This document shows, piece after piece, positions 1-64,000 of a stretch of DNA of 64,000 bases (within the stretch, counting starts at the first letter, position 1; the number at the start of each line of letters is the position of its first letter). The DNA lies in the IMG/VR virus record IMGVR_UViG_3300027881_000536, positions 1 to 64,000 of that record. The stretch is one strand, 5' to 3'. This DNA is from a virus. The notes under the pieces are model-generated. The model was given only the letters and a program-made list of their open reading frames with translations. It had not been told where the DNA came from and made no database searches. Position numbers and translations under genes: made by a program.

Positions 1-310
1 GGATGACAAGTTTGTCATCCATCAATACACTCTGCGTAAGTCCATTTATGGACTGACGCTGTGTGTCGGCTAATGCCTCTTTGTTCTGGGCCGCTAATTG
101 CTGACTCATGTATATCAATAGAGGCAGGGTGTAGTGGCCAATCGAGCATGACCATAAGACTTATGACCATATGGTCGGGAACCGAGCGACTACGGCGGTG
201 CAGTTTCCACACCGTCCTGACCAAATGATGCCACTGTTAGCCGGAGAAACGGCGTGTTGCACCCCGAAGTTGCCCTTCTACCAGCATGCGAACTAGAGAA
301 ATTTTTTCTG

Positions 311-330
311 GAAATTTTTTTATATTGCTC
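311..330 (+). promoter_or_regulatory. Candidate archaeal BRE/TATA promoter of the first late transcript
   Basis: AT-rich GAAATTTTTTTATATT about 45 nt upstream of ATG 370; the most AT-rich patch in the 5' region. Confidence 0.35.
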
Positions 331-369
331 CATAGCAAGTGTCAAATCGTAATACCCCTCCCGCGTGAC

Positions 370-975
370 ATGGCTCTAGAGGATGCTTGGGGAGTTCTCA
401 AGGACAAAGAGTACACTGGAGGCCAAAAGTCGTTCATTGACAGGGCTACCAAGAATCTGGACGAAGAGAAGTTAGGTATAGGCTCGTATTTCCACCAAGC
501 ATTCTACAAGATGAAAGCCGATGCTCAGAAGAAGGTTGGTGATATGCTCTCAAAGGACTTTGGGGCTGTAGATTGGAAGCACAATGCACTCTCAGGGAAC
601 CACATGGATGTGCAAGAGCACATGGAGCATGCAATGATGAGGGCTCAGATGCGTATGCACGCGATAAATGCAAATAATCTTGACCATCCCTGTCTACACA
701 GCGACAAGTGGTTCTACCAACCTAAGCACTTCAACAGCCCCCGCACACATGGTTTTGAATCACCAACGGGAGGTTTGTTTGACCGGGGTGAGCCTTTGCA
801 TGACATATTCGGTAACATGGACCATGGTGAAATGGAGCAATCCTTCAACCCAGGTGGAGTTCATCACCAAGAGAACATGCCCGAGGGGCTTGGAGCAGCG
901 CGCCCCTCAGCAGTAGGACCCCGAGAGAACTATCCTGACCATGCTGCACCTGGTTTCGGTGTCAGAGACCAATAA
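370..975 (+). CDS. Hypothetical His/Met-rich protein with N-terminal AWxxLK tag
   Basis: Track ORF 286..975; ATG 370 preferred (CGTGA SD-like, upstream extension lies in AT-rich promoter-like DNA); begins MALEDAWGVLK. Confidence 0.75.
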   Translation: MALEDAWGVLKDKEYTGGQKSFIDRATKNLDEEKLGIGSYFHQAFYKMKADAQKKVGDMLSKDFGAVDWKHNALSGNHMDVQEHMEHAMMRAQMRMHAINANNLDHPCLHSDKWFYQPKHFNSPRTHGFESPTGGLFDRGEPLHDIFGNMDHGEMEQSFNPGGVHHQENMPEGLGAARPSAVGPRENYPDHAAPGFGVRDQ

Positions 976-1007
976 TCTCAATATGGAATACCGTATGCGC
1001 GTAGCAT

Positions 1008-1484
1008 ATGGCGCTAGGTGTAGCGTGGGATTTTCTCAAGATGCAAGGATACCGCCATGCTGCAGGTATGGCAATTCGTCACCCTATGCACAAGAATCTC
1101 GTCTTGTGGCTAAGAAGGTCACCGGAAGAAGATACTATGCATGGTTTGTGGGAACTACCTGGCGGAAAAGTCGAAAGTAAGCATAGAGACCCACAACACA
1201 CTGCAGAAGAAGAAGTTATGGAAGAATGTGGACTCCCTGTCTCAAATGTTCAACATTGGGGACAACATATCGACCATGACATGCAGAAGGTGTATCATGG
1301 GTTCCACGGTGTTGCTGAGCATAGTGCAGTGACACTCCCTAGGAATCCAGAGACTGGTGTGCAAGAACATGACAAGTATGCGTGGATGGACCCACAGCAA
1401 ATGTTTGACAGAGATGACATACAGATAAGCCATCATGCCGATTACCTGTTTAACGAGTTGCAAAGCACAAATGGTGGTGAGTAG
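1008..1484 (+). CDS. Nudix hydrolase family protein with N-terminal AWxxLK tag
   Basis: Nudix box WELPGGKVE...TAEEEVMEECGL; C-terminal EHDKYAWMDP matches the usual EH....W motif; canonical RE is EE. Confidence 0.85.
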   Translation: MALGVAWDFLKMQGYRHAAGMAIRHPMHKNLVLWLRRSPEEDTMHGLWELPGGKVESKHRDPQHTAEEEVMEECGLPVSNVQHWGQHIDHDMQKVYHGFHGVAEHSAVTLPRNPETGVQEHDKYAWMDPQQMFDRDDIQISHHADYLFNELQSTNGGE

Positions 1485-2108
1485 GTGAATTTAGCCTTCA
1501 GAACCCATGAAGCGTACCTAGACCAGGCATGGCGAACACTCAAAGATAGTATCTTGCTGAAAATGCCGCCTAATCAGTATGGGGAACAACCTCAACACAG
1601 CACATATCATGTGTATCCAGAAATATGGCAAGAAGCAGGGGGGGCCAGAGCGGGTGAAAGCCATGATGGCCCACATCAGATGTGGACAATTCACGAATTA
1701 GAGGAGAAACTGGGTAGAAAACTGACTCCAGACGCCTTTACTACTTCCCCAGTCAATTGGGAAAGAGATACTAGAGGTCATCAAAGGCAGGCTAGACGGT
1801 TTTTCCCGAAAGAAGAAGCGATTATCCAAGATAGGTTGGGTGGTAAGGAGGGGATGGACAAACTAAGAGCAGATTGGGTGAGGTCTCGTTTAGGCTCTAC
1901 CAGAAGACCACAGACGGACACAGCAATAGCGGAGGAGATGGCGCGGATGAAGCGAATTCCCAATTATAAACAAATAGTTGCACAAGAAAAGAGGGGACGG
2001 AGACTCAATAGAAATTTGAGGGGTACTCCTGCAGTTTTACCTACTTTTCCTAGGCCGAAATACTCACTAGGGCAAGAAATGAAAAGGCAGGAGGAATCGC
2101 AAGTATGA
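1485..2108 (+). CDS. Hypothetical basic protein with AWxxLK tag and LExxLGRxLTxxxF-type domain
   Basis: GTG start after GGTGGTGA; YLDQAWRTLK; YHVYPEIWQEAG...LEEKLGRKLTPDAFTTSPVN. Confidence 0.75.
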   Translation: MNLAFRTHEAYLDQAWRTLKDSILLKMPPNQYGEQPQHSTYHVYPEIWQEAGGARAGESHDGPHQMWTIHELEEKLGRKLTPDAFTTSPVNWERDTRGHQRQARRFFPKEEAIIQDRLGGKEGMDKLRADWVRSRLGSTRRPQTDTAIAEEMARMKRIPNYKQIVAQEKRGRRLNRNLRGTPAVLPTFPRPKYSLGQEMKRQEESQV

Positions 2109-2114
2109 TACGCG

Positions 2115-2154
2115 CATACCCTATCCGACTGGGTATGAGTGCAGTGTATGCACT
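2115..2154. other. Two abutting inverted repeats in an intergenic gap
   Basis: CATACCC-N9-GGGTATG (2115-2137) and AGTGCA-N5-TGCACT (2138-2154). Confidence 0.6.
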
Positions 2155-2172
2155 ATAGTGGGTTGATTTCAA

Positions 2173-2499
2173 ATGATGAGTATCAAGGACTTAGAATATC
2201 TAAAAGGGTTCACTATGATATCTACCAGAGACCCCCTTACTGAGGCTTGGAATTTATTGAAGGCTGGTGAGGATGAGATAGAGAAAAGAATACATTCTGA
2301 AACAGTCGACCCCTTAACAGAATTAGGTCCTCAGACTACAGAACAAGAATGTGGTCAGTGTGAAGGGCAAGGATACATTCTCGTTGGTAGACAAGGTGTA
2401 GAAATGGCACAGGCATGTCCTGATTGTAAGGGGACTGGTCACATTACCACACATACTCCAATTTCAACTACTGGTGAGGGCTTGGAAGGATACCCATGA
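2173..2499 (+). CDS. Small DnaJ-type zinc-finger (2x CxxCxGxG) protein with AWxxLK tag
   Basis: CGQCEGQG and CPDCKGTG; PLTEAWNLLK; alternative start ATG 2215. Confidence 0.8.
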   Translation: MMSIKDLEYLKGFTMISTRDPLTEAWNLLKAGEDEIEKRIHSETVDPLTELGPQTTEQECGQCEGQGYILVGRQGVEMAQACPDCKGTGHITTHTPISTTGEGLEGYP

Positions 2500-4538
2500 T
2501 AGCATTTGAGAAAGGATGGGGTGTTCTCAAGGCTAGTCGTCTAGGTTCTCGAGAAAGAGATGCTGCACATAGAGCAAGACTCGTAGACCCGAAAAAAGAA
2601 TTTTCTGAGTACATAGACAAGCCTGGAGGCGGTCATAAGGACGCGGATGGGAAACTAATCAATCCTTTCTACAGAATAGACAAACCTTACGAGCGGGATG
2701 AGGATGGTGGTCAGGGTAGTTTGCAAGACAGAAATTTTCAGCATCATTGGGAACCATCTAAGTTTTCCAACATAATGGACCTGTCGGATTATCCAAATCC
2801 AGCATCACATCGTGCTAGAAAGAAGTTAGAAGATATCCTTTCTGGTAAGATGGAGAAGGTAGAGACTCAAAATAAAGAAACAGGGCTCAAAGTTACAAAT
2901 TGGAAGGCGAGAGCCAAGCCTTTACAGAATGATACTCATAAGTATGGGTTGAAACATGATAACAAGGAGATGCTGGGGCGGCAGGCTTTGCAACACCTTC
3001 AAGATTTGGGATTAGAAGCCGGTAGGGTCCGAGGACACATATTTGTCAAGATGCCTTCAGAACCAGATAAGAAAGGAGACCAGGTATTCGGCCCTAAGGA
3101 TGACCATGTCTTCTACATCCCTGTGGGTAGTCACGACCATGCTAGGCAGGAGTCTTGGCCAAATACAATTGCTGGACGAGATAAGAAATGGGAAATAGAC
3201 GAAGGTTCGCAAGACCCACATACTATGCGTGCACGAAAATATGCTCTACATAGTACAGGTCGTCGTGCACAAGGGCCAGTCAATGTAAAACAAGATGGTA
3301 AGGACAAGTCTAGTAAGATGTATCAGAATCATTACATAGATTATCTGAATCTAATGAATCCCTTCCATAGAAATAGTATTCTCTCCAAAGAGAGCAAATT
3401 GGAGGCTATAGACCCTGAAAAGGCTACCAAGAAGAGATTCGAGAAACAATACTGGAGCAGCAGGGATGCGTCGCAGAAGGTAATGCAGAATGAAATGATG
3501 GGTGGCCCCCCTGAAGGTACTGTTAGCAACCCTAATGTGAATATGACTGATATACACCCACGATTGAGTGGGTTAATAGAAAATGAATTACATGCTATGA
3601 AACATTGGTGGGAAGACCCTCGATTGAAAGCGAAGGATATCAAACAGATGATGCCTAACTTCTGGCATTTCAGTAATTTGAAGTGGGCACCTAAGCATGA
3701 GCAGTTGCCCAAGAAATGGTGGAAGAACAGAGCCAATGAGACTCTGAAGTTGAGCCAGTATCTCAAGGAGGGACCTCCACACCCTTCTATGCAAGAACCC
3801 GGCACATTTGATGGTGGGATGAGTGACACAACATCGTCTCTGCTTGAGCGAAATAAATTCAGACAGCAACATGGGGTAACAACTGATGATGGAAAATTAG
3901 TGCCACCATTACTTCCTACTGGTAGGGCTATAGACCAAGACAGAGGGGAGGTTCAGCCAGCAGGTCCAGGTGCAATTCAACCCCCTACTCAGAAGAGGGG
4001 TGGTTTGGGGCTTTCTGCTTTAGACACTATAAATCAGCCAAAAGAGCCATCCCCGCATATACCCCCTCCCAATAAGAGAATGCCAATCGAAGATGTAATG
4101 GAGGCTAACAAGGATGTCGACCCTACTATCAGAAGAGCCAATACATCACCATTGGAAGGGGCGTTCGATTCCATCATCAAAGTGATTCAACAACCACAGC
4201 CTTTCACTGGTATTGAAGGTAGAGCCCCTGACATTCCACAACCTAATCCTGATGCGGGGAAGATTTTTTGCAATGGTTGCGAACAACCATTCCCATTGAG
4301 TGATATAGTTCCCGTTCAAGCAACCAAGAGTGGGGAGGGAGCGATGTTTGATGCTTTTCGAGAGGTACCTCAAAATGAAAGACTTTGTCGTTCATGTCGG
4401 CAACACACCTCTCAGGGTGAACAAGGTATGTTGAATTGGGGGAGTGGCCAAGATTACAATCTAAACCCTCAAGATATGGACATCTATGTAAGTGGTGACC
4501 GACCCCCAATGACTGGTGGGAAGGTGATAGTAATATGA
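2496..4538 (+). CDS. 680-aa hypothetical protein, tagged, with C-terminal zinc finger
   Basis: N-terminal AFEKGWGVLK; late PLEGAFDSIIK; CNGC...CRSC; ATGA overlaps with neighbours. Confidence 0.85.
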   Translation: MIAFEKGWGVLKASRLGSRERDAAHRARLVDPKKEFSEYIDKPGGGHKDADGKLINPFYRIDKPYERDEDGGQGSLQDRNFQHHWEPSKFSNIMDLSDYPNPASHRARKKLEDILSGKMEKVETQNKETGLKVTNWKARAKPLQNDTHKYGLKHDNKEMLGRQALQHLQDLGLEAGRVRGHIFVKMPSEPDKKGDQVFGPKDDHVFYIPVGSHDHARQESWPNTIAGRDKKWEIDEGSQDPHTMRARKYALHSTGRRAQGPVNVKQDGKDKSSKMYQNHYIDYLNLMNPFHRNSILSKESKLEAIDPEKATKKRFEKQYWSSRDASQKVMQNEMMGGPPEGTVSNPNVNMTDIHPRLSGLIENELHAMKHWWEDPRLKAKDIKQMMPNFWHFSNLKWAPKHEQLPKKWWKNRANETLKLSQYLKEGPPHPSMQEPGTFDGGMSDTTSSLLERNKFRQQHGVTTDDGKLVPPLLPTGRAIDQDRGEVQPAGPGAIQPPTQKRGGLGLSALDTINQPKEPSPHIPPPNKRMPIEDVMEANKDVDPTIRRANTSPLEGAFDSIIKVIQQPQPFTGIEGRAPDIPQPNPDAGKIFCNGCEQPFPLSDIVPVQATKSGEGAMFDAFREVPQNERLCRSCRQHTSQGEQGMLNWGSGQDYNLNPQDMDIYVSGDRPPMTGGKVIVI

Positions 4539-4969
4539 ATCCGTTAGATGTTTCTTGGAGTATTATCAAAACTATGCCTCCTGGTGAGAGAAGACGAGTT
4601 CAGAGTCTGGAGGGGCGGGGATTAAACCCTACTCCTAGGGATATATTCAATATTCAACCCCCTAATGAAAATAAACATGGGATACCAAGCCCTAATGATT
4701 ACATATCATGGGAACAAGCGCTTGACCCATCTAGTCAACGAGATGTAACACAACAAGACTGGGATAATTTGAATAATCCAATGGAGGCGCGGGACCCACC
4801 GGGCCCATCACCTCAAACTACTCCAGAGCGTGTAGGTCCTGGAGATATGACTCCAGATGCAATAATGCGTTATACAAGGCCTCAGTTGGAGCAAATGATA
4901 CAACTGATACACAATGAGTTAAGTCGTAGACAGGATAACAAGAATATGGGTAAGGTGGGTGTCAGATGA
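4535..4969 (+). CDS. Hypothetical tagged protein, partial paralog of 44395..44790
   Basis: MNPLDVSWSIIK; C-terminal IMRYTRPQLEQMIQLIHNELSRR helix. Confidence 0.75.
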   Translation: MNPLDVSWSIIKTMPPGERRRVQSLEGRGLNPTPRDIFNIQPPNENKHGIPSPNDYISWEQALDPSSQRDVTQQDWDNLNNPMEARDPPGPSPQTTPERVGPGDMTPDAIMRYTRPQLEQMIQLIHNELSRRQDNKNMGKVGVR

Positions 4970-5574
4970 TGTTGAAGGCGAAAGGGGGTAGATGTCCTGC
5001 TTGTGGTGGTTCTGGGGTTATGCATCCTAGGAGATTTCAAGTTCCTTGTGGTATTTGTAATGGTACTGGGACCATGCAAAAGTCATTCAGATATAACCCT
5101 CCTCAAAATGCTGCTTGGTCATTCCTCAAAGATGCAGATTTGACTCCCGCACAATGGAAACCAGATGCTCAGCAAGGTGGTGGTCAGGGGGCTACAGTTG
5201 GTGAGGCTCCTAAGAAGAGTCCCGAGGAAGAGATGCGTGAGAAAGAGTCAGACCATAATATCAGCGTGAATAACCCAGCGACACAGGAATGGTTCACATC
5301 ACTTCTACCAGATGCAGTAGAGTTCCGTCAGAAGTTGATGAATACTATGTGGAATCCAGGTACAGCACTTCATTCCCCTAACTACAAGAAAGATGTCAAA
5401 CCTATGGAGAGGTCCGCTAAAGAGATAGATTCTCTCATTGCTCATATGAGGTCTATGCATGGTGATACCCCTGGTGCTGGGCGTGGAGTTATGCCAAATG
5501 GGTCCAGTAAAGGACCCAAGAATGATGCTGCGGCAAAATTTGAGAGGGAGTTTAGTGGTCCTGGTGGGGAATAA
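4966..5574 (+). CDS. DnaJ-type zinc-finger protein with AWxxLK tag
   Basis: CPACGGSG and CGICNGTG; PQNAAWSFLK. Confidence 0.8.
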   Translation: MMLKAKGGRCPACGGSGVMHPRRFQVPCGICNGTGTMQKSFRYNPPQNAAWSFLKDADLTPAQWKPDAQQGGGQGATVGEAPKKSPEEEMREKESDHNISVNNPATQEWFTSLLPDAVEFRQKLMNTMWNPGTALHSPNYKKDVKPMERSAKEIDSLIAHMRSMHGDTPGAGRGVMPNGSSKGPKNDAAAKFEREFSGPGGE

Positions 5575-5759
5575 TGCCATCAGTTAGTCCTAAGCAAAAG
5601 AAACTCATGGCTGCTTTATCTCATGGTTGGGAACCAAAGAGGCCTTTACCGAAACTCCCTCCTAAGGAAGTCGCTTTACGGTTTCACATAGCAGACTATC
5701 CTAGCCATGACTCCACTAAGAAGGCTTTCGATGTGGCTTGGGAATCTCTCAAGACTTGA
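5574..5759 (+). CDS. Small phage protein (MPSxSxxQxxxMAAxxH type) with C-terminal AWxxLK tag
   Basis: MPSVSPKQKKLMAALSH...VALRFHIAD resembles a small protein type recalled from many tailed phages; ends AFDVAWESLKT. Confidence 0.7.
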   Translation: MPSVSPKQKKLMAALSHGWEPKRPLPKLPPKEVALRFHIADYPSHDSTKKAFDVAWESLKT

Positions 5760-5783
5760 GATAGGTTGATGCGATGACCCCTC

Positions 5784-8700
5784 TTGGGGTCATATGTGCT
5801 AGTTAGCCCTGTAGACTCCGCATGGGAGATACTGAAAGGTCACATTCTCAAGGCTTCTGCAGGTGAACCACCTGATAAGACGGAGAGAAATCTCATCAAC
5901 GATATCTGCCATGAGAAGGGAAAGAATGCTAGAACTATTCTCAAGCAGCATGAGAATGATGAGAGACTGTTAGTGCGTCTAAATGAAATTGTTCGGAAGT
6001 ACGATAATGATTTCAATTTGGCTTCTGCGTCTGATAAGGAGCCTATTTACAGGGCTGTAACTGAGGACGGCTCTGCATTATGGCCAGCAGGCTGTGAAGA
6101 TGCTTTGTTTCAAAGCACATCCAAAATGGCTAGTGACCACTACAAGCGTATGTCTCCTAGTAAGTTCGTGAGTAACAAGGAGATAATGTTGCTTTCTAGA
6201 CACCCTGATGAATCAGCCGGTGCTATGCTTTCGGATAGACTTCGTGATTTAGTTGAACTGAATCCTGATGCAGCAGATGATGCTAAGAAGGAAGTTATGG
6301 CTCGTCTTGAAGACCATATATCAGAACTAGACCGTTCCGAAAAGACAGAGAAAACAGTTAGTGCGAGGATGAGGGGGCGTGAGGGAGAAGAGGGATATGA
6401 GAACCATGTTAGAGAGGTATTGCATAAACAGCACCGCATGAGAGTTCTCAAGAATCACTATCGTGATAGGGCAGCAAGTGAGATTGTCGGAGAGTTACAA
6501 GGAGTCAAGAAACATCATAGTACTTGCCCCGAGCATGGTGTGATAGGATTCCCAAATTGTGAATGCCCTTCAATTCTAGATTCACAAAGGTCAGATTATC
6601 TAACCTTGGAGCAGAGGATGGGTGGTAGACATCATCCTAGACATTGGGAGAATGAAAATCTGAAAAATGGAGTAGTTGCTTCCATTAATGATTTGGTTCA
6701 TATTATGTGTGAATTCTCAAATATGGCCAATAGTAGTACAATAAGAACTGATGGGGGAAGTAGGAAGGATAGATTAGAGCATTGGTGGAAGAACACTCCT
6801 TGGGACCAACGCAAAGTCATACTGGGATTGGAAATCAAGTACAAGGGAAAGCATTCCCCTAGTCTACCTTACTTGCTTGGTGAGTGGATGAATAATGATG
6901 ATAAGAGAGATTTCTTGCGTTTTGTTTCTGATTTCGAGGGTTCCAAGTCTAAAAGGAGGAGAGAGGGAACTGGAGCCAGAGGTAGAGCCGCTTCTACAGA
7001 CCCAGGAATAATAGGAGATTGGTCTTCCAATGATTTATTCCACTACCTCAGCCCTGATGAATCGTTTGCTTCTCCTGATACACACGCAGATGAGGATTCT
7101 CTAGGTGATACTACCTATGAGGATGTAGATGTGGGTGGAGCAGGTGACTCCGGTTATGGCGGTGAAACCCATTTTGGTCATGAGGGTGAGGGTGGTATCG
7201 AAGTAGAGGACGACCCTTATTCTGAGGAAGATATTGTAGGTTCTGAGTATGCCTCGCAAACAGGTTCAGTTAGAGGAGGTCGTAAGTCTCGTAAGCCACC
7301 CTTCCAAATTTATACACAGCAATGGTTTTCGACAAAAAAAGAGAAAGACGACTGGTTGGCAGATATGCAAGAGAGAGTGAAGTTATCTGAAAGTGGGGGA
7401 GAGACCGTTAACATAAGGAGAGATGGTAAAGAGATAGAAGTACCTTTGTTTCAATCCCATCACCCTGATTATTTGACTAAGAGTGAGATGAAGGATATAA
7501 TCGGGCAAAATGATTTTGCTGCAGAGTGTATTGAGAATCTCAATAAGGATGCAGCAGAAGACTTACTCGAAGAGAAGAGAGGTCATATGCAGAAGGAGAT
7601 AGATGAGAAGGGAGTATTGTATGATGGTCAGTCTCGAGGTCTTCGTGTCAGTCCCAAGACAATGGATTTGGCGTTAGAGGTTCTAGGTTTCTCTAGGACT
7701 CCTGAAGGTCAGAGATATGGTAAACTCAAAGATGCATTATTCACTGATGGTAAATTTATGAAGGAAAATCCTGACCATATACTGGATTCTGGCGTTGGGA
7801 GAGCCGCAATCAATAATCTTCTGCAAGGAGCAGAGAAGCACAGAGAGGCTGCTGGTCAAACAGTACGAACGATACAATGTACCAAATGTGGTGGGTCAAG
7901 AGTATCCAAAAGAAGGTCTAGCGGTAAAGGTGGTAGACTATATCCCTGTGGTAAATGCAGAGACCCTTTCACAGGCGAGTCTACTGGGTATACTACAGCA
8001 TACCGTGAAGGGGATGCCAGTCCTGAGCAGAAAGAGCAAATTATACATGATATGCGTAAGGAGTATGAGGATATAAAAGCCTCTTTCATACCATCAATCC
8101 GAGATTTAGCACATGAGGCAGGTTTCAGCAAGCAATGTCAAGGCTGTAAAGGTTCAGGAGAAGATGAAATTCTAAGAGATAGTGAAGGTAAACCTGAGAA
8201 GTGTATTGAGTGTGAAGGCTATGGTAATGATATTTTCCTAGAGCCTTATCTTAAGGACATATACACTAAGCAAGAGCAAGGGCTGAGTGCAGAAGAGGCC
8301 ATGGACGCTGCTATCAAAGACGCAGAGAGAAGACATAGTATTCTCAAGTATAGGGATAGAGAGAGATTACACGACAAGAGAATGTCTGACCTTGAGAAGT
8401 ATGGCTTACTTTCCAATGGGGTGCCTGCACTCTTTTACATGAATAGGCTTCATGAAAAAATCGGCTCAAATGGCGGAGGTGTTCTGAATAGGAAGGCTCT
8501 TGAGGCACATCGAAAAGAAATTTTAGATGAAAGTCCAGACATAGGTTTCCACCGACTTAAACAAGAATTGGCAGATAGGTTACTGAAGGTCTTCAGTTAC
8601 ATAGATAGAAAGCATGATTATCATGGTTTGAAACTGGCTGATGCTATCCATTCTCCTTATTTTGAGGAACTTCTCAACATCTTATCTGAAAAGCCTCATT

Positions 8701-11700
8701 TGGGTGAGGCTACTGATGTCACTAGCGCGAAGTTGAAAAGACACCTTATGGAAATCAACCATCCTGACAAGTTTGAACATCGCCCTTCTTACCAAATATG
8801 TCCCTCTTGTGAAGGCACTAAGAAGGAAAGGGACCATCATACTCATAATTGGATAGACGGTTCTTCTTGCACTAGATGTTCTGTAAGAGGAAAACCTCCT
8901 ACTGGTTATATTCATAAGGGTAATCGTAAAGTGAGTAGAATATTTGATTTGCCTGAGATAAGAACAGGAGTACCAGAATGTCCTTGTTGCAAAGATGGTA
9001 GTGGTCAAATGATTAATTCTCCAGGAGGGCTTGGGAAGAGTACTCGAGTTTATCATTTCCCCATTGACCATGATTTTGATACCATGACGACTATGGACCA
9101 TATCTTTGATTTAGAGAATAAATTAAAACGCGCTCAGACAAAATTCAGTAAAGAGCCTAATGATGGGAATAAAAATCAAGTCATGCAGATATATGAGGCT
9201 CTTAATGATGCTATTGAGGAAGAGACTCCACTATTGACAAAGACACTCGGTATGAGATTTGAAAGGGCTCAGGCAGAGTCTGGTAAGACTGGGCGTTCCA
9301 TGGCGGCTTTTATTGGAGGTGCGTATGGCGATGGGGAGTTTAGAGATTATGGTGTTTCATGGTTAGATAGACGACTCCCGAATGGGAAAATTGACAAGGA
9401 TTGGCAACCTACTGTTGGAAAGACCCCTTGCCCATTCTGTGCTGAGGTCAATAAGAGAGGCGAACCCCTACCTGGAAAGTTAGCAGGTACAACTCCAATG
9501 CTTGGTGATAAGGATGGTTATCATAGTCCTGCAGGTTTCTTGGGAGAAGCCCAAGGATGTCCGAGTGATTCTCACAGGGAAGATGGAGCGACTATATTCT
9601 CACAGATGGTTGCAGTCAAGCATTGGGTTGGGGAGAAGGAGTTTAATCCTGATACTGCAAGAATGGAACCTGGTAAACACCACGATATGTTAGATTTGAT
9701 AGAAGATAGTTGGAGTAAGGGCCCAGTTATAGATGATTTGAGGGATAGATTTCCAGTTGTGAGTAAATCCTCACCAGAAGAGAAGAGAAAATGGTTTGAG
9801 AAGAATCCTGGTAAGAAACTTGAGCACTTTTTCAAGGAACGGACTCAGAAGGCAAGGGATAGAGATGCTTATTCCCCTAGACCACCACAGACTATCGGAG
9901 ATTATATGTTCAATAAATTCGCTGCTCTCAGAAGAAAGAGTGGGAAGCCTACTCCGCAAGAACGCATAACTCACAAAGGAGCCTCTAGTTACTTATCCCA
10001 AGATAAGGCTAGAGTGGACCCCGTCTCTACTTTGCAGAAAACGGACTACTTGGGGTCTACAGTATCATCTGATGCATTCACTAAGGGTGAGCATTTTCTA
10101 GATAAATTGGATTCTAGTGGTATATTAGATTTTGAGGACGACTCATTCAGTAATGAGAATGAGTTAAAGCGACTTTTCGCGATACATTGTTTGATACCTG
10201 ATTACTATGGGCATAGACACTCTAACCCATTGTATATGACTGGTGGAGAGAGTGAGAAGGACTTGCGGAAATGGGCTAGAAATGTTCTGGGTGTGAAAAG
10301 AAACCATCCGGTAGGAGAAGAGATGAAATCAGAGTTCAGACATAATTTGCATATGATAGAGCCTCTTTTACAATTAGAAAAGGAATGGAGCCATTACTAC
10401 TTGGCTCCTAGAGAAGAGATGGTAGAAGAATCAGGGTGGCCTACTTCCATATTCAATACCACGGACTCCAAGCAGCCATTCCTCAATCAGGACGATTTGC
10501 AGAGGGTATTTGGTGAACTTCGTGGACATTATCGTGACTGGTGGGAGTTGATGGATTATGGTCATTATAGCCCTGACCATCATGGGTTCGTTCCCCCGAC
10601 AGTACATTTCCCTGACCTATGCCTTTTCTTGAACAACCAGCATATGCCAGAAGAAGTGGCTAAGGCTTGGTTTAATCATGACGATAAGCAATTACCTGAC
10701 TGGATGCATACCAAGGGTAAGAGTATGGAAGAGATGCAGGAATTGGCTAGTGTTCTATGGGCGGCAGGTCAAGGAGACCAAAATACTAGTCTTGAGTACC
10801 CTAAGTCAGTTGAGTGGATGGAGCAAGCGAGAGCAGACGGGAATGACCCTGACGAGTCTACTAAAATGCTCTGGTTCCGAATTAGAGATATGTTACAAAG
10901 GCGTTCTAGAGACCCTGAAGGTTCTAAGAAAGCATTAGAAGCACTCATGACCCAGAGGAATAGAACTCAACTAAACCAGTGGGGTTTCCCAACAGGTTGC
11001 CCTTGTTGCAAAGGAGAAGGACAAGTTACTGCACATCAGTTCTTAGAGCGTGCTCCTGCATTCATAGATATGGTCGACGATGATGGCTACTTTTCTGATG
11101 TACCATTGGGTGCTGATGGAACTCCTCTAGAAAAAGTAGATGGTGCATATCAAATGAATGACCCTAAGGTTCACGAATTTTTCAAAGACCATGCTAGGTC
11201 ATATTCTCATCCTAATTGGGTAGACCACAAGGAGTATGATAAGAAGGACCCCTATTGGAGAAGACATGTCATGATGCAATGCCCTGGGTGTAAAGGTACT
11301 CATGTTTGCCCTTCTTGTGATGGTCACACTGGTCGTCACCACGCATCTCCTATCATGATGGCAGTTCGCAATATTAGGAATATGCTTCACAAGGAGGCGA
11401 TGGGTATGGCTGGTAGATTCATGAAACAGCCTGTTATGGAGGATGGTCCTGTAGAAATGCAGACCGACACTCACGCTGCAGAAATCAATAATATGCCTGC
11501 TGAGGTATTGGAGGACTATGTGCCTGCTCGTGCTCAGATAGAGCCTTATACTCATGAGAGACCCAAGATGGGTTATATCGGTGCACCTACTGGTAAGAAA
11601 CCACCAGATGAAGGGGATAGAAAGGACCAGGCAGATGATGGTGGCAGTGGTATTCTATGGGTTGAAGAAGAAGATGATGAGGGGGAGTCAACTGGTTACT

Positions 11701-14700
11701 ACTATACAATCAGAGACCCTTGGCATTCCAATAGAGGTGGAAGAGGTACGCTCGCTTCCTTTGACAGGGAGTTGAAAAGGGTCACAGCCGAGCAGTTATT
11801 TGAAGGCTTATCACCAGAGGAATTCTATGATAGGGAGGATAAGAAAGATGCTGACTCTGCAAAGCAGGCTGAACTATGGGATTTGGCAGAAGGGGCGAAG
11901 AATATTAGAGAGGGGGCACGGTGGGACCCAGGTGCTCAGACACGCCCTAAGGCTGTCCAGGAAATGATAGATAGGAATCTGGCAGACCCGACATTGAAAC
12001 CTAGTAAGTGTGTGTTCCCAGGTTGTAATCAAGACATCACATATGGGCAGAAATACTGTACTGGGGAGGAAATGTACCCCCATATCAGTGTAGGGGCTGG
12101 AGGTCGAAAATTCATGGAGATGAGACCCACAGAAAAGGAGGCCCCTAATCACTTTGCACTAGTCAAAAGTCCTCATTACAAAGATGCGGTACTCAATTCT
12201 AGCATGCCGAGTAAGAACTATTGGGGTGGTCGTGAACCTATTGAGAAGATGCTTGAATTAGGGTTTAAGTTAGAAGGGAGCAAGAGGTTCGGTGTTAGAC
12301 AGGATATGGATACAGAGGCTCACAAGGAATTCATGAAAAGTGATTTCGTTAGGGTTTTGAATGAACATGGGTGGTCTGCCCCTTATCTATCAGATGACCC
12401 TGACTATGGGTCAAGTTCGCCTTTTCCAAAACCTCAACATCTAAGAGGGCGAAACAAAGCATACAATACACTAAGGGGTAAACTAGCGAATGGTGAAATT
12501 ACTCCTGAGGAGTATGAGAAGAAGATGAAGACTACTGAGGAAGGAATGAAGCCACTTAGTAATGAAGAGTTTGAGGAGAAGATGGAGGAGATGCGGACAG
12601 AGTGGTTCAATGTCACTAGAGATGCAGTGGCTGCTTGGCGTGATAGTATTGAGAAGATAGACATGCATATACCTTACTTTACACACCCCGAGGATAAGGG
12701 AAGAGTCTTCACACCTTTCGATATTTTCGATAGTCAAGGTATACCTCAAGACCATCTCCATAGCATATTTGATTATATTCCACACGGTTTAGACCCAGAT
12801 AATAATCCTCAGCATAAGACAAATTGGAAAACTGTAGGTGGTCAGAGAGTTGGATTATACTCTGTTATTCCTAAACAGGTCTGTAAGAGATGCTGGAGTG
12901 ATATAAGTAAGGAAGAGCGTGAGAATTGTGAATGCGACACTTGCGGTGAAACTCTAGCAAGCGAACATGATATAGATAGTAGTATGATGGGGATGAGTGA
13001 TAGAGGCGTACCTACTTCAATACAAGTTCAAGCAAGTGGTACTCCATTCCCTCAAGGCGCTTTGTCTCCTTTTATCAATAGTGCAAAGCATCCTGATTTG
13101 GCTGTCAAGGTATACCTCAGAGACCGACTTAGGAATAGAGCCGCTTACATAGCAGAGCATATGAAGCCTGAGGATGGTGAATTTGACCCCGCTATGACTC
13201 AATGCAAGCGTTGTAGTGGTCATGGTATATTACAAGATGAACATGGTAATCCAGTCAAATGTGGGCATTGTGTGCAAATACCTGATTTGGAATCTGAGTT
13301 AGGTAAGAATAATCATATGGTATTCAATGATGTAGACAAAGATGCTTTAATGCAAGTACATACTCCAAACTATCGGTTGATGAAAGGTAATCCACAAGAC
13401 CCAAATTCATGGAAACCCATAGATGAGAATGATGAAGAGGAATTCAAGCAGGCTCTCAAAGTGTTGAGATTAGGAGCAGGTGGTTCCAAAATCAGTGGTC
13501 GTATTTTAGGTACAGATGTAGAACAGAGGCTTAGAAAAGTGCAAATAGGAGACGAAGATGATTCTCTAGAAGAAGTAGTAGATGAAGATAAGGCAGAGGA
13601 GGCTGAACAGTATCTTAGGACTTTCTTGCAGATAGACAAGGAAGGAAAACATAGTCCAGTTCATATTCCTACTATGAACCCAGGATTATTTTCCAATAAT
13701 GTATGGGCTAATAGCAAGGGTGACGCTCCTTTGGCTAAATTCAAAGGTCATGATGATGGTAGAAATAAGGTTCAAACAAAGGTAAATGAGCATTTACATT
13801 CTGCATCTCACGATTTATTGAGTAGGGAATTATTCAGATTGGCTGGAGTTAGAAATTTTACTGAGTTAGGCAATCCGGGTCAAGGTGGTGGAAAGACGCT
13901 GGATGATGGTACTAGAGAGTTTCCGAGTTGGGTGCCTAGTGCTAGAGCCAAGAAACTGGCGAAGAGTAATATGAAAACCATTCGTCAGTTAAAGAAGAAG
14001 AAGAATATCAGTGAGACAGACCAAGCAAAGTTAGAAGATGCTCTTCTCTTGAAAGAATTCATAGGAGAAGGGAAGAGACCTGCGTGGGTACTAGGACTTG
14101 GTAATCCCATAGCAGTAGCCAATCAAGCACAATCAAACACTGAAGGTTATATGTTGGCCCCAAAAGAGGGTTTCACTGGTGTAGACATAGATATGCCAGA
14201 AACTATTATCAGAGGCTCTATCATGGGTAATGAAAATACATCTAGTGCTGAGAGGGCTGCAGGGATAGTCGGTATGTTAGATGGTGATAACAATCATTGG
14301 GTTGCGAAAGGAATTGGGAGTTTTGGTGTGGGTGGTTTGGAGTATACTAATGCTATGCGAGATATAGTTAATAGAGCAGAATCAGCATTCTTTGTAGGCG
14401 GGCCAAAACTTGGCACTATAATGGATGGTAGTCATGTTGCTCACAGCGAAATGCGTTCTGAAGGTGCTTTGATGAAGAATGCACTTTTCACTCCATCAGC
14501 ACTTCACGATGAAGCCCATAAGGCCTATGCTGAAGGGAGAGAGGAACATGGAGACCAATACATGGGACTATTGGGGCATGTATTCAAGGATACTGATATT
14601 GACACACCTATGAAAAATGAGGATGAAATAGAATCACACAGAAATGCTTCTATGGCTGGGCATTCTGAAATAGACCCGATGGGCCATGGGGGGACCCATG

Positions 14701-14900
14701 AACGCTATGATGTAGAACGAGACGATACTGCGGCTATGGCAAATCAGCCTCCAATGTCTTTCGGGGCTAGTCAGGCTGATAGTCCAAGTGCAGTACAAGC
14801 CCAGCAATGGGGGGCAGATGATGAGACTCTTCAATTGAGTGAGGACCCTGCAGAGGTTGCCTGGGCTAACATTCTCAAGAATCTTGCAATAAACCATTGA
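5784..14900 (+). CDS. Giant 3038-aa multi-zinc-finger protein, probable internal virion/ejected protein
   Basis: 9.1-kb open frame (TTG start uncertain); roughly nine Cys-based modules, four strict CxxCxGxG; AWxxLK-like tags at both termini. Confidence 0.9.
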   Translation: MGSYVLVSPVDSAWEILKGHILKASAGEPPDKTERNLINDICHEKGKNARTILKQHENDERLLVRLNEIVRKYDNDFNLASASDKEPIYRAVTEDGSALWPAGCEDALFQSTSKMASDHYKRMSPSKFVSNKEIMLLSRHPDESAGAMLSDRLRDLVELNPDAADDAKKEVMARLEDHISELDRSEKTEKTVSARMRGREGEEGYENHVREVLHKQHRMRVLKNHYRDRAASEIVGELQGVKKHHSTCPEHGVIGFPNCECPSILDSQRSDYLTLEQRMGGRHHPRHWENENLKNGVVASINDLVHIMCEFSNMANSSTIRTDGGSRKDRLEHWWKNTPWDQRKVILGLEIKYKGKHSPSLPYLLGEWMNNDDKRDFLRFVSDFEGSKSKRRREGTGARGRAASTDPGIIGDWSSNDLFHYLSPDESFASPDTHADEDSLGDTTYEDVDVGGAGDSGYGGETHFGHEGEGGIEVEDDPYSEEDIVGSEYASQTGSVRGGRKSRKPPFQIYTQQWFSTKKEKDDWLADMQERVKLSESGGETVNIRRDGKEIEVPLFQSHHPDYLTKSEMKDIIGQNDFAAECIENLNKDAAEDLLEEKRGHMQKEIDEKGVLYDGQSRGLRVSPKTMDLALEVLGFSRTPEGQRYGKLKDALFTDGKFMKENPDHILDSGVGRAAINNLLQGAEKHREAAGQTVRTIQCTKCGGSRVSKRRSSGKGGRLYPCGKCRDPFTGESTGYTTAYREGDASPEQKEQIIHDMRKEYEDIKASFIPSIRDLAHEAGFSKQCQGCKGSGEDEILRDSEGKPEKCIECEGYGNDIFLEPYLKDIYTKQEQGLSAEEAMDAAIKDAERRHSILKYRDRERLHDKRMSDLEKYGLLSNGVPALFYMNRLHEKIGSNGGGVLNRKALEAHRKEILDESPDIGFHRLKQELADRLLKVFSYIDRKHDYHGLKLADAIHSPYFEELLNILSEKPHLGEATDVTSAKLKRHLMEINHPDKFEHRPSYQICPSCEGTKKERDHHTHNWIDGSSCTRCSVRGKPPTGYIHKGNRKVSRIFDLPEIRTGVPECPCCKDGSGQMINSPGGLGKSTRVYHFPIDHDFDTMTTMDHIFDLENKLKRAQTKFSKEPNDGNKNQVMQIYEALNDAIEEETPLLTKTLGMRFERAQAESGKTGRSMAAFIGGAYGDGEFRDYGVSWLDRRLPNGKIDKDWQPTVGKTPCPFCAEVNKRGEPLPGKLAGTTPMLGDKDGYHSPAGFLGEAQGCPSDSHREDGATIFSQMVAVKHWVGEKEFNPDTARMEPGKHHDMLDLIEDSWSKGPVIDDLRDRFPVVSKSSPEEKRKWFEKNPGKKLEHFFKERTQKARDRDAYSPRPPQTIGDYMFNKFAALRRKSGKPTPQERITHKGASSYLSQDKARVDPVSTLQKTDYLGSTVSSDAFTKGEHFLDKLDSSGILDFEDDSFSNENELKRLFAIHCLIPDYYGHRHSNPLYMTGGESEKDLRKWARNVLGVKRNHPVGEEMKSEFRHNLHMIEPLLQLEKEWSHYYLAPREEMVEESGWPTSIFNTTDSKQPFLNQDDLQRVFGELRGHYRDWWELMDYGHYSPDHHGFVPPTVHFPDLCLFLNNQHMPEEVAKAWFNHDDKQLPDWMHTKGKSMEEMQELASVLWAAGQGDQNTSLEYPKSVEWMEQARADGNDPDESTKMLWFRIRDMLQRRSRDPEGSKKALEALMTQRNRTQLNQWGFPTGCPCCKGEGQVTAHQFLERAPAFIDMVDDDGYFSDVPLGADGTPLEKVDGAYQMNDPKVHEFFKDHARSYSHPNWVDHKEYDKKDPYWRRHVMMQCPGCKGTHVCPSCDGHTGRHHASPIMMAVRNIRNMLHKEAMGMAGRFMKQPVMEDGPVEMQTDTHAAEINNMPAEVLEDYVPARAQIEPYTHERPKMGYIGAPTGKKPPDEGDRKDQADDGGSGILWVEEEDDEGESTGYYYTIRDPWHSNRGGRGTLASFDRELKRVTAEQLFEGLSPEEFYDREDKKDADSAKQAELWDLAEGAKNIREGARWDPGAQTRPKAVQEMIDRNLADPTLKPSKCVFPGCNQDITYGQKYCTGEEMYPHISVGAGGRKFMEMRPTEKEAPNHFALVKSPHYKDAVLNSSMPSKNYWGGREPIEKMLELGFKLEGSKRFGVRQDMDTEAHKEFMKSDFVRVLNEHGWSAPYLSDDPDYGSSSPFPKPQHLRGRNKAYNTLRGKLANGEITPEEYEKKMKTTEEGMKPLSNEEFEEKMEEMRTEWFNVTRDAVAAWRDSIEKIDMHIPYFTHPEDKGRVFTPFDIFDSQGIPQDHLHSIFDYIPHGLDPDNNPQHKTNWKTVGGQRVGLYSVIPKQVCKRCWSDISKEERENCECDTCGETLASEHDIDSSMMGMSDRGVPTSIQVQASGTPFPQGALSPFINSAKHPDLAVKVYLRDRLRNRAAYIAEHMKPEDGEFDPAMTQCKRCSGHGILQDEHGNPVKCGHCVQIPDLESELGKNNHMVFNDVDKDALMQVHTPNYRLMKGNPQDPNSWKPIDENDEEEFKQALKVLRLGAGGSKISGRILGTDVEQRLRKVQIGDEDDSLEEVVDEDKAEEAEQYLRTFLQIDKEGKHSPVHIPTMNPGLFSNNVWANSKGDAPLAKFKGHDDGRNKVQTKVNEHLHSASHDLLSRELFRLAGVRNFTELGNPGQGGGKTLDDGTREFPSWVPSARAKKLAKSNMKTIRQLKKKKNISETDQAKLEDALLLKEFIGEGKRPAWVLGLGNPIAVANQAQSNTEGYMLAPKEGFTGVDIDMPETIIRGSIMGNENTSSAERAAGIVGMLDGDNNHWVAKGIGSFGVGGLEYTNAMRDIVNRAESAFFVGGPKLGTIMDGSHVAHSEMRSEGALMKNALFTPSALHDEAHKAYAEGREEHGDQYMGLLGHVFKDTDIDTPMKNEDEIESHRNASMAGHSEIDPMGHGGTHERYDVERDDTAAMANQPPMSFGASQADSPSAVQAQQWGADDETLQLSEDPAEVAWANILKNLAINH

Positions 14901-14910
14901 AAACGATAAC

Positions 14911-14930
14911 CCGGTTAACCTTACAACCGG
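14911..14930. other. Inverted repeat at operon boundary (terminator/operator candidate)
   Basis: CCGGTT-N8-AACCGG just after the giant ORF stop. Confidence 0.45.
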
Positions 14931-14974
14931 AGATTATATGAGGTTCTGTCCTATCGCACAGGTGAGGAAGAAGT

Positions 14975-15535
14975 ATGGCATCGCCAAATATCCCCCTACA
15001 ACCTAGTGAGACAACTGCAGATGAATTAAGGGTCTTGGGTCTAATCACCTTTGTGTCCTTGCTTGTGGGCTCAACTATCGCCGTGTTTGATTCTGGACTT
15101 TGGCTCAAGGCTGCTGATACCCAAACTAATGCTTACACATATGCGATGGCTGCCTTCACCCTACAAGGGATGTCCTTCGTTCTGTACAAGTTATTGATGC
15201 AGGACTCGATGGACCATAAGGCGGGCTTCGCACGCATGGACAGAGATAGGACTCGCAGAATGCAGCAAATGCAGCAACAGATGGCTAACCGACAGATGGA
15301 ACTAGAGATGAAAATGCAAGAGGCTCAGTTCGTTCGACAGATGCAGATGATGGAACACCAGCAGGAAATGGAATCCACTGGGGCTGATATCGTAAACATG
15401 GGTGATATGTTACTAATCCCTCAACCCCCTGGTCCTCCTCAGCACCCTTCCGAGGAGAAAGGTTCTATTGACTTGGGGCCGTCCAACAATCAGCCACGCA
15501 GTGCTGGTGGGCAGTTTGCTTCTAAGAAGGTGTAG
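14975..15535 (+). CDS. Membrane protein, 2 TM helices plus Gln/Met-rich coiled coil
   Basis: VLGLITFVSLLVGSTIAVF and AYTYAMAAFTLQGMSFVLY; RMQQMQQQMANRQMELEMKMQEAQ; AGGTGA SD. Confidence 0.8.
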   Translation: MASPNIPLQPSETTADELRVLGLITFVSLLVGSTIAVFDSGLWLKAADTQTNAYTYAMAAFTLQGMSFVLYKLLMQDSMDHKAGFARMDRDRTRRMQQMQQQMANRQMELEMKMQEAQFVRQMQMMEHQQEMESTGADIVNMGDMLLIPQPPGPPQHPSEEKGSIDLGPSNNQPRSAGGQFASKKV

Positions 15536-15539
15536 TTGA

Positions 15540-15785
15540 ATGGGATGGCTTTTCAAGACTCCCAGTGACGATGCTACTGAAGCGACTCTCAAGGCTCTTC
15601 ATTGGCAGAACACACTCGATAATTACTATGAGTATAGTTGGGGGTGGTTTAGAACTGTGCTCTTCACTATAGGGGCAGTATTCATCACTTCGGCTGTAGA
15701 GAGCAATGTGGGTGTCAGTATATGGGAGAACACAGTAGATTCCTTTATCACATGGGCTCAGGAGACAGTCGGCGGTTGGGTGTAA
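15540..15785 (+). CDS. Small single-TM membrane protein
   Basis: WFRTVLFTIGAVFITSAV hydrophobic segment; tight operon spacing. Confidence 0.7.
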   Translation: MGWLFKTPSDDATEATLKALHWQNTLDNYYEYSWGWFRTVLFTIGAVFITSAVESNVGVSIWENTVDSFITWAQETVGGWV

Positions 15786-15791
15786 GCGTGC

Positions 15792-16508
15792 ATGGCGATT
15801 GGCGGTTCAGTCCTGATGGCAGCGGTAGTATTCGGAAACGACCTCTACAACTACATGAAACCTCGTCGGTTAGGGATATACGGCCCTACTCAGGTAGGGA
15901 AAACAACCTTAGATATGTTCATGACAACTCCAGGAGAAATGGCCGATGTGGAGGACAGGACTACCCACTCAGAGAGACTCCTAGGTTCAGGGCATGTTCT
16001 ACCTCAACCTACTCGCAAGAGGATACGATACAAAGGGGAGAAGAGAGTAATACACTCATCAGACCTAGGAGGGCAGCAACGATTCTGGAATCTTTGGATA
16101 GACGACATGGTAGAGAGGCAGGTCGAAATGGTCATCTTCATGATAGACGACAGGGCTCAGAATGGGAACGGGGCAGATACAATCGACGCAGTGGGAGGGC
16201 TGGAGTATCTCGTAGACGCCTTAATCGACAGGAGATGGAAGTATCGAAGTCTCAGAAGCCGATGGAAAGGGCAGAAATATGCCCCCAAACAAATATGGGT
16301 TGTAGCAAACAAGGCAGACACATGGTGGGACAGTCAAGCAAATATCCTGTGGCAGTCTCAGCGATTGAGGGAACATCCTATATTCAACCCCTACCGACCA
16401 GCAATGGTGAAACTCCAGAAGGCAGGCATCCCCTGTCGAGTGAGCATGATGGCCACCAAGATAGGCTGGAATGTGGAACAGACTCTGGTGGACATGTTAA
16501 CATGGTGA
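15792..16508 (+). CDS. Small GTPase, Ras superfamily (Arf/Sar-like)
   Basis: G1 GPTQVGKTT, candidate G2 DRTT, G3 DLGGQ, G4 NKAD, G5-like MMATKIGWNVE; hydrophobic N-terminal helix. Confidence 0.9.
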   Translation: MAIGGSVLMAAVVFGNDLYNYMKPRRLGIYGPTQVGKTTLDMFMTTPGEMADVEDRTTHSERLLGSGHVLPQPTRKRIRYKGEKRVIHSSDLGGQQRFWNLWIDDMVERQVEMVIFMIDDRAQNGNGADTIDAVGGLEYLVDALIDRRWKYRSLRSRWKGQKYAPKQIWVVANKADTWWDSQANILWQSQRLREHPIFNPYRPAMVKLQKAGIPCRVSMMATKIGWNVEQTLVDMLTW

Positions 16509-16512
16509 TATT

Positions 16513-17532
16513 ATGGTGATGAACCCGTTTGGACAACCCTCAGAATTACCCCCATTGGGGTCTTACAACAGCCAGCAGATGCTACAGATAGCCGGTAACT
16601 CACAGGTGCCGTTAGCACAATTGAGAGAGATGGCCCAGGCTCAGACCTATATGCAGGAAGCAGCAATGCAGACTCATATCGAGATACCCAAGGTCAATTT
16701 CTACCCATCGAACCATGGTAATCTCAAGAAGGCTCGAAGGTCGGATATCCGCCAAGCCTACAGACTCCTCACCCCCACCAAACGGAGTCTATTATCCCCG
16801 CGCAGATGGTGGTTCGGTGGAAAGTACCAGTATTCCGGGGATGCCACCCACTGCTGCATCGACGGTTGTGATGTAGATAATCTGATGAGGGCTGCTGGTA
16901 ATGTCTATGATATGATTAAGGATGAGGAGACTGGAAAGTCTCTTTGGGACCTATATTTCACAGACCCTGTGAGTGGGGAGTCAAGAGGCTTCCAGGCTCG
17001 TGAGGGTGTGACTAGCGGTAGAATAGTTAGGGGGACATACTGTCCTGAGCACCTTCATCTCTATCACTTGCTCCTGAAGTGGGAGACTGCAGAACAGGAT
17101 GAGGAGGATGGGACTACAAGCACCCTCAAGTCTAGGTTGAACAAAGGCGTCTCCATGGTTACTGTCCCAGTGGCTGGTATGGCTGGTGGAGTGATAGGGA
17201 AGGATAATACTCCCCTCCCCCTGCAGAAATATCAACCATTCTTCAATATGATGAAACAGGACAACATACCTGTGGTGAGGCTGCAGAATACAGATGGGAA
17301 CAATGACCTCACTGTAGTTGTCTTTGACATGAGGCAATTCGAGACGGGGGTCAACTCTAGACTCATCAATGAGGCTATTCTTAATACTGGCTCTACTACT
17401 TCTGGTACACCTACTATGGGGCTCGGAGAACTGTTAGCACAGACAGCACCTCAGGCGGAAACTTCAACTGTGCCACCCCCTACGCAGGAAATGATGGACA
17501 CTGCTGAGGCTATGCAAGGGGTGGTCGAATGA
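16513..17532 (+). CDS. Hypothetical protein with putative Cys/His metal site
   Basis: CCIDGC...YCPEHLH; 339-aa ORF in operon with the GTPase. Confidence 0.75.
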   Translation: MVMNPFGQPSELPPLGSYNSQQMLQIAGNSQVPLAQLREMAQAQTYMQEAAMQTHIEIPKVNFYPSNHGNLKKARRSDIRQAYRLLTPTKRSLLSPRRWWFGGKYQYSGDATHCCIDGCDVDNLMRAAGNVYDMIKDEETGKSLWDLYFTDPVSGESRGFQAREGVTSGRIVRGTYCPEHLHLYHLLLKWETAEQDEEDGTTSTLKSRLNKGVSMVTVPVAGMAGGVIGKDNTPLPLQKYQPFFNMMKQDNIPVVRLQNTDGNNDLTVVVFDMRQFETGVNSRLINEAILNTGSTTSGTPTMGLGELLAQTAPQAETSTVPPPTQEMMDTAEAMQGVVE

Positions 17533-18158
17533 GTTGGTGGCAAAGCAGTCAATCACAGACTCCTGCTCCACTAGGATTACCTGGAGGACAACAGACAATG
17601 TCCGCTTATAGGACGACTGACCCTTATGCTAATCCGTATGGTGCAATGGGCGCAGGGATGATGGGGGGGATGGGATACCAATATCAACAGGCGCCACCTT
17701 TGGCTCCTCCGAGCGATTTAGAGGTGATGGCTGCTCTCATACAGACTAGTGTACCTGTGGATAGATGGTTCGCTGGTCCTAATCTAGATGTGTTAGTTGC
17801 TTTGATGTACAAAATCAGTGCTCTTGCCACTGTGGAGACTCTGAAGAATGCCAGCCTTGTAGAGACTGACGATGGTAAGTTGAAGTTCGAGTTTGTGGAC
17901 GCAACACTTCTCCCCACTGTTGACAGTGTGACGATGGAGAATAACACCCTCGCTACGGCGGCTCAAACTTCCATAACTGCAGCCCATCAGCAGCAGCAGG
18001 CTATACTCAATATGGTTCAGCAGAACCTTATGAGTGACGCGCTCGGTGCTGCTATGGCTAACCCTGGTTTCATGCAGAATGTCGGTAGTACCATTGGGAA
18101 TGTCTTCAGGGGTGCTGTAGGATTACCACAACCAACTGTGCTACCCCCAACGGTGTGA
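17529..18158 (+). CDS. Hypothetical low-complexity (Q/G/M/P) protein with central helical domain
   Basis: 209-aa ORF, ATGA overlap with upstream gene. Confidence 0.75.
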   Translation: MSWWQSSQSQTPAPLGLPGGQQTMSAYRTTDPYANPYGAMGAGMMGGMGYQYQQAPPLAPPSDLEVMAALIQTSVPVDRWFAGPNLDVLVALMYKISALATVETLKNASLVETDDGKLKFEFVDATLLPTVDSVTMENNTLATAAQTSITAAHQQQQAILNMVQQNLMSDALGAAMANPGFMQNVGSTIGNVFRGAVGLPQPTVLPPTV

Positions 18159-18162
18159 TTAG

Positions 18163-18429
18163 ATGAAACCCTCTAGTATGAACCCCATGCAGTTCATTCC
18201 ATTGGACAGTGTCCTCTATGGCATACATGATATGACGAATGTGAAGAAATCGTCTCTGATTGATATGATAATGGTACAAGTCATCAGTATCACCCTAGGT
18301 GCATTCTTGATGATAGCCTTCAATGCCAATGATATGAGGCAGACCGAGTTGACATACTCAATGGCAATTCTGTTTACCAGTCTATTGCTGACCGGAGCCG
18401 TCTACCGCAGACTCTCCGACAGAGGCTGA
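18163..18429 (+). CDS. Small 2-TM membrane protein (holin-like topology)
   Basis: IMVQVISITLGAFLMIAF and LTYSMAILFTSLLLTGAVY, short basic C-tail RRLSDRG. Confidence 0.7.
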   Translation: MKPSSMNPMQFIPLDSVLYGIHDMTNVKKSSLIDMIMVQVISITLGAFLMIAFNANDMRQTELTYSMAILFTSLLLTGAVYRRLSDRG

Positions 18430-18699
18430 CCATTTCTCTATCGGACATTCGCTGTTCGCTAGTTTTGTTTTGTAACTAAGAAAGCATCTACAAAGGTTAC
18501 AACGGGTCCCACTTCTATGTTCACACGAATCGCAAATTACTAGTCTCTTAGTCTGTTCTCCATCAGTCACATGGTTAACCTTCATAATATCTACAGCCGC
18601 TTTCCTCAAATCTGAGATTGTGGAGGCTAAAGAGGACTTCTGCGACTCGGTTGCAGCCTTATGTGTCGCGACTTTTGGAGCCCTCTTTAGACCTCGCAC
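18382..18699 (-). CDS. Cys-rich zinc-binding protein (RxxICxxC...CxxCxC...K...CPxxKW type)
   Basis: RLVICDSCEHRSGTRCNLCRCFLSYKTKLANSECPIEKW, a pattern common in viral small proteins; only convincing minus-strand gene. Confidence 0.8.
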   Translation of the reverse strand: MRGLKRAPKVATHKAATESQKSSLASTISDLRKAAVDIMKVNHVTDGEQTKRLVICDSCEHRSGTRCNLCRCFLSYKTKLANSECPIEKWSASVGESAVDGSGQQ

Positions 18700-18752
18700 G
18701 AAGTGCGGAGTAACAGAAAGGGCTTAGAGGCTTCCCCCCATCCGTCGACTAG

Positions 18753-19439
18753 ATGGGCGAACGCGTTACTAGGTCCTCTTGCCGTCTCTGTCAAGATACC
18801 GACAGAGATTTGCTAGAGGAAGGCTTACTCCAAGGAAGTGTAATCCCTAAACAGTTGGACAAGGATAAGAATTGGCGTGAGGGCACTTCAGACCGCCATT
18901 TCAGAAATCATATGGGGGAGTTTCATATGGGTTCAAACAGTGATTGTGTTGTATGTACTCACCCAGAAAGACATGAGTTTGAAAGTGCCTATTTCCAGGG
19001 TGGTATGACCAGTGATACGATAGCCGAGTTAGTTGAGTGTAGTGAGTCCACAGTATATCACCACATTCGGCACCATCTTAAGCCCTTGATTCAAAAGACG
19101 GCAGCCCCACTCATTGCAATACGAACAGGTGAGGAGATGAATAGTCTCAGGTCCAATGTAGAGAGATTGAATGGTGAGTTGGGGGTTTTCTTGGATGATG
19201 CTGACCGGAATGACCCTGCCTATGTGAAGAATATTACTGCTTTACACAGGGAGGTCCGGGAGACCTTGGGGCTAATGCTCAAACTCCAAGAGAAGACAGT
19301 TGGAGAGGTCCAGCAGACTATCCAAGCAGATACTGTCAACATACTCAAGGTAGAACTCGCTAAGGAGTCTCCAGAGGTTTGGAAGAGGATTCGCAACAAA
19401 TTACTCCAAGAGGATGAGGTGGTGAGGATAGATGAGTAG
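18753..19439 (+). CDS. Putative terminase small subunit / Zn-HTH DNA-binding protein
   Basis: Two tandem CxxC-HTH-HxxxH units (CRLC...RHFRNH; CVVC...TIAELVECSESTVYHHIRHH) followed by coiled coil; upstream of TerL. Confidence 0.6.
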   Translation: MGERVTRSSCRLCQDTDRDLLEEGLLQGSVIPKQLDKDKNWREGTSDRHFRNHMGEFHMGSNSDCVVCTHPERHEFESAYFQGGMTSDTIAELVECSESTVYHHIRHHLKPLIQKTAAPLIAIRTGEEMNSLRSNVERLNGELGVFLDDADRNDPAYVKNITALHREVRETLGLMLKLQEKTVGEVQQTIQADTVNILKVELAKESPEVWKRIRNKLLQEDEVVRIDE

Positions 19440-19875
19440 TGAACAAGAGCAGATTATGGTGCCTGTTGCTGACCTCATGTGCATAGATTTGAGGATGTCT
19501 AGTCTTCTCAGAGACACTAGACCCATACATAGGAAAGAGATGCCATTGTTTCTGACTTTATTGGAAGATGTAATTGAGCGTTGGTATACTGCAGTTGGTA
19601 GTATGAATGCAGCAATCTATGAGAAATATAATGAACATTCACAAGCATTGAGAGAATTAACAGAATCTTTCTCTAGAGTTTCTGATGACGATACTGAACA
19701 TGTTTTCGAGGAGCGAGAGCGTCTAGGAATCAATATAGAGAGATTTTACACTTTGATGGATTCATTTGCAGGTGCTTTTACTGGTCCTAAGGAACTGAGA
19801 GAGTTCTACTATAACATCAATAGCAGGGTTAGACTCACTATAGAAGCCATGACGGAGGGAAAACATGGGTGGTAA
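19432..19875 (+). CDS. Hypothetical alpha-helical protein
   Basis: 147-aa ORF overlapping both neighbours; GAGGTGGTGAGG SD-like. Confidence 0.7.
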   Translation: MSSEQEQIMVPVADLMCIDLRMSSLLRDTRPIHRKEMPLFLTLLEDVIERWYTAVGSMNAAIYEKYNEHSQALRELTESFSRVSDDDTEHVFEERERLGINIERFYTLMDSFAGAFTGPKELREFYYNINSRVRLTIEAMTEGKHGW

Positions 19876-21172
19876 GATAAGAGTCATCAAGGATGTTGGA
19901 GGGGGGTTAAGAGGCTCTACCTCTGGTCTTAGGTTCAATCCTAGAGAGGCCCCTGAGTTTGCAGAAGAAGACCGCAATCTGGGGAGGGATGACCCTGAAT
20001 CAAAAGAACTCTATGAGGAGAAGCGAAGGAAGGAGAGGGAGGACCGTGAAAAGAAGATACATGGTCTGCGACATGTCAATATCAAAATCCCCCAAAAGAA
20101 ACGACCTCGTGGAGATAATCAAAGAAATGACGAGGCTCTTTCTGAAATGACAGGACCCGCGAGTAGTACTGGTGCTCCCCTGGATGCTGCTACTGGAGCA
20201 AAGACTGGTACAGGTTCTGCTATGGGTGGACCCAATATAATGACTGGATTACCTATTGAGATAGATAATACTATCTTCCAAAAGAGAGAACTTTCTAGAA
20301 CCAGAAGTGGTATCAAAACTATTGAGTCTAAAGCCCGTCATGAGAGGCAAAAGAAAACTACCGTGAAGCGGAAGAAGATGGGTTTAGATGTTATCCAGGC
20401 CCGTAATAATTCCAAAACTTCTCTGAATGTGCACGGCACGAGACATCCAGATAGGGCTACTAGATATCGTTTTGGTGTAAGTAAGAGAACTAAAACTACC
20501 AAAGGGTTGCCCAAAAATCCAGTATTAACTAGGAGTAGACACCGTTCTGGTAGGAACTTACTTTGGATGCAGGCTAATCCTCAGAAGAGGCTTCAGAAAA
20601 CTCATAGGAGTCAGGCATCTAGAATGGGAGTAACTGCGCTTCCTTACACTATTCCTACTCCGTATGGTGCTGGTGGTAGTCTAGGTGCAGGTTCAGGTAA
20701 CACTTTTGCTAGCCTTAACAAGTACAGTCAGCGTAATCCCATGTTACATGCCCCTCCAATTATTAAAGGACCAAGAGCCCCTCAAGTGAGAGGTGGTGGT
20801 ATGGCTGGTTTAACTGCACCACCAGAAATAACTTCTTCCATAACTGCCAGTCCTATAGCGACTTCCTTTGATGGTGTACATTCAACTTATGACCAATTCA
20901 TGATTATGAAGCGAATGACTGGTCTCAGTATGGCTGACATCAATGAGTTCAAAATGTTGGTAAGGCAGTTGAGAAGATTGATGACTAGTGGTCCTTTCAA
21001 GAAAGCGGGTCTCGAAGATGCTGAGCATGATGATGAGAGACCTACACCCAATGCTCATAGAAAGACGACTTCCTCCCCTACAGGGGCTACTGAGATAGAC
21101 CCTGATGATGACCCTCGTTTCTGGGGTGCTCATCCTATAGGATTAATATCACCAAGAAGGGGGCATATGTGA
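19865..21172 (+). CDS. Hypothetical Lys/Arg-rich protein (possible DNA-condensing core protein)
   Basis: 435 aa, strongly basic central region, several hydrophobic-x-x-K sites (IFQK|R, PIIK|G, MIMK|R, PFKK|A). Confidence 0.75.
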   Translation: MGGKIRVIKDVGGGLRGSTSGLRFNPREAPEFAEEDRNLGRDDPESKELYEEKRRKEREDREKKIHGLRHVNIKIPQKKRPRGDNQRNDEALSEMTGPASSTGAPLDAATGAKTGTGSAMGGPNIMTGLPIEIDNTIFQKRELSRTRSGIKTIESKARHERQKKTTVKRKKMGLDVIQARNNSKTSLNVHGTRHPDRATRYRFGVSKRTKTTKGLPKNPVLTRSRHRSGRNLLWMQANPQKRLQKTHRSQASRMGVTALPYTIPTPYGAGGSLGAGSGNTFASLNKYSQRNPMLHAPPIIKGPRAPQVRGGGMAGLTAPPEITSSITASPIATSFDGVHSTYDQFMIMKRMTGLSMADINEFKMLVRQLRRLMTSGPFKKAGLEDAEHDDERPTPNAHRKTTSSPTGATEIDPDDDPRFWGAHPIGLISPRRGHM

Positions 21173-22749
21173 TGCAACTTCCTGTAATTATTCTGAAGAG
21201 TAGGGGTAATTGGTGGGATAACAGCCTTATGCTCAACAGAGATGAATTGCGAGAATTAGGACTTGATGATGTCAATGTGAACCCATTCCACATCAACCCT
21301 AAGACAGGGGAATATTTTGACCCCAGTAGATTCACTGTCAAGCATGGTTATGATGGCTTGGTTGATGCTATGGCTAAGAATATCATGAGGGGTGGTGTGA
21401 CTAGTGATATTGGTAGAGCGAAAATGCTGGCTAGAAGAGACTTGAATGAAGCCACTAAGAGATTCAATGATAGGAAAGGTGCTGGAGACCCGCACAAATT
21501 GCCGATGCCTTATCATGCGAGTGGGAAACCAGGACTAGACCCTCGTTACAAATTGACTCACTATAGTGAGGAATTCCAGAAACACGCTCGTCATTCAGTC
21601 GGTCATCCTGATGATGGTATGGATACATTCGTGGCTCCAGGTAGAGGTGGTAAGAGAACACATCCTAGAGATAGGAAGACCCATGTTCATGACCCACATA
21701 CTGGAAAATTGGCGATGTCTACTAGAGCCTTAAGCAATGTTGCAGATGCTGATACTGGTGAGAATATTGAGGGTGATGAGTTACATCCTTATGCTGAATT
21801 GAAACAACTTATCGAGACAGAGCGTGGTTATGCTTTCCCTGATTATGAGACTCGTGGTGGTATAATCAATGCTGATGTGATGATGGAAGACCACGGTGGT
21901 GGTACCAGAGGTTGGAGGAGATATCATAAGAATCAGAATCCACTCAGTGCTACTCATGGTGGTGGTACCAGTCCAGACCAAAAGTTCCATCGAGGTTTGG
22001 ATGGTAAGGGTTATGACATGTTGCGTGCCATAATGAGTCTACATCCTAAGTTCTTTGAAAGAGGTTCTTATCATGAAAAGACTGTACTAGATAGGCAAGA
22101 ATATCTTAAGGAGATTTTTGAGGACTCCCCAGCAGGAATGGCACCAATCCTAGATGAACTGGCTTGGACTCCAGTAGGAGAACTCTTGACAGAACCCTTC
22201 AGGGGTGGCAGAGTTGGTAGGTCTCAGAGAGGTGTATTCAAGAGAGTACTAGGTGAAGTGAAGAACTTAGTAGGTATCCCTGATGAGACTTTGGCTCATG
22301 AAAAAGGGCCTGATTCTGAAGAGTGGGCTCAATGGAGGGCTTTCCATGATAATTCCGATAATATGCATCTTCAGATGAATGAATGGCAGAAGGCCTACCC
22401 AATGTTGTCTAAGGCGCTTTATGCTAGCGTTCTCGCTCGTAGACAAGGAGGTCTATTACCTTCACAGTTGCAATCTGATATGGCTGCTTACCTTCCTCAT
22501 ATTTCTGCGATAAATCCAGCCGAAATCAAAGATATACCATTTAACCCAGGAGGAGGGGCCAAGTTTAGAGAGGTGTCACCAGAATTGAGTGAAAGGCCTC
22601 AATTTGCTTCTGGGGGAGGAGTTGAGCCGGGTTCTCAAGTTAGTGCTCTAGGTGCTGGGATGCCTGTCAGTAGAAATTCATCTGATATACTACTATCTGT
22701 CAATGCTATGGACGATGCGTGGAGTTTCATCAAGGGGGTGCACTGTTGA
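21169..22749 (+). CDS. Hypothetical protein with C-terminal AWxxLK tag
   Basis: 526 aa; N-terminal VIILK|S; ends AMDDAWSFIKGVHC. Confidence 0.8.
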   Translation: MMQLPVIILKSRGNWWDNSLMLNRDELRELGLDDVNVNPFHINPKTGEYFDPSRFTVKHGYDGLVDAMAKNIMRGGVTSDIGRAKMLARRDLNEATKRFNDRKGAGDPHKLPMPYHASGKPGLDPRYKLTHYSEEFQKHARHSVGHPDDGMDTFVAPGRGGKRTHPRDRKTHVHDPHTGKLAMSTRALSNVADADTGENIEGDELHPYAELKQLIETERGYAFPDYETRGGIINADVMMEDHGGGTRGWRRYHKNQNPLSATHGGGTSPDQKFHRGLDGKGYDMLRAIMSLHPKFFERGSYHEKTVLDRQEYLKEIFEDSPAGMAPILDELAWTPVGELLTEPFRGGRVGRSQRGVFKRVLGEVKNLVGIPDETLAHEKGPDSEEWAQWRAFHDNSDNMHLQMNEWQKAYPMLSKALYASVLARRQGGLLPSQLQSDMAAYLPHISAINPAEIKDIPFNPGGGAKFREVSPELSERPQFASGGGVEPGSQVSALGAGMPVSRNSSDILLSVNAMDDAWSFIKGVHC

Positions 22750-24209
22750 CAGCAATTGATAATGTTTGGGAGTTCTTGAAGGACTATCAAGCCGTAGTAC
22801 CTGGAACAGAAGGTGAGAGAGGGCCAAATAGGCCACTTACTCAGAGAGGATTAACTCCAACAGAATTATCAGATGCACCATACACATCTGCAGCACCTCC
22901 TGTTATGGCTGGTGGTATGGGCCTTGCTGGTGGTTTGATGGGTGGTGTGCTGGGTGGGCCGCTTGGTGCAGTAGCAGGTGCTGGTTTAGGTACTGCTTTT
23001 GGTGGTGCTATGGGTCAGTCAATAAAGCCTCAATCAATTAGAGAGCGTCAAGCACAGTTTAGAGCACAGCAAAGGATGCTAAGACAGAAAATGAGGCAAT
23101 GGAATGAGTTGAATCGTAGAGTTCAGTCTGGTACTGCTCGTTTCCCTGAGGGTTATGAGCATGGCCCTAGAATTCAAGTTGGTAACAGAACTTATCCTGT
23201 AAGAGACCTTCTTTGGCAACCTGGACATGAACGAGAATTAGTGATGGGTATACCTAAGGAATTCACAAGTGGGAAGAAGAGAGGGGAGCAAAGGAACATA
23301 TTTGGCCCTGATAACAGACATTTAGATGTTGGAAAACATCCTGTTCCCGGAAGGACAGTCTTTGGTCCCGGAGGATATGTAGAGGGATTCAGAGATTGGT
23401 ACCAAAGTGGTATGAGTAATGCTGATAGGGATGCTGGTAGAAGAGCCGCTTTCCTCAATGATAAATTCTCTCGTCAAGGGTGGCTCTATCCTGATGAGAT
23501 GAGGGCTCTACAAGACCATCATGCTAGTGTTAATCCAATGTTAGTTGCTGGTGCTGCTGATAAACTCGGCCTGATTCGTGAAAAGAAGGTTAAGGACAAG
23601 AAAGGAGAGGCTGAAGAAGAATCTTCAGATGATAGTCTTGAAGATGGTCTTAAAGAAGAGAGTGAGGAACTAAAGCGACTTGCAGAGAGAGGTAAGAAGA
23701 AAACTGGTAAAATTTCAGTAACGGAGCCTTCTGAATCGGAATGGCATGAGAATTTCGAGACACACACAGCCAAGGGTCATGCAACGAAGGATGGTAGTAC
23801 AGATACATATCACAATATGCATGCAGATACTTATGCCAAAAAGATGAAAGCGGCTTGGCCCAAGGGTTTTGATTTGGAGCCTCCTGAATCAAATAAATGG
23901 AGATTGGGTGATTGGGTGAGGAAGAGACATTTCGGAGTTTCTCCTGAGGCTAAGAATTTGAGTAAGTACTGGAAGACGATGCAGAAAGTCTTACCTCATT
24001 TGGACCAAGAGGGTATGTTGAAATGGATGCGTAGTCATCCAGGCTGGGAAGGAGTTCCAGACGATTTCCAGTGGCTTCCTGAAAAGGGCTCTAAATCTAG
24101 TGAGATTAAATCAGAAGGAGTCTCAGACTCTTCTGGTAGAAAGTCGAAGAAAAGTCTACATCAAATACATCCTTTAGAACAGGCATGGGCCTTATTGAAG
24201 ATAGGGTGA
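22746..24209 (+). CDS. Hypothetical protein tagged at both ends, with Gly-zipper hydrophobic segment
   Basis: TTG 22746 after GGGGGTG preferred over 22719; AIDNVWEFLK and PLEQAWALLKIG; GGMGLAGGLMGGVLGGPLGAVAGAGLGTAFGGAMG. Confidence 0.8.
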   Translation: MTAIDNVWEFLKDYQAVVPGTEGERGPNRPLTQRGLTPTELSDAPYTSAAPPVMAGGMGLAGGLMGGVLGGPLGAVAGAGLGTAFGGAMGQSIKPQSIRERQAQFRAQQRMLRQKMRQWNELNRRVQSGTARFPEGYEHGPRIQVGNRTYPVRDLLWQPGHERELVMGIPKEFTSGKKRGEQRNIFGPDNRHLDVGKHPVPGRTVFGPGGYVEGFRDWYQSGMSNADRDAGRRAAFLNDKFSRQGWLYPDEMRALQDHHASVNPMLVAGAADKLGLIREKKVKDKKGEAEEESSDDSLEDGLKEESEELKRLAERGKKKTGKISVTEPSESEWHENFETHTAKGHATKDGSTDTYHNMHADTYAKKMKAAWPKGFDLEPPESNKWRLGDWVRKRHFGVSPEAKNLSKYWKTMQKVLPHLDQEGMLKWMRSHPGWEGVPDDFQWLPEKGSKSSEIKSEGVSDSSGRKSKKSLHQIHPLEQAWALLKIG

Positions 24210-24213
24210 TTGC

Positions 24214-25617
24214 TTGGTTGATAATGAGACTCAGGATGTCATTGAAGATATTGATTGGGAGATGTCCAAGAGGGACTTCAAGTTCTTTTTCGAGGAAATA
24301 CTTGGTTGGCAGTTGGCTGACCATCATGCTAAGTGGTTTCATAATCTAAACACACACAACAGGTACTGTGTCAAAGCGGCTCGTGACCATGGGAAATCCA
24401 CTTTGTTTCTAGGTTATATCCTTTGGAAGGCAGTATTTTGCCCTAGAACAGATATTATGATATTCAGCCACAGCCTAGACCAGTCAATCCGCCATATGAG
24501 AGGTCTCAATGACCTGATAGAGAGTAGCCCTATGCTGGCTAAGATGAAGGATAATGATGCTTGGTCCAAAACATTCTTCGGTTTCACTAACGGTTCTCGA
24601 ATAAACGCTAAGTCAGTGGGTGGTGGTGTCCGTGGTGCTCACCCGGATATTGTCCTCCTAGACGACATATTGTGGGGTACTACAGAAACTGAATTGCAGA
24701 GAGTAGCATCTTGGTTCTATGAGGTAATGGTACCAACAGTGCATCATACCTCTCAGTTGTGTATAGTAGGTACACCATTCACTCCTACTGACCTGTATAC
24801 TGAACTTGAGGCTAGGGATAATTATCTAGTTGAAACTTACCCAGCAATTAACGAGAAGGGTGAGCCTCTTTGGCCATGGCGTTGGTCACTCGAGGCTCTT
24901 GATTCTCGAAGGATGGATATGCCAGCCATAGCCTTCACACGCGAGTATCTCTGTGAACCAATGGATGATATGTCCAGCCTATTCCCCTCTACTATTGTCA
25001 ATGCCTGTAAAGACCCGTATCTCAATATCATAGATAGAAAGGACCCCGATAGTGATGACCAGTATTTTATCGGTTGGGACCCAGCCATATCTTCTGACCG
25101 GCAGGCTGACTATACTGTCATGCTAGTGTTACGAAGACCTGCAGATAACCCTGAATTACTGGAGTTAGTACATGTCGTGAGACGAAAGGGTATGGATTTC
25201 CGTACTCAGATTTTTGAGATTACCAGGCTTAACAGTAGATTCCGACCTGATGTGATAGAACTTGAGGCTAACCATTTCCAGCGAGTCTTTGCTACAGAAC
25301 TAAGAGCAGATACTGACCTTCCTATCAAGACATTCATCAGTACCAAGCAAAGAAGGGAGAGCCTTTTAATGGGATTAGTTCTACGCTTTGAACGCGAGCA
25401 GATGCGTCTGCCATGGGGTGACGAGAGGTCTCGGGACCTCATCAGCCAATTGGAGCACGAACTCATCATGTTTGGAATGAGCAGAGAAGGTAAGTTGGAG
25501 AGCATTGCTCGACATGATGACTTTGCTATAGCGCTTGCTTTGGCAGTTTGGGCAACTACTGAGTTCCGTGAGAGGATAATCGACTTGGATGACTTGATGG
25601 CGGGGTTGATAGATTGA
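24214..25617 (+). CDS. terL: Terminase large subunit
   Basis: Walker A AARDHGKST, Walker B DIVLLDD, coupling motif IVGTP, nuclease acidic residues IGWDPA / DYTV / HDDFAIALALA. Confidence 0.95.
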   Translation: MVDNETQDVIEDIDWEMSKRDFKFFFEEILGWQLADHHAKWFHNLNTHNRYCVKAARDHGKSTLFLGYILWKAVFCPRTDIMIFSHSLDQSIRHMRGLNDLIESSPMLAKMKDNDAWSKTFFGFTNGSRINAKSVGGGVRGAHPDIVLLDDILWGTTETELQRVASWFYEVMVPTVHHTSQLCIVGTPFTPTDLYTELEARDNYLVETYPAINEKGEPLWPWRWSLEALDSRRMDMPAIAFTREYLCEPMDDMSSLFPSTIVNACKDPYLNIIDRKDPDSDDQYFIGWDPAISSDRQADYTVMLVLRRPADNPELLELVHVVRRKGMDFRTQIFEITRLNSRFRPDVIELEANHFQRVFATELRADTDLPIKTFISTKQRRESLLMGLVLRFEREQMRLPWGDERSRDLISQLEHELIMFGMSREGKLESIARHDDFAIALALAVWATTEFRERIIDLDDLMAGLID

Positions 25618-27059
25618 CTTGGGGTAGTATGCTAATTGGTGACGATTATGATGCTGAAACTGACGAGCCTGATGCTCATAAGGCTTGGGTTATCAAGCAA
25701 CTCATGCAACATCCTTTGTTCAAAACCAATCAGATAGCCGCCCCACAGTTTGGGGCTGCTCCTCCTACACCTAAAACGGGTGAGGGTAAGTTAACTCCTA
25801 TTCAACCGCCAGCCGGAAATCCCAAGGAAGAGGAAGAGAAACGCAAGAAACTGATGCAACTCAGTGACGATAAAGTAGTAGATGGGTGGTTCGAGGACCA
25901 GTTTGGGAAGTCTGCTTCTGAACTCATCAAAGACCTTCGTATGAAAAGGAGAGTACACAAGCAGTTTTCCGGGGATATTGACCAATTGATAGACGCTGTA
26001 AGAAAGGCTAAGGAAGCAGAGATTGAATCTGTACTGGATAATTTACAGTGGGCTTCGGAACATTTGGATGCTATCAGGGGTTTAGGTATAACTGACCGAG
26101 ATTTGAAAGCATTGAGAAAGTACGGTACAAACAGAGAGATATCACTCAAACAAGCATGTATCCAATGGGGTAATGCTAACAATGTTATCAAGAGATTATC
26201 CCAAATAGAGGGAGAGTGGGATAATGAGCAAAGGGATTTATGGGTAGAGTCTGTGAGTAAGAGAAAAGAGTCTAAGGGAATGTGGACGACTACATTGCAT
26301 CAAGTGGATAGTCTTAACAAGTCAGAGTCTGCATATTTGAATGCCGCAGTAGATATTTTAGGTCACAAGGGGTCTATGGATTCTAGAACTCTTTTGGAGA
26401 ACATGTCCTATATGGATGGTAGAAATAAGTCATTCTCGGTACAGAAATTGAGCGCTTTACTCAAGACCTATGGGCTTGAATACAACATCATTAAACATCG
26501 TGATAGATGGGAGTTACTACCAACAGACTCTTCTGATATCATCAAAGACCCTTGGGCATATGCTGCAGGGTTTCTGGATGCTGATGGTTATATCACCATA
26601 TCTAAGAGAGGAGAGCCTAGAGCAGGGATAATAGCCACAGGTCAGCGAGGGAAGGCTCATTGCGAACAGATGCACGATTTACTGGGTTGTGGAGTCTTAC
26701 AATTAGACTTGAAAGTACATAAGACCAGTAAGAAGAGTCAGCACCGGTTGCAGTTCTATAGTGCTGATGACCTAAGGAGACTTCTACAAGGTACTAAACC
26801 TCATCTAAGACTCAAGAAAAAGCAAGCAGAGAGTGTTCTAGAATTATTGAATTTACGAGGTCGTAATGGTGATATGATTACCAAGCGGAGAGATGAGTTG
26901 TTCAAGATAGTCAAGTGGGAAAACTGGCATGATGTCAAGGGTGATGAACTACTTGAAGAGTGGAATGTTGATGAACAAGAGGTCCTCTCATGGGGTAGGA
27001 GTGACCCCGAGGTCATCAGGCTTGTTGACGATATGAGTAAATTGGTAGGTGGTATCTGA
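25614..27059 (+). CDS. Fusion protein with C-terminal single-motif LAGLIDADG endonuclease domain
   Basis: WAYAAGFLDADGYITI, downstream LGCG, RLQF, PHLRLKKKQAE; ~310-aa unrelated N-terminal part. Confidence 0.85.
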   Translation: MTWGSMLIGDDYDAETDEPDAHKAWVIKQLMQHPLFKTNQIAAPQFGAAPPTPKTGEGKLTPIQPPAGNPKEEEEKRKKLMQLSDDKVVDGWFEDQFGKSASELIKDLRMKRRVHKQFSGDIDQLIDAVRKAKEAEIESVLDNLQWASEHLDAIRGLGITDRDLKALRKYGTNREISLKQACIQWGNANNVIKRLSQIEGEWDNEQRDLWVESVSKRKESKGMWTTTLHQVDSLNKSESAYLNAAVDILGHKGSMDSRTLLENMSYMDGRNKSFSVQKLSALLKTYGLEYNIIKHRDRWELLPTDSSDIIKDPWAYAAGFLDADGYITISKRGEPRAGIIATGQRGKAHCEQMHDLLGCGVLQLDLKVHKTSKKSQHRLQFYSADDLRRLLQGTKPHLRLKKKQAESVLELLNLRGRNGDMITKRRDELFKIVKWENWHDVKGDELLEEWNVDEQEVLSWGRSDPEVIRLVDDMSKLVGGI

Positions 27060-29035
27060 TGGCTGGTGAAGACAATAAAGGTGTGGTCAGTAGGTTCATT
27101 GATAGGATAACCGGCAACTACCGCAGGAAGACTACACCTGAACCCATAATGCCGCTTTGGAAGGCGGGCATACAGGAGCCTGTACTAGTCCAGGGTGTGA
27201 GCATACCAGCCCTCTACGCCACAGTGCAGGAGAGCATCATACTCAGAACTACAATCAATACCCTCTGTCAGGAGATATTCAGGAGAGGTCACTATTGGAA
27301 GAAGAAGTTTCACATGAAGTGCTCTCAATGTGAGGAGGAGTATCAACATGATACTGTATCTGAGTGCAGAATGTGTGGAGGGGGTGATTTCCAGTCCCCA
27401 GACGCAGACCAGATATTGTACCCCCGATGGTTTGTCAAACAGAGAAATGGAATGGACCAATCTTTCACTGATGTGTTGAGAGAGGTCGAATGGGACTTGG
27501 ACATTGTCGATGACGGATTCATCGTCCTCATTAAGGAGTATTTCCTCGACCCCGATTCTGGTAAGATTGAGTTTTTCAGAGTTAAGGAAATGATGCGTGG
27601 TGACCCCACTTTCATGAGGATTGTAGCAGATAAGAGAGGGACCAGAGGAGGTAGATATCTCATTTGCCCAGTTCATAGAGATAAGACCTATCCCTTTTCA
27701 AATGAAGACAAAAAGTGTGATATCTGCAATTTAGATTTACAGGATGTTCAGTTCATCAATACTGCCGGTTCAGGAAAGACTCAGTACTATATTGAGGGAG
27801 AAATTGTTCATGTTTCAAAGTATAGCCCTTCTAAACTGTATGGTCGTAGCCCAGTAGCCACAATGTGGAGACAGGCTATGACTCTTACAGCCATGGACAA
27901 TTACATGTATCTGGCTTATCAGAAGCGTAGGATTCCAAGAGGTGTCCTGTCTATCACCACTGATAATATCCAATCTACTGCAGCATTCTGGAAAGGTGCT
28001 GAGGAAAAGATGGAGCGTGACCCCAATTATATCCCCAAGGTGGGTGTGGAGTCTGCTACAGGAAGAGGTCGTGTCGAGTTTGTCAGATTCATGGACACTC
28101 TTGATGAGATGCAATATGGTGCAGTTCGTGATGAACTACGCATGCGTATAGCAGCATTCTATGGAGTCTCAAACATCTTCATGATGGACTCTGGTAAGGG
28201 TGGGGGTCTCAACAACGAAGGTCTGCAAATTCTAGTGACCAACAGGGCTGTAGAGTTTGGACAGAAATTATACTCTCGTGATATCTTCCCAAGGCTCTTT
28301 TCTGAGATGGGTATCACAGATTGGGAGATGACATTATATCCGAATGAGGAGGAGGATGAAGTCACTCGACTCAGAAGGGATGAACAGGAAGTCAATATCG
28401 CTCAGAGGATGGCTCAACTCGGATTCCAACCTGAACTTACTGAGGATGCAGGTAGAGATATCAGATTTGTCTACAAGAAACCAGACCCGCAGGAAGTGGC
28501 TGCTCAACAACAAGCAGCAATGCAGCAAGGTGGAGGTGGAGAGGCGCCCCCACCAGACGCAGGAGGAGGCGGTCCACCACCTGGTATGATGCCACCTCAA
28601 GGTGGTGGTGCTATGCCTCCTGGTGGTGCTATGCCTCCACCACAGATGCACCCAGCAGCAGGTGCAGGTCCAATGGTAGTTCCACCAGCAGGTGGGCCTC
28701 CGGCAGGTGGACCTCCAGCAGGTGCTCCTATGCCCCCTCGAGGAGGAGCGCAGCATACATTCCATCCAGGTGATGCTCGTAGAATGCCCATGATGACTAG
28801 GAAAAGCCTGGGAGCAGGTTCAGATTCTGAAAGTCAAGGCTTGAGACATGGTAAAGTGCCAGGGGTGAAAAACATAAGTGCTCCATCTGGAACCCCATCT
28901 GGTGCTACAACCACTAATCAACGAGGGTCCAAGAAGACATCAATGGAGGAGGCTTTAGATGCAATACAGGATGCTAAGGAGTCTGCGGCTAACCCTCAGG
29001 GAGACAAGAAGAAGAAAGGTGGACTCCCACGATAG
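27059..29035 (+). CDS. Portal protein with Zn-ribbon insertions and Pro/Gly-rich C-tail
   Basis: Position after terL; GDPTFMRIV, YSPSKLYGRSPV, IPRGVL, IAAFYGVSNIFM portal-like motifs; CSQC/CRMC and CPVH/CDIC. Confidence 0.9.
   Translation: MAGEDNKGVVSRFIDRITGNYRRKTTPEPIMPLWKAGIQEPVLVQGVSIPALYATVQESIILRTTINTLCQEIFRRGHYWKKKFHMKCSQCEEEYQHDTVSECRMCGGGDFQSPDADQILYPRWFVKQRNGMDQSFTDVLREVEWDLDIVDDGFIVLIKEYFLDPDSGKIEFFRVKEMMRGDPTFMRIVADKRGTRGGRYLICPVHRDKTYPFSNEDKKCDICNLDLQDVQFINTAGSGKTQYYIEGEIVHVSKYSPSKLYGRSPVATMWRQAMTLTAMDNYMYLAYQKRRIPRGVLSITTDNIQSTAAFWKGAEEKMERDPNYIPKVGVESATGRGRVEFVRFMDTLDEMQYGAVRDELRMRIAAFYGVSNIFMMDSGKGGGLNNEGLQILVTNRAVEFGQKLYSRDIFPRLFSEMGITDWEMTLYPNEEEDEVTRLRRDEQEVNIAQRMAQLGFQPELTEDAGRDIRFVYKKPDPQEVAAQQQAAMQQGGGGEAPPPDAGGGGPPPGMMPPQGGGAMPPGGAMPPPQMHPAAGAGPMVVPPAGGPPAGGPPAGAPMPPRGGAQHTFHPGDARRMPMMTRKSLGAGSDSESQGLRHGKVPGVKNISAPSGTPSGATTTNQRGSKKTSMEEALDAIQDAKESAANPQGDKKKKGGLPR
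28603..28638 (+). repeat. 18-bp coding tandem repeat x2 (GGAMPP)
   Basis: TGGTGGTGCTATGCCTCC twice. Confidence 0.9.
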
Positions 29036-29065
29036 ATTGAAGTGTAGAGGGGGTATCGGATAGCC

Positions 29066-29419
29066 ATGACTGAGCCGATTATCAAGTTGGACCCTATGGT
29101 CAGAAAATTGGAAACTACGATGGCAGAGTTCAAAATGGCTCTGAGAAATGATGACCTAGTGTCTGCTCAACAACTACTTCGTGCGCTTAGTCAGACAAGT
29201 GATTATCTGGCAGAGGATGTGACTTCAATTTACAAGAGCAATACAGAAGCAGACACTACTTTGGGTGTCAATGACATCTATGCTGGTGGTACTCCTGTGA
29301 TGGAGTTCAAGGACCAAGGTTCTATCATCAAAGGGGACCGCCCTCTAGGATATATTGGCCCTGATGGAATTCAGAGCAATTGGCAACCACAATATGGATT
29401 CGGTCAGAGGGTTGACTGA
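29066..29419 (+). CDS. Small head-module protein (scaffold/core-like)
   Basis: 117 aa, helical N-half; PIIK|L, SIYK|S, SIIK|G. Confidence 0.7.
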   Translation: MTEPIIKLDPMVRKLETTMAEFKMALRNDDLVSAQQLLRALSQTSDYLAEDVTSIYKSNTEADTTLGVNDIYAGGTPVMEFKDQGSIIKGDRPLGYIGPDGIQSNWQPQYGFGQRVD

Positions 29420-29778
29420 TGGCAGACGATGTCACTAACTTGGTAGATGCTCTCATCACTAAGATGGAGCGCATGGATGGTGACATTGGTGTTTTACAAG
29501 ACCAGAATCTAGAACTCAAAAAGATGATTTCTAATCCTAGTGCACTTCTACGGAAGGCTGGATATGTTAAGACATCTACTCCTGCTACTGAGGATGTATG
29601 GGGAGACCCTCTTCGTGGTGAAAGAAATGAAGTTATTGAGAAGGCTGCTGTTATGGTAGATGGGATTATGGTAGAACCACCTACTAATAACCAACAGTGG
29701 CATGATATGGGTTGGGAAGAAATTCACGCTATGGCTGAAACAGCCGCAGTAGCAGAAGGAAGGCCGGTGGACCAATGA
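29419..29778 (+). CDS. Small acidic coiled-coil head-module protein
   Basis: 119 aa; LITK|M, VIEK|A; overlapping start/stop. Confidence 0.7.
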   Translation: MADDVTNLVDALITKMERMDGDIGVLQDQNLELKKMISNPSALLRKAGYVKTSTPATEDVWGDPLRGERNEVIEKAAVMVDGIMVEPPTNNQQWHDMGWEEIHAMAETAAVAEGRPVDQ

Positions 29779-30503
29779 AGCCAATGCAGGTAGAAGCAGG
29801 GCAACATGCCCCAGATGTAGATGAACTAGTAGAGAAAGCAGGTAGTATGATGGAGAAGTTACAGATGGATAACTCTCAGATTCGTAATATCACTGGAGTC
29901 GAAGAGGCTCCAATGAACCATTATCATACTAATCAGTATATCGAGGATGCTCCTGAAGATGTTACTAACAAGGGAGCCACTAGTGAGAATGTATCTTTCA
30001 TAGATGCTAACCCTCACCAGTCTGGCTCTACTCTAAATGCTCATGAGAACCCCTCAGGTGGAGACCCACACCCTCCGTCTTCCTATACTCATTCCAGTGT
30101 AGGTAAACCTCCTTCTGACCTTAAGAAAGAGATTCAGATTATTCTCAAGAAGGCTTGCCCCTCTTGTGGCACTGAATGCAGTGGTGGCCTTTGCAAAAAT
30201 GTATCTTGTAGTGTCACCAAGGCGGGCGACCCCTTAGCGGCTTTGGCTGCTCTTGGTGGTGGCGGAAAAGGTGGCCCCCCAATGGGTGGCCCAGATGATG
30301 GTGGTGGACTCCCTGATGACATGCCTCCGGGGGACGATGAACCTTCTGACCCTGAAGGGCTTGCCGCTAAGATAAGTGACCTAGTGGATAAACTCAAAGA
30401 ATTGGCTGCTCCTGGTGGAGATGAGGGGCCACCAATGGGTGACGATATGGGTGGTGGGCCTCCAGGTGGCGGACCTCCGATGGGTGCACCTGCTGGCATG
30501 TGA
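29775..30503 (+). CDS. Acidic, Gly/Pro-rich head-module protein with small Cys cluster
   Basis: LVEK|A, IILKK|A, CPSC...C...C..C, SVTK|A, GGPPMG repeats. Confidence 0.75.
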   Translation: MKPMQVEAGQHAPDVDELVEKAGSMMEKLQMDNSQIRNITGVEEAPMNHYHTNQYIEDAPEDVTNKGATSENVSFIDANPHQSGSTLNAHENPSGGDPHPPSSYTHSSVGKPPSDLKKEIQIILKKACPSCGTECSGGLCKNVSCSVTKAGDPLAALAALGGGGKGGPPMGGPDDGGGLPDDMPPGDDEPSDPEGLAAKISDLVDKLKELAAPGGDEGPPMGDDMGGGPPGGGPPMGAPAGM

Positions 30504-30521
30504 TAGGGTGGTGGTGATGGT

Positions 30522-33500
30522 GTGCGTGAAGGCCCTGAGGACTTTCTCCTAAGTAGCAAAGCACGCTATCAAAACTCCCAAGACGAAGAAGACGCTGCAG
30601 AACTTTTCTTCGCTATACGGAATATGCTCAATCATGGGCTAGATGTCATCTGGGATGACACTATCACTAAGGCAATGGAAGACCTTGAAAAGCCTGGTGA
30701 GACTAGTAAGCGCTCTATGGAAGCGGCTGTTACAAGGACTAAAACTAAGCCCGAGGCTAAACCTCTACCAAAGGTGGAGCCTAGAACAACAGAAGAAACT
30801 AAGCCTTTACCTCCTACACCATTAGAAATTCAGGGCCCTATTCGGTATGTTGACCGATATAGAATAGCCCCTTGGTTGTTCAATCAACAGAAAAGGACTC
30901 TACCTGGAGGTGTCACCGAAGATGGTACTCCTGAAAAAGGGCAGGACATAGCGTTTATGGAAAGCCTCATGATAGGTGGTAGAGAGGCTACTAAACCTGA
31001 TAGTCCTGTCATCCCCAGTAGGTATTTCGATATCCAATCTCATATGTACTACATTGACAATTATGGGAATAGAGTCAATTTCACAATGAAGGATTTAGAC
31101 CCTAGCATTTGGCTTGAAGGGCCTGAAGGTTGGGGTGGTGATGAAAAGAGTGTGAAAGAATGGGAAGAAGACCCTTTGAAATGGCTGAGAGACCATGCAG
31201 ATGAGAATGTACCAACGCAGTCCGGGGGTAATAAGGGTATCAAGTTTAGAGATTACTTGCGCCCATTAATTGGCCGACCTGAGTATACTGGTGAAAGAAG
31301 ATTCGAGCATGGTGATAACACTACTGATTTTAGGAGTAAGAAGGGGAGAGAACTAATTCCTCATAAATCACTTAATTCATTAGACCCTATACAAGCACTG
31401 CATTTCTTTAGTGATTCACCAGTTCTTGAGAATTCGGCTAGCAAATTCCATTCAGAGTTTCTTAACCCGGATAGTCCTCATCATGTGCGTTCAGTAGAAG
31501 CAGCCGTCAAGAAGAAGAATGACTCTTTGAAAGAGATGATGGGAGTTAATTGGGGGCAAAAAGGGCATGAAACTCATCACCAAGATAGAAGGGCGATTAA
31601 CAGTCAGGGAGAGATAGCCGGCGATGATGTATCCCCGTCCTATACCTTTACTAGGATGTATGAGGATTACTATAGTGATTGGCTTAGAAGGAATGGTTCT
31701 AGATTGAGAAAGGATATGAGTGACAAAGACAAGAGGATATTATTCTCACATTGGTATGATTTGGAATATGATATAGGACAAGGTCATGATGATTATATCG
31801 CTCAGAGACTTCTTCGTACCGATAAGAGAATGAGGAAACGCTACAAGCGTGCCGATGTGACGCTTGACCCAGAATTCCAACATAGAAGAGATGACGAATC
31901 TAGTCATCATCGTGTTGGTCTCATTCCTCAACTCTTAGGTTTGCAATTGGCTAGTCCTGAACATCGGATGTACGCTATTGCAGACCTGTTCTCTTACCTC
32001 AAACAGCATGAGGAAGGTGGCCATCATCCGATAGATGACCCTATTGAGGATAGAAAACAGGATGCTGCAGATAATGCTGGTGGGTTGAGGGTCGACGAAT
32101 TGATTGACCATATGTATTCGGCTCTAGGTAAGAACATGACGGCTATCGCCAATAATGTAATGGGTCACCCATTAGACCCTGAAGGGACTCATATACCACC
32201 GTACTTTGACAAGCACTCACGAGTTAAACAATCAATAATCAGAGAGGGTTTGGAACTAGCGCATTTGTCACCACTGTCTCCTGATTTCAAGAAGAAGAGA
32301 GGTAATAAGTCTGGTTATGATACTCCAGAAGGTGGTAGAACTAGTCAGAAGAGTATGGCTCAAATCATGAAAGTCCTTGATTTGCTTGATGAAGTAGGAG
32401 TACCAAAGGGGTGGAATATCGACAATCCTGACATCATGGAGGAATTTGATAGAGTAGTTCTTCCTTATCTTGATAACAAATTCAAGAATAGTGCTCGAGA
32501 TAGATTCGAGAGTTGGTTTCACACAGACCCTAAAGCCAAGTTGAGAGGGAGGGCTAGAGAATATCAATCAGCCATGGCTCATGATAATTGGTCTTTGGAA
32601 GCGAGAGTAGAAGGCGAGACATCGGAACCACATGAGATTACTGAGAATCATGACATGAGTCCTTCTTGGTTATGGCACCACAGTTTACCAAAGACTGGGT
32701 ATAATTTGTATGGGCCTGATATTGCTGAGATTCTCTATGGGGTTATCCCTTGTCTTGGTGAGAAGGTGAAAAATAGTGAGAAGATACTTTTCGATTCGAT
32801 GGGCACTCGCCCTCCTCATTTTGACAAAGAGAAGAGTAATGAGCATCCTGATAATTATGACTATGCAGAGTGGCTAAAGGGGATTGGTAATGGTCCAGCA
32901 CCAGAGACTTGGGATAATGACCCTAGTATACCATTCACAGAAAAAGGTGGTATGTCAGGTTTAGCCATGGAGATTGATGCCTATCTAAGAGGTGGTGAGT
33001 TGGGACCAATAATGGGAGAAGTCTACAAGAGATTCTACGGTGATTTACCCCTTAATCCTCACAAGGGTGATTTCGTAAGTAGACTCTTGAAAGGGCGCCT
33101 TGGGGAGGTTTATGGTGAACATGAAGAGGCTACAATGGCAGAAGACTCACCAGAGCGAGCCAGACAAATAGGTATGACAGAAATGAAAGATGTCACTGGT
33201 GAGAGTGCAGTTGGTGAGCGTTCTAGTGGGTATGGGGTTAGAGTGGCTGGACCTTCTGAAGTGACAAGGAGAAAGGAGGCTGACATAGCAGGGGCTCCAG
33301 ATACACTGCCGAAATCTATCGTAGAAAATTACCCCCTAGGTAGGCGACCTCTCAATGAGAGGATACTTAGGATGATGCTTCCTATTGCTGGTGCTAAAGA
33401 TACTTTCTTCTTGAGAGAGGCATTACAAATGGGGCTTAGAGAGCCAGCGTTACAATTGCTAGAAGCGTTACGAAAGAAATGGGGCGGGGCTGCTGTACCG

Positions 33501-36500
33501 AAAAATGAAATGGAAGACCGCTTACTTACTATGGATGAGGCTGTTGATAGAAGGACAGATGAACTAGGGCAGATGGTTGACAGGGCGACTATTCTAAGAG
33601 GTTCATCAGGAGGCATAGTTTTCCCTTATCATAATCGTGGCCTTATAATGCCTGCAGATACTCTGAGGATGATAGAACTAGGGCAGATGTATCCTGGCTT
33701 GGTCAACCAGAGTAACCATGACGGCTATAGGGATGAGGGGGCCAGTAGAGGTTCTGCAATTCTAGACCAACTTGGTCGTAGTGGAGTTACAGAGAACAGA
33801 GGGCTGACTGCTGCTATGTTGGGATTACTTTGCTCAGCATTGATGGGTGGTGGCTCTGCTGAACCTTGGTCATTTGAACATAGAGGGAATGAGAAGGCTT
33901 TGGTTGTAGACCACCCTGGACAATGGGGAGATGAATTCATGGGAAATTTGGCTAATTGGATTCGTAAGCAGCCACATCCACACATTGAGGGAGAGGAAAT
34001 TGGAAACCAATTAGGTGGTTGGGAGAATGAAGATTGGCGTCATCGTGTGGCTGACAAGAGATTCATCTACCCTGTCAATAAGCACATGAATGATGAGGGC
34101 ATAGAGGAATATAGATTACCTTTCAAGAAGACCGGTGGTAAGCATGGTCTGCAATTCAAGGTTCCTGATTTAGATGTATGCAGTCCTTATCCCGAGAAAG
34201 CATTAGGAGATGGATTGAGTTTTTCGCACCCATTCAGTATACAAAACCAATTGCAGGATATAGTCGGCTCCAGAGGTATCTATCCTTCTTGGACTACACC
34301 TAGAGATGGAGAACAGCATATCCAATCCATGCCTAAGCCGTGGATGGTGATTCCCAAAGAGAGTATCATAAATTACAATGGGCAAGACTATGTTGTTGCT
34401 GAACACCCTTCTGTAATCAAGGACGAGTTTAGTAACTATCTATCTGATTATGATAAGAGTCAAGGTAACAAACAACATAAGGACCTGATACTAGGACTTC
34501 GGAGAGAGGCTAAAAATATGGCTCCCAAGATGGAGGGGGGATGGGAGAAGAGTGAGAAGCAACGAGGATGGATGATGACCATGGAAATGTTGACTAGGGC
34601 TGTGGGGACAGGTCACCAAGCGGCTAAGGCCGTTTTACCTTTCATAATGGCCCACCTTGCTTCTAATCATACCCCTGATATAGAACAAGGAAATCAAAGT
34701 GAGTCTCAATGGAAGTTGGATGATTTCACGGAGAAGTATCTAAGGCAGCACAAAGGAGATACTTCTGAGGAGGCTCAAAGGAAATATGCTACATTATGCC
34801 ACTTGTACGAATTGGCTTGGAATTATGCAGACCGTCATGGCCCTGTTAAAAGAGGCTTATTCCTTGAGCAATTAGAGAAGCAAGGTCATAACTTCACTGA
34901 TGAACAGAAGGAAGGATTCCTAAGTCCTGATTTGAATGTGAACAGTGTGCAAGGTCATAAGGAATTCGTCATGCCCAAACATGGGATGGACACAAACCAT
35001 CCTTTCTATGAGGCCTTCCACGAAGGTATAGGGCAGAATGTAGAAGGATTGAACCTTCTGCGTGCTTTTACCAACAAACGATATGGAGATGATGAACGAT
35101 ATGAAGGATTGATGGATGCAATTGAAGATATCATGAATCAACATTTCTCTTGGGGTTCTGAATCGGTTGGTCAACCTGGCTTGGCTCCAGAGGACTGGAA
35201 AACGAAAAGCGGTCAACCTATGTCCTTCAAATTAAAGAAATTATTCGAGACTTCACAACAGGACCATGACAAAGCCATGTATCAAGCAGACCATTATGAG
35301 AAAGGTCTGGATGGAGGTGATGACCCTCTTTGGTATATTCCAGAGTCTGACGCTCCATTTTCAGATGAGCATCCTGAGCATAGGACGAAGAATGTGGAGA
35401 GGGCTAAAAGGGGTAGTAGGGCTCAGATGTCCTTGAATACAAAAAGCATCTTGAATACTGTAGGTGATGAGCACGATTCAGATTATAGTATAGAGGACCA
35501 TAGAACACTCAATCAATTCATAGTTGCTATGGGGCCTGTGATTAAGGATTTGGTAAGTGAACTAGATAAGGTTAATTATCTGCCAGAACACGCTTCACAC
35601 CAACGATTTGATGAGAATGACCCCCAAGATGTAATGAGAGAATATTGTAGACTTTTGTTCCTTCGGGGTCGTATCAATCCCAAGTATCAACCTAGGCCTT
35701 GGTCATATCGCTCTTCTGGTATGAAACAGATAGGTGATGATAGCGAGCCTGGTGTGATAAATCTTAATAGAACACGACTCTCGAATCTATCTAGTGTCCA
35801 TGCACATGATTCATTCCACCAGTCAGAAGTTATGCCTTTCACTATGGATGTCGAGAATCATATACCTGACCTTCATAGTAGAGGGTCTCCTACTCCCCCT
35901 TGGGATATTGGTGTAGGTGGTGAGTACCAGAACAATTCTCAAGACCCTACAAGAGACCAACGCTTGGGCCATGAGGAGATGCAAGAGGGAAAGAGAGATA
36001 CAGCCATTGCTACTCCCTATAGGACTGTCCACTCTAATATTCTTAATTCAGCATTCGGTCAGAGACTTGCTATTACTGGGGATAACTCTAACATTGGAGC
36101 GTCACTCCAGTATACGGAGGATGATGAGGTGAGGTATTCGTTGGATGTTTTGACTGATGTAGACTTGCTCCTGAAAGAGGAAGAAAGGGATAAGGGTAAA
36201 CCTGCTCCTGTTAAAGCCATGCATCGTATCTTTGACCTTGATGATTTAGAGTATCTCAGAGGGTTTTCTGATGATTGGGTAGTTACTTCATGGCCTGCTG
36301 GTACAAGAGTTATTGTAGAGAAGAAAGGTAAGAAGGTTAAAGCCCGAGATGCAGAAGGTAAATCTGTTACTCTACCCAATGAAATTAAGACCGGTGTTAA
36401 AGATGCTCATGACAAGGATTTCTTAATAGATGCCATTTGGGATGAAGACAGATTATGTATTGTGGATATCTTGGAATGTGAAGATGATGATTTGTGTAAT

Positions 36501-37709
36501 AAGCCCACCAAAGATAGAGTCAGGCATCTAAGGGCTCACTTTGAGTCTACTGAGAAGGTTAGTACTCCAGCACCAGTAAATACGAAGAGAGTTGATGGGC
36601 AGGGTCTCAAGAGAGCAGTCAAGGACCTCATGAAGGAACCTGATGTAAAGCAGGTCCTATTGAGAGATGCTGAGTCCACTTACATGCGTGGAGAAATGAG
36701 GCACCCAAAATGGGTATTACTTACGCCAGACCATCAAATTGATGTTTTAATTCTATCTTCCTCTGGGGTTGATAACCATCTGATTGGAGTTGGGCCATTG
36801 TATGAACAGGATGCTAAGGCAATTGGTAACAGGGCGGTTCGTTATGATGGGGATTATTACATGGATGTAGGTACAGTCTCGCGTTCAGGTTTGGAAGAGG
36901 GGATGTACATAACTGTGAAGACATCAGGTATTTCTCATTCGGCTAGAAGGAATTATTCAGTTTACCGATTAAATGCACCTCGTTATCTGAGAGAATCTGA
37001 GAGTGGAGCGACTGACAGTGTAGAGACTTTGGAGATACTGCGTCACAGGCAGGAAGGTAATGTACCTCACAAGGTTCGGATTAAGAAAGGGAGAATCCAC
37101 ATAGATGTACCTACAGGACATGTAGTCTATGAAACAGAAGTGTCTGGGAATGCATTTCTTTTGAAAGATGTAGATTCCCCAGATGATTATACTCTAAGAG
37201 TGACTCAAAGCCAAATGGAATATTGGTCACCGCTGGCTGCAGTTCTTTTGCGTTCTGAAAGAGAGGGAGAGAAGGAAGAGATAGAACCAGAGCCTGCGGC
37301 TAATCATGATAAGAAGCCAAAGAAGGTGCTACCGAAAAGAGATGAGTTGCTCAAAGACCCTGAAGTCGTCAAGACTGTAGTTCTAGCATTAGAGACAGTA
37401 GATGGTATGCTCAAAGAGAAGGTTACTTGGACTGGTCCTAAGGCTCTAGGTATTGATTATGGTACTCCCATAGAATCACCTCATGGGCCTACTGATATAA
37501 CTGAACCATATGATATGCCTGACCATGACCCTGCTGCTAGACAGTCTGAACCTAAGGCATGTTGGTGTGGTGCTGAAAAGGGAGAAGAATGTAAACAAGG
37601 CATGGGTCACGATATGGAAGATTGCCCCAAGGCTAGACCACCAGATAGTGATGAAAAGCCAGAACATCTCACCGTTTCTCAGGATTCTCGCGATGTTTCT
37701 TCCGTGTGA
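30522..37709 (+). CDS. Giant 2395-aa protein with C-terminal degenerate ATP-dependent DNA ligase (NTase+OB) fold
   Basis: ~36200-37030: WVVTSWPAGTRV (motif I), FLIDAI (III), IVDIL (IIIa), KQVLLR (IV), STYMRG...KWVLL (V), then OB-like strands; catalytic Lys replaced by Trp. Confidence 0.85.
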   Translation: MREGPEDFLLSSKARYQNSQDEEDAAELFFAIRNMLNHGLDVIWDDTITKAMEDLEKPGETSKRSMEAAVTRTKTKPEAKPLPKVEPRTTEETKPLPPTPLEIQGPIRYVDRYRIAPWLFNQQKRTLPGGVTEDGTPEKGQDIAFMESLMIGGREATKPDSPVIPSRYFDIQSHMYYIDNYGNRVNFTMKDLDPSIWLEGPEGWGGDEKSVKEWEEDPLKWLRDHADENVPTQSGGNKGIKFRDYLRPLIGRPEYTGERRFEHGDNTTDFRSKKGRELIPHKSLNSLDPIQALHFFSDSPVLENSASKFHSEFLNPDSPHHVRSVEAAVKKKNDSLKEMMGVNWGQKGHETHHQDRRAINSQGEIAGDDVSPSYTFTRMYEDYYSDWLRRNGSRLRKDMSDKDKRILFSHWYDLEYDIGQGHDDYIAQRLLRTDKRMRKRYKRADVTLDPEFQHRRDDESSHHRVGLIPQLLGLQLASPEHRMYAIADLFSYLKQHEEGGHHPIDDPIEDRKQDAADNAGGLRVDELIDHMYSALGKNMTAIANNVMGHPLDPEGTHIPPYFDKHSRVKQSIIREGLELAHLSPLSPDFKKKRGNKSGYDTPEGGRTSQKSMAQIMKVLDLLDEVGVPKGWNIDNPDIMEEFDRVVLPYLDNKFKNSARDRFESWFHTDPKAKLRGRAREYQSAMAHDNWSLEARVEGETSEPHEITENHDMSPSWLWHHSLPKTGYNLYGPDIAEILYGVIPCLGEKVKNSEKILFDSMGTRPPHFDKEKSNEHPDNYDYAEWLKGIGNGPAPETWDNDPSIPFTEKGGMSGLAMEIDAYLRGGELGPIMGEVYKRFYGDLPLNPHKGDFVSRLLKGRLGEVYGEHEEATMAEDSPERARQIGMTEMKDVTGESAVGERSSGYGVRVAGPSEVTRRKEADIAGAPDTLPKSIVENYPLGRRPLNERILRMMLPIAGAKDTFFLREALQMGLREPALQLLEALRKKWGGAAVPKNEMEDRLLTMDEAVDRRTDELGQMVDRATILRGSSGGIVFPYHNRGLIMPADTLRMIELGQMYPGLVNQSNHDGYRDEGASRGSAILDQLGRSGVTENRGLTAAMLGLLCSALMGGGSAEPWSFEHRGNEKALVVDHPGQWGDEFMGNLANWIRKQPHPHIEGEEIGNQLGGWENEDWRHRVADKRFIYPVNKHMNDEGIEEYRLPFKKTGGKHGLQFKVPDLDVCSPYPEKALGDGLSFSHPFSIQNQLQDIVGSRGIYPSWTTPRDGEQHIQSMPKPWMVIPKESIINYNGQDYVVAEHPSVIKDEFSNYLSDYDKSQGNKQHKDLILGLRREAKNMAPKMEGGWEKSEKQRGWMMTMEMLTRAVGTGHQAAKAVLPFIMAHLASNHTPDIEQGNQSESQWKLDDFTEKYLRQHKGDTSEEAQRKYATLCHLYELAWNYADRHGPVKRGLFLEQLEKQGHNFTDEQKEGFLSPDLNVNSVQGHKEFVMPKHGMDTNHPFYEAFHEGIGQNVEGLNLLRAFTNKRYGDDERYEGLMDAIEDIMNQHFSWGSESVGQPGLAPEDWKTKSGQPMSFKLKKLFETSQQDHDKAMYQADHYEKGLDGGDDPLWYIPESDAPFSDEHPEHRTKNVERAKRGSRAQMSLNTKSILNTVGDEHDSDYSIEDHRTLNQFIVAMGPVIKDLVSELDKVNYLPEHASHQRFDENDPQDVMREYCRLLFLRGRINPKYQPRPWSYRSSGMKQIGDDSEPGVINLNRTRLSNLSSVHAHDSFHQSEVMPFTMDVENHIPDLHSRGSPTPPWDIGVGGEYQNNSQDPTRDQRLGHEEMQEGKRDTAIATPYRTVHSNILNSAFGQRLAITGDNSNIGASLQYTEDDEVRYSLDVLTDVDLLLKEEERDKGKPAPVKAMHRIFDLDDLEYLRGFSDDWVVTSWPAGTRVIVEKKGKKVKARDAEGKSVTLPNEIKTGVKDAHDKDFLIDAIWDEDRLCIVDILECEDDDLCNKPTKDRVRHLRAHFESTEKVSTPAPVNTKRVDGQGLKRAVKDLMKEPDVKQVLLRDAESTYMRGEMRHPKWVLLTPDHQIDVLILSSSGVDNHLIGVGPLYEQDAKAIGNRAVRYDGDYYMDVGTVSRSGLEEGMYITVKTSGISHSARRNYSVYRLNAPRYLRESESGATDSVETLEILRHRQEGNVPHKVRIKKGRIHIDVPTGHVVYETEVSGNAFLLKDVDSPDDYTLRVTQSQMEYWSPLAAVLLRSEREGEKEEIEPEPAANHDKKPKKVLPKRDELLKDPEVVKTVVLALETVDGMLKEKVTWTGPKALGIDYGTPIESPHGPTDITEPYDMPDHDPAARQSEPKACWCGAEKGEECKQGMGHDMEDCPKARPPDSDEKPEHLTVSQDSRDVSSV

Positions 37710-37741
37710 TTCAAATACCATAAGAACCCGTTGTTTGGGCA

Positions 37742-39130
37742 ATGCTGATGATGGAAGCACCGCTAGACAGCCCTATTCTCATCAAAGGTAGGACTGGAGA
37801 CCTAGTTGTTGCCGGCTATGCTTCAGTTGAAATGGTCGATAAACAAGGGGACCTGATAACTAAGGGCGCACTACGAGAAGCATTCAAGAAATTCATGGGT
37901 TCTCCAGGCTTTAGGAATGTGCAACTGGCTCATTCAAATATCCAAGTTGGTTCTGTCATTCCTGAGTATTCGGATAGTAGTGGGCGTGTCTGGAAGTCTG
38001 AAGTAGACGATACTGGTATGTTCGTAGTTATCCAACTCCGTGATGATATCGAAAAGGCTCGTGAGGTAGCCGCAGAAATCCGAAAGGGTAACCTCAAATC
38101 ATTTTCAATAGGTGGGCAGGCTTTCGAGCGTGTCAACAAGAGTAACTCCGAGAGAGGAGATTACCGAGAAATACGCAGGATGGAACTGCATGAAGTTACC
38201 ATCTGCGAGAAGGGCATCAATCCAGAGGCCCAATTCCGAATCCTGAAAGAGGATAAAATTGAAATAAATAAAGGTGAAAATATGACAGATGCAATGACAG
38301 AACTACAGGATGTCTTGGAAAGGTTATCCAAGAGGCTAGACGATGTTGACGAGGCTGAGTCTGCCCTGAAGGGCAAAGACGATGCTGAGAAAGGCAAAGA
38401 CGATGCTGAAAAGGAAGACAAAGAAAAGGCTGATGTAGCAAAGGACAATGAAGACAAAGAATCTTCTGAGAAGTCTGAGAAAACGGAAAAGATGGACGAT
38501 GTGATTACCACAGAGTATCTTGACTGGCTAGAATCGACTGTGAAGTCTGCTGGGTATGACCCATCGGCTGCTCGCGGTCACTTTGATAACACAGAGGGAG
38601 TCGAAAAGGCTTACCTCCAAGAGGGTGCTCATGGTTACGACCATCGTGGACAGGGTAGTATCGAAGGCGCTGGTGAGGATGACTCCGGTAAGCGACCCAA
38701 GATGAATATGGGTGCAGGACCGAGTGGTAACAAAACCGTCATCAAGACAGATGAGTTCATCCATCCGGAAATGGTTTCCTCTGCACAAGTAGAGGAAGCA
38801 TATCAGGTCTACAAGGCCGCTGCTCTTGAGCAGCAGTTCAAGTCTGACCTAGGCAACAACTTCTCAATAAGATTACAAAAAGAAATACAGAATAGTCAGA
38901 ATGAGACCGAGAGGTCATCATTCGATGCGCGTGGGCCTCTACAAGACCTACAGAAAGCAGTTCTCGCTCTAAGCGGTAGGATTGAGGATGTTTCCACCAC
39001 ACCTGGTGAAGATTTCCAGAAATCTGCAGATGCTTCGAGAGTAACTATTCCTGAGACAACCGAGATGGCTGCCTTGTCGTGGGACGATGTCCACCGACTA
39101 GCACACTCGGCTCTAAGGGGTGATAACTGA
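37742..39130 (+). CDS. Prohead protease (HK97-type) fused to scaffold-like C-terminal region
   Basis: VVAGYASVEMVDKQGD, catalytic-type QLAH and KSFSIGG, ELHEVTICEKGINPEA; acidic coiled-coil C-half. Confidence 0.92.
   Translation: MLMMEAPLDSPILIKGRTGDLVVAGYASVEMVDKQGDLITKGALREAFKKFMGSPGFRNVQLAHSNIQVGSVIPEYSDSSGRVWKSEVDDTGMFVVIQLRDDIEKAREVAAEIRKGNLKSFSIGGQAFERVNKSNSERGDYREIRRMELHEVTICEKGINPEAQFRILKEDKIEINKGENMTDAMTELQDVLERLSKRLDDVDEAESALKGKDDAEKGKDDAEKEDKEKADVAKDNEDKESSEKSEKTEKMDDVITTEYLDWLESTVKSAGYDPSAARGHFDNTEGVEKAYLQEGAHGYDHRGQGSIEGAGEDDSGKRPKMNMGAGPSGNKTVIKTDEFIHPEMVSSAQVEEAYQVYKAAALEQQFKSDLGNNFSIRLQKEIQNSQNETERSSFDARGPLQDLQKAVLALSGRIEDVSTTPGEDFQKSADASRVTIPETTEMAALSWDDVHRLAHSALRGDN
38372..38413 (+). 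repeat. 21-bp coding tandem repeat x2 (GKDDAEK)
   Basis: GGCAAAGACGATGCTGAGAAA / GGCAAAGACGATGCTGAAAAG. Confidence 0.85.
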
Positions 39131-40275
39131 TGGCGCGTAATTATGTAAGGACAATACAGGACATGGAGCGATACTACTACGGTGGTACCGCATTGACCGG
39201 GTACACCTACAGCAGTGGAGATATACTCAAGGCGGATGCACCGCTTCTGAGCACCACGGCTGGTACCTACCAGGCAATCTATGGCAGGAAGGTTTGGTCG
39301 CAGTTGAATCAAGAGTTCAACGCGTTCAGCATCCTACCAAAGAAGCCGTGGGAGCGAAGTGGATGGCGCATCATAACTGCCAAGCCTTCGTTCGATGTTG
39401 GTGGAGGTCTGGCTGAGAACGCCACACTGCCCGACACCACGAAGCCTGACTTCCTGCATGTGGCTGCAAAGCCCAAGACCATTGGCCACTCGTTCGACCT
39501 GAGCGAAGTGTCCATGTTCCTTTCCGATAAGGATGATGGTCTCGGAGATGTGCGCCAAGTGCTCAAGGAAGAGATGGGGAAGCACCACGCTGACCACATC
39601 AACAGGATGCTATTGGTAGATGTCGAGACCCCAGCGGGTAACGACTTCGAGTCACTGGACCGACTAACCTCGGACCCAGACTCGATGACAACTGGTACAG
39701 GCCATGTGAGTGCTACTACAGACCACGACCTATACTCTATCACACGCGATGGGAGTTCCGACTTCCACAGTGCTGAGGTAGATGTGTCGGCTGCGGCTAA
39801 CACTAACAGGAACCTAAGCCTGAATCAACTGGACGGATTGTTCCAGCAGATTTGGGTTCGAGGTGGTAACCCCAAGGTCATGCTGACTGGGTACGATACC
39901 CTGATGCGTGTGCAACAACTACTGCAGAGCCAGCAGAGATTCATGGAATCGAAGAGGGTCACCCCCACCTACAACGGTGTGAAGGGTGTGCCTGGTATCG
40001 AGGCCGGATTCATTGTGGCTACCTACAACGGCGTGCCGCTGATTCCGTCCAAGGATGTAGTAACTGACACGAGTGGAATCTCGAGGATTTACTACTTTGA
40101 TACGGACTACTTGTGGTTCCAGACTGCTATACCGACCCAATATTTCGAGTCGGGTATCGAAACCGGCGACCCGTTCGCCATCAACAGACTAGGCCAAGAG
40201 GGGCTCTACCGAACCATGGGTGAGGTATGGGACTCTTTCTTCGGCGCAGGAGGTTCTATCCGTGACCTTAAGTGA
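39130..40275 (+). CDS. Major capsid protein (HK97 fold)
   Basis: Directly after protease; 381 aa; VWSQLNQEFNAFSILPKKPW, VATYNGVPLIPSKD, IYYFDTDYL; C-ending codon bias of a highly expressed gene. Confidence 0.92.
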   Translation: MARNYVRTIQDMERYYYGGTALTGYTYSSGDILKADAPLLSTTAGTYQAIYGRKVWSQLNQEFNAFSILPKKPWERSGWRIITAKPSFDVGGGLAENATLPDTTKPDFLHVAAKPKTIGHSFDLSEVSMFLSDKDDGLGDVRQVLKEEMGKHHADHINRMLLVDVETPAGNDFESLDRLTSDPDSMTTGTGHVSATTDHDLYSITRDGSSDFHSAEVDVSAAANTNRNLSLNQLDGLFQQIWVRGGNPKVMLTGYDTLMRVQQLLQSQQRFMESKRVTPTYNGVKGVPGIEAGFIVATYNGVPLIPSKDVVTDTSGISRIYYFDTDYLWFQTAIPTQYFESGIETGDPFAINRLGQEGLYRTMGEVWDSFFGAGGSIRDLK

Positions 40276-40294
40276 GGTTTATGGAGAGATAACA

Positions 40295-40301
40295 GAGGTG
40301 A
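40295..40301 (+). promoter_or_regulatory. Archaeal-type Shine-Dalgarno (representative of many)
   Basis: GAGGTGA 6 nt before ATG 40308; same at 40724-40730, 47204-47210 and GGAGGTGA at 44115-44122. Confidence 0.8.
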
Positions 40302-40307
40302 TATGAT

Positions 40308-40721
40308 ATGGCAGTAACATTTACGAGAAGCACAGGAAGCGGCGGAGTAATGACCGTCGACTTGGAACTAGACCTATATGCAGGGGCTTTGGGCTCCGAT
40401 ACAAGGTGGCTGGACGGCGCAGCAGGGGCAGCAGACGCATACCCCGGTAGTCTGACAGGCTTTACAGCAGCAAACGATGATACAACAAATACGGCAGGAC
40501 GAGGACTGAAACTAGTTGTGGGTACTTGCACTTTGGTGCAGGACAACAACGCCTTCACAGTTGGTGGAGATGGTGACACAGTTCACGCAATAGTGGTTGG
40601 CGGCTCAGGAGTCGCAGCGACATCTTGCTCAGTAGACGCAGGGCTTGGAACAGGGATAATCACCTTCGCTTGCGAAGGAACCCTTTCTGGAAGCACCGGG
40701 TTTATGGCGATAGTATCTTGA
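40308..40721 (+). CDS. Probable capsid decoration/minor head protein
   Basis: 137 aa Gly/Ala/Thr-rich beta-type protein right after MCP, strong SD. Confidence 0.65.
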   Translation: MAVTFTRSTGSGGVMTVDLELDLYAGALGSDTRWLDGAAGAADAYPGSLTGFTAANDDTTNTAGRGLKLVVGTCTLVQDNNAFTVGGDGDTVHAIVVGGSGVAATSCSVDAGLGTGIITFACEGTLSGSTGFMAIVS

Positions 40722-40736
40722 TTGAGGTGACCCAGC

Positions 40737-41075
40737 ATGCCAACACTACTTTGGAGAGGCCCTAAGCGGGCTGTCCGTACTAAGTACGGGTACTATGACA
40801 GGCACACACCAGTGGCTGTTACCCAAGTATGGTTGGATGAGCGACGCGGAGCATTTTCAGGTGACCATTGGCAAATTGAAGATGACTACCCCGGCGTTCT
40901 CTTTGCAGAGAATACTGATGACGGCCTACCAGACAACGACTGGTTGAAGGCTGACATCAAAATCTGGCTAGAGAACAATGGGGTGGAAGTCTCGTCTATT
41001 CGGACAACGAAGGCGACAATGTTGACAATGGTAACTGAAGTCTTGGCGGACGGGGTTACTACCGAGGAGGAATAA
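40737..41075 (+). CDS. Small protein with C-terminal HeH/LEM-like helical motif
   Basis: WLKADIKIWLENNGVEVSSIRTTKATMLTMV. Confidence 0.65.
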   Translation: MPTLLWRGPKRAVRTKYGYYDRHTPVAVTQVWLDERRGAFSGDHWQIEDDYPGVLFAENTDDGLPDNDWLKADIKIWLENNGVEVSSIRTTKATMLTMVTEVLADGVTTEEE

Positions 41076-41077
41076 TT

Positions 41078-41344
41078 ATGGCATTTAGTTTTACAATAGA
41101 CCAAAGACCCAGTACAATGGGAAACCTACTAATGGTATTCGGCACATTTACCAACACTAGCAGCACTACGGGGGGCGACATTGATTTGTCATCCCTCTTG
41201 AATGAGATAGTTTCAGCAGGTGCTAACGGCGACGGTGCGGGTGCTACTGACACAGAGATTGACGGGACTGCTGCGGCAACCCTGACTCTTGTGGTAGCAG
41301 GCGGCCTCGACGGAAAGTGGTGGGCAATGGGACGCCGTGGCTGA
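41078..41344 (+). CDS. Small beta-rich virion protein (cement/decoration-like)
   Basis: MGNLLMVFGTFT...GGDIDLSSLL; position in head-completion cluster. Confidence 0.65.
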   Translation: MAFSFTIDQRPSTMGNLLMVFGTFTNTSSTTGGDIDLSSLLNEIVSAGANGDGAGATDTEIDGTAAATLTLVVAGGLDGKWWAMGRRG

Positions 41345-41360
41345 TTGGGGGTAAGACCCC

Positions 41361-41534
41361 ATGACAGATACTAAGATATACGAGTTCAAGCCTTCCGAGG
41401 CAATAGAACTTGGCGCTTCTGTGGCCGGTGGCATACAGAAGGTCTTGGATGACTACACAAACGGTAAGACAGTAGAAGGGATTACCAGTTATTTAATGCT
41501 GGGAAACCTATATGTCGTGGTTGTCACCGCTTAA
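41361..41534 (+). CDS. 57-aa hypothetical protein (below track cutoff)
   Basis: Translated by hand: MTDTKIYEFKPSEAIELGASVAGGIQKVLDDYTNGKTVEGITSYLMLGNLYVVVVTA; fills the gap, GGGGGT SD. Confidence 0.7.
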   Translation: MTDTKIYEFKPSEAIELGASVAGGIQKVLDDYTNGKTVEGITSYLMLGNLYVVVVTA

Positions 41535-41544
41535 GGTGACGACT

Positions 41545-41817
41545 ATGGATGCTGAAGACCTTCGACGCTTGTCCAAACAAGGGTGGAACTACGCAACCGG
41601 CGAGAGCGTTCGTACAGAAGCAGGGTCTGACGAGCGCCTCGCTGGCCAAATTGGTGAGCAAAATCTGCGCTCACGAAACATACGAGATGTCATAGACATC
41701 GGCAGTGGTACCCGCTGTAAGCACTGCGGCATGCTCCATTTCTGTTACTTGGAGCGCTGCGGTGCTTGCAGCAAGCCAATGGAGTATAATCTAGGAAAGG
41801 TGGATGTGAAGGTATGA
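41545..41817 (+). CDS. Small zinc-ribbon protein
   Basis: CKHC...CGAC; ATG 41545 after AAGGTGA preferred over 41512. Confidence 0.75.
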   Translation: MDAEDLRRLSKQGWNYATGESVRTEAGSDERLAGQIGEQNLRSRNIRDVIDIGSGTRCKHCGMLHFCYLERCGACSKPMEYNLGKVDVKV

Positions 41818-42521
41818 AATGTGATGTCCATTGGTGCAATGCTCTGAGTACCGGAAATTCCAGGTGGTGTGCAGTACACCAAGATGAGTATGAGCAGCAA
41901 GGTCCTGATTTGCAAAGGGCAGAAGGCCCATACCCACTGGATATATCTTTCGCAATATTGAAGCAAGGGTGGGGTGCAGCCATAACAGGGGGCTTGAGTC
42001 CGCTATATGATAAGGCGAAGCAATTCGGTGAGCGAATGGATAATGCAGCAATGGGAATGGTTCCGTCAAGCCAAGTAAGAGAAGGTGACCCGACTTATAC
42101 TGGTGGTACCAAGCAAGGTTGGGGTGATTCCATAATGGAAGTAGGGAATGAAATTCAGGATACTGCTCGAGAGGCTTTTGTGGACCCAGTGCAACAAGCG
42201 ATTGGGGAACCGGGTAACCCACTTGCTGAAGAGGGTATGGTAGATGCTGGTACAGGTTTACGAGGGAAACTAGGAAGATTCAGAGAGAAGGTAGGGCATA
42301 AGTTACTTGGTGAGAAGGACACGAGTAGAAAAACTGGAATACTCAAACCGTTGTGGTCTGCGAATGTAGTTACAGACGACAAGACTAAACAGAAGTACAA
42401 GCAATCCCCATATGCCCCTCGATTTGCGCGTAGAGAACAACTTACTGTTGCTGAGCAAAACAATCCAGGGTCAGTAGACCCGCAGAAAATCAGAGATTAT
42501 GAAAAGACGAGGATGATATGA
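41814..42521 (+). CDS. Hypothetical protein with N-terminal Cys/His finger and tag variant
   Basis: CDVHWC...WCAVH; PLDISFAILK. Confidence 0.7.
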   Translation: MKCDVHWCNALSTGNSRWCAVHQDEYEQQGPDLQRAEGPYPLDISFAILKQGWGAAITGGLSPLYDKAKQFGERMDNAAMGMVPSSQVREGDPTYTGGTKQGWGDSIMEVGNEIQDTAREAFVDPVQQAIGEPGNPLAEEGMVDAGTGLRGKLGRFREKVGHKLLGEKDTSRKTGILKPLWSANVVTDDKTKQKYKQSPYAPRFARREQLTVAEQNNPGSVDPQKIRDYEKTRMI

Positions 42522-42522
42522 T

Positions 42523-44136
42523 ATGCCAATAGTATTCCAGACAGGTGAACGCGAGCCTAGACCTCTGTTCCCTAATGACCTAGTTTATTCCAGTGCTCAG
42601 AAGGTAGCAGACATTCTACAGATTCCACTCCCTGACCCAGTATATCTCACAGCGGATTCTAACACCAGCGCTACTTCTGCCAAGATAGTCCCTGCTGACC
42701 AACGCATAGTTGGGTTTGAGGTTGGAGATAGTGTAGAGATAGCGAGTGATGTTGAGATGGGAGAGACTGTAGTCCTAACTAGTGTTGCTCGAGACGGTAC
42801 TGATGTGGTACTATCATGGAGTGGTGGAGTCACAGGGGACTACGATACTGCTGACAATGCTACTATTCAGAATCTACAGTCATTCACTAACGGTAAGCGG
42901 AGGGGGGTAACCCGTTCTGCCGTAGAGACTATGATTCTACGCATGCAAGACAAGATAGATAACCTCTGTAACAATTCATGGAGGCCAATGCTGCAAACAG
43001 CAGAGTATCTCAATTTCGACACATACAAACCCTACAGGAGAAGGTACTATACTGACTATGTAGGTACAGTTCCACTCATGTTCCGCAATGTCCAACAGAT
43101 ACTGAGACTGGAAATATGGCAGGGACAGGAGTACAGAGAAGTAGGTTCTGCAGAGGCTCGACTCAAGATACTCGATAATTCCCTACTTACCACTGACGAC
43201 TATGTGTTTCTTTGTCCTGGGAGTGGTGGAGTAGCCTCTTTACGGGTTGGTAGTACATCCAGTACATGGAGTAATGCATTCGATGTAACTACTACTGCAC
43301 AGGAACTCTCAGACCTCATTAACAAGGACCTAAGGAAGGGTAAATCGGGTGCAGCATTCTCACCTTCATTCACACTCCAGACAGCCAATACTGCTACTGG
43401 GGTAGAGACAGCCAATGTCCATCATGAGTTCATGACTTCTGCTAACGCTGATTATGGCACAGGGCAAATCAAACTGACCAGTATGCATCGTGGTGAAGGT
43501 GGAGAGAACTCTACTGTGGCTATTACTAATCACACTGGTATGAGCATCACTGGTCTGACAGACACCGTCCTCACAGTGACTGGTGTATCAGGTAGTTCTG
43601 GTAGTGCTACAATCACACTAGCCGATACTTCTGCCTTGGTGCCCTATGGTATTATCTGCATTGGTACGGGCACTGCTGTCAAATGCGCCTATTATACAGC
43701 AAAGACTGCCACTACACTCACAGGAGTGACTGACTTGGCTAGCAGTGGCCTTGTTGCGGCACTGTCGAATGGGACTGATATCACACAGTATGCACTCAAG
43801 ATAGACTATTTCGGTAGCACCACAGGAGATGAGGCTAGGCTTCGTGACTGGTGGTGTGACTATGACCTAGGTATCATCTACTTCAACAACACTTACCCCT
43901 ACTTCCAATGGAACTCAGTGAAGGCTACCTATGTCTATGGTGAGCGATATGTTGAAAAAGCAATAGAGGATATTTGTACCAAGATGGTAGCCATGGACCT
44001 GCTCTTGTCTGATGACCGTAGCGTCCTAATGCCTGAAGGGACTCAGAACATAGACTTAGGTTCCAAGTACCAGTTGTTCAAGCAACAGGTTGCTGAGACA
44101 CTACCTCGTTACATGGAGGTGATTAACATTGACTGA
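42523..44136 (+). CDS. Head-tail connector/adaptor with large beta-rich insertions
   Basis: YSSAQKVADIL, ETMILRMQDKIDNLCNNSW, KATYVYGERYVEKAIEDICTKMVAMDLL connector-like segments interrupted by Thr/Ser/Gly-rich domains. Confidence 0.7.
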   Translation: MPIVFQTGEREPRPLFPNDLVYSSAQKVADILQIPLPDPVYLTADSNTSATSAKIVPADQRIVGFEVGDSVEIASDVEMGETVVLTSVARDGTDVVLSWSGGVTGDYDTADNATIQNLQSFTNGKRRGVTRSAVETMILRMQDKIDNLCNNSWRPMLQTAEYLNFDTYKPYRRRYYTDYVGTVPLMFRNVQQILRLEIWQGQEYREVGSAEARLKILDNSLLTTDDYVFLCPGSGGVASLRVGSTSSTWSNAFDVTTTAQELSDLINKDLRKGKSGAAFSPSFTLQTANTATGVETANVHHEFMTSANADYGTGQIKLTSMHRGEGGENSTVAITNHTGMSITGLTDTVLTVTGVSGSSGSATITLADTSALVPYGIICIGTGTAVKCAYYTAKTATTLTGVTDLASSGLVAALSNGTDITQYALKIDYFGSTTGDEARLRDWWCDYDLGIIYFNNTYPYFQWNSVKATYVYGERYVEKAIEDICTKMVAMDLLLSDDRSVLMPEGTQNIDLGSKYQLFKQQVAETLPRYMEVINID

Positions 44137-44398
44137 TGACATATTCAAGAAAGCAAAGGAGGGTCTTAAACCAACAATACAGAATGTTAGAAAGCAATCT
44201 ATCTGGTCACCTGAAGGGAGAATGTTTCTAGATGCTGCTGCTAGTGCTGCAGGATACAAGGCTGATGACGCCGGTAATCTCATAGATGAGAGCGGGCGTG
44301 CCCTACCCAAGGAGCACGCGGATTACCAGTGGGTTAAGAGTATGGCAGAGCGTCAAGCAGCAGTGGAAAGTCCAATCGGTAGGGAGTTGTTAGAATGA
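44129..44398 (+). CDS. Small neck-region hypothetical protein
   Basis: TTG start with perfect GGAGGTGA SD. Confidence 0.7.
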   Translation: MTDDIFKKAKEGLKPTIQNVRKQSIWSPEGRMFLDAAASAAGYKADDAGNLIDESGRALPKEHADYQWVKSMAERQAAVESPIGRELLE

Positions 44399-44790
44399 GT
44401 GCGTTTGACTTGACTTGGATTAATCTCAAGAAAGCATGGTATGACAACGAGGATTTTCGTGGAGACCCAGATGATGAGGAGGCTCATAGGCGGGGAGAAG
44501 AAGAGGACCATCAAAATTGGCTGAATGACCCTAAGAATCAGGACGATAGTCCTAACGAGAGGGTAGATGCCCCCACCTTGGATTCTAATCACATCTTGAG
44601 GTTGACTAGACCACAACTGGATAAACTTATGGAGGACATTCAAAGTGAGATTCAGCGTAGAGAGACTAAAAAAGCCAACAAGAATGTGGCTGTTGTCAGT
44701 AACAGCCCAAGAGACCTGAGTAGCGACCCTTCCTCACCAGCAGGTAAAGATTGGATAAAGAACAACTCTTGGGCATTTGATGGTGGTTGA
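44395..44790 (+). CDS. Acidic tagged protein, partial paralog of 4535..4969
   Basis: MSAFDLTWINLK; ILRLTRPQLDKLMEDIQSEIQRR. Confidence 0.7.
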   Translation: MSAFDLTWINLKKAWYDNEDFRGDPDDEEAHRRGEEEDHQNWLNDPKNQDDSPNERVDAPTLDSNHILRLTRPQLDKLMEDIQSEIQRRETKKANKNVAVVSNSPRDLSSDPSSPAGKDWIKNNSWAFDGG

Positions 44791-44791
44791 T

Positions 44792-45229
44792 ATGGCTGAA
44801 TCCATAGAACTTTTGGTATCATTATTCGACACGAGTTGGAATCGTGCTAACAGTGGTCAGAGAAAGCCAGTGATAATGGACATCACCACACTAGACCCTG
44901 GTAGAGGTAAGAGGTTCGACCTTAACCGCAGTGATGCCGTTTTTATGTATGAGACTGCTCATAACGAGGAGCAACCTGAGATATTCTATGACTATGTCAA
45001 CACTCGAATCAATGTAACCATCGACATACGAACTACACGAGGTAGAAGTCATTTGATGAATATGGAAGATGAAGTGAGAAGAATCATTCATAGTAAGAGA
45101 AAAGGGGACGCTGGTAACTACGACCGACTACTCTATAAGACGAGGACTGACTTGTCAGATAGGACCAAGCATCTACATAGAATGACCTTTCAGGTCGAAA
45201 TCGTAATATTCAGTGAACTAGTCGCATAG
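44792..45229 (+). CDS. Probable tail terminator/tail completion protein
   Basis: ~145 aa just before the major tail gene; INVTIDIRT, MEDEVRRII, RMTFQVEI. Confidence 0.65.
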   Translation: MAESIELLVSLFDTSWNRANSGQRKPVIMDITTLDPGRGKRFDLNRSDAVFMYETAHNEEQPEIFYDYVNTRINVTIDIRTTRGRSHLMNMEDEVRRIIHSKRKGDAGNYDRLLYKTRTDLSDRTKHLHRMTFQVEIVIFSELVA

Positions 45230-45240
45230 GGTGAGAGGAC

Positions 45241-47205
45241 ATGCCGCAGACAATCTACAAGGGCGATTTGGCCGAAGTAACTCTCGGTCACGAAACAGGA
45301 ATAGTACTAACACATGGGGCCTGGGGTGGGCTTACTGTCACCGCCGCATCTAATGGCGACACTACCACTTTGACATTCAGTGGAGTCGCTATCAATACCA
45401 ACGGAAGCCATTCTTCGTATGATACGATGTTTTTCAGGGCTCAAGAGTTGAAATATCCTAAGGGTCTACTCGCTGGCTCCAAACTGAGAGTTAAGGGTGA
45501 TGGTAACTACAGTGATGATGACCACACTAAAGGTAATATGTATACTATTGTTGCTAATGAAGGTAATACTCTCACAGTAACTCCTGCTATGAAAAGGACA
45601 GGTGCCTCTACCACTGGTGATGAGTTCATGATTGAGACTCTGGGAACTCCTACTCTAGATGCAGGTATGATTTATAATAGTAATGCACAGACCAGTGATG
45701 AGTCAGTTCTCACTGACCAGTTTATCGGTTTGGCTGCTGAAATAACGCTTCCAGAAACCAAGGTTGAAGTCTTTCGTTCCCACATCGTGGGTGTAGGGAG
45801 GCAAGTTGTAGTTCAGGAGCCTCAGCACATGGATAATGAAGGAGGCTCCCTATCTACTATGATGCATAGTGCACGATGGCTCTACTACGCCCTTGGTAAC
45901 GAGGCTGTGAGCGAGACTAATCCAACAGGTGCAGCATCAGTGGATAGTGGTACTAACACAAGTGCTATAGCCATGGGTGATACCTATGTCTCATTCCTAA
46001 GGGCGAATTCTAACGGCACAGTGAATGGTTCTTTCCCTGCTATCGGTGATTATATTACTGTAGAGGACACTACTGAAGTCTTAACTCCTTATGCTACTGA
46101 GCCCACTGCTAGAACTAAGTGGACTGGTACACAGACCCAATTCCATAGCAGTGAAAGGTCAGAGATAAGGAGGGTGATTGCTACAGATAGCACTAACACC
46201 CACAACCGTATCTATGTAGATGACCCATTCAATTTTGACCATGCCGCTGGTGCAGTTGTAAGAAAGATAGTTATGGCAGATAATGCTGACACTGGGAGTC
46301 CTAATTTTCTTACTACTACTGCTGCTTATGGGCAGATTGAGAACAGACAGAAGAGAGCCATGTGGAGTATGTGGCATCAACCTTCTTTCTCTCTAGAGAC
46401 CAGTATGAGGAGTCGAGATGTCGGTTCCTATGGTACAGAGCAGACTTCCAATGCACCTGGGTCATCGACGGACACAAAGCAACTCACTCGAGTTTACAAG
46501 GGCTGTAAGGTCAAGTCTTGGCAACTCACTGCTGATGCAGATTCAGAGGTCAAGATGAAGGTCGACTTCGATGCACTGATGTGCTATACTGATACTGGTC
46601 GTCTAGAGGATTCTAATCCTGGTGACAGGTACACTGCTCATAGGATGTTCGAGAATATCGCTAATGGGCCCTTGGAGAGGAAGACGGCTGGTATTGCTCC
46701 CAATACTGAGAAACCGTTCTTCTTCTATAATGGTACAATCACTGCTTTCGGCACCAATCTAGCCCAAGTGACCAAGTTTGAGTTGGGTGGTGAGAACAAT
46801 ATTGCTCAACACCTAGTTGTTAGAGGCAACCCAGCGGTAGAACCCCGTAACACTGCTGGCCAGTCCTTGGAACAGATACCCTTCGCTGGTAGCAGGAACC
46901 CTTCACTGGCTGTTGAGGGTAAAGTGGAGTATAACCTAAAGATAGAGATTCTACCTACTGACCCCCTTCTATGGCATGAGTTTAGAAGTGCTAGAAGTAA
47001 AGGCTACAGTGAACCTATCACGCTGCATCTAGTCAAGGATGGAGCAGGGAGTGACAGAGAGGAGATATATGTCATCATAGATGATTACATCATCACCGAG
47101 GCCCCTCTACAAATCCCTGAGGATAAAGGGGTCATCAAGCATGAGTTGACAATACTTCCGAAGCATGTTAAAATTCTAGCATATGATGCGTTGTTGCATT
47201 CTTGA
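45241..47205 (+). CDS. Major tail protein (tube-like) with inserted beta domains
   Basis: Position; VYKGCKVKSWQLTADADSEVKMKVDFDA and FFFYNGTITAFG tube-like strands; GGGTGA SD. Confidence 0.7.
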   Translation: MPQTIYKGDLAEVTLGHETGIVLTHGAWGGLTVTAASNGDTTTLTFSGVAINTNGSHSSYDTMFFRAQELKYPKGLLAGSKLRVKGDGNYSDDDHTKGNMYTIVANEGNTLTVTPAMKRTGASTTGDEFMIETLGTPTLDAGMIYNSNAQTSDESVLTDQFIGLAAEITLPETKVEVFRSHIVGVGRQVVVQEPQHMDNEGGSLSTMMHSARWLYYALGNEAVSETNPTGAASVDSGTNTSAIAMGDTYVSFLRANSNGTVNGSFPAIGDYITVEDTTEVLTPYATEPTARTKWTGTQTQFHSSERSEIRRVIATDSTNTHNRIYVDDPFNFDHAAGAVVRKIVMADNADTGSPNFLTTTAAYGQIENRQKRAMWSMWHQPSFSLETSMRSRDVGSYGTEQTSNAPGSSTDTKQLTRVYKGCKVKSWQLTADADSEVKMKVDFDALMCYTDTGRLEDSNPGDRYTAHRMFENIANGPLERKTAGIAPNTEKPFFFYNGTITAFGTNLAQVTKFELGGENNIAQHLVVRGNPAVEPRNTAGQSLEQIPFAGSRNPSLAVEGKVEYNLKIEILPTDPLLWHEFRSARSKGYSEPITLHLVKDGAGSDREEIYVIIDDYIITEAPLQIPEDKGVIKHELTILPKHVKILAYDALLHS

Positions 47206-47215
47206 GGTGAAAGAT

Positions 47216-47734
47216 ATGGCAAGATGGAGTTTACATCCTGGGGGTAGGGGAAAAGCCCCTTGGAAGAAGAAACTGGCAGCGGCTGAGCCTGAGCCTGAAC
47301 CTGAGGTGGAGGAAGATTTCTTCAACCCAGAATATGCAGTAACTGACAATAATCCATTCCCTGAAGAACTAATGACAGAGACTGATGCTGTTACTGTTGC
47401 CGAGGAAGTGCAGATGGCTGCGGCGGTAGAACTTGAGCCTGAAGTAGAAGAGGTTGTAGAGCCTGAAGTAGAAGAGGTTGTAGAGCCTGAACCTGAACCT
47501 GAACTTACATATGATTCCATGACTGTATCACAGTTACAAGACCTATTGCGTGAGCGTGGTCTGACTGTTAGCGGAGTCAAGGCGGAACTTGTTGCCCGCT
47601 TGGAAGCAGATGATGCTGGCCCCTCGGAAGAGGCTCCGGCTGAAACTGTAGAGACCCCCTCGGAAGAGGCTGTCTCTAGCGACGAGGTGCCCCAGGAGGG
47701 CGAAGTAAGTGAGTCAGGAGGAACAGAACAATAA
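47216..47734 (+). CDS. Acidic SAP-domain protein
   Basis: YDSMTVSQLQDLLRERGLTVSGVKAELVARL; Glu/Pro-rich; ATG 47216 after GAGGTGA. Confidence 0.8.
   Translation: MARWSLHPGGRGKAPWKKKLAAAEPEPEPEVEEDFFNPEYAVTDNNPFPEELMTETDAVTVAEEVQMAAAVELEPEVEEVVEPEVEEVVEPEPEPELTYDSMTVSQLQDLLRERGLTVSGVKAELVARLEADDAGPSEEAPAETVETPSEEAVSSDEVPQEGEVSESGGTEQ
47435..47491 (+). repeat. 24-bp coding tandem repeat (EPEVEEVV x2)
   Basis: GAGCCTGAAGTAGAAGAGGTTGTA twice plus partial third copy. Confidence 0.9.
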
Positions 47735-48095
47735 GACCTTAATAACCAACATTGATAGCCTGTTAGTTTCATCAGGAACTACACCCCACGATATAGCAGT
47801 GGACCCAGACGAGCCAGACATAGTTCTGCGCGTATGGATAAAGGAGATGTCATTTCTCCAGACCCAGAAGGCTATCGCAGAAGTGGTTCAACTAACACCA
47901 GATGGTCAGGTCAACATAGACTTGGCCAATTACTGGAAGTACATGATTGCTCAGTGTATAGACAAGACTGAGCCATCAATGACCAAAGCACAACTTTACG
48001 CACTCAAACCTGATATTGCAAATAAGATTACAGCATTGTTACCTCAACCACAGGATTTGGTGGCTGGCCCTTTGGAGGATGGGCTGACCGCATAG
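47709..48095 (+). CDS. Tail assembly chaperone (gpG-like)
   Basis: 128 aa, between major tail gene and TMP; GTG start with CAGGAGG; ends just after a slippery heptamer. Confidence 0.8.
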   Translation: MSQEEQNNKTLITNIDSLLVSSGTTPHDIAVDPDEPDIVLRVWIKEMSFLQTQKAIAEVVQLTPDGQVNIDLANYWKYMIAQCIDKTEPSMTKAQLYALKPDIANKITALLPQPQDLVAGPLEDGLTA

Positions 48096-48370
48096 ATGAC
48101 AATCTAAATTTCCTAAGGGGGAGGAAAGAGGACCCGACATTAGGTCTTGAGTCCTCGATTTATTTTGTCATGAAACACTATGGGCTCAGCCTCAGAGACA
48201 TCGACGATTTGAGTGCCGAAGAATTCGGCATGATGTTCACTTGGGCTGCGGCAGCCTCTGCTCACGAGGCAGAGCAAATGGAGAAGCAGACCGGAGAATC
48301 CAAGTCCTCGATGGGAGTAGCGGGTACCAATATGGGTGGGCCTATGCCACATAGTGAGGGGAGGTGGTAG
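48068..48370 (+). CDS. -1 frameshift extension of tail chaperone (gpGT-like, ~220-aa product)
   Basis: In-frame C CCT TTG at 48068-48074; -1 frame open FGGWADRIDDNLNFLRGRKEDPTLGLESSIYFVMKHYG... to stop at 48370 (track shows only 48170..48370). Confidence 0.75.
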   Translation, partial: PFGGWADRIDDNLNFLRGRKEDPTLGLESSIYFVMKHYGLSLRDIDDLSAEEFGMMFTWAAAASAHEAEQMEKQTGESKSSMGVAGTNMGGPMPHSEGRW

Positions 48371-49917
48371 ATATGACAGATGTTCTTACCAATGAAGAAT
48401 TGCATTTGAAGGTACTGGCGCTGGAAGATGTCGCTAAACAGTTCCAAGCCACTGGTGGTAAGGCTCACAATTATGGCGTACAGATGGGTGTAGTTGAAAA
48501 GGCTCAACAGAAACTAGTCAACATATGGCAAGGTAGTGTCATTGGTAAAGCACAAGTAGTAGGCAAGTGGTTCGGTAATCTGTCTAAGGTCGTAACAAAG
48601 TATTCAAATGATTCTAAGGATATGGAAGATGCCAATAAGAACCTTACAATTGCACAACGACATCTCATAGCACCTTTACTCAAAGGTACAGGCGCTGCCA
48701 AAATGGGGCAGAAGATGTGGGAGAAGTATAGGCATACTATCGTCGATGCTAATGGTGATATCAGTCAAGGAAGGAAAATGCTCCTAATGTTTGGTGCTAG
48801 TCTAATGACTTTACTTGGACTCCTAGGGATAATAGGTTTCGCCTTCGCTGCATTCTCATTAGCCACAGAAGGTGCAGCCTCCCCCATCGCGCAATTTGTT
48901 GCTGAACACTTCCCTCAATTTTCAGCAGGTCTACAGAAAATAATTGATTTGTTACAAGGGGATATGGTAGGCTCTATTCAATCTTATTTGTTACCAGCCT
49001 TTATTCTTTTCAAAGTAGCCTTGATGTTATTACCAGGTCTTTTCGGACCACTCTTTGTGGCTGTTGTCTTAGGTGTGGCACTCTTCAAGAGATTTCGAGC
49101 ACAAGGAGATAGTTTCGGAACGGCCCTTATCAAGACTATCGGTGGAGTTGTTGCAGCATTCTTCATTCTAATGAGTCCAGGTAAGATATTGAAACTGTTT
49201 TGGCTCATCGTTAAACTTGCCGTCAGAACTTTAGGATGGGGTGGGAGTCTAATAATTGCAGGTATTGCTGGGCTTTTCCTTGCTGCTTCTGGTAAATTGT
49301 CAGGGTTTTGGTCAGTAGTAATTGGAATAATGAGTGCTGCAGCACTCTATGTTGGTATGCTCTTAGTTTCAGCAGCGTTGGGTACCACCTCGACAATAGG
49401 GGCTCTATTTGCAGCAATTCCATTCTTCTGGGTAGCAGCATTGCTTTTGATGGTAGCCATGATTTACAGGTTCCGCGAACCACTCTGGGCCGCTTTCAAG
49501 GCTATAGGTAAGGGAATCGCTAACATCTTTATTTGGGTGGCCAATTTGATTATAGACATTCTATTGACACCTTTCAATTTCATTCTTGCCATGCTTTCCA
49601 TGGCTATACCGGGACTGAACTTTAGTCCTCTTGGGGCAGGAGATACAATACCAATGTTGGCTGATGGTGGTCCTGTTAGAGCAGGGCGCTCTTACATTGT
49701 AGGAGAGCGTGGTCCTGAGTTGTTCACCGCTGGGTCTTCTGGCCGTATCACACCTAACCATGAGATGGGAGGGGGTACCTCCAATATCACTATGAACATA
49801 GATGTTGGTGGGGTGACTGACCAAACTGATAAGCGAGCACTGGCTCGTCAGATTGGTGATGCTCTCAACCAAGAACTGAGGAGACTAGGTGGGAATCCAA
49901 CAAGGGGTAGATACTGA
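48364..49917 (+). CDS. Tape measure protein
   Basis: Follows chaperone pair; helical with many hydrophobic segments; C-terminal LADGGPVRAGRSYIVGERGPELF typical of TMPs. Confidence 0.88.
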   Translation: MVDMTDVLTNEELHLKVLALEDVAKQFQATGGKAHNYGVQMGVVEKAQQKLVNIWQGSVIGKAQVVGKWFGNLSKVVTKYSNDSKDMEDANKNLTIAQRHLIAPLLKGTGAAKMGQKMWEKYRHTIVDANGDISQGRKMLLMFGASLMTLLGLLGIIGFAFAAFSLATEGAASPIAQFVAEHFPQFSAGLQKIIDLLQGDMVGSIQSYLLPAFILFKVALMLLPGLFGPLFVAVVLGVALFKRFRAQGDSFGTALIKTIGGVVAAFFILMSPGKILKLFWLIVKLAVRTLGWGGSLIIAGIAGLFLAASGKLSGFWSVVIGIMSAAALYVGMLLVSAALGTTSTIGALFAAIPFFWVAALLLMVAMIYRFREPLWAAFKAIGKGIANIFIWVANLIIDILLTPFNFILAMLSMAIPGLNFSPLGAGDTIPMLADGGPVRAGRSYIVGERGPELFTAGSSGRITPNHEMGGGTSNITMNIDVGGVTDQTDKRALARQIGDALNQELRRLGGNPTRGRY

Positions 49918-51059
49918 TGGCTGGAGTACCTATACGCTTGCTGAGAAAGGATGGTCAAGTGGTCAATCTAAATTGCACTGACTACCAAGTCAATATAACT
50001 CGGAGTCTAATCACTGTACCTGTACCTATCACTGCTGAGAGATTTGGGGCTGACTTGAACATGGTTCAAGCAGAGATAATTATGGAGTGTATCCTCATAG
50101 ATGACGATTGTACTACTGTAGACTTCGGTCTGTCTTATTCTGGTGCTACTATAGACTTCAGTTATCGGAGACCTAAAGAAGATGATGATAATACTGCACA
50201 TACTGCATGGTTAGAAAATGGTATTACTGCGGCTGACTTAGATGATGCTGTTTTCACATTCATTTCTACTGATGACACTAAGTTCACTGTGACCCTCAAG
50301 AATGGGAGTGCTACTACCAGTGGTACTGACATGCAGGTGAACATAAGCAGTGTCACAACGGCTGCAGGGATGGTCACTGCTATCAAGGCTGTTTTGGATG
50401 CTCATGCTGTTTTCCTATCAAAATTCACAGTGACTGCTGGGGCTGGTGCTAACGCCAATCTTTCTGGGAATACCAAATTAGACTTTGCTCAGAAAGGTGG
50501 TGGCTCGTCTGGGGCTACTGACACTCCTACTTTCGTAGCAGAAGGTCTTGATTACGACCCTCATATCAGTGTGTTCAGTAATGTGGAAGATACTGGTTGT
50601 AGGTCTGCTGGAGATAAAATCCAGAACATCCTAGCAACAGTAGCCAATAACTCAGTATTGGGTGGTATGGGTAAAGTAGGTCAGTTCGGTAGTTTTGGTG
50701 GCTTGGATATAGGTGAAGATTCTTTCATGTTTGGCCAAAGCAAAAAGTCTGATTATATCATAGGTTTACAATTACCATACAACTCACTGGCTCAGGCTAA
50801 TCTAACGAATGTAGGTGACCCTGTGGCTGGTTACAATGTGCGTAATTTCCTTTTGGTCACTGGGGGTTCCATGGCCACTAACTTGAAAGATGCCAGTAGT
50901 AATACAAACGATGCTAGTACTCCTTTCATTTTCACTGATAAGCACACTGGCATATCTGGGACTGTCAAGACTGCTTCAATCAAATATGATGCTGGGGAGA
51001 CAATCTATAGAGCCACCCTGACTTTCCAGCCACTTGACTTCGTGCTGGGGGTTGGTTGA
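49917..51059 (+). CDS. Distal tail (Dit-like)/baseplate protein with insertion
   Basis: Position after TMP; ITVPVP...FGADLN and ISGTVKTASIKYDAGETIYRATLTF. Confidence 0.6.
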   Translation: MAGVPIRLLRKDGQVVNLNCTDYQVNITRSLITVPVPITAERFGADLNMVQAEIIMECILIDDDCTTVDFGLSYSGATIDFSYRRPKEDDDNTAHTAWLENGITAADLDDAVFTFISTDDTKFTVTLKNGSATTSGTDMQVNISSVTTAAGMVTAIKAVLDAHAVFLSKFTVTAGAGANANLSGNTKLDFAQKGGGSSGATDTPTFVAEGLDYDPHISVFSNVEDTGCRSAGDKIQNILATVANNSVLGGMGKVGQFGSFGGLDIGEDSFMFGQSKKSDYIIGLQLPYNSLAQANLTNVGDPVAGYNVRNFLLVTGGSMATNLKDASSNTNDASTPFIFTDKHTGISGTVKTASIKYDAGETIYRATLTFQPLDFVLGVG

Positions 51060-54000
51060 ATGACACTCATAGGGAAAACCAGTCACTCCTTATTCTTCAA
51101 TGGGATAAGCGATAGCGTTGTATGCCCATCACATGAGTTTGCTTCTACAGGTATCAAGACTACTATAGGAGGTGACGAAGTTAGGTCCTCCCGCCCTGTT
51201 CTTGGTGAGAGGAGTGAGGAAGGTAGTTCATCTTCATCGACAGCCATGGTATCCAGTTTTTCAGTAGAGGCTTGGATTAGACCAGACTGTGGTGGGGTAA
51301 TTGCTTCCAAAGAAGGAATGTTCAAACTAAGTGTTGGCAGTGTTGGTGCTCCAGCCCCTGCAGTATTCAGTGTGACAACTCGTACCAAGACAGGGGATGT
51401 AAGAGTCTTCACGGCTCGAAGTGCTCAGACTATCAGTGACAGTTACTCTGGTATCATCTATCCAACAGCAGGTCAGTCCTTCATCGAGAATAATACGGAA
51501 CTATCTAAGGGTGGGAGAGAACTGTTGCATGTCGTAGGTATGTTCAACGAGAGGAGAGTATCCATATTCGTCAATGGGCAAATAGTGGCTAGTAACAATA
51601 TATCCACTGGTTCTATGTGCATGTTAACTAACTCAGACCTATACCTAGGCGGTAAAGGTGGTGAATTCAGAGGCTATATCGAGGGAGTGCACTTGCGTCT
51701 TGGTGTTGATGAGGATTCTGTCATACCAGCCCCTATAGTAAGGCAGAGTAGTACTGTTGGGCTGTGGAGATTCGAGGAACCTGTAGAGGTTGAGGATACT
51801 GAGTTCTATATCAAAAGTGGAGTCAATGCAGGGGATACTGTTCTCACTCTAGATACTACACAGGTCCAAGAACTGTATGAACTTATCAGTGGTGAATCTA
51901 TAACTATGCCTTCTAGTTACACGGTACCTTCTCTAGGAAATTATCAAGTTGGTGTAACTACTCATAGTGATGGTGCTAAGAAGGTCGAGATTGCTCACAC
52001 TTCAATCAATTTACTCATCAACCCAACTGGGACTGATATCAAGACTGGTAAGCCCAATAGCAAAGCACCTGAGAGGGTAAGACTCAAGTCCATCTCATCC
52101 AGTGGGTCCATCACAGTAGAGAGTATCCATTTGGATTTCGATGTGTCTACTGACACAGGGTCTAGAGGGGTGCTTCATGATAGAACTGCTTTCGATAATA
52201 CTAGCAACCTCGCACATGATAGTTTAATAGTAATACTCAGGTCTGATTTGTTACTAGACCCTGGCACTGGTAGGCCCATGCAACCACCTGGTCTTGGTTC
52301 TCAAGCAATAGATAGGAACGGTATGACAGTCATAGATGAGAGTGGTAATGGATTTCATGGTTTTCTACACAGTCGTACTATGAGTATCAACAAGTCTGGT
52401 AACCCGTATACTGTCAGTAATGCAAACTGGACAATAGATACTAAATTCCAAGTAGGCCATTCGGGTAGACACAAGTTCTCACATTGTTCAGGTCATCCAT
52501 ATCTGAGAATGCTTCCAAGAGCGTCAAAAGAAAGAGTGACTCAAACTGTGGATGGTCTATCTGACAGTATCTATGCTGTGTTCGATGGTCAGAGTATCAA
52601 CCTTCCTGAACAAGTTCCAATCAATAGTCAGATATCTTTACTCAAGAGCAACTCCCTCTTAGATGGTACTCGTGTCATCACTACAGGAGTTATCTCTCAG
52701 ATAAAGAGGAACGGTTTAAGCACTCTTGACCCTGATAGAGATGAGATAATTTCTATAGGTGGTTCTGGATTCAATATCACTCCCTTCCTTTTGAAGTCCC
52801 ATGCTACTAGTGGAGTGGAGGCTACTGATGATGTCTACAATCTACATTTGGCACCAGAGATTGAGTCTAGAGTGGCTATCTTGCAGACCGGAGACACTGA
52901 CTTCCCATATGTGGAGATTCACTACAACGCGATAGACCTCACAGGAGGAACAATTGGGGCCAATGGTCCTGCCTTGTTAGTTAGTAAGACTGTGCCTTCA
53001 GGTGGGTCGGTTATCAACACTAAGAGAGTGGCTGATAGAATCAATACCCTCCTAGGTAGTGGTACTATGACACTCCATGCTCCAGGAGGTATCATTCATG
53101 TCAAAGCGTCTAGAGTGGCTGAGATGGATACTCTGTTCAAGGACCACAATCTAGCAGGTGATAACACTGGAGGAAGGCAGTATGAGGTAGAATTGGACCT
53201 GAGTATGACACCCCCCAATTACACTCCACAAGTTGCTACAGACCCACCGAACTCACCACCTATAGGTGTAGATTCTTCTCATGCTAATGACTCATCACAC
53301 CCTTCTGTATATCATCATCTTGTTTTGAGAGACAACGGTGCTGCAGCCAAAAGCATTCCTGATGACTCTGATGATTTCAGGTTAACAGCGAAAACAGGTA
53401 ACAAAGGGCCTACTAACCAATCTACTCATGCATTTGAGATGTTCGATGTGATAGACAATTACTCGGACAATAAGGGAGTGAATATCATTGTCCATCCCAC
53501 TGACAGAAGTAGAAATCTACAACTCAGTAAGTTCACGAATGATATCAATGACCCCTCACTCTTCAGTCTAGAGTTCCTAATGTCAAGAGGGAGGGTGAGT
53601 TCTTTCAGGAGTGAGCGTACTGAAAGAGGTCTCATTCTAACGATGCAAGGTAGAGGATTGATGGATGATGTGGCAGCCATGGCTTCTGAGTATATTGGTG
53701 AAGGTTCACCAGACTCTATCATAGTGAAAGAGAGTAGACCTGATGCTCCTGTGGTCACTGTCACTCTAGGTGGGCCTGGGCAGGGTGCTGTAGAGACTAC
53801 ACCCACATGGGACAAGAGTCCACTGACTAGGCTGGGGTGGAATACTAGGAGAGATGGTGGGGCTAGGGTGACTGATTCTAGTAGCACTTCTTTGACAGTA
53901 ACACCATTGAATAATAATTCAGATGCTTTGGCTAGTTGGGGGACTTACATGTTCCCTGTGCGTGGTAGGATACATCTAGAGAATGGTGCTAGTGCTGAGT

Positions 54001-57000
54001 ACTATGACACTACTGCTACTGCTTTCACAATCAAATCTGGTGACCAGTCTGGTACTGGGCGTTTCATCAACGGTGATGGGTCTGAACAAGATACCTTTGC
54101 TAATTGGCTTACTGCTAATTCTGTAGTGAAAGGCCAGACTAATGTTCTTCTTGACCCTCTGTTCGATGAGGCTAGTGTGGTGTCTGATGGGACTACTATC
54201 AATGACCGACTCTTCCAAAGCATAGGAAGTGTTGCACACGATTACCAATTAGGTACTCAGTACGCTAGTACTAGAGCCCTAGTTGAGATACCAGTGTTTG
54301 GCAACCAGTTCTTCGATGACCCAAGAAATGGTGTATTCCCTGGGCCTGACAACAGCATGAAGATACATTTAGACCCCACACTCACAGCCCATTCTTGGGC
54401 ACCAAACCCTGTGGGAAGAAGGGCAATGGGAATTTCCCCTGCAGACCGGGATGTACTAGGTCCTTATCACAAGAGATGGATTGAGAACACTACTAAATCG
54501 GCTGTTGTTGTCACCAAGATGGATTGTGCATCTTCTGGTTACAAGATTTACTTTGATGACCTCAGTAAATCCTTCCCTGCTTTTGAGGAGGCTATCTCAT
54601 CATTCAGAGACATCACAGGAGTCCAGAAGGCCGGTACTAATGCTGGTGTCGCTGAAGTAGCAAACACTATCATGCATAGACGCATTTACACTCCTGAAGG
54701 GGAGTGGGCTATCGTAGAGTCAAACTCTGGTAGTGAGTATGTAACTGTCAACAATCCTCTTAGCACTGGGACTAGTGAACATTTCTGGAAGAATTTCTCT
54801 GAAGGGGGGATAGTTTCCAATATAGTAAGTGGGAGTTATGGGGAACCTCTTAGAGGTGACCCTGCATTAGAGAGTACCGAGAATGAGTTTCGTAGGCCCT
54901 ACTACTATGACCGGGCTAATGTTCAGACTCAGGGTGGTAATATTGACTATGGTCTTAGGCAATATGTCAGTGCTGTCGAGTTCAAGGAAGGTCCTACTGC
55001 CAACCCACACGCTAAGAAGATAGAGAGTGGTGCTGCTACTTTTGAGATTATATCTTGGTCTAGTCCTAATGCTGGCTATATCAGTGACAATCTACCTAGT
55101 TTTACGGGCTCTAGTTGGACTGACACTACGATGGAAGCCATCAATCAAGATGATGAGATACTGTTATTCACCCACCATACAGATGGAGATAAGATTGTAG
55201 TATCATCTGGTACCCCAGCAGTTGGTGATATCTACACTCTTAAGCGATTGAAATTTTCACAGAATAATTTAGGTATAACCACTACCAACTATTTCGATAT
55301 CCATGATGGTTATGGGGTAGGAGAACAGTCATGGAAGAATACTCTCAACAAGACATGGAACAACCCCTATGCTCCGGGTGGATTGAGGCATGGTGATACT
55401 GTATGGATGAATATGCACTACACCAATCCCCATGCCATCGAGGGTCTATTCTGTAAGTCTCGCGGAGTTCTCAACGAGTTCCTAGTTTGGAATGGTTTCA
55501 ATGGAGGTAGAGGAGAACTAGGGACACAGGCTCGTGATAGCATACCACTCGAGAACTTCCTGATAGGTAACACCTGTATGGAGACTGCTCAGAACTTCGT
55601 GCAGCATGTGAACAAGACAGTGGAACTTAACTGGTTGGAACTGGGATACTCAGCCTCAGAAGTTCCTGTGGTAGCATACCTTGACCCATACTTAGCCAAG
55701 GAGGGTCACGCACGCGTACTACTCTATGATGTGGCTCATGACAGGGAGTTCATAGCCTTCCATGACATCCACATGCAAGTTCAGACAGGGCAGGCTACCC
55801 CTAAGGTCAACGGATTGGATATTGCTAATGGGTTCTATAGCCAAGATAAACACAGAAATAACAGTAGTCAAACCAGTGGTGGGGCAGCAATAATAGAACA
55901 ATCTGACTTCATAGAAGGGGCTTATGCTCACAAGAGTAGTCCTTACATGGAAGTGACTACTAGCGGACAGACTCACAATGCCTATGGTATGAATGATGCT
56001 ACAATATTCTATGGCTCTTCTTTCCTAGGTAGCACTGGTAGGACAGAGAACAGTACAGTAAGAACAGAAGACCTAACCTATGGGGTTAATTATACAGAGA
56101 AAAGACATCAGTTGGAGACTGCTACTACGAATCGTTCCACCTTCTTTGATACACCTGATGGCACTAGGGCTATACCGGCTTTCCTTTGCCTCAAAGGAAA
56201 TCGAGCAAATACACTTGACCTGACCACACATTCAGAATCTAGATTGCAGCACCTCCCACAATGGAAAGATATGGATTTCGTGAGAAGATTGACACTTGAT
56301 TTGGGTGAGATAGGGCAGGCTGATGGGGTATCTAATACTGAGTCGGCTGTGCGTGAGATGGTTAGAAGAGTGAATCAAGCCGCTGCTTTACAGGGTAGAA
56401 GTGTTGGTGGCTCTACCCATGACCCTGCTACTTTCTGGGATGATACAGCATTCAATGGTGACAAGGGTTCCCATATGGGGTATCTTAGAGCCCATTTCGG
56501 TAGGGCTGTAAAGGACTTGGATGGTAATGATGGGTATACCATTGTGATACACAGTACAGTACCAGGTGCTTCTGGTAGGAACTTCTGTGCTTGGTTGGAC
56601 AACAGCAAGGGTCAAGCAGAGTATAGACCTCAGTTTCTAGTTGGTCATGGTGGTAGATTCCGTAGTTTTTGGGCTATGCCAATGGAAGGAGAGGATGAGA
56701 ATATGCACCCGGCTCCTATGCCTATCACCAAGAATGGAAGGCCCTTTGCTCCCATTACTACATTGAGACAGATGGTTCCACCCGATGATGAGGATGAGGA
56801 ATTCATCAATAACTTGGCTGATTATGAAGGTACCAATACTAGGAGAAATAGTGAGATGGCCACTGGTCGTGGTGCTAATACTGTCTATCAAGAGTCGTTT
56901 GAATCACAGGGTGATGCTAATAGAATGGTAGAAGGTCTGAGGACTGGGACTCGTGCTCGTGCTCGTATCAATTTCGGGGGATTGGTAGCCAGTGGTGTAC

Positions 57001-60000
57001 CAGGTTGGGCACCTGATGCTGGCTCCATGGGTTTTGGTATACTCAACAAAGGAGGTAGATTTGACAAAATCTACAATGATGATAGTAACACCACTTACTC
57101 TACCTATGTGACAACAGATGAACAATCGAAAGATGAAGTTGGTAAGGGGGAGTTATATGGTTTTAGATTCACTGACCACAGAGATAAAGACCATACAATT
57201 AGGTTAGTTTACCGTGAGAAGGGTCAATCTTTCGCAAATAACAATACTGTATTACCACCAGGTTTAGAGAATGAGATAATTATCTCGTTTGATGATAGAG
57301 ATATAGGTAAGGGGGGCTTTACTGTAGGTAAGCATATGAAAGGTTCTACCTATCCTGTTACTATTGACGCAGGAGAAGATAGTGTTGGTGATGATATCAC
57401 TACTAGTGTGACATGGCGAGGTAATAGTTGGAATGGTATAAAAGCACCATCGGCAGGTTATCCAGTCTCTACTGCTTCTGTCAGTGGTAGTAATCTATCT
57501 ATCACATTGAGCAACATATGGTATACAGATGCTTCTACTGCTACTTCTTTGGATTATCTTGGGCTACTAGGTTTCCCTGAAGAAGGTCTCTTCATTTACA
57601 CAGACAATCATTCTAGTTCTCAAACAACCAAAGTCTTCCGCTATACATCTCGTTCTCATAAGTCTGCTGCTAGTGATGCTAATGGTACTATGTCCACCCA
57701 CTCTTTCTATGGTGTTACTGGAGGTACTCTTGATACTAGCAATATGAGTGCTGAATACGCTACTATCAGCCCTATGCTCAACTGGACTACTATAGTGACG
57801 GATGAACTCATCGCTGCTGCCGTAGAATATGCTATGGGTGTCGACCCTAATACTGCAAGTGAGTTTGACTGTAGTAAGTTGTATGGTCCTGATGGTCGAA
57901 CTTACAAGGAATGGATGGGTGATGCTGCCACTACTGCTATACAGATTCATACTCTGAATGATAAGAAGAAAGTCACTCCCTTAGGAGATTTATTTTCAGT
58001 ATCTAGAGAGATAGATTTAGGACTCTATGCTGGTAATGCTGAGACTTATTTAACTTCAACCCAAGTTGATGATGGGGTAGTAGTTGATACTGGTTATCTA
58101 CCTAAAACCTTGTTGAATATCACAAGCAAGTTCAGAGGTGAGAATGCTAATACTGTAAGTCCTACTTTCATCAAGAGTAATGGTGATTCACTATCTACAT
58201 CTGATTGGAAGAAGCACTTGAGAGGTGAGAAGTTCACTGCTTATGCGGGAGACCACATCACCCCTTGTATTAATAATGTTATAGTGAAAGTCACTAGTGT
58301 TTCTGGTACCACCATAACAGTGACTCCTTGGCAGTTGTTAACACCATATGACCCTGCTATTGCTGCTCTTGATAATTACTTCTCAGAATTGTACACCCTC
58401 TATGACCCTAATGGTAAGTGGGCTACATATCAACTAGTACCGGCTGGCAACAATGATTCCGGTGGTAAACTAGAACTGGTCAACAAGCACAGTGATTTCT
58501 CAATTGCTCAGAATAATCATCTTTCTACTTGGGGGCCTGAGAAAGACCCTAGGGCTAGAGAATTTGCAGGGCATCGCTTAACAGGGAACACTTACGGGGA
58601 GCCACTGACCTATTTCCGTGGGGCTCATGATAGCCCTGACCATAGTGTCCCACTTTACTTCGGGGGTGGCTTCAGTGGTGTGGTTATGGATATCAATGAC
58701 GGAACACAGAATGACTATACTGAGTTCTACTCTCACCCCTACGCTTCCGGTCCAACAGGGTGTGCTGGACTGCAGAATGTGGGAGAGAACATGGGGGCTC
58801 ATGCCATACTAGATACTACTGCGATGCTAGCCATGTTCCCTGGCACTCCATTCCTTAATCAACACAGAGGTGAATCCCAACCCCCATTCACTAATGCCGA
58901 TGCCCTATTGGCTCCAGATATGAATGTCAAGAGTGGTAGTGGGAGCAATTTAGCAGGTAATACTACTCAACTGGTGGGGTATGACAATGATTCTGATAAG
59001 GCTACTAGGTACAAAGATGATGGTAGTGATGTAGATAACCAAACCACCATCACCCACCCTACTCCTATAGTCCTTAGGTTCGCTCACCCTTATGCGAGAT
59101 ATACTGATGCTGCCAGTGGATGTGCTGATGAGGTAGCCTACATTGTGTTTGGTCCTGGTCAATCTGTACCAAAGAACATACAGATGTATGCCAGTAGTGG
59201 TGTGAAAGAGCCTACTGCTCTTAAGACTGTGAGTGCTAAGTTCACACATGTCTATCACAATGACCTGGGTGGTATTTCTTTGAGAGGCTCTGGGACTGAG
59301 CCTGGTAAGTATCACCCTAATGAGATGAGCAAGGGATGGAAGAATAGTGGGACTTATACCGATAGGGCTGGACTCTTCAAGCCATATCTACCCCCTACTA
59401 TGTCTTGGCAAAGGAGTGCTGAGTATCCCTATGGAGTTCTGAGAAACTGGGAGCCTGCTTGTGGTACACCAAGTGAGTGGTTGAATACTGAGTTCGACTC
59501 TAGTAGTGCTTCACTCATTACCAATCACTGGGCTAGTAGTAAAGCCACTGCATCATTGACAATAGCACATCCAATGTTCACACAGACTACTGCTGATGCA
59601 TTGTATTACCACTGGCATATGGATGGTGGGTACCCTGCTGGTGGTAACTGGATGGACAATGCTATCGCTAAGAATCCTACACATCCTACTACTGGAAATA
59701 GGTTACCTGATAATCAAGAACACTCTATCAATAGTGAAGACATCACTCTAGGGCTGAATGCCAGTATGTTCAGAGTAGGTGCTCTAGCCCTCGAAGACTA
59801 TGACAGGGGACTAACAGAAAATACCACAGGAGATGGGACCACTAGGGATGTCTTCGTAGTTGATGCCACTAGGGTACAGAACTCAGAGGAACTGGCTACC
59901 ATCATCTCAGCAGCCATTAACTCCTATCCCGGTGAGGGTAATCTCAAAGCCATGGGCGGGACATTCCTCCCTTCCTTCCAAGATGCCATAAGACAGGATA

Positions 60001-63000
60001 GGTATGCTTGGATTAATGTCGGGATGGTGAAAGATAGTGGTTATTCCAATGGCACTACTCTGACTACGGATGAGAGGTTACCGAAATATCTTCCAGAGAA
60101 GGGATGGTTGAGGGTCAGTAAAACAGGTACTGGTGTGTTCTATGGTAGATACACTGCCCATGATGATGATGCTAGTGGTGAGGGTACATTCACCATAGGT
60201 ACTAACTGGCGTAGTGGTGGTGCTAGACTAGAGAGTCCTACGATTGGGAGTGGGACTACTGCAGGTAACCATGACGCTGCTGCTATTGATGACTCTTGGA
60301 CAATCTATGTATGGTCAAAGACAGGTAATCTGAGGTGGAGTAACGGTGCACCTGAAGCATTGCATACTGCAGACGCTTCTACAAGTAACTGGGATACTAA
60401 TGTGTTCCATCATCTCGCTGCTACTCAAGTCCACTTCAATGGCTTCGTAGATGCTATAGACAGGACCAGACCAGTGGGTGCTGTAGGATGGCATGGTGAG
60501 AGATACTCCTATCTGAATAGTCTCAAGGTAGCCAAGACTACTACTGGTCATGGTATTAGTGCTGGTCTAGGGGCATGGCATCCTCTACTAGGCTTCAATC
60601 CATATGGGAGTGCTATGGGAGTCCACGCTCTCAATGGTGCTACTGCTGCTTATGCACAAGCCGGGGCTACCGCCTCATTCACTCAAGACTCGACTGGTCT
60701 GAATAGTGGGCTACACCCTAGACACTATGTTGTGGTATCTAATGAAGCGGAGTTACCTATCATAGCGAAAGCAGACAGAGATGGTCTACTACTTTGTGGA
60801 GATATGCTAGACAAGAGATGGGCTGCTAGTAGCAAGACTGGTGGTACAGTCATAGCCTCTCATAATGCTAGGCACAACAATGACAGGTTCGCTGCTTATG
60901 CTCATGGGGGCCCTCATGTGGATGCACAATTTGCTAAGGATTTTGCTGCCCCTTCTAGTAGTAATGGTGAGTGGGCAGCCAACATTCCAACCGCTGGTGA
61001 GTTGTACCCAATGGAATCTTGTCTATTCCCTACCGGGGACCTGTTCTACGATAGGCTAGAAAACCCAGGAGTGGCACACTACCCACAGGAAGACCCCATC
61101 AATCACAATGACATAGGCTCTAACACTTTAGCAGCACAATCTGCTGTGTTAGCAGCACCTTATTCCTTTTGGAAGGGTAAGAGTGCTGCTCGAAACTTCT
61201 TCACTAATCATGTGGTTTGGAAGAGGATGGACGGTGGTAATCTATGTATGCCTGCCTCTAATGCTAGAGGATTAGGTGCTGTCCCTTGGGTGTGGCGTAA
61301 GGTAGGTAATTCCTATGTGAAGTTCGGGGAGACTATCTATGGTAACACTCGTTTCTCGTTCGAGACTACCAATGCTGCAGTGTTCCCTACTGTACAGGCT
61401 CAGGAGTTAGCCCACCCTCAGTTAGCAGAGAAATACCCAGTGGAGATAGGGGCCGCTTTGTCTATACCCAACGAGGAGATACAATTTGAGGCTATCACAG
61501 TGGTCGATGACTCAGGTCAGGAGCACAAGATAGAGGGTGGCTCACCTCTAGGTACTGTGATTAGAGACTTTTCAAGAGTAGGGGGGAGAGATATCCAAGG
61601 TCCTGCTTTATCAGGCTCTGGTAATGAGCCAAATCTATCTATTAATCTACCAGACCCTAATACCATTCCTGGTAACATTCTAGTGAGAAGTGGTTTCGAT
61701 AAGGTGCAGGCTTACCAACATGAGACCATGGGGGCTGGTGGACTTCAAAGACCTGACCTACCTGACGCTGTAGTGAGCAGCAACTTCGACTCAACTAATG
61801 AGAATCCATCAACCAACCCATTTTGGGAGAACGAGGGATGGGAAAGAGTAGACAATAGTGAGACCAGCGAGGTGGGTACAGGTTTCCCTTACAGTAAGAG
61901 TGGGAGCATGGATGATAAGGCCCCTCTACAGACCTCCTATGAGCCACATGATAGGGCACTCTACTTCCATCTAACCAAGATGGGTTGGGGGTACACTGAG
62001 AGAGAACCCCTAGGTATAGTCAGTGCTACTACTAACGGAGTCACCACTAACACCATGACTCATAATCCACTGACATTCGTGAGTGTGAGTGGCTCAGTTT
62101 TAACTGCTAGTGGGACTATCACTGCACCCATTTGGCAAGCCGAGCAGACTCCTGATGGCAGGTCATTCCTTACTGTCAATGGTCATGTGGTATCATTCAC
62201 AGGGGTCAGTGGCTCGACATTTACTGGCTGTAAGTTCACTCCAGGCTTCACAGCCACTAACGGGAATATGATGAAGCCCTCGTTTTATGTTCCTGCTGGG
62301 AGCACTCGCCACTTCGCTGCTAGGAGGCTCAGAGACCATGCTGAGGTCAGTGGAGAAAGCCCAGACAAGGCACCGATTGATTGGGTGGGCGTTGATGTCG
62401 ATGCTAGCCCAGCAACTGCCATTAGAGATGACCGTCTGACACCAATGCCCATACCTCGAATGGGACACCACTATGTAACGCCTACTATGGCTGTGATGCC
62501 TGGGCATTTATCTCACCCTCTCTATCAGAGAGTCTACAACCTCAATAGGGCTTACCAAGGTGCTACTACTAGCATAGAGCAAGCACAAGGGTACACTTCA
62601 GTGGAGAACAGCCTCATAGGTCTAGACAATGGTAGTCTATTGGAGGAAGAAGGTGTAGGGGTCAACGCCCTGATGTGGTTCTCATCCCCTTCAAGCCCTC
62701 ACCCCCCATCTGATATCCATGGTGGGGCATTCACTCTGATGGTAGAGACCAAGGTGAGATATGATGGCTATGGTATACTAGCCTTCGATGCTGAGAATAA
62801 TAGTGGTGACCATAGGCTCAAACTAGAGGCTGGTACAAACTACAGTACTCATTGGAACTTCCCAGACCCACTAGAGACTGGGGCATACCAAATTATTATT
62901 CAGCCTAACCTATTTGCTCAACAACTCATGGGGTTCAGTACTAACTATGACTTTGGTGCTGATAGTAGTACTCAGTACCCCCTTCTCACTGACCAACAGG

Positions 63001-64000
63001 TGGCCACAGTCATAGCCTTACAGTGGAACGGTACCACCTATGATTTCGTATTGGCTGAGGCTCTCAAGGCTGATGTCAGAGGCTGTGAGGTCTATCTGAA
63101 TGAGGTGATTTTGGACATAGACCCATCACCTAATCAGCAATTTACTAGCCTCCCGACATTAGCACTTTATAATCCACTAGGAGTGAATGAATCTACCTCG
63201 CCTGCTTGGAGTCGCAAGAGTCTACCTTACTATCCTGGTATGTTCCAACTTGCTAGTCCAGGCTATACTCTCACTGTGCCTTGGTGGTCACCAGCATATA
63301 CCACTGCTAGTGGGACACTTACCAATGGCGTGTTTGCAGGAGTCAATACTGATACCCAAGGCAATTCATATAATTGGAGAAACACTGAACAGTATCATCC
63401 TAATCACTACTATCACTTTTCTCGAACTGGTTACGGTTCCGTAGGCGCTCAGTCAGTCATGACTGGCTATCCTACCCATTATCTGAACCCGTATCTACAT
63501 TCTTATGAGTCACTCAATCCTAGTTGTGTAATCAAGTATGCTGATGATGGTAATGACCAAATATTGGTAGACAATAATAATTTATTCCCAGAAGTTTCGT
63601 TTGTTTACGATGATTGTATGTTGACTGTTATTGACCCAGATGGAGGTACATATGAAGCCAACTATGGTTATCGTGGGCAGGCTAGTGGTGAAGAAAATGC
63701 TACCACGAACAGATTCTATCAAGTGAATGGTTCAACACAATTCTGGGCCGCTTGTATTGAAGGTAGGAGGTTGACCCTTACTGGTACTACTAGGAAGCCA
63801 GGGGAAGTCTATACTGACAAACTATCCAGTGTTGCTGCTCATCATATACAGGACCTAAGAGCAGGTACTGGTGATACTGGCACTAGTCATCTACCCGACG
63901 CCTATCTATCCATGTGGCATTACAATCTTGGTAGACCCATGACATATTACTCTGATAATAGGGCAAGCGCAACTGCTGCTGCTGTAGATAAGAAGCCCTA
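51060..64000 (+). CDS. Giant tail/adhesin-like protein, at least 4313 aa, truncated by window end; N-terminal LamG domain
   Basis: ATG 51060 directly after TGA 51059; the same frame reads open where translated by hand (51060-51780, ~57000, 63900-64000) and no closed ORF appears in this frame in the track; FSVEAWIRP, LLHVVGMF, IFVNGQ, LYLGG, FRGYIEGV, GLWRFEE. Confidence 0.9.
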   Translation, partial: MTLIGKTSHSLFFNGISDSVVCPSHEFASTGIKTTIGGDEVRSSRPVLGERSEEGSSSSSTAMVSSFSVEAWIRPDCGGVIASKEGMFKLSVGSVGAPAPAVFSVTTRTKTGDVRVFTARSAQTISDSYSGIIYPTAGQSFIENNTELSKGGRELLHVVGMFNERRVSIFVNGQIVASNNISTGSMCMLTNSDLYLGGKGGEFRGYIEGVHLRLGVDEDSVIPAPIVRQSSTVGLWRFEEPVEVEDTEFYIKSGVNAGDTVLTLDTTQVQELYELISGESITMPSSYTVPSLGNYQVGVTTHSDGAKKVEIAHTSINLLINPTGTDIKTGKPNSKAPERVRLKSISSSGSITVESIHLDFDVSTDTGSRGVLHDRTAFDNTSNLAHDSLIVILRSDLLLDPGTGRPMQPPGLGSQAIDRNGMTVIDESGNGFHGFLHSRTMSINKSGNPYTVSNANWTIDTKFQVGHSGRHKFSHCSGHPYLRMLPRASKERVTQTVDGLSDSIYAVFDGQSINLPEQVPINSQISLLKSNSLLDGTRVITTGVISQIKRNGLSTLDPDRDEIISIGGSGFNITPFLLKSHATSGVEATDDVYNLHLAPEIESRVAILQTGDTDFPYVEIHYNAIDLTGGTIGANGPALLVSKTVPSGGSVINTKRVADRINTLLGSGTMTLHAPGGIIHVKASRVAEMDTLFKDHNLAGDNTGGRQYEVELDLSMTPPNYTPQVATDPPNSPPIGVDSSHANDSSHPSVYHHLVLRDNGAAAKSIPDDSDDFRLTAKTGNKGPTNQSTHAFEMFDVIDNYSDNKGVNIIVHPTDRSRNLQLSKFTNDINDPSLFSLEFLMSRGRVSSFRSERTERGLILTMQGRGLMDDVAAMASEYIGEGSPDSIIVKESRPDAPVVTVTLGGPGQGAVETTPTWDKSPLTRLGWNTRRDGGARVTDSSSTSLTVTPLNNNSDALASWGTYMFPVRGRIHLENGASAEYYDTTATAFTIKSGDQSGTGRFINGDGSEQDTFANWLTANSVVKGQTNVLLDPLFDEASVVSDGTTINDRLFQSIGSVAHDYQLGTQYASTRALVEIPVFGNQFFDDPRNGVFPGPDNSMKIHLDPTLTAHSWAPNPVGRRAMGISPADRDVLGPYHKRWIENTTKSAVVVTKMDCASSGYKIYFDDLSKSFPAFEEAISSFRDITGVQKAGTNAGVAEVANTIMHRRIYTPEGEWAIVESNSGSEYVTVNNPLSTGTSEHFWKNFSEGGIVSNIVSGSYGEPLRGDPALESTENEFRRPYYYDRANVQTQGGNIDYGLRQYVSAVEFKEGPTANPHAKKIESGAATFEIISWSSPNAGYISDNLPSFTGSSWTDTTMEAINQDDEILLFTHHTDGDKIVVSSGTPAVGDIYTLKRLKFSQNNLGITTTNYFDIHDGYGVGEQSWKNTLNKTWNNPYAPGGLRHGDTVWMNMHYTNPHAIEGLFCKSRGVLNEFLVWNGFNGGRGELGTQARDSIPLENFLIGNTCMETAQNFVQHVNKTVELNWLELGYSASEVPVVAYLDPYLAKEGHARVLLYDVAHDREFIAFHDIHMQVQTGQATPKVNGLDIANGFYSQDKHRNNSSQTSGGAAIIEQSDFIEGAYAHKSSPYMEVTTSGQTHNAYGMNDATIFYGSSFLGSTGRTENSTVRTEDLTYGVNYTEKRHQLETATTNRSTFFDTPDGTRAIPAFLCLKGNRANTLDLTTHSESRLQHLPQWKDMDFVRRLTLDLGEIGQADGVSNTESAVREMVRRVNQAAALQGRSVGGSTHDPATFWDDTAFNGDKGSHMGYLRAHFGRAVKDLDGNDGYTIVIHSTVPGASGRNFCAWLDNSKGQAEYRPQFLVGHGGRFRSFWAMPMEGEDENMHPAPMPITKNGRPFAPITTLRQMVPPDDEDEEFINNLADYEGTNTRRNSEMATGRGANTVYQESFESQGDANRMVEGLRTGTRARARINFGGLVASGVPGWAPDAGSMGFGILNKGGRFDKIYNDDSNTTYSTYVTTDEQSKDEVGKGELYGFRFTDHRDKDHTIRLVYREKGQSFANNNTVLPPGLENEIIISFDDRDIGKGGFTVGKHMKGSTYPVTIDAGEDSVGDDITTSVTWRGNSWNGIKAPSAGYPVSTASVSGSNLSITLSNIWYTDASTATSLDYLGLLGFPEEGLFIYTDNHSSSQTTKVFRYTSRSHKSAASDANGTMSTHSFYGVTGGTLDTSNMSAEYATISPMLNWTTIVTDELIAAAVEYAMGVDPNTASEFDCSKLYGPDGRTYKEWMGDAATTAIQIHTLNDKKKVTPLGDLFSVSREIDLGLYAGNAETYLTSTQVDDGVVVDTGYLPKTLLNITSKFRGENANTVSPTFIKSNGDSLSTSDWKKHLRGEKFTAYAGDHITPCINNVIVKVTSVSGTTITVTPWQLLTPYDPAIAALDNYFSELYTLYDPNGKWATYQLVPAGNNDSGGKLELVNKHSDFSIAQNNHLSTWGPEKDPRAREFAGHRLTGNTYGEPLTYFRGAHDSPDHSVPLYFGGGFSGVVMDINDGTQNDYTEFYSHPYASGPTGCAGLQNVGENMGAHAILDTTAMLAMFPGTPFLNQHRGESQPPFTNADALLAPDMNVKSGSGSNLAGNTTQLVGYDNDSDKATRYKDDGSDVDNQTTITHPTPIVLRFAHPYARYTDAASGCADEVAYIVFGPGQSVPKNIQMYASSGVKEPTALKTVSAKFTHVYHNDLGGISLRGSGTEPGKYHPNEMSKGWKNSGTYTDRAGLFKPYLPPTMSWQRSAEYPYGVLRNWEPACGTPSEWLNTEFDSSSASLITNHWASSKATASLTIAHPMFTQTTADALYYHWHMDGGYPAGGNWMDNAIAKNPTHPTTGNRLPDNQEHSINSEDITLGLNASMFRVGALALEDYDRGLTENTTGDGTTRDVFVVDATRVQNSEELATIISAAINSYPGEGNLKAMGGTFLPSFQDAIRQDRYAWINVGMVKDSGYSNGTTLTTDERLPKYLPEKGWLRVSKTGTGVFYGRYTAHDDDASGEGTFTIGTNWRSGGARLESPTIGSGTTAGNHDAAAIDDSWTIYVWSKTGNLRWSNGAPEALHTADASTSNWDTNVFHHLAATQVHFNGFVDAIDRTRPVGAVGWHGERYSYLNSLKVAKTTTGHGISAGLGAWHPLLGFNPYGSAMGVHALNGATAAYAQAGATASFTQDSTGLNSGLHPRHYVVVSNEAELPIIAKADRDGLLLCGDMLDKRWAASSKTGGTVIASHNARHNNDRFAAYAHGGPHVDAQFAKDFAAPSSSNGEWAANIPTAGELYPMESCLFPTGDLFYDRLENPGVAHYPQEDPINHNDIGSNTLAAQSAVLAAPYSFWKGKSAARNFFTNHVVWKRMDGGNLCMPASNARGLGAVPWVWRKVGNSYVKFGETIYGNTRFSFETTNAAVFPTVQAQELAHPQLAEKYPVEIGAALSIPNEEIQFEAITVVDDSGQEHKIEGGSPLGTVIRDFSRVGGRDIQGPALSGSGNEPNLSINLPDPNTIPGNILVRSGFDKVQAYQHETMGAGGLQRPDLPDAVVSSNFDSTNENPSTNPFWENEGWERVDNSETSEVGTGFPYSKSGSMDDKAPLQTSYEPHDRALYFHLTKMGWGYTEREPLGIVSATTNGVTTNTMTHNPLTFVSVSGSVLTASGTITAPIWQAEQTPDGRSFLTVNGHVVSFTGVSGSTFTGCKFTPGFTATNGNMMKPSFYVPAGSTRHFAARRLRDHAEVSGESPDKAPIDWVGVDVDASPATAIRDDRLTPMPIPRMGHHYVTPTMAVMPGHLSHPLYQRVYNLNRAYQGATTSIEQAQGYTSVENSLIGLDNGSLLEEEGVGVNALMWFSSPSSPHPPSDIHGGAFTLMVETKVRYDGYGILAFDAENNSGDHRLKLEAGTNYSTHWNFPDPLETGAYQIIIQPNLFAQQLMGFSTNYDFGADSSTQYPLLTDQQVATVIALQWNGTTYDFVLAEALKADVRGCEVYLNEVILDIDPSPNQQFTSLPTLALYNPLGVNESTSPAWSRKSLPYYPGMFQLASPGYTLTVPWWSPAYTTASGTLTNGVFAGVNTDTQGNSYNWRNTEQYHPNHYYHFSRTGYGSVGAQSVMTGYPTHYLNPYLHSYESLNPSCVIKYADDGNDQILVDNNNLFPEVSFVYDDCMLTVIDPDGGTYEANYGYRGQASGEENATTNRFYQVNGSTQFWAACIEGRRLTLTGTTRKPGEVYTDKLSSVAAHHIQDLRAGTGDTGTSHLPDAYLSMWHYNLGRPMTYYSDNRASATAAAVDKKP

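Follow-up and report, generated by a model that had tools for sequence, protein, structure and literature searches.

We find that 13 proteins encoded in the window, which covers the first 64 kb of the 118-kb genome of a magrovirus-type archaeal tailed virus, carry a common short peptide tag. We lean towards the view that this tag would act as a portable docking helix, mimicking the scaffold tail and bringing cargo into the procapsid. This oceanic virus of archaea (a magrovirus) has not been cultured. The tag is a ten-residue helical peptide with the consensus [AP]-[LFMI]-[DEN]-x-[AS]-W-x-x-[LI]-K, and its 16 copies all lie on the plus strand between 370 and 44790. Trp is present in 14 of the 16 copies; the other 2 are Phe variants, at 4149-4181 and 41934-41963. 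Each of the 16 copies listed in a preliminary description of this DNA was found at the gene named there, and its statement that the tag is present on each of the nine consecutive ORFs between 370 and 14900 was borne out.

The block of nine genes begins with MALEDAWGVLK (370..402, 25.9 bits) at the N-terminus of a 201-aa His/Met-rich protein (370-975), which gave no match in Pfam and PHROGs searches and belongs to no known family. MALGVAWDFLK (1008..1040) heads a NUDIX hydrolase (1008-1484; Pfam NUDIX, residues 15-135, E = 1e-14); AF2 draws a helix at residues 2-12, before the fold, with low pLDDT, and NUDIX homologues retain the tag, separated from the fold by 0 to about 80 linker residues. 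YLDQAWRTLK (1515..1544, 19.4 bits) occupies residues 11-20 of a 207-aa protein (1485-2108), also N-terminally, and PLTEAWNLLK (2233..2262, 24.4 bits) residues 21-30 of a 108-aa DnaJ-type zinc-finger protein (2173-2499). The 680-aa protein at 2496-4538 has an N-terminal AFEKGWGVLK (2502..2531), whose W8, L11 and K12 are invariant in 6 homologues with identity down to 38%, and an internal Phe variant, PLEGAFDSIIK (4149..4181, residues 552-562), which is flanked by Pro-rich linkers and lies N-terminal to a C-terminal four-Cys module. In this internal copy P552, L553, E554, A556, F557, D558, I560 and K562 are invariant among the 6 homologues, and AF2 draws a helix at 552-565, again with low pLDDT. 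PLDVSWSIIK (4541..4570) is N-terminal on a 144-aa protein (4535-4969). PQNAAWSFLK (5101..5130) lies at residues 46-55 of a 202-aa protein (4966-5574), directly after an N-terminal zinc finger; residues 48-202 of this protein match residues 566-723 of a fused 723-aa protein in the relative G004, and the junction is the tag. A 61-aa protein (5574-5759) ends in AFDVAWESLK (5724..5753) 1 residue before its stop, and its G004 orthologue is likewise tag-terminated. Finally, a giant protein of 3038 aa (5784-14900) starts with PVDSAWEILK (5808..5837) and ends with PAEVAWANILK (14847..14879), 6 residues before the stop. Compared with its G004 orthologue, the N-terminal tag is 70% identical and the whole protein 36%; the C-terminal tag is kept as PVEVAWDNILK in G004 and in the relative L005.

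The other carriers are encoded near TerL and downstream. AMDDAWSFIK (22705..22734) is the C-terminal tag of a 526-aa protein (21169-22749). Just upstream of TerL, a 496-aa protein (22719-24209) with a glycine-zipper hydrophobic stretch at residues 57-100 starts with AIDNVWEFLK (22752..22781) and ends with PLEQAWALLK (24171..24200), 2 residues before its stop, which has the top matrix score of 26.3 bits. In about 48 of 54 distinct relatives, this protein terminates in an AW tag, 2-4 residues before the stop, which is preceded by a hypervariable acidic linker. The second Phe variant, PLDISFAILK (41934..41963, 12.1 bits), sits after a Cys/His cluster at residues 41-50 of a 235-aa protein (41814-42521), and AFDLTWINLK (44401..44430, 8.6 bits) is N-terminal on a 131-aa protein (44395-44790) whose orthologues in relatives are tagged. 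The proteins had been described as unrelated, and they indeed have no common sequence outside the tag, apart from one pair: the proteins at 44395 and 4535 are paralogues (32% over 81 residues, E = 2e-8).

The tag is far more frequent than expected. Over the 116 called proteins of the whole 118-kb genome, a simple pattern, [AGSTV]-W-x-x-[LI](L)-K, has 15 matches, compared with 1.6 +/- 1.3 expected from 2000 per-protein shuffles. A position matrix trained on three related genomes only and then scored on the present genome gave 13 sites at 12-26 bits, all on the plus strand from 370 to 44790, and the top background sites reached 11 bits and had no Trp. As the preliminary description proposed, the tag is mostly terminal: 13 of the 16 are found no more than 30 residues from an end of their protein (binomial p = 6e-8). 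Its further observation that the GTPase operon, TerL, portal and tail genes are free of the tag agrees with our proteome scan, in which no tag was found in TerL, portal, protease, major capsid protein (MCP), tape measure, giant tail proteins or GTPase operon, nor in the minus-strand replication block (PolB, SNF2 helicase, chaperonin). Over the full proteome, the enrichment is terminal and restricted to the late strand. The DNA of the copies is 68-74% alike and codons vary from copy to copy, which fits the earlier claim of conservation at the protein level. The tag had also been called amphipathic; as a helix it exceeds background in amphipathicity, and AF2 models the tags as helical with low confidence.

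The tag is an island of conservation on diverging protein bodies. Between the genomes G000 and G004, core genes are nearly the same (TerL 93%, MCP 95%, portal 94% and GTPase 98% identity); tagged proteins are 23-59% identical or have no orthologue. The tag is kept across dozens of relatives. It is also modular, given its variable linkers, the invariant internal copy and the gene fission or fusion junction that falls on it. The carriers are diverse, as was noted from the start.

The clue to what the tag may do comes from the head genes. The prohead protease (37742..39130, plus strand) has a Peptidase_S78 domain at residues 22-170 (Pfam E = 2e-10; alignment of 5 genomes) fused to an acidic, helix-rich, scaffold-like region, and it is a candidate source both of the docking precedent and of any clipping. 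Its C-terminal tail, MAALSWDDVHRLA (39065..39103, plus strand; residues 442-454 of 462), is a look-alike of the tag and is kept in 5 genomes and in about 20 of 23 full-length distant homologues. A second tail of this type, MGWEEIHAMA (29707..29736, plus strand), forms residues 97-106 of a 119-residue small helical head-module protein (29419-29778); it is conserved in 5 genomes, and the orthologue at the distant locus L098 ends in ...MSWGDINNL... The two tails have in common the form small-W-acid-acid-[VI]-H. In the 38,774 residues of the proteome, the pattern small-W-x-x-[LIVM]-[KRH] occurs 16 times, namely in 11 tags, the protease-scaffold tail, the 29419 tail and 3 others. In the present lineage, the likeness of tag and tail is confined to small-W-x-x-aliphatic-basic, and the hydrophobic residue before Trp is at -4 in the tags versus -2 in the tails. 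At distant magrovirus loci, N-terminal tags MSWKEILK and MSWQDIIK occur beside the tails MDWNEIHATL, MDWNDINALV and MSWGDINNL, so that tag and tail read as nearly identical peptides in these more distant magroviruses. Because the tag resembles the virus's own scaffold tail, it probably loads proteins into the head. The MCP (39130..40275, plus strand; Pfam SU10_MCP), a putative receptor for both tail and tags, is of the HK97 type, has a conserved N-terminal region with GDILK-A at residues 30-35, and is 34% identical to the MCP of the haloviruses HCTV-1/HVTV-1. For these related viruses, no tag was found in the examined HVTV-1 structural region and no tail motif in the HVTV-1 protease; halovirus virion proteomes are therefore uninformative on the tag.

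We considered whether the tag may instead dock its carriers to a partner outside the capsid, such as the conserved small-GTPase membrane operon (14975-18429), the group II chaperonin encoded by the virus or a host hub protein. The carriers would then act jointly in the infected cell, for example at a membrane assembly site, and not in the virion. The GTPase operon is located between the two tagged blocks and, in every relative and even in a distant lineage, forms a conserved core of the late module; the chaperonin gene lies at 80865-82379; and any physical tie of the tag to the capsid is putative. We nevertheless regard a partner of this kind as unlikely, since the only sequence look-alikes of the tag in the proteome, the protease-scaffold tail and that of a small head protein, point to the head, and we know of no small-GTPase or chaperonin system that employs a peptide of this form.

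The tag could also be mainly a processing signal, in which the S78 protease would cut after [LI]-K at the joints of precursors or modules and docking would be achieved by something else. The S78 protease of HK97 cleaves its capsid protein after Lys. Sites of the form hydrophobic-[IL]-[IL]-K occur at the N-end of the protease (PILIK-G), at the end of its domain (FRILK-E) and in the N-region of the MCP (GDILK-A); they are kept in five genomes, with a similar form in distant lineages, and the internal tags lie at module junctions, one of them the fission/fusion point. For the Lys of the tag as a cleavage site, even the best-looking candidate, FRILK, is a weak hint: about 90 distant S78 proteases retain it, and it may be structural, probably belonging to the S78 fold. 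A cut after a C-terminal Lys would free just 1-6 residues here and 2-4 in relatives, and yet the C-terminal tags are the best conserved. Trp and the residues preceding it are conserved equally to Lys, and a protease enclosed in the procapsid requires its substrates to be imported first. We therefore consider processing as the main role quite improbable. Docking is favored over a simple propeptide, as was argued at the outset, because C-terminal copies end just before the stop.

We give slightly less credence to the idea that the tags bind one another, whereby the helices would bundle the carriers into an inner body or ejection complex without a receptor. Proteins tagged at both ends (5784-14900 and 22719-24209) would suit such bundling, as would the direct succession of a tag-ending and a tag-starting gene, which occurs twice (5574/5784 and 21169/22719) and recurs in relatives. 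However, ten residues are very short for stable self-association, and the likeness to the scaffold tail would be left unexplained. That the tag is functionless, arising by chance or from composition, as a DNA repeat or as a domain shared within one paralogous family, as the 4535/44395 pair might suggest, is refuted by the shuffles, the clean separation by a matrix from other genomes, the divergent codons in DNA copies about 70% alike, the lack of likeness outside the tag among the other carriers and the conservation across dozens of relatives.

Loading by a docking helix has several parallels. In HK97-type and herpes-type assembly, scaffold and protease are retained in the procapsid by C-terminal tails, and the C-terminal part of the HK97 protease reportedly directs the protease into the capsid, a finding attributed to Duda et al. 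in 2013. Like HK97 gp4 and the herpesvirus scaffold, the present protease-scaffold has a conserved helix-like C-terminal tail, which the tag resembles; in those systems, unlike here, the tail is known on scaffold or protease only and not on a dozen unrelated proteins. Encapsulation peptides of bacterial microcompartments are short amphipathic helices at either terminus that bring enzymes to the shell through poorly conserved linkers, but the shell proteins are unrelated, the compartments are cellular organelles and the peptides have no sequence likeness to the tag. In T4, the CTS on IPI-III and Alt binds the prohead core and draws these proteins into the head; they later reach the host along with the DNA (PMC7411985). 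The T4 CTS is likewise a short terminal peptide common to several different viral proteins whose genes evolve fast. It is, however, N-terminal only and always removed by the gp21 protease after Glu; the present tag is also C-terminal and in linkers, differs in sequence, occurs with an S78-type protease, is only putatively removed, and has a larger cargo set (13 proteins, one of 3038 aa) and an archaeal host. In P1, residues 1-30 of DarB are enough for a reporter to be loaded into the head (PMC9024508), and DarA and Hdf bind the inner capsid face via helices (PMC12810830). In the Dar system, a T=13 head takes up one very large protein of about 250 kDa along with other anti-restriction proteins, but loading is stepwise and depends on other Dar proteins, with no common tag described for them and no sequence likeness between the DarB signal and the present tag. 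Encapsulin targeting peptides attach, from either terminus, to the luminal side of a shell with the HK97 fold (PMC8229669). Being short, N- or C-terminal, set on flexible linkers and bound uncleaved in a luminal pocket, they are the best match for the C-terminal, apparently uncleaved copies of the tag, although encapsulins are cellular compartments that lack a portal, a genome and a protease, usually take one or a few cargo types and use different motifs (e.g., GGDLGIRK). No publication describing the tag was found in the literature searched, consistent with the earlier remark that it is undescribed for archaeal viruses.

Based on these observations, we suggest how the docking helix may work. 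As the head assembles, the tag would bring fast-evolving accessory proteins to a single shared partner, and this partner would most likely be the inner face of the procapsid, either the HK97-type MCP or the scaffold core attached to it. Other conserved proteins of the late module could serve instead, namely those of the small-GTPase membrane operon or the 2395-aa head protein. Trp, the aliphatic residue at +3 and the hydrophobic residue at -4 would form one helix face that plugs into a groove, and the helix would be usable at either protein end or between modules, within a linker. The S78 protease may cut N-terminal tags off behind their Lys, and C-terminal tags would stay. The cargo would comprise the NUDIX hydrolase, the zinc-finger proteins, the glycine-zipper protein and the 3038-aa giant, as well as several disordered, basic or His-rich proteins. 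Thus loaded, it would travel in the head of the virus and enter the next host together with the DNA.

All 16 copies of the tag, on 13 proteins, that the preliminary description had listed were found again, and its statement that each of nine consecutive ORFs from 370 to 14900 carries one stands. The fuller consensus reads [AP]-[LFMI]-[DEN]-x-[AS]-W-x-x-[LI]-K; Trp is present in 14 of the 16 copies and Phe in the other two (4149-4181 and 41934-41963). Most copies (13 of 16) lie no more than 30 residues from a protein end (p = 6e-8). By place, nine are N-terminal, usually beginning one or two residues past the Met, two stand at residues 41-55 after a zinc finger, four are C-terminal and one is fully internal. 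Searched for in all 116 called proteins of the genome, [AGSTV]-W-x-x-[LI](L)-K matches 15 times versus 1.6 +/- 1.3 times in per-protein shuffles, which rules out a chance origin. A position matrix derived from three related genomes only, with the present genome left out, scored 13 sites of the present genome at 12-26 bits and the top two background sites, both lacking Trp, at 11 bits. All 13 of these sites lie on the + strand between 370 and 44790. The DNA of the copies is just 68-74% alike and the codons vary, in agreement with the earlier view that conservation is at the protein level, and a DNA repeat origin can be ruled out. Paralogy is ruled out likewise as the source of the tag: the carriers had been called unrelated, and most indeed show no similarity outside the tag, but the proteins starting at 4535 and 44395 are paralogues.

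The gene content and marine relatives give the picture of a virus of magrovirus type; magroviruses are viruses of Marine Group II archaea (PMC5434244). Within the window, every long ORF is on the + strand. Pfam identified TerL (24214-25617), the portal (27059-29035), an S78 prohead protease fused to an acidic helical region (37742-39130; 41.4 bits, E = 2e-10 against Peptidase_S78, for which the curated cut-off is 21) and an HK97/SU10-type major capsid protein (MCP; 39130-40275), and PHROGs a tape measure protein (48364-49917). The MCP shares 34% identity with its counterparts in the haloarchaeal tailed viruses HCTV-1 and HVTV-1. In the full record of 118,155 bp, of which the window is the first 64 kb and where a terminal overlap indicating circularity was sought and not found, the 80-118 kb stretch on the minus strand encodes PolB, an SNF2 helicase and, adjoining this replication block, a group II chaperonin (Cpn60/TCP-1; 80865-82379 of the whole genome, L095:16865-18379; E = 7e-105). 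TerL homologues with 71-95% identity are encoded by more than 80 marine IMG/VR contigs. The features expected of a magrovirus, namely a halovirus-related HK97-type MCP, archaeal-type replication genes with a chaperonin, and marine metagenomic relatives, are all present.

Several other genes of the late region deserve description. A small-GTPase operon (14975-18429) is a highly conserved core of the late module, with 98% identity in the related genome G004 and 71% in another, G001, and in a distant lineage the head genes are followed downstream by a Ras-like gene whose neighbours are similar (L099:8138-11207). A 481-aa LAGLIDADG-type ORF between TerL and the portal (25614-27059, + strand; Pfam, LAGLIDADG-like region at residues 315-391) has a near-tag, DAHKAWVIK, in its N-terminal part with the spacing one residue short, and relatives have at this place small ORFs whose N-terminal tag is properly formed. 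No tag is present in the 2395-aa protein encoded between portal and protease (30522-37709); its last ~500 residues alone are conserved in more distant relatives (39-58% identity), and the gene at its position in distant lineages matches DNA ligase families (L099:790-3273). The portal (28480-28760) and a 242-aa protein (29775-30503; tail at 30250-30500) both have at the C-terminal end a low-complexity tail rich in Pro, Gly and Met, with DNA repeats of 15-nt period.

The carriers include a NUDIX hydrolase (starting at 1008), two DnaJ-type zinc-finger proteins, a 496-aa protein with a glycine-zipper hydrophobic stretch and a 3038-aa giant, the last two with tags at both ends; several of the remainder are polar, basic or His-rich and probably disordered. 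Pfam and PHROGs searches of the carriers gave no families besides NUDIX and DnaJ-type zinc fingers, PDB sequence searches gave no match for the 3038-aa and 680-aa proteins, and the ESM Atlas gave none for the most conserved part of the giant. The AF2 model of the 680-aa protein from six sequences (mean pLDDT 41) was too poor for a fold search, and that of the NUDIX carrier was moderate (mean pLDDT 60); the large carriers yielded no fold assignment. At 5757-5796, one TGA and eight codons separate a 61-aa protein with a tag at its end from the giant with its initial tag, both being in the same frame; the same pairing is seen in G004, and the start of the giant is uncertain (TTG 5784 or GTG 5796). 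In the 496-aa protein (22719-24209), whose gene directly precedes TerL in nearly all relatives, residues 57-100 (22884-23018) form a Gly/Ala/Met-rich glycine zipper followed by a basic helical region. PHROG matches of this protein to tape measure proteins are weak; it resembles an ejection protein that inserts into membranes or forms pores.

Between 4 and 12 good copies of the tag were counted on each of four related contigs, always on the TerL strand. The protein directly upstream of TerL has, in about 48 of 54 distinct relatives, a tag 2-4 residues before its stop, after acidic linkers that cannot be aligned across relatives. These C-terminal tags come in three spacings, AWxxLK, AWxxLLK and AWxxLxxLK, and the hydrophobic residues stay on one helix face in all three alike. 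Every homologue found of the NUDIX hydrolase retains the N-terminal tag, with a linker to the fold that ranges from none to ~80 residues. In six homologues of the 680-aa protein, down to 38% identity, W8, L11 and K12 are kept together with the internal PLExAFDxIIK, which is flanked by Pro-rich linkers and precedes a four-Cys module; a word-pattern search of viral contigs yielded no relatives of this protein. Residues 48-202 of the protein starting at 4966 correspond to the C-terminal part of a fused 723-aa protein in G004, with the junction at the tag, a point of gene fission or fusion (4966-5574 versus G004:C1:1990-4161). In contrast to this fusion, the equivalent 680-aa protein of the present genome ends in the four-Cys module after its internal tag. 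Compared with G004, the closest long relative, identity is 98% for the small GTPase, 95% for the MCP, 94% for the portal and 93% for TerL, whereas the tagged proteins are 23-59% identical or have no orthologue. Because of this difference, the tag is a conserved island on fast-changing, partly interchangeable proteins, in the manner of a portable targeting module.

In the 38,774-residue proteome, small-W-x-x-[LIVM]-[KRH] matches 16 times. Eleven matches are tags; of the remaining five, two are close to the C-terminus of a head-module protein. One is in the tail of the protease-scaffold protein, ...MAALSWDDVHRLA... (39065-39103, Trp at residue 447 of 462), of which the stretch MSWDDVHRLA, located 9-18 residues before the C-terminus, shows conservation across five genomes and, among 23 distant homologues of full length, in about 20. 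The other, ...MGWEEIHAMA... (29707-29736, Trp at residue 99 of 119), is the tail of a 119-aa helical protein (29419-29778) encoded between portal and protease, which may be a second scaffold or head-assembly factor; this tail too is conserved in the five genomes. The two proteins share M-x-W-[DE]-[DE]-[IV]-H-x-[LM]-A as a second terminal motif, also kept in distant lineages. A search of 1.8 billion representative proteins gave 1153 homologues of the protease-scaffold, and in about 20 of the 23 full-length ones inspected, [ML]-[SDG]-W-x-[DE]-[VI]-[HN]-x-L stands ~12-16 residues before the stop. In two distant lineages, with proteases ~38-40% identical, small ORFs beside the head genes begin MSWKEILK, MDWKDTLK, MSWQDIIK or MSWQNILK, and the tails read MDWNEIHATL, MDWNDINALV and MSWGDINNL. 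Judged by these sequences, tag and tail are almost the same peptide there, and the tag has drifted in the present lineage, with Ala before the Trp and the hydrophobic residue at -4 instead of -2; it still shares small-W-x-x-aliphatic-basic with the tail. The scaffold itself has the conserved helix-like peptide near the C-terminus that marks a docking tail, and the tags are look-alikes rather than members of that class. Haloviruses were dropped as a proxy with virion proteomes, since the HVTV-1 structural region examined has no tag and the HVTV-1 protease no such tail.

We regard the tag as very probably a module that docks its carriers to one common partner. When capsids of HK97 or herpes type assemble, the scaffold or protease is kept inside the procapsid by its C-terminal part. 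For HK97, such a role of the protease was reportedly described by Duda et al. 2013, cited in PMC7411985. A peptide that copies the scaffold tail should take its carrier to the same place. Because of the tail likeness and the precedents of T4, P1 and encapsulins, we lean towards the reading, by analogy, that the tag would be a docking helix loading cargo into the procapsid. The capsid targeting sequence of T4 (PMC7411985) and the DarB signal of P1 (PMC9024508) are short terminal signals that load non-structural proteins, and encapsulin targeting peptides, at either end of their cargo, attach uncleaved to the luminal face of a shell with the HK97 fold (PMC8229669). Like the T4 signal, the tag is a short terminal peptide common to several otherwise unrelated virus proteins; like encapsulin peptides, it is terminal on a flexible linker of variable length (0 to ~80 residues in the NUDIX protein, acidic and hypervariable at C-termini). 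An encapsulin is a cellular shell without portal, terminase or genome, whereas here TerL, portal, S78 protease, tape measure and tail genes are present. Unlike the T4 and P1 signals, the tag occurs at either terminus and in linkers, has a defined consensus, resembles the scaffold tail and has a large and quickly changing candidate cargo set; moreover, the protease is of S78 type and the host is an archaeon. Our literature searches found capsid-targeting work on bacteriophages only, and no mention of a tag-like motif in the magrovirus papers covered.

The common partner could instead lie outside the capsid, as the conserved small-GTPase membrane operon, the viral chaperonin or a host hub. We consider such a partner unlikely beside the likeness of tag and scaffold tail. 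It is improbable that the tag is purely a processing signal. Candidate sites for clipping after Lys, hydrophobic-[IL]-[IL]-K, are conserved across lineages at the N-terminal end of the protease, at the end of its domain and at MCP residues 30-34. F/P-x-I-[IL]-K stands 15-23 residues from the protease N-terminus in three lineages, and the S78 domain ends G-x-N-x-x-A-x-F-x-[IL]-[LIV]-K (38234-38248) in ~90 distant homologues (P0015-P0164). FRILK, the domain-end site, was downgraded as evidence for Lys cleavage on account of this conservation; it may be part of the fold, and the N-terminal and domain-end sites could either be two places of self-cleavage or represent a fold element. A cut at Lys in a C-terminal tag would take off few residues only. 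Bundling of tags with one another is distinctly improbable given the tail likeness, and the chance that the tag is an artefact is negligible.

Returning to docking in the procapsid, we tentatively suggest a general sequence-coded loading, which we hold as a possibility: any protein with a scaffold-tail-like ten-residue tag, at an end or in a linker, could be enclosed and delivered to the next host, amounting to a dozen or more fast-changing effectors per genome, the 3038-aa giant included. If true, no archaeal virus would have had such a code before this one, and protein packaging of the T4 and P1 types would be extended to viruses of archaea. Scaffold docking in viruses would also be tied to the cargo loading of encapsulins through their common HK97 fold, with the system as a living intermediate between the two. 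Mimicry of the scaffold tail could then make the capsid a general delivery vehicle, and a working ten-residue tag would be a simple handle, at either end, by which foreign proteins could be brought into HK97-type shells. Among the viruses that infect archaea of the ocean surface, magroviruses rank with the most abundant, and they are not yet cultivable. The tag, if this reading is true, would be a readable address label that tells, from sequence alone, which unknown magrovirus genes encode particle-carried, host-injected proteins, and the tagged proteins would be likely first-strike effectors and counter-defence proteins.

Follow-up and report, generated by a model that had tools for sequence, protein, structure and literature searches.

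The DNA analysed here, a window of 64,000 nt, belongs to the 118-kb genome of a tailed virus of marine archaea of the magrovirus type, and carries between positions 14975 and 18429 a cassette of six open reading frames on the plus strand, each confirmed at the coordinates given in the original prediction of a six-gene membrane operon. The first gene, g1 (14975-15535), encodes a predicted membrane protein of 186 aa, and is followed by g2 (15540-15785) for a predicted single-TM protein of 81 aa, g3 (15792-16508) for a 238-aa protein, apparently a divergent Arf-related small GTPase, g4 (16513-17532) for a soluble orphan protein of 339 aa with a probable Zn site, g5 (17529-18158) for a low-complexity orphan protein of 209 aa, and g6 (18163-18429) for a protein of 88 aa with two predicted TM segments and the size of a holin. 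The intergenic spacing is 4-6 nt, and g4 and g5 overlap by ATGA. By comparison with a 92%-identical relative, dN/dS was 0.03-0.09 across all six genes (g1, 0.077; g2, 0.092; g3, 0.056; g4, 0.029; g5, 0.089; g6, 0.069). The genes g1-g6 are under strong purifying selection and are translationally coupled. A 265-aa ORF overlapping g3 (15722-16519) was rejected as a spurious alternative frame.

The hairpin and the convergent gene that had been proposed as boundaries of the operon both exist, but the hairpin, an inverted repeat with the stem CCGGTT..AACCGG at 14910-14931 within the 74-nt gap between a 3038-aa ORF and g1, is atypical as a plus-strand terminator. It gave a terminator-like score on the minus strand only, and its conservation is weak, with only partial preservation in L007 and L008, the nearest relatives. 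Within the same gap, a TATA-like ATTATAT (14933-14939, plus strand), about 35 nt ahead of the g1 start, and a Shine-Dalgarno-like GGTGAGG (14961-14967, plus strand) were read from the sequence as a candidate archaeal promoter and a candidate ribosome-binding site of the operon. At the position equivalent to ATTATAT, L007, L008 and L011 have a comparable element, (G)ATTATATG or GGTATATG, and an AT-rich intergenic region lies there in other relatives. The convergent gene on the right side (18382-18699, minus strand), encoding a Cys-rich protein of 105 aa (DUF6171, phrog_13558), overlaps the 3' end of g6 by 48 nt; it is found in the related locus L001 and not in L003, and is a boundary marker outside the cassette. 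Immediately downstream of the cassette are genes for an HTH protein, TerL and the portal, and a separate protease and capsid region of the same genome is located at 37742-40275. In agreement with the original prediction, the AWxxLK tag is carried by none of the six cassette proteins, whereas it was detected on the nine non-nested ORFs (of at least 50 aa) upstream and on two ORFs downstream.

Of 84 related loci, 81 have g1-g6 in the same order and three are cut contigs, and thus the expectation that the neighbours are conserved together with the GTPase was borne out. A five-gene core, consisting of the 2-TM protein, the 1-TM protein, the GTPase, g4 and g5, is maintained down to about 33-40% identity of the GTPase. 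In a second tailed lineage (G001/G004) the cassette follows closely on the capsid gene. A further copy lies in G002, an element of 140 kb that has terminal repeats and is rated 100% complete by CheckV; no TerL, portal, capsid or S78 protease gene was detectable in it. The five-gene core is much older than the present virus lineage, and its genomic position is not fixed. No description of the cassette was found in the searchable literature.

Three of the products, g1, g2 and g6, are predicted to be small integral membrane proteins. In the Kyte-Doolittle scan, g1 showed a strong TM segment at residues 20-38, and the second of the two TM segments claimed for it proved to be weaker (about residues 55-75), although it scores as TM in homologues; these hydrophobic segments are followed by an M/Q/E/R-rich helical stretch and then a P/Q-rich, basic tail. 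Homologues of g1 with two TM segments, or positional equivalents, are found in all three lineages, and no Pfam, PHROG or PADLOC family was matched. The predicted single TM of g2 was seen together with a conserved N-terminal segment of the MGWLFKTPSDD type and a Trp-rich C-terminal tail, and the two TMs of g6 with a C-terminal tail of just seven residues (RRLSDRG). The description of g6 as holin-like, however, lost ground. No family-level similarity to holins was detected, no endolysin gene was found near g6 by Pfam and PHROG, and g6 is specific to the present lineage, with no copy after g5 in the lineage of about 33% identity or in the G002-type elements. With its short tail, no endolysin nearby and its absence from deeper lineages, g6 falls short of what is expected of a holin.

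The protein g3 contains G1 (GPTQVGKTT), G3 (DLGGQ), G4 (NKAD) and a G5-like motif (MATKIGWNV), all of them invariant or almost invariant among homologues. Among 130 distinct family members, 129 retain GKTT at G1, Dx[GA]G at G3 and NK[AY]D at G4, and the position aligned with MATK is occupied in distant members by the canonical SAK, SAR, SAQ or SAL. An Arf/Sar-type signature was identified in D91-x-G-G-Q95 followed by W102 at +11, a Trp retained by no fewer than 90% of the sequences in a diverse alignment. Directly behind DxGG, 89 of 129 members have Gln, 30 Glu, six His and four Asp, and since Gln is not general at this position, the catalytic mechanism of the family may differ or need a partner. 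Three inserts are located after switch I, at about residues 145-165 (polybasic) and after G4. The hydrophobic helix claimed at the N-terminus was found in the AF2 model at residues 3-22; it is hydrophobic but below the threshold for TM (Kyte-Doolittle maximum, 1.39). In this lineage its mean hydrophobicity is 0.5-0.6 and its moment 0.18-0.31, against a moment of 0.44-0.54 in distant relatives, where it is clearly amphipathic. Because the segment is here hydrophobic rather than amphipathic, it could be a fixed, short anchor of the SR-beta kind and not a switchable helix. The protein begins with MAIGGS and thus lacks Gly2 for N-myristoylation, but as Sar1 and Arl8 likewise lack an N-myristoylated Gly2, this rules out Arf proper only.

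The AF2 model of g3 is of moderate confidence (pLDDT 65, pTM 0.66). Its Foldseek search against the PDB gave at least 500 matches at E ≤0.001, the best 50 of which were all small GTPases, G-alpha subunits or the G domain of a translation factor. Among the fold matches were LokiRagO (Z 13.0; 168 aligned residues at rmsd 3.7), SR-beta (Z 12.2; 159 aligned residues at rmsd 3.2), Arl2 (Z 11.8) and Sar1 (Z 11.2), all by VIA, and in a second structural comparison Gtr1 (Z 12.6), Arl2 (12.3), Arl1 (12.0) and HodArfR1 (11.9); the scores for Rag, SR-beta, Arl, Arf, Sar1 and G-alpha all fall within Z 11-13, Arf and Arl being tied with Rag, SR-beta and G-alpha within about one Z unit. When the g3 profile was run against PDB sequences, GerdArfR1 (8OUN; E 1.9e-5) and Arl8A (E 5.3e-5) were matched, and more weakly Rab33B (E 2.7e-3) and KRas (E about 5e-3). 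The Pfam Arf family (PF00025) gave 13.9 bits with g3 (E 0.039), below its cut-off of 22.3; it was the commonest weak match among 18 family members (nine of 18; best E 6.2e-4), none of which passed the Arf threshold, and Gtr1_RagA and SRPRB were each matched by one of the 18 (SRPRB, E 0.19). Judged from its sequence and model, g3 is a genuine small GTPase whose nucleotide-binding motifs are intact; it is so divergent that it reaches no Pfam threshold, and the original assignment to an Arf/Sar-like group is supported by the predicted fold and, weakly, by the sequence profile.

Homologues of g3 amounted to 75 representatives among 1.84 billion proteins. The weakest of these (28% identity, E 7.8e-4) was the only one on a bacterial-type contig among the contigs looked up, and no cellular copy turned up when 185,579 species, each represented by one genome, were screened. 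In BFVD, all small-GTPase matches derive from giant eukaryotic viruses. The distribution of homologous sequences thus supports a cassette owned by the virus, in which g3 would not be a recent insertion of host origin.

The genes for the orphan proteins g4 and g5 are invariably located downstream of the GTPase gene. The g4 protein is composed of a basic helix (KKARR..RLLTPTKR), a Cys/His cluster, an acidic helix and a disordered C-terminal third. A probable Zn site was identified at C114, C117/C119, C177 and H180, and this Cys/His site is retained across most of the three lineages, being lost in L004 and L088. No Pfam family was assigned to g4, and its AF2 model, of moderate confidence (pLDDT 60), resembled no known fold (best Z, 4.0; Foldseek E >0.1). 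The low-complexity character predicted for g5 was seen in its N-terminal half, in which a short conserved motif is followed by a Q/G/M-rich linker; beyond the linker lies a PPS[DE] motif with a conserved region after it, the Q-rich end of the protein runs out in a G-rich tail, and g5 belongs to no known family. The proposal to look for regulatory folds among the partners was followed in the g4 model and by Pfam on g4 and g5 relatives, and no SRX, longin or roadblock-like partner of g3 was recognised; no ArfGAP or Sec7 partner was recognisable.

The features shared by g3 with the Arf family are a Ras-like G domain with GKTT, DxGG[Q/H] plus Trp at +11 and NKxD, and a predicted membrane-seeking helix directly before strand 1. 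Asgard ArfR (GerdArfR1, 8OUN/8OUM; HodArfR1, 8OUK), Arl8, Arl1/Arl2, Arf1 and Sar1 are the members compared, and include its best profile matches among solved structures. On the other hand, g3 is about 60 residues longer than Arf proteins through its three inserts, has Glu or Asp after DxGG in about a quarter of its members, and is encoded by a prokaryotic virus beside membrane protein genes. The top structural matches are instead Rag/Gtr and SR-beta (LokiRagO, 8YL2; Gtr1, 3R7W; SR-beta, 2FH5); SR-beta has an N-terminal membrane anchor, as may hold for g3, and Rag GTPases differ from g3 in having a C-terminal roadblock domain. The GTPases of giant viruses can be recognised as copies of Rab, Ran or Ras acquired from eukaryotic hosts. 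Those viruses thus also encode Ras-superfamily GTPases (e.g. mimivirus Rab, 5XC5), but g3 is without close cellular relatives, comes from a prokaryote-type virus and stands in a dedicated membrane operon. The lambda S-R-Rz lysis cassette sits just ahead of the terminase genes. Like phage holin cassettes, the viral cassette comprises small TM proteins in a late module, here directly before the packaging genes, and g6 shares its size and 2-TM topology with class II holins. In contrast to phage lysis cassettes, it includes no endolysin or spanin, the host being without murein, and its conserved core is a GTPase with two orphan proteins, the holin-sized g6 being dispensable in deeper lineages.

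By analogy, the nearest functional counterpart of the viral cassette appears to be the ArvABC (OapABC) system of Euryarchaeota. ArvA, an Arf-like archaeal GTPase with an N-terminal amphipathic helix, drives membrane vesiculation and is required for vesicles; its gene precedes those of two small partners, of which one is a Zn-ribbon protein, and ArvABC has a demonstrated role in making vesicles (PMC10927574). In both systems a helix-bearing GTPase precedes two small proteins, one of them at least probably Zn-binding, but integral membrane partners are missing from ArvABC, and the viral cassette opens with two. Membership of g3 in the ArvA family was rejected, as 37 cellular ArvA sequences score at most 22.4 bits with the viral profile; at the same database size this profile gives 22 bits for ArvA, about 19-20 for Ras and 26-28 for Asgard ArfR1/Arl8. 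The hhalign alignment of g3 with ArvA covers 38 columns only, around the P-loop, and the ArvA invariants DTPG and NKID stand against DxGGQ and NKAD of g3, indicating by sequence that there is no homology beyond the common G domain. Neither partner was accepted as ArvB, of which the fold resembles SepF (PMC10927574), since the hhalign probability was 0.1% and the g4 model gave no SepF-like match, nor as ArvC (DUF2072 Zn-ribbon; hhalign probability, 0.1-3.2%), the Zn site of g4 being its own and unrelated. No Pfam match to OapB (PF09846) or DUF2072 was obtained with g4, g5 and 18 plus 31 of their relatives (OapB, E up to 1).

The reading which we favour, tentatively and at somewhat less than an even chance, is that the cassette is a virus-owned, GTP-switched module that would operate late in infection on the membrane of the host, with progeny release as its most plausible purpose; egress may be one option among several. 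The TM segments in g1, g2 and g6 and the N-terminal helix of g3 favour a membrane module. Short contigs in RNA libraries of several studies, matching g1-g3 at 99% identity or above, count as weak support for the reading as a whole. A late, non-virion role is favoured by the position beside the HTH, TerL and portal genes or the capsid gene and by the lack of the AWxxLK tag, and the presence of the cassette in G002 argues for independence from head-tail assembly. In such a module, GTP binding would expose the N-terminal helix of g3, as in Arf and Sar1, and GTP-bound g3 would dock on the host cytoplasmic membrane, the presumed site of g1 and g2. The proteins g4 and g5 would then act as regulators or effectors of g3, g4 being the better GAP-like candidate owing to its probable Zn site and to basic residues that do not vary, and the output would be a host membrane remodelled or breached late in infection, with the holin-sized g6 as an extra component in the present lineage. 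This reading is weakened by the absence of g6, the sole holin-like piece, from deeper lineages, by the variable residue after DxGG, by the moderate confidence of the g3 and g4 models and by the hydrophobic rather than amphipathic N-terminus of g3.

The position within the structural module fits equally well with a role in assembly, in which the GTPase and membrane proteins would form a membrane-anchored platform tethering procapsid assembly, DNA packaging or the viral factory. That the cassette lies within the morphogenetic module of two tailed lineages, near TerL and portal in one and near the capsid gene in the other, agrees with such a platform, and g5, Q/G/M-rich with a conserved C-terminal region, is not unlike scaffolding proteins. 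Yet the core also occurs in G002-type elements without detectable terminase, portal, capsid or protease, its proteins lack the tag of the neighbouring presumed virion or cargo proteins, and the protease and capsid genes of this virus form a separate region, so that we consider an assembly platform possible but rather unlikely. Vesiculation in the manner of ArvA, by which host vesicles would bud for the spread of capsid-less relatives, as decoys or for lipid remodelling, would account for the parallel in operon layout and for the cassette in large elements lacking detectable head-tail genes, and the g3 family and ArvA resemble each other at G1 (GIYGP..GKTTL); against it, ArvA does no better than Ras, and worse than ArfR1/Arl8, with the viral profile, the alignment is short, the G3 and G4 motifs differ, and g4 and g5 are unrelated to ArvB and ArvC, and we regard it as doubtful.

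Host takeover or protection at the membrane, with g3 as an SR-beta-like anchor redirecting the targeting of membrane proteins or with the cassette in superinfection exclusion or interference with a host membrane process, appears improbable to us. SR-beta is indeed among the best folds of g3, the N-terminus is hydrophobic enough for a fixed anchor, and three small membrane proteins outside all known families lie alongside; but SRX, longin and roadblock-like partners were looked for without success, no PADLOC family was matched, and the cassette is placed among late and structural genes, not early ones. A recent, lone insertion of a host-derived GTPase without dedicated partners, or a set of non-genes, is scarcely credible, being contradicted by the small number of representatives, with one bacterial-type contig among those looked up, by the lack of a copy in the genomes screened, by the strict synteny and by the low dN/dS of all six genes. 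How archaeal head-tailed viruses exit from the cell is unknown, and their holins are still elusive (PMC10791045). The cassette described here represents a testable candidate for how such archaeal viruses act on, or exit through, the host membrane.

The six ORFs of the cassette (g1–g6) were confirmed on the plus strand at 14975-18429, separated by gaps of 4–6 nt with one ATGA overlap. Comparison with a relative carrying a 92%-identical GTPase gave dN/dS values of 0.077 for g1, 0.092 for g2, 0.056 for g3 (the 238-aa GTPase), 0.029 for g4, 0.089 for g5, and 0.069 for g6, indicating that all six are real genes, among which g4 is the most constrained. A 265-aa ORF overlapping g3 in another frame was judged to be spurious. 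By hydropathy, the single transmembrane (TM) segment expected for g2 and the two for g6 were borne out. The two-TM topology proposed for g1 stood in part: one segment is strong, and the second hydrophobic segment reaches a TM score in homologues.

The hairpin placed by the original prediction in front of the cassette exists (14910-14931); it is terminator-like on the minus strand only and is poorly retained even in the closest relatives. A TATA-like element, ATTATAT (14933-14939), and GGTGAGG ahead of the g1 ATG are kept in close relatives, and an AT-rich intergenic region precedes g1 in other relatives, so that a promoter of its own is a plausible prediction for the cassette. Within the window, neither AAACGATAA nor a TATA-like pattern was enriched as a recurrent promoter motif. 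Short contigs from RNA libraries (Logan) match g1–g3 at at least 99% identity, but DNA carry-over is possible, and these contigs carry no information on transcript ends, strand, level, or timing and do not demonstrate a transcript; the one contig spanning the g1/g2 junction came from a run whose RNA label is a guess.

The window covers the initial 64 kb of an IMG/VR virus record of 118,155 bases, which was rated complete by CheckV and encodes a family B DNA polymerase. Downstream of the cassette are the head-tail hallmark genes for large terminase (24214-25617), portal (27059-29035), S78 prohead protease (37742-39130), SU10-type capsid protein (39130-40275), and tail tube (45241-47205). Three giant ORFs were found, of 3038 aa with many CxxC pairs (5784-14900), 2395 aa (30522-37709), and more than 4313 aa (51060-64000). 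Relatives of the GTPase were found on marine contigs (Tara and other) of 90–116 kb, and a gene for thermosome-type chaperonin is present in related elements. Based on these hallmark genes, giant ORFs, marine contigs, and chaperonin, the virus is compatible with a magrovirus infecting Marine Group II archaea (PMC5434244), the host assignment being taken from the literature.

Convergent with g6, and sharing 48 nt with it, is the only minus-strand gene of the region (18382-18699), whose product is a Cys-rich protein of 105 aa (DUF6171, phrog_13558); the gene is present at one related locus (L001) and absent from another (L003). Next to it, a 228-aa protein (18753-19439) carries an HTH motif at residues 82–107 and Cys pairs in its N-terminal part. 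A few genes separate its gene from that of the large terminase further downstream; in relatives, it directly follows the cassette, and the product is a candidate for the small terminase or a late regulator.

The AWxxLK-type tag is missing from all six cassette proteins, as had been claimed. Nine consecutive, non-nested ORFs (at least 50 aa) ahead of the cassette and two ORFs after it do carry the tag (286-14900 and 21169-24209), at both ends in the case of the 3038-aa protein, and it may be a signal for capsid targeting or protease processing. The tag takes the form [AGS]-W-x-x-[LI]-K near a terminus, usually after an acidic or hydrophobic residue. A NUDIX hydrolase gene (1008-1484; Pfam E 1.2e-14) lies amid the tagged upstream ORFs and has an AWxxLK-type tag of its own at the N-terminus.

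The g3 family consists of 465 clusters at 90% identity from marine metagenomes and is narrow in sequence space, with 75 representatives in 1.84 billion proteins. Among 130 distinct sequences of three lineages, GKTT, Dx[GA]G, and NK[AY]D are each present in 129, the residue next to Dx[GA]G being Q in 89, E in 30, H in 6, and D in 4; distant members have a canonical G5 (SAK or SAR). A Trp at +11 from the G3 Asp, nearly invariant in the viral family, is shared with Arf and Sar1. In the AlphaFold2 model of g3 (pLDDT 65, pTM 0.66), a helix at residues 3–22 precedes a G domain of the Ras-like type. In the lineage of the window the N-terminal segment is hydrophobic, with much Gly and Ala, and in distant lineages it is clearly amphipathic; a membrane-seeking N-terminal helix is a predicted trait of the family. 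Longer, fused forms of the GTPase were not found, which is weak evidence.

Exhaustive structural comparison of the g3 model ranked a Lokiarchaeal RagA-like GTPase highest (Z 13.0), followed by SR-beta (12.2), Arl2 (11.8), Gs-alpha (11.6), Arf6 and RagD (both 11.5), and Sar1 (11.2). In a second comparison, Gtr1, Arl2, Arl1, HodArfR1, and GerdArfR1 gave Z scores of 11.8–12.6, against about 10.3–10.5 for Rab and Ras. The search of all PDB sequences with A6, a profile of 17 diverse members, was led by GerdArfR1 (E 1.9e-5) and Arl8A (5.3e-5), with Rab33B (2.7e-3) and KRas (about 5e-3) behind these; RecA rows in the same search were repeated P-loop artefacts. The diverse profile was needed, as a profile from close homologues alone (A1) retrieved nothing real from PDB. 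From these fold and profile rankings, g3 is assigned, by model and sequence comparison, to the Arf-related branch (Arf, Arl, Sar, SR-beta, Rag, and G-alpha), and no finer placement is made. The Arf/Sar-like identity originally proposed therefore holds at the level of the branch; the Pfam Arf score of g3, 13.9 bits, is below the curated threshold of 22.3, and NCBIfam gave only a generic small_GTP domain, below cut-off.

Apart from g3, no cassette protein gave a meaningful Pfam match; PHROGs contained no match for g1–g6, and PADLOC matched none of seven proteins, the six of the cassette included. The g4 protein combines two helices, one basic and one acidic, with a Cys/His site (C114, C117/C119, C177, and H180) that is a probable Zn site. 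Most g4 relatives in each of the three lineages retain this site, and a few have lost it. Its AlphaFold model (pLDDT 60) yielded no fold match (best VIA Z 4.0; Foldseek E above 0.1), and the connexin and PRONE folds were rejected as noise-level matches; given the pLDDT of the model, g4 may still have a known fold. In the g5 protein, a short N-terminal motif and a central region starting with PPS[DE] are conserved; the linker is rich in Q, G, and M, and the C-terminus in Q. The ESM Atlas returned neither a usable match nor a stored model for g4 or g5.

A first scan of IMG/VR identified 224 contigs with a relative of g3. The neighbours proved to be conserved with the GTPase, g1–g6 being in order in 81 of 84 loci and the other three being truncated where the contig stops. 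Scanning again with distant members as queries added 108 contigs of two groups. One, with about 33% GTPase identity, keeps the order of 2-TM protein, 1-TM protein, GTPase, g4, and g5, without g6, and is tailed (for example, the genomes G001 of 98 kb and G004 of 103 kb; 37–38% identity in TerL, about 50% in capsid, and 46% in portal); its cassette is located downstream of the capsid gene, versus upstream of the terminase in the window. The other (loci L087-L094 and L004) keeps the g1–g4 core; three of its loci have a recognisable g5 and one has a g6. Its member G002 (locus L088), a genome of 140,336 bases with direct terminal repeats that was rated complete, encodes the thermosome-type chaperonin (L088:4915-6447). 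In G002, neither matches to the TerL, portal, and capsid of the window nor Terminase_6N, Terminase_6C, or Peptidase_S78 were detected; G001 matched the TerL, capsid, and portal of the window and Terminase_6C. G002 has the cassette and chaperonin in common with magroviruses. Retention in two further groups, at another position, and in a genome without detectable head-tail genes indicates that the cassette core is old and travels as a block, with no fixed tie to a single kind of virion module.

In the most divergent cassettes, an additional gene of some 250 codons stands between g2 and the GTPase (L004:5241-5999 and L094:7220-7990); the L004 product is very acidic with a long poly-Asp run, and the L094 insert is known by position and size alone. 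Among the four most distant members with readable contigs, three are on virus-like contigs, and the weakest of the four (28% identity, E 7.8e-4) belongs to a contig of bacterial type. The most distant family matches are on the contigs of the GTPase-family proteins P0155 (Logan) and P0194 (ENA), one contig being phage-like (integrase, Tad2-like, and Acb5 genes, with two unknown proteins after the GTPase) and the other, a borderline match, being bacterial-type, beside ribosomal protein genes and dnaB. An alignment-based scan of genome contigs, with patterns reaching fairly close relatives only, detected no cellular copy of the GTPase, and tblastn with g3 found no match among INPHARED phages. The sole viral look-alikes of g3 in BFVD were the Rab, Ran, and Ras copies of giant eukaryotic viruses.

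The genes of two to three small membrane proteins and of two soluble orphans are inherited together with the GTPase gene and are translationally coupled to it, and the cassette sits among late genes. The general reading, that it remodels or breaches the host membrane late in infection, is put forward tentatively, at somewhat short of an even chance: g3 would bind to and leave the host membrane in cycles, with g4 and g5 regulating it or acting downstream of it, and the output would be late membrane remodelling or breaching. That progeny release is the actual output within this reading is doubtful. In its specific form, an Arf-like GTPase switched by the Zn-protein and Q-rich partners would both time and drive membrane remodelling or rupture through dedicated small membrane proteins, as the release machinery of archaeal head-tailed viruses, a proposal likewise held at low confidence.

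A membrane-anchored platform for assembly is a rather unlikely alternative; the setting of the cassette amid structural genes would suit it, whereas the lack, in the cassette proteins, of the tag carried by presumed virion or cargo proteins nearby counts against it. Vesiculation of the ArvA type is improbable. The archaeal vesiculation operon ArvA-ArvB-ArvC (OapABC) also centres on a GTPase. Cellular operons were retrieved for direct comparison: of 151 genomes sampled from one archaeal phylum, 83 contain ArvA, and its neighbours are OapB and a protein with a Zn ribbon. The viral GTPase profile, however, scores ArvA at 22 bits or less, under Asgard ArfR1 and Arl8 and near Ras; hhalign aligned the two over only 38 columns around the P-loop; ArvA differs in its motifs (DTPG and NKID); and g4 and g5 were rejected as homologues of ArvB or ArvC (hhalign probability 0.1–3.2%). 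On these sequence comparisons, ArvABC is a functional analogue of the cassette (PMC10927574) and not a relative. Another membrane-directed takeover function, to which the small membrane proteins would lend themselves, is very improbable.

In the surface ocean, Marine Group II archaea with their magroviruses rank among the most abundant pairs of microbe and virus. To our knowledge, neither a Marine Group II archaeon nor a magrovirus has been cultured. How archaeal head-tailed viruses leave murein-free cells is an open question (PMC10791045); a 2024 review describes their egress as unexplained, viral exploitation of host ArvA being merely speculated. The GTPase is unmentioned in the magrovirus literature searched (PMC5434244, PMC10160649, and PMC11706807), and full-text literature searches found no description of the cassette. 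A conserved, virus-owned operon for an Arf-like GTPase offers a concrete gene set for testing the egress question, and the orphans g4 and g5 are candidates for non-canonical regulators of small GTPases. The range of Arf-related GTPases is extended past eukaryotes, Asgard archaea, and giant viruses to prokaryote-type viruses. If the proposed function is true, egress would proceed outside the holin-endolysin scheme, and the cassette would be the counterpart, in a virus of prokaryotes, of the membrane trafficking that GTPases drive in eukaryotes.

What the first reader, a model, noticed from the sequence alone, without database searches (positions are those of the whole stretch)
30522..37709. Catalytically dead DNA-ligase fold at the end of a 2395-aa protein between portal and protease
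Seen: residues encoded at ~36200-37030 align by eye with ligase motifs in order, but motif I KxDGxR reads W-P-A-G-T-R (Trp at 36291-36293), EGxxxK reads KQVLLR and WxKxK reads WVLL. An OB-like region follows. About 1900 aa upstream are unrecognisable. Known: the motif I Lys forms the ligase-AMP intermediate and is essential. Inference: an exapted DNA-clamping domain (binding genome ends or nicks, or positioning DNA in the head) on a giant head/ejection protein.
Basis: partly seen in the sequence, partly recalled or inferred. Interest (0 to 1): 0.72.

Follow-up and report, generated by a model that had tools for sequence, protein, structure and literature searches.

The report
Dead ligase on giant magrovirus protein
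A very large protein encoded in the head-gene block of an abundant marine archaeal virus ends in a well-conserved copy of a DNA-ligase fold that has lost every residue needed to join DNA. A sister group of these viruses keeps an intact-looking ligase at the same gene position, so this is an enzyme turned into a non-enzymatic binding module.

Summary
ORF 30522-37709 (2395 aa) lies between portal and prohead protease. Residues ~1891-2178 model confidently (pLDDT 86.6) as ligase NTase+OB (3gde Z 19.9; Foldseek E 1e-13).

All adenylation motifs are replaced:
- KxDGxR reads WPAGTR.
- LDGE reads IDAI.
- EGxxxK reads KQVLLR.
- WxKxK reads WVLLT.

The motif I Lys is absent from all 121 giant homologs first found. 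A clade of 700-900-aa proteins with fully canonical motifs occupies the same portal-to-protease slot in other magrovirus lineages. The tree puts all 100 non-catalytic rows on one side of a 100%-supported branch, which is compatible with a single loss.

The dead module is the best-conserved part of the protein. Its dN is 0.07-0.15 against 0.5-0.9 in the middle, with dS saturated, so it is not a pseudogene. The upstream ~1880 aa matches no known family or fold.

Packaging into the head and DNA binding are inferred only. Lost motif Ia and an acidic net charge argue against a canonical ligase-style DNA clamp.

Philosof 2017 reported a "ligase in the structural module" but not its inactivation or the giant fusion. 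The scan index holds notes on this genome only.

The parts
30522..37709 (+). Whole gene: 2395-aa giant protein (GTG start)
   Evidence: 199 homologs found among 1317-4192-aa candidates, listed hits 1379-2572 aa; 224 clusters at 50% identity; 592 IMG/VR loci.
30522..30692 (+). Conserved N-terminal three-helix bundle (res 1-57), ending in a ...LK(EK)-type motif in many homologs
   Evidence: Conservation 0.44 against about 0.2 in the middle; alignment; AF2 pLDDT 85-89. Only generic helical matches, Z <= 6.6.
30693..30884 (+). K/P/E/T-rich linker predicted disordered (res 58-121)
   Evidence: pLDDT 30-41; low alignment occupancy.
31029..33131 (+). Large, mostly alpha-helical domain (res ~170-870) with no recognisable fold
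   Evidence: AF2 pLDDT mostly 75-95. No Foldseek hit at E <= 0.001 in PDB or BFVD.
33132..36161 (+). Fast-evolving, length-variable, acidic middle region (res ~871-1880); no conserved transmembrane segment
   Evidence: For the whole stretch res 61-1850, dN is 0.53-0.88 against 0.07-0.15 in the ligase module.
36192..36731 (+). Nucleotidyltransferase (adenylation)-like domain, non-catalytic (res ~1891-2070)
   Evidence: AF2 plus VIA-align: model residues 7-186 align to ligase NTase domains at Z 17-19. A profile of the family hits archaeal ligases 9df9 and 3rr5 at E about 0.002-0.01.
36291..36308 (+). Motif I remnant WPAGTR (Trp1924 replaces the adenylated Lys)
   Evidence: The column is W68/Y33/I16/M2/H1/S1 in 121 giant homologs.
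36420..36473 (+). Motif III and IIIa remnants FLIDAIWD ... CIVDIL (ribose-binding Glu becomes Ile; adenine-stacking Phe becomes Val)
36648..36725 (+). Motif IV and V remnants KQVLLRDA ... GEMRHPKWVLLT. LLRDA and GExRHPKW are near-invariant in the family
36735..37055 (+). OB-fold domain (res ~2072-2178)
   Evidence: 3gde aligns over model residues 4-294, spanning NTase and OB, Z 19.9.
37062..37286 (+). Extra small beta domain plus long helix after the OB (res ~2181-2255)
   Evidence: AF2 strands 300-334 and helices 338-370 of the model. Only weak matches, Z 5.4.
37311..37493 (+). Conserved C-terminal tail: KKPKKV ... LKEKxTWTGPKxLGIDYxTPxESPxGPT ... LPDxD
   Evidence: Invariant or near-invariant columns. 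Present in all non-catalytic clades, including the ~1100-aa one.
37560..37625 (+). CWCG...C...C cysteine cluster, found only in close relatives
24214..30503 (+). Upstream context: TerL (24214-25617), LAGLIDADG/HNH nuclease (25614-27059), portal (27059-29035), three small ORFs (29066-29419, 29419-29778, 29775-30503)
   Evidence: The order is conserved in the related loci that have enough flank.
37742..40275 (+). Downstream context: prohead protease (37742-39130) and major capsid protein (39130-40275)

Best explanation
The gene encodes a ~270-kDa protein of the head-morphogenesis block of a magrovirus, a tailed virus of marine group II (Poseidoniales) archaea. Its only strongly conserved enzyme-like part is a C-terminal NTase+OB module descended from an ATP-dependent DNA ligase. 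A sister magrovirus clade keeps that ligase, as a 700-900-aa protein with canonical motifs, at the same position between portal and protease. In the lineage leading to this virus the module lost the adenylated Lys, the ribose-binding Glu, the adenine-stacking Phe, the motif IV Glu/Gly/Lys and both motif V lysines. The tree is compatible with one loss event. The module was then kept under strong purifying selection while the rest of the protein expanded and diverged quickly. It therefore works as a non-catalytic binding module with a remodelled former nucleotide pocket. Shown here: the fold, the residue losses, the selection, the synteny and the compatibility with a single loss. Inferred only: the gene sits where tailed phages encode minor head, MuF-type or polyvalent proteins that are packaged and injected, so the protein is most likely loaded into the capsid through its conserved N- and C-terminal elements. 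The ligase-derived module would then hold viral nucleic acid (an end, a nick or a modified terminus) or a nucleotide, in the virion or on entry.
For: Fold. Sequence homology to ligases: E 0.0016; PF01068 in 5 of 20 members, best E 8.6e-7; blastp 7e-26 to the active ortholog. Loss of catalytic residues across the family. Active orthologs in the same slot: (PF01068 about 1e-29). One-sided split on the tree (100% SH-aLRT). Constraint: the C-terminal 500 aa is the best-conserved part; dN is 0.07-0.15 against 0.53-0.88 in the middle, with dS saturated. Conserved synteny TerL - nuclease - portal - 3 small ORFs - giant - protease - MCP. Independent assemblies. Non-catalytic NTase folds already exist as binding modules: snurportin m3G-cap domain Z 16.9 and chain 8wpf_B of the monkeypox polymerase complex Z 10.3 in the same search.
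Against: There is no direct evidence that the protein is in virions, because the virus is uncultured and no proteome exists. No MuF domain was found in the genome, and the strict AWxxLK terminal tag carried by other proteins of this genome is absent. DNA binding is untested. Motif Ia is lost and the domain is net acidic. dS is saturated, so dN/dS values are rough. The root of the tree is assumed to lie on the active clade, and the tree tool flagged the meeting of its two longest branches as possible long-branch attraction.
Confidence: 0.55

Rival explanations
1. The module is still an enzyme with a new chemistry or a relocated nucleophile. The dead-clade-specific invariants on the old pocket strands (Arg2048-Asp2049, Glu2058, Arg2060, His2061, Lys2063, Trp2064) would form a new active site, for example a phosphotransferase or phosphoesterase acting on nucleic-acid ends.
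For: Many residues are invariant only in the non-catalytic clade, and they lie on the strands that build the ligase nucleotide pocket. Conservation is higher than a purely structural role would need.
Against: Every residue known to bind ATP/AMP or metal in this superfamily is replaced. K1898 and K2063 are also present in the active clade, so they are not new nucleophiles. No known enzyme family has this constellation.
Confidence: 0.12
2. The module is a protein-protein or small-ligand adaptor rather than a nucleic-acid binder. Comparable cases are the ligase-like fold in the monkeypox polymerase complex and the cap pocket of snurportin. It would dock the giant protein to portal, capsid or protease during assembly, or capture a host nucleotide signal after injection.
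For: Net acidic charge and loss of motif Ia. An aromatic residue (W or Y in 101 of 121) replaces the Lys, which would suit base stacking. Snurportin is a strong structural match (Z 16.9) and PF21974 gives weak hits (best E 2.8e-5 in the family).
Against: The PF21974 hits are below the curated threshold. The OB domain, which binds DNA in ligases, is retained and conserved. No partner has been identified.
Confidence: 0.25
3. The gene is a decaying ligase pseudogene or a mis-assembled chimeric ORF.
For: It lacks all catalytic residues, and the Pfam score is below threshold in the window protein (16.1 bits against 26.2).
Against: The reading frame is open in hundreds of lineages. The ligase-like part is the most conserved segment, with dN several-fold lower than the rest and saturated dS. 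Identical structure without indels appears in independent samples.
Confidence: 0.01

Closest known systems
Magrovirus 'structural-module ATP-dependent DNA ligase' (Philosof et al. 2017, PMC5434244)
   Same: This is the same gene family and the same unexpected position inside the head-gene block. The paper already calls it a distinct ligase family.
   Different: The paper treats it as a ligase. Here only one clade (700-900 aa) keeps the catalytic motifs. In the other clades, including this virus, the module has lost them and is the C-terminal part of 1100-2500-aa proteins. None of the magrovirus papers read here mentions this.
Archaeal and eukaryotic ATP-dependent DNA ligases (e.g. A. fulgidus 3gde, P. 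furiosus 2cfm, human Lig1 1x9n, LigD 1vs0)
   Same: NTase+OB architecture, order of motifs I-V, and the upstream 'KPMLA'-like strand.
   Different: No N-terminal DNA-binding domain was detected. All adenylation residues and motif Ia are replaced. Extra beta domain, helix and conserved tail follow the OB. The module is fused behind ~1880 aa of unknown sequence.
Snurportin-1 m3G-cap-binding domain (1xk5; Pfam PF21974)
   Same: An NTase fold of the ligase/capping-enzyme superfamily with Z 16.9 over 161 residues. From general knowledge, not tested here: it lacks the catalytic Lys and serves as a pure ligand-binding module.
   Different: It is eukaryotic, has no OB partner of this type, and its Pfam hits here are below threshold. 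Cap-binding residues were not compared.
Ligase-like chain of the monkeypox virus polymerase complex F8-A22-E4-H5 (8wpf_B)
   Same: A viral protein with a ligase-like NTase fold (Z 10.3). From general knowledge: it is non-catalytic and serves as a structural part of a machine.
   Different: It belongs to a replisome, not a head module, and there is no sequence relationship.
Packaged and injected phage proteins encoded next to portal: SPP1 gp7 / Mu F and 'polyvalent proteins' (Iyer et al. 2017, PMC5512222); T4 gp2 and Mu N genome-end binders; N4 virion RNA polymerase
   Same: Gene position after portal, very large size, and fast-evolving body with conserved termini. That paper describes head packaging and injection of such proteins, and notes a paucity of polyvalent proteins in archaea.
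   Different: No MuF domain or other polyvalent-associated domain was detected. A ligase-derived module is not among the domains found in that paper's text. Virion location is unproven here.

Membership tests
ATP-dependent DNA ligase (covalent nucleotidyltransferase superfamily) | Nucleotidyltransferase (adenylation) fold | tested here: met
   AF2 pLDDT 86.6; 2hiv Z 18.7 (172 aa, rmsd 2.4); 3l2p Z 18.8; Foldseek E about 1e-13.
ATP-dependent DNA ligase (covalent nucleotidyltransferase superfamily) | OB-fold domain directly after the NTase domain | tested here: met
   3gde aligns over 262 residues spanning both domains, Z 19.9.
ATP-dependent DNA ligase (covalent nucleotidyltransferase superfamily) | Motif I KxDGxR with the Lys that forms the enzyme-AMP adduct | tested here: not met
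   The window reads WPAGTR. The column holds no K in 121 giant homologs and K in only 3 of 100 non-catalytic tree rows, all in the ~1100-aa clade.
ATP-dependent DNA ligase (covalent nucleotidyltransferase superfamily) | Motifs III (Glu), IIIa (aromatic), IV (EGxxxK) and V (WxKxK) | tested here: not met
   IDAI, IVDIL, KQVLLR and WVLLT. The joint alignment with the active clade fixes the register.
ATP-dependent DNA ligase (covalent nucleotidyltransferase superfamily) | Pfam PF01068 at or above the gathering score | tested here: not met
   16.1 bits against a cut-off of 26.2 in the window genome. Some distant giant homologs carry precomputed PF01068 hits.
ATP-dependent DNA ligase (covalent nucleotidyltransferase superfamily) | Adenylation and nick-sealing activity | not testable with these tools
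   Needs biochemistry.
Magrovirus structural-module ligase family (Philosof 2017) | Encoded between portal and prohead protease/MCP of a magrovirus | tested here: met
   The magrovirus identity of the genome is taken from earlier notes of this scan. It fits the head-gene order, the second ligase-like gene and a probable clamp-loader ORF.
Magrovirus structural-module ligase family (Philosof 2017) | Sequence homology to the catalytically intact members | tested here: met
   blastp 7e-26 to L087:7992-10082; a common HMM recovers both; tree.
Snurportin-like non-catalytic NTase cap binders (PF21974) | Pfam PF21974 at or above the gathering score | tested here: not met
   14.2 bits against 27; best E in the family 2.8e-5.
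Snurportin-like non-catalytic NTase cap binders (PF21974) | Cap-stacking residues and m3G binding | not tested
   Only fold similarity was seen, Z 16.9.
MuF / SPP1 gp7 minor head proteins and phage polyvalent proteins | MuF domain (PF04233) or polyvalent-protein-associated domains | tested here: not met
   No PF04233 match in the genome at E <= 10; no Pfam or PHROG hit in the giant.
MuF / SPP1 gp7 minor head proteins and phage polyvalent proteins | Packaged in the head and delivered with the DNA | not testable with these tools
   The virus is uncultured; only gene position supports it.

The most novel reading that the evidence does not exclude
The remodelled pocket (aromatic-Pro at the old Lys, invariant Arg-Asp, Gly-Glu-x-Arg-His-Pro-Lys-Trp) specifically recognises a nucleic-acid terminus or a nucleotide. 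Examples would be a 5'-adenylated or otherwise modified genome end, or a host immune signalling nucleotide. The ~270-kDa protein would be injected with the DNA. It would then be an archaeal-virus counterpart of bacterial phage polyvalent or genome-end-protecting proteins, built from an ex-ligase. The sister clade would carry a true virion-delivered ligase.
Probability: 0.15. Interest if true: 0.8.

Novelty: new variant of a known kind. Interest (0 to 1): 0.55.

Why it matters
Magroviruses are among the most abundant archaeal viruses of the surface ocean, and almost none of their proteins have been studied experimentally. The published genome descriptions count this gene as an ATP-dependent ligase.

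In this genome neither ligase-like gene has the catalytic lysine. If that holds, the virus must depend on host ligase, and the replication autonomy inferred for it from its ligase genes is overstated.

The active, partial and dead series at one conserved head-module position is a clean natural experiment in enzyme-to-binder exaptation. It also gives paired constructs for biochemistry.

The giant, fast-evolving protein in the slot after portal may be the first candidate for an injected polyvalent-type protein in archaeal tailed viruses. Iyer et al. 2017 noted that such proteins are scarce in archaea.

Tried and rejected
- **Cultured-phage search.** tblastn of the C-terminal 545 aa against 50,697 phage records gave no match.
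- **Single-sequence PDB search.** It gave only a chance hit; the family profile was needed.
- **Whole-protein family scans.** Pfam and PHROGs gave only a sub-threshold snurportin hit. Scanning 20 homologs against Pfam added nothing recurrent upstream of the ligase module: one SAP hit and two weak Anti-TRAP hits.
- **ESM Atlas on residues 1-1880.** No usable hit. An earlier attempt failed on length.
- **AF2 of residues 1-1200 plus fold searches.** Foldseek on PDB and BFVD and VIA-align wide gave nothing significant. Only the N-terminal three-helix bundle matched, at Z <= 6.6. BFVD rows naming tape-measure or internal virion proteins have E >= 0.02 and are not evidence. The model exceeds 400 residues, so single domains were barely tested.
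- **Fusion hypothesis.** The idea was that the giant arose by fusing the 910-aa and 777-aa ORFs that precede the active ligase in the sister clade. blastp and hhalign found nothing.
- **LigD phosphoesterase idea.** The idea was that the C-terminal tail or the C-terminus of the active clade is a LigD phosphoesterase-like domain. Pfam found nothing even at E <= 10.
- **MuF domain.** No match in the genome.
- **Transmembrane segments.** The one hydrophobic window (residues 1095-1113) is not conserved.
- **AWxxLK terminal tag.** It is confirmed on about a dozen other ORFs of the genome, but the giant has no strict copy. The tail 'ALETVDGMLKEK' is only loosely similar.
- **Terminal repeats.** None were found at the contig ends.
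- **Expression.** No RNA holder is listed. One run guessed to be RNA holds three short contigs, which cannot be used as evidence.
Full report
**What is there.** The window is the first 64 kb of a 118,155-bp virus record rated 100% complete. ORF 30522-37709 on the + strand encodes 2395 aa from a GTG start. Homologs begin at the same MREGPEDF sequence.

The ORF sits in a classical head block:
- large terminase, 24214-25617 (phrog_38, 4e-57)
- LAGLIDADG/HNH nuclease, 25614-27059
- portal, 27059-29035 (phrog_18178, 9e-70)
- three small ORFs
- the giant ORF
- S78 prohead protease, 37742-39130
- major capsid protein, 39130-40275

Earlier notes of this scan call the genome a magrovirus. That fits the gene order and features Philosof et al. 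2017 describe: a LAGLIDADG nuclease and a ligase inside the structural module, plus a second ligase-like gene in a replication block.

**The fold.** I aligned residues 1885-2255 with 51 homologous slices from IMG/VR loci. AlphaFold2 gave a confident model, with mean pLDDT 86.6 and pTM 0.75.
- Foldseek against the PDB returns ATP-dependent DNA ligases at E about 1e-13.
- VIA-align gives A. fulgidus ligase 3gde at Z 19.9 over 262 residues spanning NTase and OB. Many other ligases score Z 15-19.
- The non-catalytic snurportin cap-binding domain scores Z 16.9. Chain 8wpf_B of the monkeypox polymerase complex scores Z 10.3.
- At sequence level, a profile of the family hits archaeal ligases at E 0.0016-0.01.
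- PF01068 is detected in 5 of 20 diverse homologs but stays below the cut-off in this protein, 16.1 against 26.2 bits.
- A small beta domain and a long helix follow the OB.

**The catalytic residues.** The decisive comparison is with close relatives that are still canonical. The HMMER search of 1.84 billion representatives found 224 clusters. Among them are 700-900-aa proteins with EKYDGxR, LDGE, EGVVIK and WIKWK, and PF01068 at about 1e-29.

A joint alignment of 57 such sequences with 52 from the giant family fixes the register:

| Motif | Active clade | This protein |
|---|---|---|
| I | K-Y-D-G-x-R | W-P-A-G-T-R |
| III | L-D-a-E | I-D-A-I |
| IIIa | v-F-D-I | I-V-D-I |
| IV | E-G-V-v-I-K | K-Q-V-L-L-R |
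| V | W-I-K-W-K | W-V-L-L-T |

The motif Ia region also differs. The Trp codon is TGG at 36291-36293.

In 121 giant homologs the Lys column is W68, Y33, I16, M2, H1, S1 and never K. In the wider set, K occurs only in the canonical clade and in a few members of a ~1100-aa clade that has lost motifs IV and V.

**Evolution.** The canonical proteins are not cellular ligases found by chance. About 500 IMG/VR loci encode them, on contigs up to about 94 kb, again between portal and protease/MCP. Portal is about 45% and MCP about 39% identical to the window's. The ~1100-aa clade sits in the same slot in viruses whose MCP is about 64% identical.

A maximum-likelihood tree of 120 NTase+OB sequences puts the 20 fully canonical rows and the 100 non-catalytic rows on opposite sides of one branch with 100% SH-aLRT support. 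With the root placed on the canonical clade, this is compatible with a single inactivation. The tool warns that the two longest branches meet there.

The giant gene and the order nuclease - portal - three small ORFs - giant - protease - MCP are conserved in every one of the 80 related loci that has enough flank.

**Constraint.** Along the protein, the C-terminal ~500 aa is by far the best conserved. Mean top-residue frequency is 0.43-0.69 there, against about 0.1-0.3 in the middle. The first ~50 aa are a second conserved island at 0.44.

Against four relatives with about 81% identity in the module, dN is 0.07-0.15 in the NTase, OB and third domain. It is 0.53-0.88 in residues 61-1850. Synonymous sites are saturated, so dN/dS is roughly 0.1 or less in the module.

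Contigs of runs X4, X5 and X6 (three different coded studies) carry the gene at 99% or higher identity with no indels. One contig spans the whole ligase-like module. The pseudogene and artefact readings are therefore excluded.

**The rest of the protein.** Residues 1-1880 hit nothing in Pfam, PHROGs or the ESM Atlas. An AF2 model of residues 1-1200 (pLDDT 66.5) shows these parts:
- a confident N-terminal three-helix bundle, residues 5-56
- a disordered K/P/E/T-rich linker, residues 58-121
- a large helical domain, residues ~170-870, with pLDDT mostly 75-95
- a poorly predicted region after that

Fold searches give nothing significant. The protein is acidic and has no conserved transmembrane segment.

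After the ligase module comes a tail with near-invariant motifs: KKPKKV, LKEKxTWTG, KGLGID, ESPxGPT, LPDxD. These motifs are shared by all non-catalytic clades, including the ~1100-aa one.

**What it most likely does.** Shown here: this is an ex-ligase module kept for a non-catalytic job. Residues invariant only in the dead clade are the aromatic-Pro at motif I, LLRDA, GExRHPKW, KDRxRHLR and PxPxNT. From the known architecture of this superfamily, several of these (the motif I, IV and V remnants) lie on the strands that form the nucleotide pocket. The pocket therefore looks remodelled, not merely abandoned.

Inferred only: the slot after portal is where tailed phages encode MuF/gp7-type and 'polyvalent' proteins that are packaged and injected (PMC5512222). 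A huge, fast-evolving body between conserved termini fits such a protein. I therefore rate a head-packaged protein whose ex-ligase module holds nucleic acid or a nucleotide as the best explanation, at 0.55.

A protein or small-ligand adaptor role (0.25) and a new enzymatic chemistry (0.12) remain open.

**What is known and what is new.** Philosof et al. [quoted passage not shown] Later magrovirus papers and ICTV profiles list only 'ATP-dependent DNA ligase'.

None of the papers I read mentions three points:
- Most lineages carry a version without the catalytic residues.
- That version is the C-terminus of a 1100-2500-aa protein.
- An intact version persists at the same locus in a sister clade.

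I therefore class this as a new variant of a known kind. The scan's own index shows only notes on this same genome, none on other DNA.

**Limits.** Virion location, ligand and processing are all untested. The tree root is assumed. dS is saturated. The N-terminal model is too large for sensitive domain-wise fold search.

Noticed in passing
G000:C1 ~94648-96036 (- strand), outside the window: A second ligase-like ORF (463 aa), next to a probable clamp-loader ORF with a P-loop (GPPGTGKT), reads ...IVSGPRRYAH... where motif I KxDGxR would be. PF01068 does not detect it at E <= 1. The virus therefore seems to encode no canonical ATP-dependent ligase at all.
   Followed up: partly
window 376, 1014, 1518, 2236, 2505, 4544, 5727, 5811, 22708, 22755, 24174, 41937: A short peptide L-[DE]-x-A-W-x-x-[LI]-K recurs at the N- or C-termini of about a dozen otherwise unrelated ORFs, including the 3038-aa ORF at 5784-14900. 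The giant studied here has only loosely similar ...LKEK motifs at about residue 60 and about residue 2298.
   Followed up: partly
window 5784-14900 and 51060-63998 (open at the window end): Two further giant ORFs (3038 aa and more than 4313 aa) lie on the same strand. Three proteins of over 2000 aa in one 118-kb viral genome is unusual.
   Followed up: no
L087:2038-7335 (sister-clade locus): In the clade with the intact head-slot ligase, two large ORFs (910 and 777 aa) lie between portal and ligase. They have no detectable similarity to the giant's N-terminal part. The portal-to-protease distance is about the same in both clades: 8.1 kb there (portal ORF end 2041 to protease ORF start 10125) against 8.7 kb here.
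   Followed up: partly
L161-L197, e.g. L184:7986-11450: An intermediate ~1100-aa clade has motifs IV and V lost and keeps a Lys at the motif I position only in some members. It has a His/Trp/Pro/Gly/Met-rich N-terminal half.
   Followed up: partly
window 37560-37625: A CWCG-x6-C-x11-C cysteine cluster near the C-terminus is present only in the closest relatives. It may be a small zinc knuckle.
   Followed up: no
window 29775-30503: The 242-aa ORF just upstream of the giant gives a sub-threshold treble-clef zinc-finger hit (PF14952, E 3e-5). It is syntenic in all related loci with enough flank.
   Followed up: no
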